Source: Orbicella franksi (Eukaryota). From it: a DNA stretch of 64,000 bases. Position numbers and translations under genes: made by a program. Positions 1 through 64,000 of the stretch are shown here, piece by piece (position 1 is the stretch's first letter; every line of letters starts with the position of its first letter). Under the pieces are notes generated by a model. The model worked only from the letters and a program-made list of their open reading frames with translations, ran no database searches and had not been told where the DNA came from. The DNA is taken from assembly GCA_964199315.1 (NCBI GenBank), contig OZ116707.1, positions 7,626,001-7,690,000 of the forward strand, written 5' to 3'.

Positions 1-170
1 ATAAACCACACAGGATGTTGGAAGAACACGAAAAGAACTCTTAAATCACCAGCTGCAGGCAAGTGATTTACAAATTCTATGAGTGTTCTTCCAACATCCC
101 AAGTGGTTTATCATGCCTCTAAACCATAAAAACTTGTGGTCTATTGCTTTTATATAACAATTCAGAAGAA
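1..170. repeat. Palindromic MITE-like repeat, left arm cut by window edge
   Basis: ATAAACCAC..GGATGTTGGAAGAACAC (1-30) is inverted as GTGTTCTTCCAACATCC..GTGGTTTAT (83-111) around a central CACCAGCTGCAGGCAAGTG loop; a related loop occurs at ~18805. Confidence 0.6.
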
Positions 171-1690
171 AACAAAGACCTGCCTATCACATTGTTAATG
201 ATTTTAATTCTCTCAGCCAGATAATATGAGACTCTGCTAATGTAAATATTTTTAAGAGACAGGTTTTTAATTTTTTAACTTAAGTGTTTTATAAATTTCA
301 TATTTTTAGTTCTATTAATTGGTATTAATCTTTGAGGTCCTTTTCGAAAACCACATGTACGTGAAAAAGTTTCCTCAATAAAGATTATTATTATTATTAT
401 TGAAGACACTCGAAATTTCCATGAGTTTACTGGCACAATAAACCATAGCTGATCAGAGTGTGCACATTCATTTAATTGTTATGTAAAGTGTAATACAGCC
501 TTGAGAACATTTGCTATCAGGTGGCCTTGAATTCAACTATTGAAAATTGGCCTCAGATTATAAAAAGTTTGCACTACTGCAAGCAAGGAACCAATGGTAA
601 TAAAACACAACCCTTTCATATTTGACTAATTTTGGTATATTTGAAATGTGTCAAGTCATTTAGTATGTTTTCTCTACTTACTGGTAGTCATATATTGACC
701 TTCCCCAAAGTGTCCCTTCATAAAAATGTACCATTTTGGCACTATTTGGGTTTTGTCCCCTGTTGCTCGCTAGAAAGGCCCTTGAGTAATATTATGGAAG
801 CATATAGAGGAAAACGAATTGGCACAAGACCTGTTAGTTGTAGCTCATGTTCTCAAAAGGTTATAGACCAAGGGTTCAATGAAAATGGTTAACATTTATT
901 TATGGCTAGCATCATTTATTATAGCCTGTATGCATAGTTTGTTTTCATTTGTTGCTGTTTTAGTAAAGTATTTAGACTGTGTTTTAGTTTATTAAGCTGG
1001 TGGTATGTGATTTGATTTCATCATGACCAATTCCACCTCCCCAGCATGTAATCACATTTGCTACTGTTTTTCAAGATGTCTTCTCAGGTTACTTGAGTGA
1101 AACGACTTTTTGTTTTTTTTTTCTTTAAACATAATAAAATGGTCAGTTCACAGTTTCAATTGTTGCTTGACTGTATTGGTTACACTAATTTCAATGAATT
1201 AAACTCATGGTTTTTTTTCATGTTGTGTCCAGTCTTCAGACTGATTTTATGTTTGAAGTAAAATGGCATGAACTATTAGTCCTGGTGCCCCCAAAATGTT
1301 GTCTCTTTTCTGAAACCACTTTAAATATTTCAAAGAATACAACCAATTTACTTGCGCTTTTTTTTTTCAGCGTTCAGTGTCTATGCTGTTGGTAGTTCAA
1401 CACTTCCTGAATGAGTCAATTCAATGCAGTTAAGCTGTGATTGATTTCATTTTAACAGAAACACTAAAAATGAACATTTAATACAAATAAATTTCTCTCT
1501 GTTTGGTTGTAGCAAGCAATATTATTGAGTTTCAAACCCAAAAGGTAATAAACAGTTTCTGTGTTTGTTTTTTTCAGAGATGAAAACGTGTTCAGGTGAG
1601 TACTTCTGGTTGTCATGGTTTTCTTGTATGGTGGCCCATCAGTTTCACTCTCAAATCCAGAAAAAGTAAAATATATATGAGATTTCACTG

Positions 1691-2906
1691 TTAACGGAAC
1701 TTTATATTTCTTTTGAGAAACTTAAAGGCTTTAATTGCATCCTTTGATTCTACTCTTTCTAGATTTGAAAGTAGTGGCAGACATTCCCTCCTCACTCTTG
1801 GCTCAATTAAGTTGAACATGTCTCCATCCAGTACCCCTGACAATTCAGCCACCTCCCTCAACTCATCCTTGTGTAATTGAATTCCCATGTTGGTGCCTCC
1901 ATAATGTCCCTGGAAAGAGAAAATGTGGTCTGGTACCCCAGCTGGAATTTCCAACTTATCTTGCACGCGGATTCTGCGAGAATTCCAGTACCTAACAAAA
2001 TGTCACACTTGCGCTGCACAACTGGTATAAACACATAAGCAAGCACTTGTCTATCGAGTGCACTGTGTCGGTCATACTCTCTTCCTTGTCCATTTGAGCA
2101 TTGTCCATTGTTCTTTAAGGAACTTTTCTAGTCGTTCATGTAGTTCACGCCACCATCTCTCGATCTTGTTGCTTGTTGAGGGGCCATAAATTATTGCATC
2201 AGTGGGATCATTCATGACTTTGAGCTTCTTAACAGATATATGTGAATTGTAGCCATTTTACCAGTTTCCATTCCTTTGTCAACCCTGAGGTTTCTCGAAA
2301 GCATCTCTGTTTTAAATAGGTACCAAAGATACATCTTGCCTACAACTTAAGGATTTGAGTTTGATTGGCACACAAAGAAGAAGAGGATTTTGTGAGAAAA
2401 CATGTCAATACGGTGATATACACCAAGAGGAAAGGTGGAATTTTGATAACATACAGTTTATCATGCCCTTCTAAGGAAGCTACCCATAAAGGTCCTTTGG
2501 ATGTAAACTGACCCTTGGGCTTTTTCTTTCATCCTTGAAGACTTCTTGCCTGGAGTCCTGCAGGATCCAATTCAGCAATCATGTTGTAAACAAGATGATG
2601 TGGTACCTGAACATTGTGCTCTGTTCTAAGCTTCTGATTCATTGCTCTGTAACCTTGAAGTCGGTCTGGTCCTTCTAATTCTTTCTGCACTGCATCTGAC
2701 ACTGCTGCAAGTGGAGTGTCGTAATATATGTAATGAATACCAAAGTGACGAAGATGTCTGTCGAGGGTAACAAGACTCCAATGACATCGGGGAAAATCTC
2801 GCTGCATAAAATCAAGAACCTCTGATCTCTTTAGATTTTGGCTAATATATGTTTTTAAGTCTTGTTTGAACTGATTGTCCTCCTTCCATTCACTCTTCGA
2901 GGCCAT
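1691..2906 (-). pseudogene. Decayed DDE integrase-core transposase (IS3/IS481-like eukaryotic family, IS3EU-like)
   Basis: Minus-strand fragments read ..VQKELEGPDRLQGYRAMNQKLR..WVASLEGHDKL..LRVDKGMETG..IYGPSTSNKIERWWRELH..; D/D/E motif positions are recognisable, with stops and frameshifts between them. Confidence 0.72.
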
Positions 2907-3401
2907 GATTAGTGCAATCCACAGTGGTCAGCATTCATTCGCCACCTTGGAAAACAAGTCCCAGTCCCAGTCCTTTCTGTGTGGGACGATAATGCTGGTC
3001 CATTTGGTAAAATCAATTTTTTTCTCTTTTGTTACTTCGGCAGTCTTAAAATTTTTTTTTTCAAATTATTATCCTTTTAAATTAAATTTTAAAACACATT
3101 TGCCTTTGTAATTGATTTTTGCTTTGAAAATCAATTTTAACTTTAAAACAGAAGTGAAATTATAAACGAAATGAAGATTCAGTACACATTGTAAATTGAA
3201 TTTGAAATGAAATCAAACATGATAATTAAATTCAACATTGGCATTCAGTTATCGCTGCAAAAAGTCAAGTAATGCTGGGCCACCATACCGAAGAAACCAA
3301 ACTGGCCATCCAAACATTTCTTTGACTCAAGCCACACTATCTTTGGTCGACCAGTGTCACGAATTTTTCGCAATTCTCGTTAACTAGTCACGAGGACACA
3401 A

Positions 3402-3760
3402 CTATTGCTTTCGGTAGAAGTGGTGTCTCCTAATGGAGCCGTTTGTTTGCATCTTCAGGTTGTAAACTCGAATCTTGCCTGCCAGTAGTTCTTTCAAGTG
3501 TTTTATTTGCAATTTGTTTGAGCAGGTAAACTCTGACTGGCATGGAATCTCCATCCCTCCACACAGTTGCTTACAATGTTGTCTACGATTGATCACTTCA
3601 ACACTAATTTCTCCACAAAATGCAAGAAAATACGACGCTACTCGGGAAACCTCGCAAGGTAAATGGCCAACCGTTTCGTTGCCCTTCACTACTTTCACAA
3701 CATGTTTGTCCACGGGGTTATCAAACTCTCATTTAGAAACAAACTTGGCTGTTTTTTTGT
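3402..3760 (-). pseudogene. HIRAN-domain-like ORF fragment, probably transposon-associated
   Basis: EFDNPVDKHVVKVVKGNETVGHLPCEVS..GEISVEV..GGMEIPC fits the HIRAN pattern E-x-x-N-x-x-D-x-x-A-V..VG(H/Y)LP; stop immediately upstream. Confidence 0.55.
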
Positions 3761-4319
3761 GTGGTTCCGTTTCAGGTCTAAGCTTGTTGTCCACTACAGC
3801 GGTCCTGTTAGTCTGGTTCAAGAAGACATCTAGCAGCGAGATTCGACTGGATGATCTTAAGAAACAAGCAAAGGTAATGGGATCGAGTTTACTGCATAAT
3901 AAAGATAAGAATACATTCATGAAAGCTGTAGCGTCAACACTTTTAAAAGATGAAAAAGTTGTGTTGTCTCATTCTGACTATTCAAAAGTGACACAAGAGG
4001 ATGTAACAATTGCACAAGGCAATTAGTGATAAAGTATTTTTTGTTTATAATTGTACTGGCATTGGTGTACATGTAACACTTGAACGAAATACAGATGTTT
4101 GGAATTTACTTGTTTGTTATGTCTTATTTGGTGTTCTGATTTATATCCCCCTCCACCAAAACCAAAATATCTATAAAGATTAAAGAAAGCAGATTTACAA
4201 TGTAGTACACTATATTCATAGTTTTTATTCATTCATAATGCTAACAATACATGTATATATGTAACAAAAGTTGGCTGCTAATTTGGACATTCACTTAACC
4301 AAATATTGAAATTCCATTA

Positions 4320-4815
4320 AGTCCATTCTGGATATGACATTTGCCAAATACAGAGATCTCATCAATACATCACTGGATATGACATTTACCAAATACGGAG
4401 ATCTTATCAATCCAACACTGGAAATGAAATTTACCAAATATGGAGATCTCATTAATCCAACGCTGGATATGGGATATACCAGATGTGGAGATCTCATTAA
4501 TCCAACACTGGAAATGAAATTTACCAAATATGGAGATCTTAACAATCCAACACTGGAAATGAGATTTACCAAATATGGAAATCTTATCAATCCAACACTG
4601 GAAATGAAATTTACCAAATACAGAGATCTCATTAATCCAACACTGGAAATTAAATTTACCAAATACGGAGATCTCATTAATCCAACATTGGAAATTAAAT
4701 TTACCAAATATGGAAATCTTATCAATCCAACACTGGAAATGAAATTTACCAAATATGGAGATCTCATTAATCCAACACTGGATATGGGATATACCAGACG
4801 TGGAGACTTTAAATA
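4320..4815. repeat. 45-bp minisatellite, about 11 copies
   Basis: Unit ATGAAATTTACCAAATATGGAGATCTCATTAATCCAACACTGGAA repeated at 4335, 4380, 4425, 4470 and onward, with no spacers. Confidence 0.95.
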
Positions 4816-5257
4816 TCCAGCTCTGGTACTGAATACTCCTCAGTTGGAGATTTCCATACTCCAGACCTGGTTTTTGTGATTTCAGCGGCTTTTCCAGTTT
4901 TGGATATTTCAATTTACCAGGGTTGGTATTGGTATTAAACTTGCCTGGATAAAAATTGGTAAACCAACTCTCGATAAATTGCAATTTTTCCAAACTGGGA
5001 TTTTCCATGAAACCCAGCAAATTTCCAAGTTTAAACCAAGTTTTATCAGGTCTGGATTTTTGTTTTTTTTTCCTGTGGAAATCGATTAAAGAGAAGCATT
5101 TAAAAGGTATTTTCAGGGTTGATTAACTGATTAATGTTGCTGCAAATACCCAACATTAGATTTTGTCAAATTTGTTGTGAACATCTGTGAACAAACAACC
5201 AACTTTTTTTACAGGAGTGCTTTTTGGAGTTCTCATTTTTCCAAAATCATGCTTGAA

Positions 5258-5294
5258 AGTTGGGGTGCAGCTTATACATGAGTCTTAACGGTAA
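5258..5294. mobile_element. Possible pogo/Tigger-like terminal repeat remnant
   Basis: GGGGTGCAGCTTATACATGAGTCTTAACGGTA resembles pogo-type ends (..GCGGCTTATAC..ACGGTA); no partner end found. Confidence 0.3.
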
Positions 5295-8200
5295 GCTGAA
5301 TAATCTCACGCCACCACAGTGTTTTTAAATGTGTTATTTAAAGGTATTACCAAAAAATGTGAACCTGAGTGTGCATGCAGAAATCTCATATCACTTGAAG
5401 CAAAAAAATGAGACACCTGCATTCAAGCTAATGATTGCAGCTAATTGGTTTAAGTTCGGTACAGCCTGGCAGATTTCAATCAATGATTCAGGTTATAGAA
5501 ACCATAAGAGAAACCTCACAGAAAAAATGTTAAACCTCCACAAAGCAAACTTCGCTTAAAGCGTAAAGGGTACATGTACATCTGAAACAGCACTGCTACC
5601 ACACCTGAATGACCTTCGAATGACCCGGTGAATTTTTCTTTGCCCACTTGCACGCAACATGTTCCGTGATAAAACAAATCCGATGTCAAATAACTTCACT
5701 GGTGGTTCATCCTATCATACCCTGTGACTGAAAGCCCTTTGTTCAGTACAAAATGAACATTACTACACGTACATGCGTGTGATACAATGTTTGTGACAAA
5801 GAAATGAGGCATGAAGATTTAAAAATGACACCAACAGTTCAGTTTCCGGTAGTGTGTCAGAAATGATTTGCCATGTAAATTCAGACAGTGTTAAATGATC
5901 AAAACCATTAACGCAGTTCTATTTCTTCAGCAAAATCAAAATCATGCTGACAATTGTTGCAGAAGACGCTATCGTCATAATAATATTGCAACATGGCATT
6001 TTCGCTTTCAAAAATCCCCTTAGAATAACAATGGAATTTTTTGCTACAATTTGGGCAGATCTCCGTGACGTCACCTTCACCATATTTTTCTTTTAATTCT
6101 GAAGAGGCATTGTTTGGACGGGTAACATCACTAGGCTCTAATTAATCATGATGTCCTCTCCCTACAGTCAGACAAAATTGAACAGCTGAAACAATTCCTT
6201 TTTATGGGCTCTTCATGATTATTATGAAATGATCTGGTTTTTGACAGAAGAAACCTGGTTACTTAAAGGAAGATGTGTATGAACTGATCAACTTATTAGC
6301 AAGCAGTTAAACTAAAGAAAAACACTATACTATTTGTAACAAACAGCAGTCCAACTCTAAAACCATAGTAAAAAGGTTAGAGTCAGTCCACTGAGCACTC
6401 GTAAAAGTAAAAGAATTGAATGGAAATTCTGGGTTCCCGTGATATCACTTTCTATTCCATGATTTTCAACACATCATTCACATGGTGATTCATTACAATT
6501 TCCTCAATCAATCTGCTTTCATAGTTCTATATATGTACTTTGCAAGTTTCTTTTCAGTACAACATTTGCCCAAGTCGGAATAAAAACACAACAGACATAA
6601 CCGACTTCAAATGTCAAAATATTCAACATATCTAATTTTTAAAAGAAGAGAATAAATTGGCAAACTGCACTTATTCTTGAAACTCTGATTTGGCTAAAAT
6701 CACAGTAGCCGATTAAATCACCTCAAGTTCATTTAATTCATGAAAAATGAACTTAAAAATTTGAATATAATGACATTTACAAATCCAGGATGTAAAGACC
6801 TGGAAAAAATATTAGCCAATCAAAAATGTGTAACCTGCAAAAAATACGATTTAGTTGTTATTTCAATGTCATTACAAAATGCACTGAATAAAAACATTGC
6901 AGATTTAAATGCTAATAGCAATCTTAAAGTTTAGGCCATAAGAGGATTCAGGGAAGTACTGTCCCCATGCCAATGACTCCCCCCCCCCCCACCCCTCAAT
7001 GTGCTAGCTCATCATTTTTGCCATTTTGTGTTTTAATCATGCAAAAAAGTAGGGCCAGGGTATCAGTGTTATATAATTTTTTTGTATGATTCTTCATAAT
7101 TATGTTGACTGTTTTTGTCATGTTGCCCTGCTTGTGGATAATCTATGGAAGAAATTGGAATGAGATCGCAGAAATTGATTTTAACCAGGTGATACATGCA
7201 ACAGATTATAGTCACGGTTGAAATGTAAGTCTAACACGCAAATCAAATCAGTTATGAACAAATTTGCTATGGGCATTCAAAGGACACAAAGACTTGAACA
7301 TTTCTTGGTACATACCTTTGTCTTTCTTCCTTGACTCCTTGATTTCTTTGTTAGATGGACCAGGGCCTCTAGCGTCCCTGACTTTAGTTTGGGAGCTGAT
7401 ACTGCTATCACTAGAGCTAGTTTCTTCACTTTTCCACGGTACAACTGTCATTGGATGGTCCGTTTGTTCACTCATAGCACGGAGATTGGTTTCATAGCTG
7501 TGTGCATTATAATCACTTAGGGATTTGGTGGTCACAAAAGAACAGCTGGGTCCATCATTGTGCTTTGCAGGGTCCTTTTTGTCCGTAAGCTCACTTGGGC
7601 TTAGCTCCTCATTATTGCTAGATACCAGCAAAAACTCTTCATCTTCTGCTATCAAAGAAAGCTCTTCCCACATTTGGCTGGTAGAACAGGTCAAATTTTC
7701 AATGTCTTTGCTACAACTGCACTTCTTTTTGCTTGGCGACAGCGAGTACTTGTCCGTCATAACCTTTCTTGCTTCCTGCCCACAAGATGCCGGGGAGAAT
7801 GTTGGCAGAGGACGGTAATTTCCAAGCTTTTCTTAGCATTAAATTCTGCGCAAAAAGCTTAACGGAGGTATATTATGAAATCCAAGTGCAAGTCCACCAC
7901 ACTTTACGCACAGCACCTCTAAGAAGTCTTTGTTCTTGTATTCATTGGTATAATGACTGTTTTAACTTAATAATTTCTTCTTCATGAATTGACAAGTGGC
8001 TGTTTTGTATTTCATTTCAGGACAAAAAGCCCCAAGTTTTGCCTTTTTGCAAGACACTAATTCCATTGTGTTGTAATCTTAAGCCTCTTCCAGCTGTTCA
8101 GAAAGTTAGGGTGTAGCACAAAAAAATGGCAAGCGAAATAAAGGAGAGAGGAATAAGCCAGGCTAAGACGTATTTAATTTTTGACTACACATTATTTCTT

Positions 8201-9051
8201 ATAGAAGAATATTGTTTCCCCAATTGAGGCTAAATACTCTTATTTTTCTGCTGAGTTTAGGAATGTATTTGGTGTCTGGATGGTGTTCAAGTAATTTTAA
8301 AGCCAGCCTGCAGGCACTGCTGATCACGCACATAACTTTTTCATCAAACATAGGCTAGTGATGTTTATATTGCTTTTTCCAGTTTTGTCGTTTAGAGAAA
8401 GGAAGAATTTTAAACACTTAAGTTAAGAACATAATTATGTATTGTACTTACATATTTTCAACTCACAAAATTATATTCTTTTCAAAATCTGAGCCTTGGG
8501 TTTATTCTTAAAATATTCTAAGAATTTCGCAAATTTCAACCTAGATATTCATATAAAAGATCTTACAGAAAAGAAAGAGTGTATTTAGTACTAACTGCTA
8601 GATGTGGCTTTTCCCATTAAATCCGAGCAGTCTGCAATCAAATTTAATTTGAGCCGTGATAAAAGGTGAGAACCAAACTCTCTGTTTTCTTCTTCGTGGC
8701 TCTCTTGGTGGGTTATTTTTTACTCAGGACAGAAAAACAATAAAACCCTTGGAACCAGAAAAAATGCAATGACTGACATTATTTTGTGTGTGTCAACTCA
8801 GTGTTGTGTCCTATGGGCAAATATCAGTCACAGAGTCCAGAACAAGCTGTGGCAGCATTTTGGGAAAAAGGTAAAATGATCACACAAGAATTAAACAAAT
8901 GAAGACAGATATTGGCACTGACACATAGCAGATGTCAAGCCTGCTCCCATACTGATTTGTGGGGCAAAAATTTCAACATTATCTGCTATAGCCACCTTGT
9001 GGCACAGTTGATCATCCAAGAGCTGAGAAACCCACAAAAGGGACACCTTTT

Positions 9052-9252
9052 CCCAGAGGGAGGGTACTCCCTTATGTGGGCTATATAGGTATGTGTGGCC
9101 CAAAGGGTACGGTTTTTCAGTCTGAACTAGATTGGTTGGGTATTAAATAGGGTAGGGAATATTGCAGATTTTGGTCGTAAATAGGGTAAGGGTTTTGGGA
9201 AGTGGGCTGCACACCCCCACCAAATTTTCCTAGGAGTACCCCCTCCCCCGGG
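9052..9252. mobile_element. About 200-bp MITE with GC-rich TIRs
   Basis: CCCAGAGGGAGGGTACTCC ... GGAGTACCCCCTCCCCCGGG inverted termini; non-coding interior. Confidence 0.6.
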
Positions 9253-10900
9253 TACCTTTTATAGGCTTGATGCCGAAATGCTACGTCAGCAGAACTCCAT
9301 TACACATAATGCGAAAACAATCCCTCAATTACTCATCATCACAAAGTGATTGATGTTACTACGAACTATAATCCTCTGTTCTCAAACAGAGAAAAAAGGA
9401 TTATGCTCTGGTTGCATCGGAAGTAATACAATTGGGGTAAATGTCATTCATTTTACACCACAAGTAATTTTACGTGTGACTCCACAATCAAACTTATTTT
9501 GCTTTCTATTAACCTCAGTTTTACGTGAGCTCTTTCAAAAGACTCTAAAATTAAGAAATGGTTTGGCATTTAACTAAAAATGACTAGAACAAAGCTTTTG
9601 TTGGTTTTAAAGATACAGTGGCCTTCGAATTGGGACCCATTACAGCATTCTAGGAGTCTACTAGAGGCTAAAATATTTTGAATGTGAGATGTGAAAAAGG
9701 CAGTAAAGAGGTTAAAATTTTCAACTTTGCAAAACCAAAATTTGTTGGGGAGTTTGCCATTTGCACGACTGTGACAAGCTTCCAGTCACAACTGGAAAGC
9801 TTTGTCAGTAGAGGGCTCACTATCAAATTCAAGTTGATCACCATCATCTCATAGTTGCGATGTAGTTCCCAGTTCAGAAATGAGCCTAACAATGCCAAGT
9901 GGCACTCCAAACAGTGGCTCTGCCTCTACGACCTATCAACAGCCAGTAATGCCAGATATTGGCAAATATGATGGAAAATGAAAAATGACGCTGCCTTCGA
10001 TACTAATACCGATACTCCTTGCACATCTAAGCAACGAAGAATTCGGAAAAGAGGGTTGCCTGAGCCAGATGCTACTGAAATTATTCAAAGTCTTCCATGG
10101 AAAGATGTCCTTTCACTCCTTCAGCAGAGATTCAAATAATGCCAAGTTGGTAAGACCAATGATTGATATTTATAAAATCTCAAAAACTGTTTTGCAATAA
10201 GGGTTCGTTTATTTTGGATACTTAATGCATTTTGTTCATAAGTGAATTAGTTATATGTAGCGTTTGGGGCATGTTACACTAAGTTCGTTTTGTTATCTTT
10301 TTTTTCACTCATGTCAGCTCAACCATGAAACACCAAGAATGCAGCAGTTTTGTAAAATTTCACAAAGAACAGAATGTCAAATACTTTGTAATGGCTATTA
10401 AAGAGTTCTCATCATAAAAATCATAATATTTATTTTAAAGAATGAGACAGATAATGGCGGGGTAAATCTCTGTAGTGTTATGTTAGGCATTCCCTTTGAT
10501 GTTTTGAGTACACTGACTTTCCCTCTTGATTGGACAGTGTTGGTTTCCGGCACTTGTTGCGCAAGTCATCAGAAGATTTAGAGTAGTTCTCACCTTGACA
10601 AATGCTAGTAGTGAGGTAAATACAGCGAAGATGAACGACTGATAGTCTAAATTCAAAGCCCTAACCTTAATTAAGGACCATCACTAAAGTAGGGGCCTAG
10701 TGAGAATTTAACAATTTGAATGAAGGAATTCACACTTTCTAGTTTAAAATCAACTAACTTGCAATCGGATTTTGTATTGTTACAAGTTTTGTTATTACAG
10801 TGCATATTAGATATGAAATTACATTTCATGCCATATTTACGTGCATGATGTCGCTTAATTCAAGGCATTATTTCAATATAAATTTTTAGCAGTTCATTCA

Positions 10901-11213
10901 GGAACCTTTTCTGTACCAGTCAGCCAACTAGTTACCCCAGAAAAAAAGCAATTGCTGATCAGAGAAATCGACCCAAAAGCAGTGGATGTACTTAAGGAGA
11001 AAATAATCCAACATCTAAATAGATTTTACTCTAGAATTCCTGTGATAGTCCTGCAACTCAAGTCTAAGGATGAGTCTAAAAAGGAATATTTGTCCTCTTT
11101 ATGCCTAGAAACCCTAGGCAATAACCATCTGAGAAAAGCTTCCCAAGAGCTGGTCATTGATCAGCACTTCAGGGGTTGTCAGATTGTCCTTAATCATGAT
11201 GTGATGATCTATG
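10901..11213 (+). pseudogene. ParB/Srx-like domain exon fragment, truncated at the start of the 2.2-kb duplication
   Basis: After acceptor ttcattcag: FSVPVSQL..LLIREIDPKAVDVLKEKII..IPVIV..LETLGNNHLRKASQEL..VMIYAG; the LGxNH motif resembles the ParB GxHR motif. Frame runs into the duplicated unit at 11211. Confidence 0.42.
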
Positions 11214-13160
11214 CAGGACGGGCCCACTACTGGAACCGAATGTCGATTGCGTATCGTTTCAGCCTTGTGCAAGTTGGTGCCTGGCTGGGGTTCGTTGCCC
11301 GAATATTACCAACGCTATGATGAGGTCACATGTCAATCGTTTAGCCTCCACGCAATCAAAGAAATTCTTGTAGAAATAAAGGTGTCACGATATTTAAGCT
11401 CTACTGACCAAACCGAAAACCTGTCGACTGTGTCCAACTGGAAATACACGGGCTGATTTTTCAACTTTCACTCCCTTGCGTACGGGGCTCCACGACTTCC
11501 CATAGAGATTAGGTGGGATCCACAACGTGTAAATGGACCATATACTATTTAGTTTAAGAACAGTCTTTATCTATTCATGTACTCATGTCTAAACGTGTTT
11601 AGTTGCAGTATTTATTATATTCGTGGCTTTTTTGTTCATGAACAAAGAAACGTCAAAAGTGATTCTTTTTTGTTGTTGTTGTGTGAACAGCGAAAGCAAA
11701 ACACGAATGTTAGCCGAGACAAGCATCCCTGGTGTAATATCCAGACAACAAAATGAAAATGTATAAAAAGTACATAACGGTAAACGTAGGTTTAGACAAG
11801 CAAATAAAATGTGTATGTAATGTTATGTCAAGACTCCTTGAATTTATCTCAATCGACACTATGGCCAACCTTCATGGGAAATGGAAGGATGGAATGGGAA
11901 AGGGAGCGAGATGGCAAAACGCGATGCCCGTCAATGGTTGTGTGTTGCAAACGCTGAGCCGGTTTTAGCAAACAACTCAGGTCCCACGGCACCCTTTGGC
12001 TTGTCCTCCACACCCCTGTTTTTTTCCACCACCCCTGCCTGAGTGGGACTCAGACACGATGACGTAATGGGGTGGGGTCATTGACGTCACAGTTATGATG
12101 TTGATGATTATGTCATCATGGCTGTGACGTCAACACGACGTTTCATTAAAAAGTGAATTTTGTCACCAGTGTCGCGATGTATCAATGAAGTCCAAGTGGC
12201 CCGATGCCGCCCTGCACGGCCGATCACGTATAAAAAATGGGTCACTCCGATCGTCGTGACCATCATTTGGAAAACGTCTTGGATGAGCGAACAAGTGAGC
12301 AAGCAACAAGAAGCAGGTACATGGAACGATCGACCGACCATCGCGAATGTAATGGACATTATTCATATATTTTTTTGTCTTTTTTTTATTTACCCACTCT
12401 AGGTCTAGAATTGCCATGAGCAATTGCTACTGTTGTAAGCAGGAAAGACGCTGTTGCAGAGGACCACTCACCTGATGAAAACCAAAACACACAAGGGACA
12501 CACGATAGAGGTGGAGGAGGATCTGAAAAAGATGTGAGGCCTGGGGCGAGTAGTAAGGAACTGTCGAGGCATCCAACGCGAGTACGAGGACGTAGAGACT
12601 GGCGTTTGGAGTTTCGTGTTTCTCGGACACACCAGAGACAAGGCGATTAAGGGAATGAACCATGTGAAATCGTTTTTGTGATGCAATTTGAACTCTGATT
12701 ATTTTGAAACGTTTTGTAAGATATGTTTTTTTAGGTTAGATGCAGCGAAGATAAATAGATGTAAACTTGGGGTCAGTGACGGTGTAAAAAAAAATAAAGG
12801 TCTTGTGTCATGTAACGTCTTGGACTTTGTGCTCTCTTTGTTCTCTGTTCTCTGTTAAACCATTGCTCTGCAGACAGTGCGGTGCCAAAAAAAAACAGTC
12901 TAAGACGGAAATTAAGCCACGCGTGCCAGTATGCAGTCTCATCCCTAGAGAGGGAGTGAGGGAGGAAGGGAGGGTTCGATTTGAACATGAAAGTAAAGTC
13001 TTGTATGCCAAACAACAACAGAACTACATATAGTACCGTTTTGCCTTCTGGGCCTCTTGGTGCAGTCCTGAAAGTTTAGCACGAATGTGTATGTATATAA
13101 ATATTATATGTGTATTCTATATGTTAATTATACATATTTATATTATATATATATTATATT
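11211..13160. repeat. Copy 1 (uninterrupted) of a ~2-kb segmental duplication
   Basis: Near-identical to 13434-14578 plus 26245-27125; ends in a TA-rich microsatellite. Confidence 0.9.
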
Positions 13161-13261
13161 ATCGGTATTCCAAATTGTTTCATTTGCCATGGGACGTCAG
13201 TGAACATTGTTCCCTTGGACACTGACATGCTGCAGGTGATGTTGCTGGAAGTGAATCAAGT

Positions 13262-27125: not shown

Positions 27126-27489
27126 TGTACATACACATATACATACATTCAATGAATAAACAGTGAATGAATTGTTTCTCTGTACAAAGAACGCTCTGTA
27201 GAAAGTATACGGGGCAAAAGACTTTTGATACAACACACCAGTTTCAAACACTCTGACATGGCTTGGATGTGGCTGCAAGAGTGCACTGATCGCCGATTGT
27301 CATGAATCACTAAGAGATATAGCCACCCAATACCCAGCCATATCTGGGAGTTCTCATCGATGAAAACAAAACAAAACAAAGATATATGGACAAAAGATTC
27401 AAAACTCAAAATGCATGTGTCTTTATTCATCAGCCCCTTTTGTTTTACTACAACAGGTGATTTTTTTGACAATCCAGATTACAAGTTCG

Positions 27490-28230
27490 ACTCGGTCATA
27501 GTTTCACATTCATTAGCTTTCTCGCAATTTGTGCAATCGTTCAGCACGTTCTTCCATCTGCTGCAGCATGTCTTCCTCACAGTCGCGACTGCACACGAGT
27601 GCAAGGGCTTCTTGCGTCACCGCGTTAAAAGTCTCCAACCGTCTCATCCAGGTCATCAACTTCTCCCTAAATTCCCCCAGGCACTCTCCTATCCCGACCT
27701 TCGACCTGTTCTTCCTGGTCAGCTTCAGGTACTCTGTGGCATCAGGCCTAAGTTTTTTGTGAATGCCATCATAGGTTTCTCGGAACAGAGTCGACAGTTC
27801 TCAACCCTTGCTAGAGGCCCGGTCCCATCCCTCCTTCAATCTGTCGAGCTCCTTGTCAAATTCCGCAAAGAGTGCGAGAGGTCTCTGTTTGCTTTGGCTC
27901 TGGGCTTCTTTGACTCACTGGGGCCATCGTTTCCACCGTCGCGTCCATTGCTAGCGGCGCACTTCAACGTCCTTTGAACACTGGCACTCGCGTGTTCTTG
28001 TTGTCGCGGTCCCGTCTTCCTGTCCACGGGCTCCCTTTTGATGACACTTGTGTCTTGGACTTAGTCCGTGGTCTTTCCTGTCTCCGCGTCTACGGGCTCC
28101 CTTTTGATGGCACTTGTGTCTTGGACTTTGTCCATGCTCTTTCTTCTCTGTCTCTCTTTCTCTATCTTCTCTGTTTCTCTCTCGCTGGCATCTTAGAACT
28201 GAAAAGGCCGGAGACGGCCACCTTCTTTAT
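27490..28230 (-). pseudogene. Decayed charged/coiled-coil ORF
   Basis: Minus frames give ..IKREPVD (x2)..ELDRLKEGWDRASSKG..LMTWMRRLETFNAVTQEALALVC..QQMEERAERL with stops and frameshifts. Confidence 0.35.
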
Positions 28231-28361
28231 GTCTTTGTTGCTGGAATGCCGTGACATCAGCGTGACGTAAGCAGTAAGCGGTGATGTAAGCGACAATGTA
28301 AGCGATAACGTAGTGGGACATCATCCGAAGTGTATAAGAGGAAAGGAGGCGAGCCGCCATT

Positions 28362-29650
28362 CAATGGAACAAAGTGATGTCAGTGCAATGGCAAGGTGAA
28401 CCCCGGTTGACCGAAAGGAGGCGGGCCGTTGCAGAATTTTGGTGTGTTTACACCAGAAGCCCTGTTGGATCATGTCCTCGCCAACAGGTTGTACAAGGCC
28501 AGTCAAGTCTATGGGACCAAAAGTCGATACCCCATCCAACAATTTGCGGGCACATCCGGTGCCGGTCCCATTGTTTGAGAAATTACTGGGCTTGTGCCCC
28601 GTGCCAAAGACATCATTTGGGAGCACAACGGAATGATGCAAGTCACCTCATTGTTGGTACAACTTGTGGAAAAGATGCTGCGAGTGGAAGCCCATCAGAC
28701 GGATCCAAAGAAAGGGGAATGTTGAACAACCTGTGACACGCCACGGCTGTGAAGGGCAGCGACAAACTCATGTTCTTCCTCAATATTACGCAAAAAGATA
28801 GCAATGACGATCAACGAACGTTTGCGCCACCCGTATTGAGTGAGTTTGACCTGCAAGAAGACCTGAGTGGCCCTTCAAAACCGTAGTGGGTGAAATCGTT
28901 GTTGGAACTAGAACGACTTACAGGTCACGACGGTCCAAGACATGAGAGGGAGTTCCATTGTAACTATGGCGGGGTTCCCATTTCAGTGCACTTTTGTCCT
29001 AGAGAACAGACCCAGAGAACCTTTTTACTATTGCCCCAATCGATTTGCTAACTGACACGACGTCATTGAACATGTGAAGGCCATGCACCAGGGAGCGGCT
29101 TTGACAGAGGAAATTGTGATGAAGATCGCCTGGGTAGACGACCAACTGGCAGACATGGAGTTTGGCAAGTTGATGCAACCCATCAATGAAATATCCAAGG
29201 TTCGTGAACTCAAATTGGATGAAAAGAACGCAGAGGTATTGCGCTGGAGGCCAACTTTACATGCTGACTTGCACGAAATGTCGTGCATTATCATGCAGAA
29301 CACTAGGCTCTTGGAATGCCTCCAACAAGATCGAGAGGTAGCGGTTAAAATGCTGGAATCATTGGATCGATCGACTTGGGATGGCAGTAAAACGACAAAG
29401 GCAGTTGTTTGCAGTACGCAACAGGGAAATCACTGAAGTCAAAAAACACATGCTAGCCCCAGCCACCCTAATTTCACTTCAGGCAACATGGAATGGAGCA
29501 AAGTTGCATAAAGCCTACGTCACAGGAAACATGTACAAGGAATTCACTCGGGTGACGGACCAATGTCTGTGGCTGGACAGGACGTTGGGTAAAGAAGCCT
29601 GTCAGTTCGAGCAGAAAGTCAAGGCAATAGGTGGTGTCGCCCCTAATTAG
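28362..29650 (+). pseudogene. Decayed ORF with a C2H2-like remnant, ending at the left junction of element A
   Basis: Fragments ..YCPNRFAN*HDVIEHVKAMH..; frames 29074-29436 and 29381-29650 are collinear; the final stop is formed by the CCCTAA|TTAG junction. Confidence 0.35.
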
Positions 29651-31934
29651 ATCCATCCGTACAGTGATTTGCCCCCCTCTAACCCAAATGCTTATTTTAC
29701 AGCGCCAATTTACTCTTATTGGTCAAAAATCGTATTAGATTAAAGAGCAGTGTCTGTTCTATATTTCTAAAAAAATCTGAATCAATTTGGTCTAATTCCC
29801 TCCGAGTTATGTTAAGACAAAGTTGGAAGAGGGGGGCCAGGTGCAACCATGGGAGAATCGGCTGGATTAGCTCAAAAAGCGCCGAAATTTTGCAAGCATT
29901 CCTTAGATTAGTTCCCAAAGGTCTCCACAGTCGAACCCTAGCCTAACCCGCCATGGTGATCTAAGAAAATTGGATTTGCCAAAAAATGTAGTTGGGGTAT
30001 AGTGGTCACTTTTCAGATGAACCCTAGATCAGAGGGACTTTTCTTAAATTTTTTACTTTTTTACTTAAGAGAGTATATCTCGCTTAATATTGACAGTTAA
30101 GACTTGAAATTTGGCACAATTATTGCTTAACTATTTGGCTAAGTCTGTGCCAAGTTTCATTGAGATTGGCTGAAATCTAAATTTTTTACGAATTTTTTTC
30201 TGACCTAGTGTCTCTTTCTGAGATTTAGGGGGGCGAATCCTCCAGCCAACAGTTTTACATTTTCTTTTTTTTAGCATGAAGGTTTCAACATTTTTGAATG
30301 TTTTATATACCAATAGAAAGGTCTTGATGAGGCAATCTTAGTGATGTCCTTACTTTAGACTAACCCTCAAAAGCCGCTTGACAGTGGAGCAAAAACCATT
30401 AACAAAGGGGGTGAGGATGCTCATTTTTAAAAACTCTCAAAAAATTCAATTTTCATTATTACATGTTAACAATTATACCATATGCAAAGAAATTCATGTA
30501 ATACTTATTTCTGTACTTAAAAACATTACAAACAATTATCTTTCATACAGTAGGGTCATTAATACTAAGTTACTAAAAACTTAATACTAAAATGACTTTG
30601 AAAAAAATTGTTTTTTTAATCTTAGGCTGACTCAGTTACAAAACCACAAGTGGCAAAAACTAAGTATCTCAAATGTAGATATCTGAATGTTAATCTGATT
30701 CTGAAAAAATGACGTCAATTGACTCAATTGTTAGGTACTTACGAATATTTCAACTCTTTAAATTGCATCAAAAATCTAAGGGGAAATTGATACTACCATT
30801 TTTTGGTGGACTCTGAAATCTTTTTAATATCCTTCTTCCAACTTCTTTTCCCATAGTAAATATTGTCCGTTATAGGTCTTTGAAACAGCACCATTCTCGT
30901 TGTTGCTCTTTTAAACTAGCAGAAATAAATTACAGTGAAAGTTGTGTATTACGGGGGCAAATCACCACTCAAGAGGGGTCTTTACAAAAAGTACCATAAA
31001 ACATATCAGTTTCCACTTTTTCCTCTGTTTTTTTTAATATTAGATAGACAGGTTAATGCTACAAGACATATTTTTGTGAAACTTTTTCATAGCAAACTGA
31101 CGGCACAATTAACTTGCAAAATGTGCAAATTGTGTTTTCATGAAAAAAGAAGGTGGTCAACGCTTTAGCTAATAAAATGCTTTTTCTTTAGGGTTAAGAC
31201 ATGAGACTTCCTACAAATGTAACCTAATACCTAACCTAATAGTGTAGAAAGTTTCATTAAGATTGGTTAAAATTTAATTGTTTTATGATTGTTTTATTGG
31301 TAGAAATTATTTCTTGGAACAGGGGGGCGAATCCCGCTTCCCTAATTTCAACTAATACTCAGCGTGGTTTCAATACTTTTACGTGGTTTTTACACCAATA
31401 GGAAGGTCTCAATTAGGGTTATAAAATGGTATAATTATTTTTTACTGACCCTCAAAATCCGATTCAAAATCAGGAAAAGTTCTAAACTGGAAGGGGGGCC
31501 AGGAGACCGCAATTACCTTGCAAAATTGTTACCGCACAAAATGCTTCATTCTCAGGGTTTAGACTTGAAACTTATCAAAATTGTAACCTCATTATGTGGC
31601 TTAACGCTCAGCAAGTTTCATGGTGATTGGTTAAAATGTAATCTTTTTATGCCTTTCATTCCTCCAGCAATGTTTGGTTTTTTAAGGGGGCGAATCCCGT
31701 TTTTCTAGTTGTAACTTTTAAACCTTGTGGTTTTAATCTTTTTGAAAGATTTTTACACCAATAGAAAGGTCTTGTTGCGGGTTATACCATGATGTCATTA
31801 GTTTTGACTCACCCTTGAAAACCCATTGAAAGTTGAGCAAAAGATCAAAACCAGAAGGGGGGCCAGGAGACCAAGTAACGCGCAAGTACGCCTTGTGGAC
31901 CTACAAAACCCTCATTACAGACAAGCCTTGGATG

Positions 31935-32520
31935 GTGAGTACACGCTTTTTGAGCTCCGTTATTTTTGCTGTTTGGCACCCTTAGAACACTGGGCAGAGG
32001 CAATCCAACTATCGGAAGAGGTGTCTAAGGTGCTCGGGGACCTTTCTTTAACATTTTCTTCCAATAAAAAACGGTTGCCTCTGCGCAGCCTTGGTCAAAG
32101 TTTAAGGGTGCTATCTTGACCAATATGTTGTTGAAGGACCTCGTTATTAGAACTGGAGGACCTTTTATTGATGTTTTGATGTTATATCATGCTTGTTGAT
32201 GTTGTAAGGAACCGTTTGGTGTTGATTTTGTGGAAATCGGTTCCTTTGTTGATTAGTTATGACGTCATTTGTGTCGAAACTTTACACCTTAATAACTTTA
32301 TGAGGTTTTAACCATTTGGCCAGCAAACTGTAGCGTCGGATAGGCCTTGACATAGGCTACGTGCATGCCAAATTTGGTAGCAAATGATAAAATCCTCGCA
32401 AAGTTATTAGCGGTTAAAGTTTTATACAAAATGGCGGACACAAGTTTGTTGGTACCACGCCCTCAGCAGTTTTTGAACGTGAAAATGAGGGTAACTTTAA
32501 TTGCTTATAACTCTTAGAGG
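31935..32520 (+). promoter_or_regulatory. Conserved 5'-intron module X upstream of the YR-A gene
   Basis: Begins at donor GTGAGT; acceptor ttattttcag at ~32950 precedes ATG 32982; contains AAAATGGCGG (YY1-like); homologous to 43633-44193 (inverted) and 52463-53050. Confidence 0.6.
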
Positions 32521-32981
32521 ATATTGTGCCAGTGTTTCAAATTCACAGGGTTTGTAGAATAGGCTAAGGGCTCTTCGTCTAGGTTGTTGGTTTCACTCTG
32601 CACTAGAATATATGTAAGTGCCAGAGGACCAGAAGCTGTTAAAGTGTTCAAAACTAAAGTTTAAGAAGATTTGACAGTTTGAGTTGAAACTTGAGAGTTA
32701 TGTCCTTGCTAGGATAAGGGCTCTTCGTCTAGGTTGTTGGTTTCGCTCTCCACTAGAATATATGTAAGTGCCAGAGCACCAGAAGCAGTTAAAGTGTTCA
32801 CAACTAAAGTTTAAGAAGATTTGACAGTTTGAGTTGAAACTTGCTAGGCTAAGGGCTCTTCGTCTAGGTTGTTGGTTTCACTTCTCACTACAATGTCTGT
32901 AAGTACCGTCAGCCGCTGGGTTTAGTTACCATTCCTAACATTATTTTCAGCCTTTTTGACACTGGTTTAACAATCTACAAA

Positions 32982-33845
32982 ATGGCGAGCTCCTTGCCAA
33001 ATGTCAAAAAGCTCCTGCAAACAGCTTCAGCTGGAGAGAAGGAGGCCCTGAAACATCTGGGCATAGATCGTGGCTTTACGTACGAGTGTCCGCCTCGCTT
33101 CAATCCAGCCACCACATCTAAAGAGGCCTTGCAACAGCAGCTAACAGACACTATCTTTTTCACCGAGGCGGCCAATAGGCTGCACCTTGATTCAGCAGAA
33201 GAAATAGCGAGAACTGCGATACAGCATATCATCCACAGCTACTTCTGTCTCTTTGACCGTCTGCCAGACGTAGACAGCATCCTAAGTGGCCCGGACCTTG
33301 CCAAAGAGCTGCTGGACAACGTCGTTGAATTAACTTGGGCCACACAGATCCTTCGTCGGTTTGAAAAAGAAGGCAGCAAAAAGCAGAAGACAGCGACGAA
33401 GCAGCAGAAGACAGCAATGCTTCCGACAGCGAAGGTTGCGGTGACGAGTACCATCCGGAAGGCTCTTCCTCCAAAAGCTGTTCCTCTTCGGACGATCATC
33501 CTAAAAGGAAGCGCTCGCCTTCACCACCAATCGAGACTTCCCCGAAGAAGGCAAAGACACCCTCTGTTCCGAAGTCGTCACCAGGCAAAGGTTGATCCCA
33601 CCACAAGAAGTACGCCTGCCCTGTGCCAAAGTGCTCATTCCACGGCAGTGACCTTCGTCGACATCTCCAAACCCACGTACGAAAATGCGAGGTGGACGAA
33701 AATGAAGTCGAGAAGATGTTGACAATCGTCTGTGCTGGCCCGCAGCAGCGTGGAAACTTGCAAACGAGGAAAGGCCGCCGACCTCAGAAGGGCAAGCGAA
33801 AGAAGTGGTGCCCGGTACCTGCCTGCAACCAAGTCCTTTTAGATC
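32982..33845 (+). pseudogene. YR-A polyprotein, N-terminal part (two C2H2-type fingers)
   Basis: MASSLPNVKK.., frameshift near 33500, then YACPVPKCSFHGSDLRRHLQTH and KWCPVPACNQVLLD, cut by the LINE; homologous to YR-B. Confidence 0.85.
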
Positions 33846-34215
33846 CTTTTTTTTTTTTTTTTTTTTATTGCAAAACACAGGGAAAAAAAACAACTTACAG
33901 TTCAACTACTTACATTACTTATGGGACAATTACCTACATCACTTACTGGATAATTACTAACAATACAATTACTTACATTACTTACACTACAATAAGTTAC
34001 ATTGTATTAATCAATTAATTAATTAAAAAGACTATTTACTACTTACATACAATACATGTTACTTACAATACTGACAAGTGCAACACTTGTTAAGGTTGAC
34101 CTACAGTACAATAATATCCATGCACAGTGTTAGCCTTAGGGTTTTCTTCATTTTTTTTTTATACAGTTGCTTGTTGGTAGATACGTTTAATTATTATTAT
34201 CACCCACTTAGATTT

Positions 34216-37200
34216 CTAAAGATTATCATTTGACGCTGCTCCAGTTTTGAGGCTGTTGTAACATGCCAGAAAGACAGAGAAATGTTTCATTTCAGGGGGC
34301 AAGTTGCGTGTCCTACACGACCATATATAATATCTTGCCACAAGAAAATTAAAATTAAGTTTCTGTTTATTCTTTGATTTGTCTGGCCTTAGGCCTAAGA
34401 CTATATTTAAAGAAAGGTTGTATGTTCTCAATGCAAGATTTTGGCTTACAAGAAGCTCCTTAAAGTTTTGCCAGAAGGTAGAGACAACTCTACAGGACCA
34501 GAAAAGATGAATTAGGCTTTCCTTCTCAGTTTTGCAGAAACTGCAGAGATCGTTATCTTTTATTCCTACTTTTTTAAGAAAATCATTAGTCGCCAGTCGT
34601 CTATGCAGCAATTTGAATTGAAATACAATTAGTTTTATAGATTTTGTACACTGAAAAGATAGCTGGTACGCCGCACTCCAGTCTATTGGTTCATGGGCTT
34701 CAAAGGCACAATCCGTAGCCCATTTTTCTTGACTCTTGGTTGGACACCTTTGTTTAAGACCAATTATTTTTTTATAGGCCTGTCTGCTTGGTTTACTTGC
34801 TTTCATAAATTTCGTATAAAAGCTTTCGTATTGTATATTTATATTATTGTGTAAAGGTATTTTGATTTTTTTTAAAGCGGATAACAGCCCATAAAAGCAA
34901 GATAATTTGTTTCAGTGATACCATACCGATCTTTGAATTCAGAAAAGGATAGGAAGGTGTCTGAATCTTTCATCAAATGCGAAACCCTGTTAATCCTTTT
35001 TTGCTGCCATTTTTTGTAGAAGATTGGTCTGTTATCGATTCTTATAAGGGAGTTGTGCCAAAGGCTCTGAGAGCGAAAATGGTCTGTATTATTCTCGTAA
35101 GTGATTTCAGTCCAGATATTTAAGATTTCCACAATAAATGGATAGGATAAATTGACATACTTTGACAGGTCTTTTTTGCTAAGGTTGCCGCTGAACAAGG
35201 CTCTGCCACCGTAGTTCCGGAGTTCTAAGTCCAAAAAAAGTTTCCATTTTCCGTGATTGTTTACATCAGTATATTTTTTGACCCAGGTAGTTTTCAATCC
35301 TTTATTGAAGGATTCAATATCAATCATTTTTAAGCCGCCTTTTTCATAGTCATTAATCATTACTTCCCTCTTAATTTTGTCGCCTTTGCCGTTCCATAAG
35401 AAATCATAGAAGAGCCTATTGATTTCCCTTAAGACACGGTGATTAGTCATGAGGGGAGACAAAATGTATACAAGTTGGGACGCAATTAAACTTTTTAGAA
35501 CAGTAATTTTGCCAAAAAGGGTAAGTCGACGACACTCCCAACAGCTTAGGCTATTTTTGATTTTTATCAATTTTTCGTTGTAGTTCAGCTCTACTGTTAG
35601 GTCAGGATTAGTCGAGAACCATACTCCGAGAGCTTTGGTCTTTCCTTTAACCCATTTTAGGTCTCTTTCTGGGCATAATTTGTCTTCTTTTTCGGCATTA
35701 GCACCGATCCAAAGGGCTTCCGTCTTTTTGTTATTTAATTTAAGGCCAGATATCCGTTGAAAATTATCCAATATATGCAGAGAAGATGTAAGAGATTCCT
35801 TGGAACCATCGAGTATTAAAGTGGTGTCATCTGCATACTGACTAATTTTTATTTCATTTCCATTCACAAAGATGCCTTTGACATTTTGGTTTTTCCTAAT
35901 TGCATCCGCTCGAATCTCAACACAGAGAATAAAAAGATACGGAGAAAGGGGGCAACCCTGCCTTACTCCTCTTTCGAGCTTAAAAAAGTCGCTGGCCCAT
36001 CCGTTATTGAGGATGCAGCTTTCTGTGTGATCGTAGCATAGTTTAATCCAGTTGATTAGTGATTGTCCAAAGTTGTAATATTTAAATGTTTTTTGAATGA
36101 AAGGCCACTCTACTGTATCAAATGCTTTTTCGAAGTCAAGAAAAAGTAAAAGACCAGGGGCTTTTTTAGCCGTTGCGTAATGAATTATACTGTCAATGAG
36201 TCTAATATTCTCCCCGATAAACCTATCTTTAAGAAATCCAGTTTGATCATTATCTACAAGGTTCGGTAGAACTTTTTTTAGTCTGTTTGCAATAGCTTTG
36301 GTCGCGATTTTGTAGTCGCAGTTCAAAAGAGTTATTGGTCTCCAGTTCTTAATAAGGTATGGTTCTGCATCTTTTTTGGGGATTAATTTAATGATTCCGC
36401 GTCTCTGGGTTACCAAAAATTGACCTGTTTGATATGCAAAATTAATCGAATTAACAAGTAAATCCGACAAATCGTTCCAGAAAACTTTATAAAATTCGGC
36501 AGGTATTCCATCTGAGCCTGGTGTTTTATTTGTTTCTGTATTTTTTAAGGCTTGTAAACATTCCTCTTTGGTCAGCAGGCCTTCGCATGACATTTGATCG
36601 TCTGGGTTCAGTACCTTAGTATTATTCTCGTCGAAAAACATGTCATTAACATAAGTGTCGTTGATATTCATATGGGAGCTATATGGATTTCTGTAAAAGG
36701 ATTCACACTGATTTAGAATTTCTTTGTCAGTATTTACTGTTTCATCATCATTAATTTTTAGCTGACTTATTACTCCCTGTTTGTAGTGCCTTTTTTCCAT
36801 GTTTAAAAAGTATTTTGTATTTCTTTCTCCCTCACTATACCATCTACATTTCGATCTTAAGATTGCACCTTTGGTGCAGTACTCAATTATATTCTCCAAT
36901 TCTGCCTTTTTTCTTTCTAATTCCTGAGCCCCAACTTGTTTTGCATTTTCCTCGTCGCTTGTTGTTTCCATATATATTTGCAAGTTGTTAATTGCTTTTT
37001 CTAGCTCTTCTTCCCGTTTTAAAATTTTAGCTTTTTTGGCAGCTGCATATTTTAATGATTGTTCTCGGATTTTCATTTTTATCATCTCCCACAATAATGC
37101 GTGGTTCACAGTGTCATCATTTTGATATTCTTCTTTAACAGCTTGGATTGTTGATTTTATTTGGTTAACGTATTCAATTTTGTTCAAGAAAGAAGTATTA

Positions 37201-37946
37201 AGTTTCCAAAAGCCTGGTCCTCTTGGATTCGAATGAACAGCTATACTGATATCGATCATTGAGTGGCCTGTTTTGTATCCTGTCAAAATATCGGCGTGCA
37301 TGACATTACACATTAAGCTTTGGCTAACAAGAAAGAAGTCTAGTCGGCATTGAATTTTGGGTTTCCGTCGGCGCCAAGTATATCTTAGGCAATCGGGATG
37401 TAGCACTCTCCAAGCATCAATTAAATCTAAGTTTTCCATAAATTCCTGAACGATCCTAACTGAATTATTGTGTGTTCTTGCGACGCCACCTTTCTTGTCT
37501 TTATCTAAATTAAGCACTAAGTTGAAATCGCCACCAATAATTACTTCTTCACATTGAAAATCTGATAAATGCTCGAAGAAGCCTTCGAAGAAAGCCGCGT
37601 CATCGTCGTTGGGAGCGTAAATGGTGGCCAGCGTTATATACTTTTGGTTGGTTTGGATGTCACAAATAATGAATCATCCATTAGGATCACAGTACACTCG
37701 TTTCATTTCGAAATCGAATGTATTATTGAATAGAATTGCAACTCCTGCCTTAGCGCCCGTACAGCAACTAAAAAAGGATTTGTACCCCCATTCTGCCAAC
37801 CACATAGTGGACGTGCTCTCACAGCAATGGACTTCTTGTAAAAAATAAATAGAGCTGTTTTTTGCCTTGAGCCAAGAGAACATTTCCCCTCTCTTTAGCA
37901 TGTCTCCCAAGCCTCTTACATTAAGAGAACATATTTTAAGATCCAT
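34216..37946 (-). pseudogene. LINE ORF2 (AP endonuclease, reverse transcriptase, C-terminal CCHC)
   Basis: SLNVRGL..FLQEVH..IYAPN..GGDFN; WRPITLLNCDYK..LDFEKAFD..GVRQGCPLSP..YADD; CSFC..ESLIHLFWSC. In-frame TGA at 37674 and frameshift near 34890. Confidence 0.95.
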
Positions 37947-38457
37947 GCATCCTCAAAGTGTCTAGAGATAAAAATTATTCCTGGGAGCAGCTGAAGTGTC
38001 ACAACCATGTTGAAGATAATGCGGGTGCTTGAAATTAACGGTTTTCTATAATAATCCTTGAACAAGCTAATTCTGTATATAAATGGAAGCTTCCAAACAT
38101 TGGAAGCAAATACTGATCTAAAAGCTAACCACAAGACACGCTCATACAGAGCGACTATAACAAGTATAAAGCTTGGACAACCTAACACATAATTACAAAA
38201 TAAAAAGCTAAGAACGAATATTGACTGCTTACCTACCCAGTGCATCAAAGTTTTTGTTTGGGCAGTTTCACACCATCGGTAAATAGCGTGTTTGATGTTC
38301 TGCTCCTTTTGTGGTGGCTAAGGATGTAATTAATTTGTCTTGTTTTTTGCAGCTTATCGAGCTTGTGTTTAGTAGAAATTTAAGTGGCAAGTATTAGGTG
38401 AGAAAAGGCATGGAAAAAAAATAACCTGTCCAAAATCTACATATGTAAATTTGAAAA

Positions 38458-38943
38458 TTAAGCGAAAGGCTCGTCTTGAGAAATAAATTTTCCATCAATA
38501 TATAATCTGTCCGGATATTTCTTACTGAAAAACGCTGTGTGACCCTTCTTCCTTGCATCTTTAAGTTTATCTCGCTGTTTTTTCCTTAAGTCATAAAGTT
38601 CCTTTGGAATATCATCGAAGACGGAGAAATCTTTTCCCTTCAGATGCTTGCGGGCTTCTGACATAACTTCTTCTCTATCAGTATAGCGCAGAAATCTAGC
38701 AATAATTGGTCTAGGACCTTTATCATTTGGCTTACCCAGACGGTGGATCCTTTGGAGCTCTATCCTGTCTCTAGCGTTGCTGATCTTCAACTCTTGCTCC
38801 AGAAAGTTGTACATGACTTGCTTCGTGTCTTCGGTCATATGTGGCGAACCATCCATATTCGCGTCTCCGGTGACGTTACTTGTATTTTCCTCTATTCCGA
38901 AGAACTTTAAATTTTCTCTCCTATTGTAAGTTTCAAAGTACAC
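38458..38943 (-). CDS. LINE ORF1 C-terminal part (5'-truncated)
   Basis: RRENLKFFGIEE..RIHRLG..PRPIIARFL..DRLYIDG, typical of L1/Tx1-type ORF1. Confidence 0.85.
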   Translation of the reverse strand: MYFETYNRRENLKFFGIEENTSNVTGDANMDGSPHMTEDTKQVMYNFLEQELKISNARDRIELQRIHRLGKPNDKGPRPIIARFLRYTDREEVMSEARKHLKGKDFSVFDDIPKELYDLRKKQRDKLKDARKKGHTAFFSKKYPDRLYIDGKFISQDEPFA

Positions 38944-38944
38944 A

Positions 38945-41259
38945 AGATCTTGGACGCCACCTCTCGCATCCCAAAGTGCACGGGATACCTAAGGGAAGCG
39001 GAGAACACCAGCGACTAGTAAGAATGGCGAAATTTTACACTGGCCTTTCGGAGCTACAAGTTAGCCTTAACGCTCCACCTCCTGCCATCGTCGAGATAGC
39101 TCCAAAGGAAGCTGCGTCTGCCACCTCTGCAGCTGTCAGGAGCAACGCCACTGCTGGTCATACTGCAGCCTCTGCTTCTACATCCGCCACTGCCTCTGCA
39201 GGTGCCAGCAGCAATGCCGAAGCTGGCCCTGATGCAGCCTCTGTCTCGGGATCCTCCACTGTCTCTGCAGGTGCCCACAACAATGCCCCTGCTGCCCCTG
39301 CTGCAGCCTCTGCTTCTGCATTGCCCACTGCCTCTGCAGGTGCCAGTAGCAACACCCCCACTGGCCCTGCTGCAGCTGTTTCCTCCGACGCTGCCACAGC
39401 AAATGTTCCCTTGCAGTCCCTGGGGTCTGATGCTGAGTCTGCTGCCTCCAGCGACGAGTCCGAGGACGACAAAGACCAACCCTCGGACACATCCCATCTT
39501 AGCGCTACGCAGTATTTCACGGCAAAGAACCCGGGGACCAACAGGCACAAATGGCTGGTACTCTTTTACGATTACTAATCCAGACCATCGGCAGGAGAAA
39601 AAAAACAATCTGTCCGCCTCCAACACACCGCCCAGATGCGGATCCTTCTGGAGGAGATCGACCCGGAGGGAGACGACATCCTCTCCTTGCTGGACCACGA
39701 GGGAGACGCCGTCTGGAGATTGTGGGTCAAACCGCATCTAACTGCAGGCACAAAAAAGCCAGGCACGCTCATCTCCTATCTGACGTCGTACGAGAAGTTC
39801 CTCCGTTTCGTCCCGCACGAGCGATTTAACAAGAATGCTCCTGCCCTCCATCCGTCGCACATTGACCACTTTGCCATGGTACTCAAAGACCTCAAGGGCT
39901 GGCGTTCGACGGTGGACAGCAACAGCTACCACGTCAAGAACAAATGCATTGTCGACGAGACGGAGGGACTGCTAAACCTCAACGAACTGGTGCAGATAAA
40001 GAAGAGCCGCTGCTACAACGATGCCATCCGGTTGCTCGTGCTAGCTGGGAAGGGTAAGGAGCTGACCAACAGCGAATTCGTTCTAGTCAGAGATTTCCTC
40101 CTTACCCGGTTCTCCTTAGACACCGGAACACGCCCCGGCCCCCTCGATAATGCCACAATGGAGGAGTATGAGAAGAGCAAGGTGGACAATGGCTGTAAGG
40201 TGATGCTGGTGGTAAAACACAAAAGGGCTAAGGACGGGCCTGCCATCTGCCCAATGCTGCCAGAACTTCACAAGTTCATGGAAGTGTACCGCCGAAACAT
40301 CCGTCCACACTTCGCCTGCCAGGATGAACAGGCACTCTTCGTCACCAATGAGGGCACTGGCTTCCGAGAGGGCAGCATCAGCAGACGATTAACCTTCGTG
40401 GAGAGGTGTGGGGTGAACTTGGCTGGGCGCATGGCCTTTGTGGACATGTGCAAGTTGATAACAACGGAGATGTTCGACCGTTGCAGCCCCGAAGAACAGG
40501 CTATCCTGCGGCGCGTACTCGCGCATAGCGAGAAAACATCACGAGTGGTACACCAGGCCAAACCTGACAACCACTGGAGTGCAGGCCGTGAACATCATTC
40601 CGCGCCTCCTCGACCCGCAGGAAAAAGCCCGTTTCCAGGGAAAAACAGCCAAGGGATCCCCAGACAAGAAGCCTCCCTTGCCATTGGAACGTGCAATGCC
40701 AGCCACCTCTGACAGAGCCGCAGACTCAAAGGCCTCTAGCAGTGGCATAGTGCCACCCAGTGATGCTTCCGGGCCAACCAGCCTCACTGCCATGCAGCGG
40801 GAGGAGCTTGAACAGATCTTTAGCAAAGAAATTGAGGGTGGGAAAACCTAAACGATGCAGGAGGTCAGGAAGAGGGTCATTCGCGTCACCATTCTGTCCC
40901 CGCTTGCCGTCACCACAGCCAGGTTGAAGCAAGCCACCAACTTTGTGAACTACCTGGCATGAAAGACGTCAAGCAGTACTCTGCCTGTTTCCAATGCAGA
41001 TGCCAGCGAAAAAGTGTCTCACTGGCTAAGTAACTTTGATGATCGATCAGCCCGGTCACAGTCAGTAAGACGGGCAAATTGGAAACCGGAGGAAACGGTC
41101 CTCTTCCAACGGACCTTCTCGAAATTCACATCGTTACCGTCCACCAAATCCATCAGAAAGATCTTGGACGACCACCCTCAGTTAAATGCGATCTTGGAGC
41201 GTGATGGCTGGGACCGAGTCTATAACAAGATTAAGAACCTCTTCAAAACCAGGAAGTAA
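38945..41259 (+). pseudogene. YR-A polyprotein, C-terminal part (Ala-rich linker, core-binding and catalytic YR domains, Myb/SANT-like tail)
   Basis: LGRHLSHPKVH resumes the finger; GTRPG (R), KHKR (K), DMCK (R replaced by C), LAHS, and WYT after a frameshift near 40543; stops at 39576, 40849 and 40920; tail RRANWKPEET..YNKIKNLFK. Confidence 0.9.
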
Positions 41260-41766
41260 TCGTTCCTGTGTGACCCAGTGACACCGCATCTCCGGTTAAA
41301 GTTTGCCTCATTGAGGATGGAGGTGCTGTGCTCTTCATTGGCGCCACCGTTGTGTTTCCTGGAGCGTGATGGCTGGCAGCGAGTTTGCAAGAAGACGAAG
41401 AACCTGTTGAAGAGCAGGAGGTAATCGCCCAGTGACCCTGCATCTCCGGTTAAAGTTTGCCTCATTGAGGATGGAGATGCTGTGCTCTTCATTGGTGCCA
41501 CCGTTGTGTTTCCTGAAAAAAACAAAACAATCAGAAAAAGAAGTTGAAATTCCTAATATAGTTCAGCCAAGCTGAGCTTCTGTAAAATATCATTGTAAAT
41601 AGAATTGTAACATATGGCAAACTAAAGTATTTTTATTTATTGTAAATAGTATTGTATATAGAATTGTAAATATTTTAACTGTACATAAAACTGTAAATAT
41701 TGTAAATATTTCCTCGCGACAATGAGTCGGGCTGGTGACCCGATGATACCCTCCGGGGACTGAGCA

Positions 41767-41825
41767 GTTTGTCAGGGATCAAACGCGAGCTGGGGTAGCC
41801 AACCCCCGGGGAGTGCCCCACAAAC
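41767..41825 (-). ncRNA. 59-nt conserved structured motif M2, copy 1
   Basis: Minus strand GTTTGT-GGGGCACTCCCCG-GGGGTTGGCTACCCC-AGCTCGCGTTTGATCCCTG-ACAAAC; stems covary with the other two copies. Confidence 0.55.
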
Positions 41826-41901
41826 ACGCTCAGTCTCTGAGTAGTACTCTTGCCGTTTGATACGGCAAGGGGGGTACTGGGAAACCATCATTACATTTTT
41901 T

Positions 41902-42006
41902 CCTCTCACAGTAGTCCTACCTTGTCGTGGTTGAGAGGCTTGTGTGCCTTCATGAACCAAAGACCTGTACAGGTCTGAAGGGGAGAGGCCAGACTAAAGG
42001 GGCTAC
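41902..42006 (+). ncRNA. HDV-like ribozyme-fold candidate M1 (element A)
   Basis: P1 CCTCTCA/TGAGAGG, P2 GTAGTCCT/AGGGGCTAC, P3 ACC/GGT, L3 TTGTCGT, P4 with hairpin AGACCT-GTAC-AGGTCT, J4/2 CTAA. Confidence 0.5.
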
Positions 42007-42340
42007 ATCTTTGTGCACATCTGTTATGACTGCTGTCACGTTTTCTTGCATCTTCTTTGTCTTACTGTGTTTAATTGCAGGCAATTTTCCACTGAAGGGA
42101 TGATTAACCCCTCCAGCTTTCAGCCAGAGCTCTGTCTGCTAACCTTAGCTGCAAGGCCAGGCTACTCAGGGTGCACCACGAGGAGGTGGAGTTGGCTTTG
42201 GGTGTGAGAGACGATTAGACAGACTGGGGTTTACAAACTGCCCAGAAAGCCTAACGGACTTCCTGTCTGCAAGTTGCGCATCGAGACCCTCTTGTACCCC
42301 AAAAATAATTAAAAAGTTAGACTGTAAAGACACTAGATGT

Positions 42341-42399
42341 TCCCGTGGGGCACTCCTCGGAGATTGGCTACTCCAACTCGTGTTTGATCCCCGACGGGA
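42341..42399 (+). ncRNA. Structured motif M2, copy 2 (opposite orientation)
   Basis: TCCCGT-GGGGCACTCCTCG-GAGATTGGCTACTCC-AACTCGTGTTTGATCCCCG-ACGGGA. Confidence 0.55.
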
Positions 42400-42756
42400 G
42401 ACATAAAGGGCCGAGCCTAATTCTAAAGCAACAATGACGTATTTACATGGCTGTTTTTACAGACGTTAAAATATAGACAATCTTTTGTACAGTGACATTT
42501 ACAATAAATAAGTCTTAAGTTAATATCTTCTATTTGACAATTCTAGTTACAAAGGTATTTACAAAAATTCAACTTTGTTGAATTGAGACTATTTACAATA
42601 ATGTGACTTTTTTTTGGTCTATGTATTTTGTTTTTTTTGGCTATTTTTCTTACATACACTAATATGAACGTCTATTTACAAAATTTATTTACAAAGAGAA
42701 TGTATGCACGTATGACGTACGTATGATGCGTATGGTAATGCATGGTGCATGCATGT

Positions 42757-43305
42757 CTAAAATGAATGTGAAAGTCTGTGTTGGGATGGCAGACGCACTG
42801 TTTGGGTGCTGACATTCACCGGCCTGTACTGCGCGACAGGGCAGAACAGGTGGATGCCAACCCCGATGCTGACCATCCCCGTACCGTCTGTCTGTGTCGT
42901 CGCGTCCGTCACAGTAACTCGTCGTGGAACGGTCGACGTCAAGGAGTGGGTGGAGGTAGGGTGGGTGGACGTGGTGCAAGTGGAGGTGGTGAGGGTGGAG
43001 GTGGGGTGGGTGGATGTGGGGCGGGTGGAGGTGGAGGTGAATGACGGGTGAAATGGAATTGTACGTTGAGCGCGGCTTCCCAGGGAGGGTCTCGTTGAGG
43101 GCTTCTTTTTGCCCTTCTTCGCAGAGGCCCCTGACAACAGCATATACCTGGCCTTCATGGATTGCCAGGAATGACCAGTTACTCGTTGGGCCCCTGCGAA
43201 GAGCCACAATTTATTTCCGCTAACGGGGTACTTGAACTTGTTGGCCTCAACAAAGGCCTGGAGCGCATGGTCCTCGGCTGGGGTGTATCTAACATGGCGG
43301 CTCAT
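42757..43305 (-). CDS. 182-aa protein with RAP1/TERF2IP-type Myb domain, basic patch, Thr/Ser-rich linker and two TQT motifs
   Basis: RYTPAEDHALQAFVEANKFKYPVSGNKLW..VTGHSWQSMKARY matches the RAP1 Myb pattern (FT..DD.A...YV..N....GN.LW......T.HSWQS.K.RY). Acceptor ttttttgtag, Kozak CACCATG, AATAAA ~70 nt after the stop; ORF intact. Confidence 0.8.
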   Translation of the reverse strand: MSRHVRYTPAEDHALQAFVEANKFKYPVSGNKLWLFAGAQRVTGHSWQSMKARYMLLSGASAKKGKKKPSTRPSLGSRAQRTIPFHPSFTSTSTRPTSTHPTSTLTTSTCTTSTHPTSTHSLTSTVPRRVTVTDATTQTDGTGMVSIGVGIHLFCPVAQYRPVNVSTQTVRLPSQHRLSHSF

Positions 43306-43632
43306 GGTGACTGGCTCAGCTACAAAAAACGTTGCAGGAAAAAAACCTTGCCTTAGTCTCTAATGAGGACCTCAAGTTCCAGTAACAAGTGCCCATACTT
43401 ACAGACATTATAGTTAGGGGTGAAATCAACATTCTATACAGATAGCTACTTTTGCATTCTATAATGTCTGTAGATTCGAAAGCCTCCCTCAATATTATCT
43501 TAAAGTTCTAAGCAGTAAAAGTCTGGTATACTTGCAGACTTTAAAGTGAAGCCTGGCACTTACGTGACCCACATGACAGATAACCCTTGTTGCATTCTAT
43601 CTTTGCTTCAAATTGCAAGTCAAACGGTTCAA

Positions 43633-44193
43633 TCCTCTTTGAGTTATTAACAGTTAAAGTTTCCCCTTGTTTTTGCGTTAAAACCGCTGAGGGCATGGTA
43701 CCAACAAACTTGTGTCTGCCATTTTGTATAAAACTTTAACCGCTAATAACTTTGCGAGGATTTTATCATTTGCTACCAAATTTGGCATGCACGTAGCCTA
43801 TGTCAAGGCCTATTGGACGCTACAGTTTGCTGGCCAAATGGTTAAAACCTCGTAAAGTTTTCAAGGTGTAAAGTTTCCACACAAATGACGTCATAACTAA
43901 TCAACACCAAACGGTTCCTTACAACATGAAGAAGCATGATATAACATCAAAACATCAATAAAAGGTCCTCCAGTTCTAATAACGAGGTCCTTCAACAACA
44001 TATTGGTCAAGATTGCACCCTTAAACTTTGACCAAAGCCTGCGCAGAGGCAACCGTTTTTTATGGGAAGAAAATGTTCAAGAAAGGTGCCCGAGCACCTT
44101 AGACACTTCTTCCGATAGTTGGATTGCCTCTGCCCAGTGTTCTAAGGGTGCCAAACAGCAAAAAAAAACGGAGCTCAAAAAGCGTGTACTCAC
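43633..44193 (-). promoter_or_regulatory. Inverted copy of module X upstream of the Myb gene
   Basis: Reverse complement of 31935-32520; homology starts exactly at the GTGAGT donor on the minus strand. Confidence 0.6.
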
Positions 44194-44419
44194 GGTTTGA
44201 AGGTCTTGAGAACAGGGACGTCATGTAGTATGCACTGAACTTTCCTTTACAACTGGTCGCTACAAAAAAATTCATAAAAAAATTCCCCAATGGGCCGTTT
44301 TCTGCGCGGTTTTCACCAATGAGGTCCAGATGACATGGGCAATGCAGGCCATTTACTTTCTACATTTCACAAGTCTATATTTGAAATCAAAAAAATGTTT
44401 TTTTCTAAGTTTTTTTCAA

Positions 44420-45030
44420 ACTGCAATTTTTTTTGAAGTTTGAAGGCAAATATCTGACGTAATTTAATAGTTACAAGAACGAGAAAGGTATCATTCGGTA
44501 GCCCTTCAATTAGACAAAGGGCACGCGAAACATCCTTGATGTTGGTCAAATACTCTTGGAGAAATCAAACCTGCAAGTTGACAGAAAACAATTTTTTTTG
44601 AAGTTTGAAGGCAAATATCTCAGGTAATTTAATAGTTAAAAGAATGAGAAAGGTATCATTCGGTAGCCCTTTTGTTAGACAAAAGGCACGCTAAACATAA
44701 TTGATGTTGGTCAAATACTCTTGGAGAAATCAAACCTGCAAGTTGACCCAAAACAATTTTTTTTGAAGCTTAAAGGCAAATATCTCAAGTAATTTAACAA
44801 TTACAAGAATGCAAGAGGTACCATTCACTAGCCCGTTGTTTAGACAAAAGACACAGTAAATTTCTCTGATGTGCATTAAATACTCTTGGAGAAATCAAAC
44901 CAGCAAGATGGCACAAGATTAACAGTTGCAAGAACGCAAAAGGCAAGATTTTGTAGCCCTCTTGTTACAAAAAAGGCATGCGAAATATCTTTGATATTGG
45001 TGAGATACTCTTGGAGAAATCAAACCTGAA
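44420..45030. repeat. 165-bp tandem repeat, about 4 degenerate copies
   Basis: TACTCTTGGAGAAATCAAACC at 44551, 44716, 44881 and 45006. Confidence 0.85.
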
Positions 45031-45074
45031 ATATTCTGAGGGGGAGAGCCCCGACTAAAAAGCCAAGGAAAACT

Positions 45075-48000
45075 GCAGACAATGAATAAAGTGGCAGACA
45101 TTTTTATTTCACTCTTCAGTGCCTATTTTTATCAAAAGGGGTCTACTTCCGGTTAAGCGGTTAACTTCTGGTAATCGAGTCCTTTATACCTAAAGTTGTG
45201 GCATAACTCCACATGGTGTCGTGGTGGCGTAATGGATATTACGTCAAACCTTGACACTAGTTTTCCTGGGTTCGAGACCAACCCGGCGCAATTTTTTTTT
45301 CCTCACAAAATAACTATTTTTGAAGCATATAGCAAGTTGCACATGAAAAAAACCCAAAAAATGAGCAAAAAAAAAGATTACAACAAAAACAAACAGAAAA
45401 TTTCACTACAGGCAATATATAGAATGGCAGACACTTTTATTTCACTGTTCAGTGTGTATTTCCATCAAGAGGTTAACTTCCGGTTAAGCGGTTAACTTCC
45501 GGGAAGTTACCCATTTATATCTAAAAATTGTACATAAAATTAACTGACAATGAGATTGTGAAGTGTTAAATGCACAGTTTCATCGTCAGTCTTCCCGGGT
45601 TCGACACCAACCCGGCGCAATTTTTTTTTTCCTTACAAAATAACTATTTTTGAAGCGTGTAGCAAGTTGCACATGACAAAAACCCAAAAAATGAGCAAAA
45701 AATAAATAAAACAAAAACAAACAGAAAATGTCACTACTGGCAATATACAGAATGGCAGACACTTTTATTTCACTGTTCAGTGTGTATTTCCATCAAAAGA
45801 GGTTAACTTCCGGTTAAGCCGTTAACTTCCGGGAAGTTACTCATTTATACCTAAAATTTGTACATAAAATTAACTGATGATGAAATTGTGCAATGTTAAA
45901 TGCGCATTTTCATCATCAGTATTCCCGGGTTCGACACCAACCCGGCGCAATTTTTTTTTTCCTCACAAAATAACTATTTTTGAAGCGGGTAGCAAGTTGC
46001 ACGTGAAAAAAACCCACAAAATGAGCAAAAAATAAAATAAAATAAAAACAAACAGAAAATTTCACTACAGGCAATATATAGAATGGCAGACACTTATTTC
46101 ACTGTTCAGTGTGTATTTCCATCAAAAGAGGTTAACTTCCGGGAAGTTACTGACTTATACCTAAAAATTGTACATAAAATTAGATGATGGTGAGATTGTC
46201 GTGTGGTGACTGGATAATCTCACCTTCATTTTCCCCGGGTTCGACACCAACCCGGTGCAATTTTTTTTCCTCACAAAATAACTATTTTTGAAGCGTGTAG
46301 CAAGTTGCACATGAAAAAAACCCAAAAACTGAACAAAAAGAAAAATAGAACAAAAACAAACAGAAAATTTCACTACAGGCAATATATAGAATGGCAGACA
46401 CTTTTATTTCACTGTTCAGTGTGTATTTCCATCAAAAGAGGTTAACTACCGGTTAAGCGGTTAACTTCCGGGAAGTTACCCATTTATATCTAAAAATTAT
46501 ACATAAAATTAACTGACAATGAGATTGTGAAGTGTTAAATGCACAGTTTCATCGTCAGTCTTCTCGGGTTCGACACCAACCCGGCGCAATTTTTTTTTTC
46601 CTTACAAAATAACTATTTTTGAAGCGTGTAGCAAGTTGCACATGACAAAAACCCAAAAAATGAGCAAAAAATAAATAAAACAAAAACAAACAGAAAATGT
46701 CACTACCGGCAATATATAGAATGGCAGACACTTTTATTTCACTGTTCAGTGTGTATTTCCATCAAAAGAGGTTAACTTCCGGTTAAGCCGTTAACTTCCG
46801 GGAAGTTACTCATTTATACCTAAAATTTGTACATAAAATTAACTGATGATGAAATTGTGCAATGTTAAATGCGCATTTTCATCATCAGTATTCCCGGGTT
46901 CGACACCAACCCGGCGCAATTTTTTTTTTCCTCACAAAATAACTATTTTTGAAGCGGGTAGCAAGTTGCACGTGAAAAAAAACCAAAAAATGAGCAAAAA
47001 ATAAAATAAAATAAAAACAAACAGAAAATTTCACTATAAGCAATATATAGAATGGCAGACACTTATTTCACTGTTCAGTGTGTATTTCCATCAAAAGAGG
47101 TTAACTTCCGGTTAAGCCGTTAACTTCCGGGAAGTTACTCATTTATACCTAAAATTTGTACATAAAATTAACTGATGATGAAATTGTGCAATGTTAAATG
47201 CGCATTTTCATCATCAGTATTCCCGGGTTCGACACCAACCCGGCGCAATTTTTTTTTTCCTCACAAAATAACTATTTTTGAAGCGGGTAGCAAGTTGCAC
47301 GTGAAAAAAACCCACAAAATGAGCAAAAAATAAAATAAAAACAAACAGAAAATTTCACTACAGGCAATATATAGAATGGCAGACACTTTTATTTCACTGT
47401 TCAGTGTGTATTTCCATCAAAAGAGGTTAACTTCTGGGAAGTTACTCATTTATACCTAAAAATTGTACATAAAATTAACTGATGATGAAATTGTACTTTG
47501 TTAAATGTACAGTTTTATCATCAGTATTCCCGGGTTCGACACCAACCCGGCGAAATTTTTTTTTTCCTCGCAAAATAACTATTTTTGAAGCGGGTAGCAA
47601 ATTGCACGTGAAAAAAACCCAAAAAATGAGCAAAAAAAATAATAAAACAAAAACAAACAGAAAATTTCACTACAGGCAATATATAGAATGGCAGACACTT
47701 ATTTCACTGTTCAGTGTGTATTTCCATCAAAAGAGGTTAACTGCTGGTTAAGTGGTTAACTTCCGGGAAGTTACTCATTTATACCTAAAAATTGTACATA
47801 AAATTAAATGACGGTGAGATTGTCATGTGTTAACTGGATAATCTCCACGTCATTTTCCCCGGGTTCGACACCAGCGTGGCGCAATTTTTTTTTCCTCACA
47901 AAATAACTATTTTTGAAGCGTGTAGCAATTTGCACATGAAAAAAACCCAAAAACTGAGCAAAAAAAAATAAAATAAAAACAAACAGAAAACTTCACTACA

Positions 48001-48205
48001 GGCAATATATAGAATGGCAGACACTTTTATTTCACTGTTCAGTGTGTATTTCCATCAAAAGAGGTTAACTGCTGGTTAAGCGGTTAACTTCCGGGAAGTT
48101 ACTCATTTATACCTAAATATTGTACATAAAATTAACTGACGATGAGATTGTGAAGTGTTAAATGCACATTCTCGTCGTCAGTATTCCTGGGTTCGAGACC
48201 AACTC
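45075..48205 (+). repeat. About 329-bp satellite (~9.5 units) with a tRNA-like B box in each unit
   Basis: GGGTTCGAYACC at 45268, 45597, 45927, 46237, 46566, 46896, 47225, 47532, 47861 and 48189; the first unit retains an A box TGGCGTAATGG; units also contain AACTTCCGG palindromes. Confidence 0.92.
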
Positions 48206-48349
48206 TAAGGCAGGGAGTTCGAGCCCTCCTCAGAACATCTATATGAATTTTTTTTCCTTTTTTCCTTTTTTTAAGAGTTTCTGTTCTTTGCTACTTGCTA
48301 AATTTATGAAAAAAAATATTTTTTCCATTTTTAAAGATTTCGTTTGCGG

Positions 48350-48565
48350 ATGGCCGCCATCTTGGATTTTTGTCCAAAGGGGTTGCATAGGCATTTTGGT
48401 CAAAATTTTGAGTGTCTAAAAGACTTTCTTTTACTTACTTTGTCGCGAAAATAGTTCTCTTAGCCACAAAGTAGGTAAAAAAAAAGTCTTTTAGACACTT
48501 TAAAAATTTTGACTAAAATGCCCATACAACCCTTTTAGAAAAAATCCAAGATGGTGGCCATTTTC
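48350..48565. repeat. Long palindrome near the right end of element A
   Basis: Core arms AGTGTCTAAAAGACTTT / AAAGTCTTTTAGACACT, extending ~90 bp on each side; homologous to 58128-58286. Confidence 0.8.
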
Positions 48566-48914
48566 AAATCAGTTTTTCAAGGCAGATATCTCCTAACCTT
48601 TTTAACTAGAAAGAAAAGTAAATGCATAGTTGAACAGCCAATTGATCAGAGAACAGGTACGCAGAATAAGTTCAAAATCAAATAAATACTGTCCGAGTAA
48701 ACAAACTTTAAAAATGGTCCAAAAATTAATGTCAAAAAACAGGTGTAAAAAATCATAAAAAAATAAAACACTTTCTCACGGAAAAAAACTATCACATCTT
48801 AAGCAGCATCCAAAAGTTAACATATCCTGAAAATTACAAAGAATTCACCCATAATCTGCCAAATCTAAAGCAAGTTCAACCATATGCAAATGAGGTAAGG
48901 GGGCCAGGTGACGG

Positions 48915-49090
48915 CAAAGAGGGCGAATCCTGACCGGAAGGAGGGTGAATCACGACCAAAATGGGGGCGAATCCCGACAAAGGGGGCAAATCCCGACCGG
49001 AAGGGGGGCGAGGTGACTCTAGGTGGGCGACTCCCGCCAAAAAGGGGGGTGAATCCTGGCCGAAGGGGGGCGAGGTGACGCATGAATCCG

Positions 49091-49091
<1 letters not shown>
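48915..49091 (+). repeat. Subterminal array of ~8 GGGGGCGAATCC-type motifs at ~21-22-bp spacing
   Basis: Read directly; the same motif is dispersed at ~30228, 30953, 31322 and 31686 and inverted at 29666. Confidence 0.85.
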
Positions 49092-49122
<31 letters not shown>

Positions 49123-49172
49123 ACCCTAAACCTAAACCCTAACCCTAACCCTAACCCTAACCCTAACCCTAA
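49092..49172. repeat. Interstitial telomeric tract, 13 CCCTAA/CCCTAAA-type units
   Basis: Read directly; lies exactly between the right arm of A and the left arm of B. Confidence 0.97.
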
Positions 49173-50321
49173 TTAGGTTCCTGAAGTGTTGTCCTGCCCA
49201 CGAGTTGCCCTAGCCAATGTTGTCTGACGGGCTTAACATTTCACAACTTTTGGAATGTGCAGTGCTGTAGTTTAGTCCCTTGTCTACCTTCCAGAGGAAT
49301 TTCAAAACGCAACGTTAAATTCTGTGTAATTTACAGGAGGTCAAAGACACCAAAGTGGGCAAGACAACACAGATGGGAGAATACATGAAGAAAATTGCCT
49401 TTTTTCATGAAAATTGAGCAGGATATGTTTAAGACCAATTAAAGGACCTCCACGGGTGCCCTGGGGCTAACCCTAGCTAAATAGAAATTTGAAAAATTTC
49501 GAAGGAAAAAAATGCTGGCTAGTTATAACATGTATACTACACTTGAGATGGTTTCTTGACTTTTTTTTCACAAAGTCGAACTCAGATGAATTTAAAAAAT
49601 ATCATTTTCTTTAAAATGCGAGGGTTAGCGCTGAAATTTGGACACGATGTAACTATGTAAATTTCATGATATTCCTGCAAGTTTCAACTTATTCTGTCAA
49701 AAAGAACAATTTTTACAGTTAGTTTTCCACGAAAACACCTCTCCAAATTTTTGGGTGGGCAAAGCTTATTTTTTTTTTACCGGTTTTTTTCCTTTAATTT
49801 TTTAAAAGTTTTTTAATGTTCATATATCATTAAAAAGGTCTTTTTACGCACTACATGTTGATAGCCTTTAGAAGCCTAGCCCTTGCAATGCTTAGGAGAA
49901 AATCGTTCATAAAAGTAACGCAGGTGGGCAGGACAACACATAAGGAGGTTGCCAAAAACAGTTATAAAAAATGAACATTTCAATCAATTTCTTTGAAATT
50001 TCTCCATTACAATGTTGAATAATGCACTAAACTTTTTGAAAGTTTTCAACTTTTTTGAAAGCATTGCAACAGAGATAGAGAAGTCTAAATTTTGCACATG
50101 TTTAAAATAGGTCTTTTTAAAGTCAAGAGAATTTTTATGTTTAAAAGATTATAACTACAAAGTTATTGAGTGAAATCGCGACTTACCTCTTGAGTTTCAA
50201 TAACTTCAACTGCAAAGTGAGCACAAAAAGTTTGGTAGAGTATTGTCGAATATTTGATGAGATATCATTGAGATTCTAAATTTATGCAAATTAGGTGAAC
50301 ATTTTGAAGATCTGCTTTTAA

Positions 50322-52243
50322 AGAGGCTTAACTCATCGTCGTTTCAATATATTCATGTGATGTTCTTACAGCAAATACTCCTATACAATAGCCATGTTTG
50401 ATACACGTTCCAAAATTTTTTGAAATAAACTTCATGGAATCATCACCTTTTGAAGACATGCCTTTTTTAAAAAAGCGTTTTTCTGTGACAATCTAGTGTC
50501 AAACTTTGCAAGGCTGTAGTATGCTATTGCTTCATTGGAATTCAATGAATTTTTCACAGATCTTTGCACTTGGATAATGTCGTAACATATTGAAAATTCA
50601 TGGCATTCCAATGAAAGCAAAGGAAGATATAGCACTTTGCACTTGCAATTGAGTTAGAGAAATTACGTGACTCATTATAAGACTTTGTATGGGAAATTGA
50701 ACTTCTCCATTACCTAGCAACCACACATGCAGAAACCTATACAAACCTACTCAAAAGATTCTTTATGTTGACAACTGTCATTTGATGAAGCCAAATCACG
50801 TATAAAATGTGAAATCACGTATAAAAAGCCCTCACTGTCAGAATCAGCAGAGTGGGCAAATCAACAAAGGGGGCAAGACAACACACATAGTGGGCAAGAC
50901 AACACTTGAAGGGGGCAAGACAACACACATGTGGGGGCAAGACAACAAACTGTGGGGGCAAGACAACACAGTGTGGGAAACATTATGTCATTTTTTAAAG
51001 CCAATATTAATACTAATCAAAACAAATAAGAACTATTAGACTATATCGTCTGTGATATTCAACTTTATTCATTAAAAAGAAAGTAAATTAACATTTTTCA
51101 CAGTTATTTAAGTACCTCGAGAGTACGCATTGCAGACCTATCTTTGTTAATAAAAAAAATTGATAAAAAATTCCACAATGGGCCGATTCATATGCAGTTT
51201 TCACCAATGAAGAGGTGAAGATCTCCGCTTTCCTGGTCTGACAATTTTAACCATGGTTTCACAAAATAAGCTTTTCCATATAGAGGTTTAACTCATTGTC
51301 GTTTCAATATATTCATGTGATGTTCTTACAGCAAATACTTCTATACAATAGCCATGTTTGATACATGTTCCAAAATGTTTTGAAATAAACTTCATGGAAT
51401 CATCACCTTTTGAAGACATGCCTTTTTTAAAAAAGCGTTTTTCTGTGACAATCTAGTGTCAAACTTTGCAAGGCTGTAGTACGCTTTTGCTTCATTGGAA
51501 TTCAATGAATTTTTCACAGATCTTTGCACTTGGATAATGCCGTAACATATTGAAAATTCATGGCATTCCAATGAAAGCAAAGGAAGATATAGCACTTTGC
51601 ACTTGCAATTGAGTTAGAGAAATTACGTGACTCATTATAAGACTTTGTATGGGAAATTGAACTTCTCCATTACCTAGCAACCACACATGCAGAAACCTAT
51701 ACCAACCTACTCAAAACATTCCTTATGTTGATGACTATCATTTGCTGAAGCCAAATCATGTATAAAATGTGAAATCACGTATAAAAAAGCCCTCACTGTC
51801 AGAATCAGCAGAGTGGGCAAATTAACAAAGGGACAAGACAACACACATAGTGGGCAAGACAACACTTGAAGGGGGCAAGACAACACACATGTGGGGGCAA
51901 GACAACACACTGTGGGGGCAAGACAACACACAGTGCGGGAAACATTATGTCATTTTTTTTAAGCCAATATTAATACTAATCAAAACAAAGAACAACTGTT
52001 AGACTATATCCTCTGTGATATTCAACTTTATTCATTAAAAAGAAAGTAAATTAACATTTTTCACAGTTATTTAAGTACCTTGAGAGTACGCATTGCAGAC
52101 CTATCTTTGTTAATAAAAAAAATTGATAAAAAATTCCACAATGGGCCAATTCATATGCAGTTTTCACCAATGAAGAGGTGAAGATCTCCGCTTTCCTGGT
52201 CTGACAATTTTAACCATGGTTTCACGAAATAAGCTTTTCCATA
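50322..52243. repeat. 960-bp tandem duplication; each copy has a GGGCAAGACAACAC cluster
   Basis: Units start at 50322 and 51282; clusters at ~50850-50972 and ~51820-51935. Confidence 0.92.
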
Positions 52244-52462
52244 TCACTTATGAAAATTACGCTTGATTGACAGCTGCCCATCAACCTCAAAATTTTTATT
52301 CAACTTATGACAAGAAAGAGCAATCACTTGGCTATACTCTGTGTGATTTTCAAGATGTTTGGTTAAAACGTAACTTTTGTACACGTTATCAAAGTTTTTC
52401 AAGTACCGTGTAAGTACGCCTTGCGGGCCTACAAACCACCATTAAAGACAAGCCTTGGAAGG

Positions 52463-53050
52463 GTAAGTACACTTTTTTTGAGCTCCGTTATTTTTGCTGT
52501 TTGGCACCCTTAGAACACTGAGCAGAAGCAATCAAACTATCGGAAGAGGTGTCTAAGGTGCTCGGGCACCTTTCTTAAACATTTTCTTCCCATAAAAAAT
52601 GGTTGCTTCTGCACAGGCTATGGTCAAAGTTTAAGGGTGCACTGTTTGACCACTATGTGTTTGAAGGACCTTGTTATTAGAACTTGAGGACCTTCTATTG
52701 ATGTTTTGATGTTATATTATGCTTGTTCATGTTGTAAGGAACCGTTTGGTGTTAATTTTTGTGAAATCGGTTCCTTTGTTAATTAGTTATGATGTCATTT
52801 GTGTCGAAACGTTACACCTTAATAACTTTGCCAGGTTTTAACTATTTGGCCAGCAAATTGTCGTGTTAGATAGGCCTTAACATAGGCTACGTGCATACCA
52901 AATTTTGTAAAATATGATAAAATCCTTGCAAAGTTATTAGCGGTTTAAGTTTTATACAAAATGGCGGACACAAGTTTGTCGGTACCATACCCTTAGGGGT
53001 TTTTTAACGCGAAAACGAGGTAAGGCTTTAACTTCCTCAAAGTCTTAGAG
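52463..53050 (+). promoter_or_regulatory. Module X copy in element B (5' intron)
   Basis: Donor GTAAGT at 52463; acceptor ttttccccttag shortly before ATG 53349; homologous to 31935-32520. Confidence 0.6.
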
Positions 53051-53348
53051 GATATTATGCCAGTGTTTCAAATTCACAGACATTATAAAATGGAGCAAGG
53101 GCTCTTCATTCAGGTTGTTGGTTTCACTTGGCACTAAGATATCTGTAAGTACTATGACTCAAATTTTAACTGTCCATAACTCAAAGAGAATGTAAGTGTT
53201 TCGGCTGAAATTTAGGGAACAATTACTACATATAAGGGGCTAACTGTTGATGCATTCTTGCATCAAACCGTTTAATTCTCTATGAGATATCAAAGTATAG
53301 ACATGGAGGTAAATGTTTTCCCCTTAGCTCTTTGGCTACTCAAAGAAA

Positions 53349-54383
53349 ATGGATGCGAAGTTAAATGGAATGGATCGGGTGAAGCATTTGGCACAGTTAG
53401 AAATGTGGGGCGACGAAGATGCCATCAAAAAACTATTCTTGGAGAACGTGGAGAGTGCAAAAGTCCCTGAAATAAAAGAGATTGAAAGGTCGGCAATTAC
53501 CACATGCCTTAATGTAGGAGGGAAAGTATACGTAGCAGGAGTGAAAATGGGATTGAATTGTTTGGAGAACAGTGCAAAAAACTTAATGGCGCTAGCCCAA
53601 TTTCTAGAAAAAGATCAGCTGAAAACAACCATTAAGCCTCAAATTGATAAAGACGATGTCTTGGTCAAAATGAGCCATGTTTGCAAGGACGCTGTCAATT
53701 GGTGTAAGAAGATTGGCGAAGAGAATGATGGAAGGTTCGTAAGGAATCTAAATTGGTATGCCGAGAAACTGGTAGATGCCCGAAATGGAGACCACGAAAC
53801 CCTTAAGCTACTAGACTTTGAGCGGATGCCTTCTTTAAAAATAAAGCCAATAGAACGGGTGCTGAGCCACATGTCATTGCAGCTTGACTACAGCAGGGCA
53901 AATGAGATCGCCACAACTGCTATCTACATGCAAAATACAACTTTGAGAGTAGTGAATCAGTTGACAATGGCCATGGCTACGCTCATGGCTAGAAAGTACT
54001 ATCCAGAAAAGAAAGCGCTTAGTTCTAAACCTGATGGACAAGACGTCTGCCAATCGCTGAATTCTGAGCTCAGTGAGCTGACATCATGGATGGACTTCAT
54101 AGAAGAAAACCGAAGGAAAGAAACAAACATTGAGGAGCAATTCGAAGACGAGGTACTGGATCCGTCATATCAACCAAACTCTTCAAGTGAAGAGAGTATG
54201 ACTGAAGGTGGAGACAAGACAGAAAGTGAGGCAGAAGAGGGGAAAAAAGGAGGAGAGAGAGTCCATGGAGGCACGTCAAGTATCTTAAACCAATTGCAAT
54301 TACAAGAGAAACTTTGCAAGCTGATTATCAGGATGCTGCCCTTTCCTTTTTGTGTGCCAAAGAACTCAGCTTGCAAGCGCTAA
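53349..54383 (+). CDS. Helical ORF of unknown function, probably the N-terminal extension of the YR-B polyprotein
   Basis: 344 open codons; an overlapping frame from ~54240 (PIAITRETLQADYQDAA..) resembles the YR-A N-terminus (PATTSKEALQQQLTDT..), implying frameshifts rather than a separate gene. Confidence 0.6.
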   Translation: MDAKLNGMDRVKHLAQLEMWGDEDAIKKLFLENVESAKVPEIKEIERSAITTCLNVGGKVYVAGVKMGLNCLENSAKNLMALAQFLEKDQLKTTIKPQIDKDDVLVKMSHVCKDAVNWCKKIGEENDGRFVRNLNWYAEKLVDARNGDHETLKLLDFERMPSLKIKPIERVLSHMSLQLDYSRANEIATTAIYMQNTTLRVVNQLTMAMATLMARKYYPEKKALSSKPDGQDVCQSLNSELSELTSWMDFIEENRRKETNIEEQFEDEVLDPSYQPNSSSEESMTEGGDKTESEAEEGKKGGERVHGGTSSILNQLQLQEKLCKLIIRMLPFPFCVPKNSACKR

Positions 54384-54498
54384 CATTAAACTCCGGATTG
54401 GCAATCAAATATATGACTCACGTAGCGAGGGAGGAGTTTGCAATAGACCTAAAAAGAAATCATGATATCAAGCTGTAAAAGAAGAAAAGAAGGAGATA

Positions 54499-57200
54499 AT
54501 GGCTGCAATAAAGGGTGACCTGGCAAATGCAAAAGTTGAAAAGTCTCAAAGCCAGGGAACTTCTTCGAATGAAGAAACAAGTAATGCAATGAAAACCGAA
54601 GGACAAAGCTACACAAGAAAGAGGAAACTGATTGAAACCAAAGAAGCAGAGTCAAGTCAGAAACACGCTAAAGTCAGTAACTCTAAGTCAACCTTAAAGG
54701 CGAAGTTTGACTTGACGATCAAAAAGGCATCCGAGAGCAACGATTCAGATGACAAAGAGGACGCCTTGGAGGAAACGGATGAAGAAACTGTTGCATCCAA
54801 AAAAAGGAGTCACCACGTGACAGTAAAATGTAGAGTTCCAGGATGCGGGCTGAGGGTGAAAGACATCAAGCGACATCTAAAGAGTCATGTGACCAGAAAG
54901 CAGCTAGAAGAGAGCGATGTCCCAAGGGCTGCTGCTATTTTAAAGGCAGGGAAGAGTCTCAGGGGGCCTCCACTAACCACCTCTAAAAAAGAAGCTGGAA
55001 GACCCGGCAGATTTAGAAAATGGTGCCCGGTGCCTGGATGCAACACCATCACTACCTACATAACCCAGCATTTGACAAAGGCACACAAGTTAAAGAGCAC
55101 AAACGTCGCATACAAGGTGCACTTGAAGAGCGCAAAGAGGTACAAGGGCATACAAGAGCTTGACATGTTGCTGAGCATGAAACCAGCTACCCCTGAAAAG
55201 ACAGAAATACAACACCAACGTGAGAAAACTAAGATTATGCCAGACAAAGCAAAAGCAGCAGAATTAGAAGATGAAACGGACGAGGAGGCTGCGGAACCAA
55301 TTGCAGAAGATAAAAGTGAAGGAGAACAGAGTGGAAAGCTTCCAGAAGACAAAGACGAAACTGATGAAGAGTCCGAAGAGGAAGCTAACGACAAGGAAGA
55401 ACTTGATCTGAAAAAGGTTAAGAAGCCAGAGTACTATTCAGCCACAACATTCTTAAATGCCCGTCACCAATGGCTCTGTGGGTTCTTCTCCTTTCTTCAA
55501 CTACCCTCAGCCGGGTACAAGAAACTTCAAAATTGGCTCCAACATGTCAGTCAAGTCCACAATATCCTTGAGGCACTCGACCCAAATGGTGACGACATCA
55601 CTATTCTGGGAAACGATTTTGGCGACATTGTATGGACAAAGTGGGTACACCCACATCTCCAAAACAACACCAAAGCACCAGGTACAATAACATCCTACTT
55701 GACGAGCCTGGAGAAGTTTTACATGTTTGTCACCTCCAATCGATACAACAAGAAAGACATGCCACCTCTGCATGGAAATTATCTGGACACATTCAAAGAA
55801 ACCATTAGTGCCCTGAAAGGCTGGAGGGCAACTGTTGACAATGAAACGCAACACATCCAGCACCGCGGCTTCCTAAAAGAGTGTGACACTATTCTAACAC
55901 CAGCTGACCTTAAGGGACTTGAGGAATCCAAACCGTACAGGGCAGGAATAAAAGCACTAAATGAGGCAAAAGCAGGGAAAAAACTCTCACTTCAAGAATT
56001 TACAGATGCACGCGATCTACTCCTAGTAAAACTTGCGCTGCTCGTGGGCTCAAGACCTGGCCCTTTGGAAAATGCCCTTTTAGAGGACTACTACGGTGCA
56101 AAGGAGAAAGATGGCAACAGCATCATCCTAATTCCGAAGCATAAGCGATCCAAAGCAGGCCCAGCAGCTTTAGGGATGGACAAAGAGCTCCAAATGCTCA
56201 TGGAAGTCTATGTAAAGAAGATCAGACCTATGTTTGCAAAAACTGACGTAGAGCATCTCTTTGTTAAAACTGACGGGGAACAATTCCAAAATAACACCAT
56301 TGGCAAACGTTTTGCAGCCTTCTGGGAGAAAAGTGGCGTGAGGAAGGACAAAAGAATCAGCCAAACATCAGTGAGAAAGTTTGTAACCACCGTGACCAAA
56401 CGGCACGCTCCACAGGAAATAGGCAACATACAGAAAGTCTTGTGCCATGGAGAGAGGTTGTCTAGAAATTGTTATTTAAGAGAAGACTTGACAGAGACGG
56501 CATCACGGGCAATGAACGTAATCAAGGACGTCACGTCAAAAGAAAGTGCCACACAATCAGAAGCCTCTAAGGATCACACTTCTGAACAAAATCCTCAGTT
56601 AAGTGAAGAAAATAATCCTCCTGTAGCAACAAAGGATGATGCCAGTCAAGAAGAACCTGAGCCGAAAAACCTATCATCATTATCCCACCTACCATCATGC
56701 AACAGACCCCTGGCAAACCAAGTCCACTAACCCTGAGGGAGAAAGAACAGATAACAAGACTCTTTTCAAAGGAGATAGAGAAAGGAGCTACGCAACAGCT
56801 GAAGACGGTCCGAAATAAAATGTGCACGACAATTGTCCTGCGAAGACTTATAACATCAAAGTCAAAAGTTAAACAAGTGACCAACTTTGTCAACTACCTT
56901 GTAGCCAGCAGGCCCTCAGAAGATGTCGAAGATTTGCCAGAGGAAAGAGTAGAAGTGGATGAATGGCTTGAAGGGATCGACGTGGAATCCTCACTCAAAT
57001 CTGGCAGCCGGAAGTTCTGGGATGAGGCAGATACAAAAACCATTGAAAAGGAATTCAAAAAGGTCAAAAAGTGCCCAACCAAACGGGAGCTGAAAGTCTT
57101 GTTCTTAAAAAACGAACGCCTTGCAGCCATCTGCGATAAGGAGGGATTCGCAAGACGCTACGAAAAAGTGAAGAGCATCATGAAGAGGTTGAACAAGTAA
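54499..57200 (+). pseudogene. YR-B: two C2H2-type fingers, acidic linker, core-binding and catalytic YR domains, Myb/SANT-like tail
   Basis: CRVPGC..KRHLKSH; WCPVPGC..QHLTKAH; GSRPG (R), KHKRS (K), TSVRK (R), LCH, NCY (Y). Frameshift near 56680 leads into ..RKFWDEADT..YEKVKSIMK. Confidence 0.92.
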
Positions 57201-57349
57201 TTGTCCATCGCAATGGTTGGTCCCGGTGGTGGGTGTGGTGTCATGTTGAGTTTGGCTAAAAGTAAAAAAAAAAATTTAAAATGAGTTCGTCCCGGCGGTG
57301 GTTGTGGCTACAAATAATATAGTAAACAACAATGCAAAATGTCTGAGAT

Positions 57350-57408
57350 ATTCGTCAGGGATCAAACACAAGCTAGGGTAACCAACCCCTGGGGAGTGCC
57401 CCACGAAT
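57350..57408 (-). ncRNA. Structured motif M2, copy 3
   Basis: Minus strand ATTCGT-GGGGCACTCCCCA-GGGGTTGGTTACCCT-AGCTTGTGTTTGATCCCTG-ACGAAT. Confidence 0.55.
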
Positions 57409-57659
57409 CTTCTCATTCTGCTTGTAAGTCGTTCCAAAGAAAAACAAAAAAACAAAAAACAAAAAAAGTCTAAAAGCAAAAGCAAAAAAAAGGTAAAACA
57501 AAAAAAAAACAAAAAAAAAGTGTATAAATGTTTGTATTCATGTCATGTATTGTAATGTATATGTTTGTCCCCGGATCTGAGGGCGATTCCTATTGAGGTG
57601 AATAGCTCGATGAAAGTGAAGGGTGTTGTGACGTCCTTGTGTTTGTTGTGTATGTGTTC

Positions 57660-57782
57660 CCTCTCACAGTAGCTCTGCCTTGTCGCGGTTGAGAGGCTTG
57701 TGTGCCTTCATGACCCTAAGAGCTATTCTGGCTATAATTGCCGGACATGCCTTAAGGGGAAAGGCCAGACTAAAGGGGCTAC
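57660..57782 (+). ncRNA. HDV-like ribozyme-fold candidate M1 (element B)
   Basis: P1 CCTCTCA/TGAGAGG, P2 GTAGCTCT/AGGGGCTAC, P3 GCC/GGT, L3 TTGTCGC, variable P4, J4/2 CTAA. Confidence 0.5.
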
Positions 57783-58127
57783 ACTACGTTTTTAACAAGT
57801 TTAATCTTCAGCAATAAACATTGAAAAAAAGGACACGGGTTTTACCTGAAGGAGTGAAATAACAGACTTCGAAACTTTATAATTAATGTAACTTACCAGA
57901 TAGCTCAATAAAATTGTTTACTCTTCAAGTGCATGACTACTGCTACATTTCCATTATGCCATCATTTTCCAACATGCTAACTGTGCTTGTCCATTTGAAT
58001 GACACCTGTCAAAAACAAATAAATCCTTAACATTCGCTGAGTATATTCTTTGCCACTTGCTAAATCTATGAAAAAAATTTTGCATTGCAAAATATTTTTT
58101 GTTGCCATTTTAAAGATTTCATTTGCG

Positions 58128-58286
58128 GATGGCCAACATCTTGGATTTTTGTCTAAAGGGGTTGCATAAACCTTTTAATCAAATTTTGAAAGTGTCTAAA
58201 AGACTTTCTTTTACTTAGTTTATCGCGACAATAGTTCTTGTAGCTATAAACTAAGTAAAAGAAAGTCTTTTAGACACTTTCAAAAT
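58128..58286. repeat. Palindrome with perfect 41-bp arms near the right end of element B
   Basis: 58183-58223 is the exact reverse complement of 58246-58286 (22-nt spacer); homologous to the element A palindrome. Confidence 0.85.
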
Positions 58287-58442
58287 CTCCAAATATGGCA
58301 AACATGAATTCGCAATCCTAGCCCTAACCAACACCCTCACAAGATTTCTGATGGCAAAAGAAATAATGTGTCCAAATTTAAGACAACTCACCCATAATGC
58401 ACAGGATCTAAGGAAAAAAACCCCTCAATGTCCGAGCCAGAA

Positions 58443-58594
58443 GAGTGGGCAAATCAACAAAGGGGGCAAGACAACAAAAAAAGTGGGCAAGACAACACAT
58501 TAAGTGGGCAAGACAACACACACGTGGGGGCAAGACAACACACGAAAGTGGGCAGGACAACACACAGAGTGGGCAGGACGACACAGGAACCTAG
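58443..58594 (+). repeat. Subterminal array of ~7 GTGGGCAAGACAACAC motifs at ~21-bp spacing
   Basis: Read directly; inverted copy at 49186-49201. Confidence 0.87.
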
Positions 58595-58648
58595 CCCTAA
58601 CCCCTAACCCCTAACCCCTAACTACTAACCCCTAACCCCTAACCCCTA
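58595..58648. repeat. Telomere-like tract: one CCCTAA followed by (CCCCTAA)n variants, 8 units
   Basis: Read directly; abuts the right arm of element B. Confidence 0.95.
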
Positions 58649-59673
58649 TATTTTCATTTGAAACAGCCCAAAAATGTCGGATTTCAAATTCTGTTGAGCA
58701 GAAAAATGCGAGCATCGCTGATAAGAGGGAGCTTGGCCGTTAACTTTACTTAGCCGAGGAATCAGTAGCAGTAAATCCTTTTCGGAAAATAGAGGCAAAT
58801 CTCTTTTCAGTCACTCCATCGAAATGCTTAGGCGTTTGAACGTTTAAGCACTTAAATGCTTGAACGTTCAAGGTGTAACTCGATTAGTACTTGGCGGCTC
58901 CAGTTACTAATTGAAAGTTAATTACTTCCTGTGTGATTATTGCATCATTTGTTCCAAAAAAAGTCACTGAGCGAGATTTTTTCGTCAACCTAGGAACCGA
59001 AATCATCACAGTCAATAAAATAAGATTGAAAGAGAATTTTCTGAAAGAAAAGATCAATAACAAGAAAGAACAGATTTGCAAGGTGCGTAGTAGCACCTAA
59101 TTCACATCCTTTAACATTAATCATTTCTTTTCTTTTGTTCTTCAGAGAAAAGCGGGCATCTATTTTCATTTGAAACAGCCCAGAAATGTCGGATTTCAAA
59201 TTCCGTTGAGCAGAAAAATGCGAGCATCGCTGATAACAGGGAGCTCGGCCGTTAACTTTACTTAGCTGAGGAATCAGTTGCAGTAAATCCTTTTCGGAAA
59301 ATAGAGGCAAATCTCTTTTCAGTCAATCCATCGAAATGCTTAGGTGTTTGAACGTTTAAGCACTTAAATGCTTGAACGTTCAAGGTGTAAGTCGATTAGT
59401 ACTTGGCGGCTCCAGTTACTAATTGAAAGTTAATTACTTCCTGTGTGATTATTGCATCATTTGTTCCAAAAAAAGTCACTGAGGGAGATTTTTTCGTCAA
59501 CCTAGGAAACCGAAATCATCACAGTCAATAAAATAAGATTGAAAGAGAATTTTCTGAAAGAAAAGATCAATAACAAGAAAGAACAGATTTGCAAGGTGCG
59601 TAGTAGCGCCTAATTCACATCCTTTAACATTAATCATTTCTTTTCTTTTGTTCTTCAGAGAAAAGCGGGCATC
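58649..59673. repeat. 512-bp tandem duplication starting immediately after the telomere-like tract
   Basis: Units 58649-59160 and 59161-59673 are near-identical. Confidence 0.93.
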
Positions 59674-60788
59674 GGATGAAAACAAACCTCCAGTAGTTCA
59701 ACGAGAACGGAGCTTGGAGATCCGGTGAGTTGAGTGAGAACCACTGCTTGATTCTCGTTTAAAACAGTCCATTTCAGATTTTGAATTTGCGTTTGGTAGA
59801 AAAATGAGTACATCACTGATTACATGGAGTAAGGACATTAACTTAACTGAGCCGAGAAATCAATTGCGGTTGATCATTTTCGGAAAACATAGAAGCCAAG
59901 TGTGAGGTCTTGAACATAGAAATTGCGCTGTTTATTAGGTTATTAGTTTTTGAAACTTTGGCGGAGAAATGATTGAGTGAAGTATTTTCACTAGTGTCGG
60001 AGAATTTTGGTTTTGGTGATAAATGGTGAGATATAGTTTTTAATTATATGTTTTTCTTTCAGATTGAAGTGCGGATTAGACGCGAAGAGCTACAAAACTC
60101 AAGCTGGACATCAAACCCAGTACTGGAAGATTTGGTGAGTTGTGTGTTTACACTGTTTCAAAATAAGACGACGTCGAAAGGAAAAGGATTGAGCTAAGCT
60201 TTCACTAGTGGGTCTGATTAAGGCTTCGGTAATGGCTATCAAAGTCTGTTTCAATTTCATCTCTCGTCACAAGAGTTGTAAAAGCTGGGAGCCGCTACTT
60301 AAGATACGACGATCTCCGGAGACGAAGCGCTTTCTATTCTTAGCAATAGAATTTAAAGGCACCATTTGCTAAATGTCAAGAACCATGGAAAATAGTACTT
60401 CAAATGTTCCTTTGTAAGGAATGTGGGTACATTTTACTCAGCGACCACTTTGATCCGGTTGCCATCAGACAGAAAATCTGGAAAACTTAGCTTAAAACTG
60501 AGCTTGTTGACTGAATGGGCTTGACATACTCCTAAAGAACCTCTCGTGCAAGAGACAGGGATCACTGAAATAATTTGTTCTAAAATGATAACCCTGGTAC
60601 ACATTCGTGCACCAGTGTTCAATATATAAATCTGTCTACATCCGTGTTACTAGTTGTAGATTATTTTTCACCTGCTTGACAAGGTGATGTGAAGAGAAAT
60701 AGGATGTTCTTTACTCTTGAGCCTAAGCATTAGAACAACTCTTACTGTAAAGTGCTATTGTTAATTTGTTTTTCTTGGTTATTATTAG

Positions 60789-62960
60789 ATAGACAAAAGT
60801 TCCTCTCTTACTGGTGGTGATGAAGAATACGACGACTCCCTTTTCCCAGTTTCTGATGACCAAGGACGGACATATCACGCTTTCATCGAAGTATGCGACA
60901 AAATGTTTACTGGCGTTCCAAGAAAAACGATTAAATCCTGCGTGCGAAGCTTAGGATTGACTCTTGTCCACTGCTCTGGGGACATTCAGGACAATGTTAA
61001 AAGAGCAAGGCCTCAGTTAGCTAATTTAAGGGTAATTTCACTTATATCTAAACAAGACATGAACATTCTCCAAGCTTATCACGAATCGCGCATGCAAAAT
61101 GAAAGGCAGCTAAGTACAAAGCGCATTGGCGCCGGCTATAGTACTTTCTCCAAAGTCGAGAGGCGTTTCAGTCGAGAGACTAGTTCCAAATCATCAGCTC
61201 TATCTTACGACAGTGGCATTAATCAAAGAAGTCCAGTAGCAACAACTTCCAATTTCTCCATTGACCATATCTTGCAAACTGGTGAGACCGCCACCAAGAG
61301 CTCCTCGATTAACGAGGCCACGCCCCGGGAGGAAAGCTCAAGTGAAGATGAATGCAACAACGCTGACTTCCAATCAATGGAGGAAGACTCATCTAACTTG
61401 GACAGTTCCGACGAATCTAATGGCGAAGACTGCCTTCAGCAAGATGATAGTGAAATCACTCTGATGTTAAAGAAACGAAAACTCAATATTTCTGCATTCC
61501 AAGATGTCATAGCTTCGGTTCACGAGATGAAAGCGTTTTATCTTGCCGAGTTCAATCACAGAAGGCGGTCGCCGAGAATGGCAGAAAGCACATGGCAGAA
61601 ACACGTGGAGAGGCTAGTAACATTCTTGGCTCACTGCGAGACCAACTTAAAACTGAAACCCGCCTTGTCTCTCGTTGATGACTTGACCTCAGTGGAGAGA
61701 TTCGTGAATTACCTCAAGGAAGACCGACGTGTTCAGAACTCTACGGCTTCTCGGTATCTTCACAGTCTGATAATAACAGCAAAGTTTATCCATGCAGACC
61801 AGAGTCGAAGAAACTACGAGCACGTGGAAAGCATCTCTGATCTTCGCTTAGTGCGGAATCAACTGGAAAAGGCACAGCGTCTTACAAAGAGCGTGCCATC
61901 TGTGAAACTACTATGGCCGCAGTTTCAGGAAGTCATTCGAAACCTCCACTGTAGGTACGAGGAGGCCTCTGGAGTGGTTAGAGCAAGGTTACACATGAAT
62001 TTCACGATGCTCCTTCTTTTCGCTGGCCGAGCCAAAGAACTGAGGACCCTACGTCTGTCAACAAAAGAACCAGCAGAGCAAGAAATTCACAAATTCGCCA
62101 GGAGTTTTCCAGAGGGAGACAATGCAATAATCTTTTCGAGCGAGGGACCTGTCTGGCTAATAGAGCATGGTTATCAAACCGCGCCAAAATACGGTCTTAA
62201 TGTTGTTCGATTTGACACTGCCGAGTATCAGTTTGTCATCTTCCACCTCAAAGAGTACAAGGGCGTCTCGAGACCGCGTCTCCTGTCTGAAGACAAGCAT
62301 GACTACTTCTTTGTCAACAAGCGCGGCACTCAATTCAAGACATCTAGTTCCTTTTCACACTACCTGTCGCTCATTTTTCAAGAACACCTAGGTTTTCCTT
62401 GCGCCATCAACAAAATGAGGCACGCCCTCGTGGAACACTTCCGTTCTTCTCCAGAAAGTTCTGATGTAAGGCTAGCCGAGTCCCTAGCACGTGTTTGCAA
62501 GCACAGTTTGAGAACGCAGATAAATATTTACGATCGACGCACTGAGTCTGAACGCAGATCACAAGCATTAAGCTACCTGAATAGGTCCGCTGTCAATTTT
62601 ATCCTGGACGAAGCTCCAGCTCCATGTTCCCCAGAAGATGACAGTGATCAGGAAACAGAGGATTTGCCCTCCCCGGGAGAAATGTGCGCTCTCGTGTCTT
62701 GTGACGCAACTCAGGAAAATCCCACCGTGTTCTTAGCCAAGGTTCTTAAATACACAGCGGACGGGAGGTCCGCTTGACTAGCTTGGTTTAAAGAAGTCGA
62801 AACGCGCCCAACCTATTTCGAATTCGAAGCAGGGACCGATGTGTGGGAGGAAAAGGCAAGCTCTCTGATCTACCCCGTAGATGTCATTTTCCATCGACTC
62901 GACGGAACTTACGAGCTTCGAACACCAAAGAAACGACTGTGGTCTATGATAAAAAAGTAA
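60789..62960 (+). pseudogene. YR-C: third-family tyrosine recombinase with a short C-terminal beta-rich domain, probably spliced to upstream exons
   Basis: The frame opens at acceptor ttattag|ATA (60789), upstream of ATG 60903. Motifs AGRAKE (R), YQT (expected YKT), INKMRH, KHS, IYDRRT (Y). After TGA at 62775 the frame continues to TAA at 62960. A phase-compatible exon lies at ~60063-60134. Confidence 0.85.
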
Positions 62961-63711
62961 CACGCTCGGACATCGACACTAAAATGCCTCACGATACTGA
63001 AACGCCTCACTTAGATCCAGCTCTTTGATAACGTTTATTTAATAACAATAGACGGCCTCGCAATCTTTTAAGTTTAAGTGCAACAAAATTGTCAGCCTTT
63101 CAGAATGTGAAAATGTCCCTAGATCATAGAAAGATTGAAGTATTGCTAGGATGCTCAGTGGTTGTTCTGTTCAGCATAAAACATGAAGACGACAGATATA
63201 AGGTAAAACTCACTGCAGTTATTGGAAGTCTCAGTAAGATTTTCCGGTATACGTGCGTCCACGTCAAAATATCATCAGCTGTCTTCAAGGCTATAAATTC
63301 CTCAAGGACAGTTGTCTTAGGCAGACAAAAAAAGGGACAATTCTGTTGCATTTGACCTTCGAGATACAATGTACTATACATTTTACGCTGAAAAATGATT
63401 TGGATAATGGGAGAAAACGTTGTCCTTGAGTCGGGCAAAGTATTTCCAAAACAGTATGTCGTGTTTAGGAGTTTAAGAGGCAATTTGTACAGCAAATAAC
63501 ATAGCTAGTGAACCCTTGACCAACATACATTCTTTTAGATGGTGCTTGCTTTCTGAAAACCAATCGCATCCATTGTGGTGTTTGGGTCAAAGACGTATTT
63601 GTTTAATGTTCGATTTATTAGGGAATCGTTTCCGGGAATTTGGAGTCGCTATATTGTTTTGATTGTGTTGGTCAAGGACTAACTTTTAAGACTAAGAAAT
63701 GGGTAGCAATC

Positions 63712-64000
63712 TCCCAGTAAGAGTAAGCGTTGTCCAAGTCAGCCTTGTATATATAGTTTTATTTGGTTCCTGTTGCATTTAGAGTGGCAAATATAACAGA
63801 GTGTTAAGTGCAGTAATTTAAAATTTTCGTGTTTTCAATCCCCCAGTAAGGGTAAGCGTTGTCCAAGTCAGCCTTGCATATATAGTTTTATTTGGTTCCT
63901 GTTGCGTTTAGATCGGCAAATACTACAGACTGTTTGTTAAGTGCAGTAATTTAAAATTTTCGCGATTTCAATCCCCAGTAAGAGTAAGCGTTGTCCAAGT
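63712..64000. repeat. About 130-bp tandem repeat cut by the window end
   Basis: CCCAGTAAGRGTAAGCGTTGTCCAAGT at ~63713, 63842 and 63974. Confidence 0.88.

Follow-up and report, generated by a model that had tools for sequence, protein, structure and literature searches.

The question raised by this locus is how two diverged tyrosine recombinase (YR) elements, A and B, came to lie head to tail and in the same orientation between units of a telomere-type hexamer in Orbicella franksi. In the window (the whole stretch of 64,000 nucleotides that was analysed), both elements begin with TTAG and are bounded by CCCTAA. Direct reading of the sequence thus bore out the preliminary description, according to which each element opens as CCCTAA/TTAG (the slash marks the element boundary) and closes with /CCCTAA. 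This arrangement is best read as the outcome of site-specific YR recombination at the hexamer, a reading that is partly supported; A and B probably represent two diverged families of a single coral group of cut-and-paste-type YR DNA transposons that are specific for the telomere-type hexamer. The locus is composed as follows.

29641 to 29646, plus strand: single CCCTAA unit left of A, preceded by gtcgc.
29647 to 49091, plus strand: element A, 19.4 kb, a YR element that is old and degraded; it starts TTAGATCCAT and ends ATGAATCCGA.
49092 to 49172, plus strand: C-strand telomeric tract between A and B, 81 bp, about 13 units, mostly CCCTAA hexamers with a few extra A.
49173 to 58594, plus strand: element B, 9.4 kb, a YR element that retains open ORFs; it starts TTAGGTTCCT and ends AGGAACCTAG.
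58595 to 58648, plus strand: C-strand tract right of B, 54 bp, mostly CCCCTAA heptamers.
58649 to 60614, plus strand: right flank, 1.35 units of a 1452-bp satellite, abutted by the tract exactly at a unit boundary.

The sequence to the left of A had one match genome-wide, namely itself, and is therefore unique. The motif CCCTAACCCTAA occurred eight times in the window, against 0.01 expected, and all occurrences fell within the middle tract. The real telomere of this genome consists of the same hexamer, contig C1 beginning with (CCCTAA)n. Since the locus lies 7.6 Mb inside a 31-Mb contig, its tracts are interstitial and do not mark a chromosome end; the window contains no gaps. Removal of A and B had been said to restore one continuous tract of ~135 bp. 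This holds only loosely, because the pieces, which total 141 bp, are unlike each other: one hexamer makes up the left piece, whereas the middle one consists mostly of hexamers and the right one mostly of heptamers. This difference in repeat type between the tracts left and right of B counts against the main reading. Other genomic copies of B, 7-9% diverged, start and end at the same bases as B.

ORFs and domain remnants were recognised in both elements at the following positions.

53349 to 54383, plus strand: B ORF1, 344 aa, without recognisable family; fused in frame with ORF2 in the 1080-aa gene of a relative.
54499 to 56730, plus strand: B ORF2, 743 aa, open, with two Cys/His finger-like motifs (around residues 110-195) and a YR domain.
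56697 to 57200, plus strand: B ORF3, 167 aa, overlapping the end of ORF2 in another frame; in relatives, this sequence forms the C-terminal portion of the YR protein.
33596 to 33835, plus strand: remnant of the N-terminal Cys/His finger region of A (tblastn, 39% identical to B ORF2 residues 104-184).
34216 to 37517, minus strand: LINE nested in A (RVT_1, E 1e-41; zf-RVT, E 1e-9), separating the finger region of A from its YR domain and foreign to the YR element.
39435 to 40712, plus strand: YR domain of A, 40% identical to B ORF2 residues 287-656; the part from 39636 to 40712 is open.
40774 to 41247, plus strand: A homologue of B ORF3; the same region is fused to the YR C-terminus in relatives.
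42757 to 43305, minus strand: Rap1-type Myb ORF of A, open, 182 aa (PF08914, E 3e-11, above the curated cut-off), antisense to the YR.

Both elements encode a YR, as had been claimed. B ORF2 showed a weak match to PF00589, a family matched by 10 of 20 homologues (best E 3e-8), and the YR family profile matched XerA (5hxy, E 5.6e-4) with Arg, Lys, Arg, His and Tyr aligned. Across 20 sequences, the columns R519, K549, R626 and H650 were invariant and Y659 was conserved in at least 90%. The catalytic residues of a tyrosine recombinase were found in order in a C-terminal catalytic domain, with the exception of the classical HxxR histidine, which is Ser/Thr in the coral YR family (T623 in B); one of six catalytic positions thus deviates, a point against the main reading. 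No reverse transcriptase (RT) was found in B, in which only three ORFs reach at least 120 aa and none matches RVT; as in Cryptons, LTR repeats are absent as well. The only RT in the span belongs to the nested LINE, on the strand opposite to A. A YR retrotransposon of the DIRS/Ngaro/PAT type was rejected on the absence of RT and RNase H, and neither DIRS-type inverted ends nor split direct repeats were noticed in general repeat and self-similarity analyses of the elements. Domain searches of YR family members yielded no DUF3504 or GCR1_C signal. The nearest named homologues were proteins of Pocillopora damicornis, and sequencing runs that contain the locus carry the label coral metagenome; both are consistent with a cnidarian host. 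The Rap1-Myb ORF recurred at the same relative position and on the same strand in two other A-family copies (L034, 88% aa identity; L033, 81%), which indicates that it is carried by the element. The separation of ORF1, ORF2 and ORF3 in B, against one long ORF in relatives, counts against the main reading and, together with the divergence of the B copies, makes current activity only putative.

The termini and subterminal regions contained the following features.

49173 to 49201, plus strand: 5' terminal inverted repeat of B, comprising the 10-bp terminus and one inverted copy of the subterminal motif.
58457 to 58594, plus strand: 3' subterminal array of B, six copies of the 21-bp motif GGGCAAGACAACAC, with the 3' terminal inverted repeat at its end.
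50319 to 52244, plus strand: internal tandem duplication of B, 963 bp, 96.5% identical, each copy with an array of the 21-bp motif.
48909 to 49081, plus strand: 3' subterminal array of A, ~22-bp repeats of the GGGGCGAATCCCGAC type.
48383 to 48529, unstranded: long hairpin of A, ~0.6 kb from its 3' end, homologous to the B hairpin (folding energy -45 kcal/mol, z -13).
58184 to 58285, unstranded: hairpin of B with a perfect 40-bp stem, 0.3 kb from its 3' end (folding energy -43.9 kcal/mol, z -16).

The 10-bp arms are inverted at 9 of 10 positions in B and 7 of 10 in A, which reproduced the earlier figures. In B, the terminal inverted repeat extends to about 26 matches in 29 bases with one 3-base indel; that of A (~32 bp) matches more weakly. 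The arrays in the two copies of the B duplication (50867-50977 and 51830-51939) are built from the same motif as the 3' end of B. The 5' end of A resembles that of another element, TTAGCATCATCC, which in L052 is preceded by CCCTAACCCTAA. Group-wide, the elements share a conserved 10-bp terminal inverted repeat with the consensus TTAGGTTCCT, itself telomere-like, as well as subterminal arrays of 15-22-bp repeats that are specific to each family, a long hairpin close to the 3' end and a gene for a YR with N-terminal Cys/His fingers.

A census in four coral assemblies covered about 30 further ends, from elements with YRs 30% to 89% identical to B, and showed the register and orientation seen in A and B. 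Directly before the 5' end, a C-strand telomeric unit was present in 14 of 15 cases (CCCTAA/TTAG); directly behind the last base of the 3' end, a unit followed in 16 of 18 (/CCCTAA), always in the same register. The tabulated flanks of other copies thus agreed with the preliminary description in both ends and register. All 15 of the 5' ends examined had the terminus TT[AG][GC], without a 5' truncation series. This constancy and the lack of RT led to rejection of a telomere-specific non-LTR or Penelope-like retroelement. An 1125-bp, multiply internally deleted copy on C5 had kept both ends, as is the case in non-autonomous DNA transposons. Nine head-to-tail pairs had telomeric tract alone between their members, and in one tandem pair just TTA and CCCTAA led from the 3' arm to the next 5' arm. 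Among the copies examined, all of them interstitial, none lay at a contig end and none was integrated in a true telomere, terminal telomere tracts being outside the survey. No circle junction was found, since all that the metagenome scan recovered was a chromosomal tandem junction already known; nor was an empty allele observed. Distant relatives in the same genome (YRs ~20% identical) have the same build and abut (CT)10-26, again in tandem. That relatives of the same architecture are flanked by (CT)n argues that the association is independent of telomerase.

DNA transposons with target specificity are rare; PMC8869645 names Pokey, Dada and some CryptonV as examples. There, CryptonV is summarised in one sentence as Cryptons of cnidarians that are target-site-specific and have microsatellites as their insertion sites (Kapitonov and Jurka, 2012, Repbase Reports 12:2034, via PMC8869645). 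The CryptonV affinity suggested in the preliminary description fits this sentence (PMC8869645), with which the coral elements share a cnidarian host, the nature of YR DNA transposons and a tie to simple repeats. Microsatellite targets are represented by the hexamer at ~30 ends and by (CT)n at the distant relatives, the latter matching the phrase 'inserted specifically in microsatellites' (PMC8869645). However, the published sentence names microsatellites, not telomeric repeats, and the comparison is by description only. The group is most likely Repbase CryptonV, a membership judged from this one-line description, and the telomeric-hexamer lineage is most likely a sister of the (CT)n-using lineages. 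As far as that description goes, the elements resemble a branch of the microsatellite-targeting cnidarian CryptonV with specificity for the telomeric repeat. Hexamer specificity, the Rap1-Myb gene and head-to-tail arrays may already be described for CryptonV outside the sentence compared here.

Classical Cryptons are reportedly those of Goodwin et al. 2003. They occur in fungi, oomycetes and animals, encode a YR and no RT, have terminal direct repeats of 4-6 bp and have been proposed to form a circle (Kojima and Jurka, 2011; PMC3212892). The coral elements resemble them in the YR as sole recombination enzyme, the lack of RT and short direct repeats at both ends as presumed substrates, CCCTAA being directly repeated at both ends of most copies. 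In contrast to classical Cryptons, described without terminal inverted repeats (PMC3212892), they have a 10-bp inverted terminus (~29 bp in B) and arrays, their flanking repeat is a tandem array and not a single copy, and they show no DUF3504/GCR1_C signal. TRAS and SART of the silkworm are telomeric-repeat-specific non-LTR retrotransposons with endonuclease and RT that reside in real telomeres (PMC7265360, PMC2868851). Both groups occupy telomeric repeats sequence-specifically, with position and orientation fixed, but the coral elements have no RT, have inverted termini and were interstitial in every copy examined. With the telomere-attached, endonuclease-deficient Penelope-like elements Athena and Coprina (Gladyshev and Arkhipova, 2007, cited in PMC3212892), they share C-strand polarity, short tracts between head-to-tail copies and a subtelomere-like neighbourhood. 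However, Athena and Coprina have an RT and are usually 5'-truncated, unlike the coral elements with their YR, precise ends and inverted repeats. Phage and ICE integrases of the lambda Int type likewise use inverted core-type sites around an asymmetric spacer, with accessory repeat arrays away from the crossover, and their tandem multiple integration via attP by attL/attR exchange is similar to the coral arrays. This is an analogy of site architecture only: the likeness of the proteins is that of the generic YR fold, and the coral accessory sites are putative.

In the proposed mechanism, the YR would bind both inverted termini and the subterminal repeats may serve as accessory sites comparable to the arm sites of phage attP. 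Recombination between flanking hexamers would free a circle with a predicted junction of 3' arm, at least one CCCTAA unit and 5' arm. The circle would integrate by strand exchange within a CCCTAA unit, and the asymmetry of the hexamer would fix its orientation. Junctions of resident copies, with a perfect arm beside a hexamer, would be better partners than naked repeats, and we propose that this leads to the frequent head-to-tail arrays. Since crossing over could use any unit, the circle may also take a tract of variable length with it and introduce this tract where telomeric repeat is scarce or absent. The earlier proposal of integration into TTAGGG repeats via circles was supported as regards the YR, the lack of an RT of the elements' own and the fixed register; against it, no circle was found, and at two sites the paralogous uninterrupted units contain no telomeric repeat.

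These two sites are relevant to an alternative that we consider unlikely, in which the tracts belong to the elements and not to the targets. The excised form would then always carry (CCCTAA)n and integrate at a minimal match or none, so that interstitial telomeric tracts would be a product of the elements and not something that they seek out; this alternative partly coincides with hexamer-specific recombination and differs from it in the target. The deletion derivative on C5 has a tract on its 3' side only (3.8 units) and no telomeric unit on its 5' side (CCTACTA/TTAGG), and lies in a ~115-bp satellite whose other units have no telomeric repeat. At the boundary of the 1452-bp satellite right of B, uninterrupted units are free of telomeric repeat, yet a tract and element end occur there at two loci, each of them one half of the same canonical block. 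Paralogous uninterrupted sequence without telomeric repeat at both sites suggests that tracts may travel with elements. A full element (L030) is flanked on one side by a single CCCTAA, located where a LINE ORF ends, and on the other by a bare CCCT; A has just one unit on its left, and 3' tracts are slightly more constant than 5' tracts. However, short interstitial telomeric tracts can arise by telomerase-mediated break repair, and both sites could have gained their tract first in this way. Moreover, a solo element (L076) lies within a short interstitial tract and in phase with it, 5 units preceding and 4.7 following the element and unique DNA bordering the whole, as would be expected had it inserted into a tract already present. 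If a long tract lay between the arms, the recombinase-binding ends would also be widely separated, in contrast to canonical YR sites (PMC3212892).

It is very improbable that the arrays are internalised remnants of chromosome ends, to which elements were added end-on and then capped by telomerase, as in endonuclease-deficient Penelope-like elements or fly telomeric retrotransposons, with the YR not the integration enzyme. The sense strand of every element does run with the C-strand, a polarity also seen in telomere-attached retroelements, whose repeat-bearing 3' end faces away from the telomere (example in PMC4522978). The head-to-tail arrays with short intervening tracts would fit such an origin, as would the satellite in the right flank of B, which occurs on many small contigs and, in matching polarity, ~25 kb from the ends of contigs C4 and C6. 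Against this stand the missing RT, precise 5' ends with inverted repeats and no truncation series, a register fixed at both junctions, the retention of both ends in the deletion derivative and the gap-free position deep within a contig; moreover, telomerase cannot make the (CT)n that flanks the sister lineages. Ordinary DDE-type transposons associated with the hexamer by coincidence or secondarily, through a 6-bp target duplication in repeat-rich DNA, would account for the flanking direct repeat and for the terminal inverted and subterminal repeats typical of that class, but no DDE transposase ORF was found, the YR being the only catalytic domain, and the census of flanks, with one invariable hexamer and register at ~30 ends in four assemblies, in practice refuted this reading.

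Hexamer-specific YR recombination therefore remains the preferred reading. A wider claim is advanced tentatively and with some doubt: that a broad coral YR clade is hexamer-specific, includes a family with its own shelterin-type Rap1-Myb gene, builds head-to-tail arrays and carries tracts to new internal sites. A description of such a clade was not found in the accessible literature. If Repbase CryptonV already includes hexamer-specific families, the value of the finding shrinks to a set of well-documented new families and their anatomy of inverted termini, accessory repeat arrays, hairpin and tandem arrays. If true, TRAS/SART would have their first counterpart among DNA transposons in a YR that reads the telomeric hexamer in a single register, and this YR with its site would offer a natural pair for the study of how a YR reads a tandem repeat. 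A Rap1-type Myb gene carried by an element is a hint of a direct connection with telomere chromatin. Such elements would also give rise to interstitial telomeric sequences and to subtelomere-like blocks in the genomes of cnidarians, and would explain in concrete terms how interstitial telomeric tracts, as well as subtelomere-like regions with a block structure, originate and spread.

Direct reading of the sequence bore out the layout proposed in the preliminary description, in which two diverged tyrosine recombinase (YR) elements, A and B, lie head to tail with CCCTAA at their boundaries:

Array layout in the window
29641-29646, lone CCCTAA unit to the left of A, read from the sequence
29647-49091, element A, starting TTAGATCCAT and ending ATGAATCCGA
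49092-49172, C-strand telomeric tract between A and B, 81 bp
49173-58594, element B, starting TTAGGTTCCT and ending AGGAACCTAG
58595-58648, tract closing the array to the right of B, 54 bp

The double hexamer CCCTAACCCTAA occurred 8 times in the window (0.01 expected), each time in the middle tract. Removal of both elements had been predicted to restore one continuous tract of about 135 bp; the three pieces were indeed present, but they totalled 141 bp and were not uniform in composition, the middle tract consisting mostly of hexamers and the right tract mostly of CCCCTAA heptamers. Since the window (C10:7,626,001-7,690,000, zero N) lies within a 31-Mb contig of the 497-Mb genome, these tracts are interstitial. 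The real telomere of the genome is built of the same hexamer, contig C1 starting with CCCTAA repeats, and a pattern search for interstitial tracts returned 7006 overlapping matches, dominated by true telomeres. From the unique left flank, a reading frame that stays open for about 100 codons (29345-29650) passes through CCCTAA to a TAG stop within the first bases of A, and had no match in Pfam; at locus L030, a LINE ORF likewise terminates in CCCTAA beside the 5' end of an element.

The termini of B form an inverted repeat in which 26 of about 29 bases match, with one 3-base indel. A 21-bp motif is present six times inside the 3' end and once, inverted, inside the 5' end, and a duplicated 963-bp segment contains two internal arrays of the same motif. 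B encodes three plus-strand ORFs. The product of ORF2 (743 aa) combines two Cys/His finger-like motifs with a C-terminal domain weakly matching PF00589, a profile matched by 10 of 20 relatives (best E 3e-8). In an alignment of these 20 relatives, R519, K549, R626, and H650 were invariant and Y659 nearly so, and the family profile matched the XerA structure with all five residues aligned; the HxxR histidine is replaced by Ser or Thr in the family of A and B. No DUF3504 signal was detected among the 20 relatives, ORF and Pfam analysis of B revealed neither a reverse transcriptase nor a DDE domain, and ORF1 matched nothing in Pfam or the protein atlas.

Element A is related to B but degraded, with a YR domain (39435-40544) that is 40% identical to that of B and is separated by a nested LINE from the finger region (33596-33835); a homologue of B ORF3 and A's own 22-bp subterminal repeats are also present. 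An internal satellite (45259-48203) comprises nine copies of a 330-bp unit, which starts with a stretch (GGTTCGA...) resembling a tRNA B box; a related piece lies at L030 (14361-14459), and the repeat may be an amplified SINE-like insert. Antisense to the YR gene, A carries an open reading frame for a Rap1-type Myb protein, with counterparts in two other A-family copies:

Rap1-type Myb reading frames of family A
window 42757-43305, minus strand, antisense to YR, open Rap1-type Myb ORF (Pfam)
L034 5184-5723, counterpart in an A-family copy
L033 7420-7989, counterpart in another A-family copy

As the position of the frame is kept in both copies, with 88 and 81% amino acid identity to A, it is part of the element. 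Between copies, Rap1-Myb (81-88%) is better conserved than YR (69%, A versus L034).

Diverged families share further features. Long, near-perfect hairpins were found in A (48383-48529; z -13, homologous to that of B), in B (58184-58285; z -16, with a perfect 40-bp stem located 0.3 kb before the 3' end), and at loci L006, L007, L009, and L030 (14101-14275), always at a corresponding position close to the 3' end. A and B also share short segments downstream of their YR genes (41760-42007 and 57343-57783), with 76-85% identity. An Rfam search of 29000-59500 with E up to 1 identified no HDV-like or hammerhead ribozyme; its only matches were trivial ones of long hairpins to microRNA models.

About 20 YR matches occur in the genome, with many in the 4.7-8.1 Mb interval of C10. 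Within the window, the nine-exon YR at 14776-21957 gave no tblastn match at E 1e-3 and thus does not belong among the near relations of this family. Other coral assemblies also contain relatives, of which Pocillopora proteins are the nearest with a name. A census of all reachable ends in four assemblies, in which many copies were read from one side only, yielded 15 5' ends and 18 3' ends. At least one telomeric unit directly preceded 14 of the 15 5' ends, always as ...TAA|TT, and a unit starting CCC directly followed 16 of the 18 3' ends, with CCCCT or CCCT next to the remaining two. Every end had the same orientation with respect to the C-strand. The outer 10 bases (TTAGGTTCCT and close variants) were conserved across families; the subterminal repeats were family-specific. 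Nine head-to-tail pairs had only a tract between the elements, in one case TTA plus CCCTAA, and the element at L076 lies in phase within a short tract flanked on either side by unique DNA. An exact 17-mer of the 5' junction had only two matches, the second (L048) a bare 18-bp tract, and copy number is therefore low. In L052, from another coral, the space between two elements (6170-6330, 14102-16499) is a 2.4-kb degenerate satellite of telomere-like and GAGCGCTAA-type units. Metagenome contig Ga0196965_1042586 (L070) contains a perfect palindrome at 718-754, made of two head-to-head copies of CCCTAATTAGGTTCCTG, which may represent two 5' ends facing each other.

The best reading of these junctions is site-specific recombination by the YR at the hexamer. 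The inverted 10-bp termini would then be core-type sites enclosing a spacer that contains the hexamer, and the subterminal arrays would be accessory sites; excision would produce a circle, which would integrate in register inside a CCCTAA unit. Resident junctions are proposed to be preferred integration partners, which would generate head-to-tail arrays. Neither excision nor integration was observed in unitigs from four runs or in metagenome contigs; among the latter, scanned for the 3' arm, 0-30 bases, and the 5' arm, only the known tandem junction at C10:6.367 Mb (L054, L060) and unrelated palindromes were found.

Several sites complicate a simple insertion. One is an internally deleted derivative of B on contig C5:

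C5:19,054,456-19,055,580, 1125-bp copy, a patchwork of five B segments with both ends kept

This copy has 3.8 telomeric units on its 3' side and zero on its 5' side, and its host is a satellite of about 115 bp whose other units are without a telomeric repeat. Among the unitigs from four runs compared with this copy (pieces of 200-450 bp, satellite flanks), one loose end carried (CCCTAG)n ahead of a 5' end of B type, from another species. To the right of the tract of B (58649-60614) lies the beginning of a 1452-bp satellite unit. This satellite occurs at at least 13 loci, many on small contigs, others near contig ends on C4 (near 34.08 Mb) and C6 (near 28 kb), and also at L039 (4458-7933); its distribution is subtelomere-like. 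In uninterrupted units the boundary reads ...gcacc TTT tatttt..., without a telomeric repeat. At C10:7,711,352 the preceding unit stops at the same boundary; joined to it are a tract of 30 bp and a different element's 5' end. With its right half beside the tract of B and its left half at C10:7,711,352, one canonical satellite block thus appears split at one point, exactly on a unit boundary; the halves are 26.7 kb apart, the left half lying further right. At its end the satellite unit reads CGTGCACC (L039 7920-7933); inverted, this is the 5' terminus TTAGGTGCACGG found in another YR family (L032 6877-6890), and the 3' part of an element of that kind may therefore have given rise to the satellite. 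The full element at L030 is bounded by the single CCCTAA of the LINE ORF on one side and by a bare CCCT on the other; among the sequences examined, no paralogous LINE copy represented its empty site. The C5 copy, the satellite block, and L030 are compatible both with a tract that formed beforehand and served as the target and with tracts that the excised element carries to new sites.

The finger-plus-YR layout of B recurs in YR genes whose identity to that of B is only about 20%. These distant relatives have the same 3' architecture, with about ten subterminal repeats followed by (CT)26 or (CT)10; two further junctions have the order 3' end, microsatellite, 5' end, thus head to tail:

(CT)n-flanked distant YR relatives
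L044 4300-4720
L046 4900-5260
L042 6000-6300
L037 7815-7900

Addition to chromosome ends, as in telomeric retroelements, would account for the polarity and array form that the A/B group has in common with such elements, but the absence of a reverse transcriptase, the precise, inverted ends, and the existence of this (CT)n-flanked lineage all contradict it. DDE transposition with a 6-bp duplication was ruled out, the transposase being absent and the flank invariant. Because the (CT)n lineage has the same build, association with simple repeats belongs to the whole group and is independent of telomerase.

Classical Cryptons have short direct repeats but lack inverted termini (PMC3212892), which the A/B group has. 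According to PMC8869645, CryptonV, a YR lineage that a 2012 Repbase Report described from cnidarians, includes families with specific insertion into microsatellites. By this published description, rather than by sequence comparison, A and B are probably of CryptonV type. Among the papers searched, none connected Cryptons with the telomeric repeat. Specificity for the telomeric hexamer, a Rap1-Myb cargo, and array-building possibly constitute a new variant.
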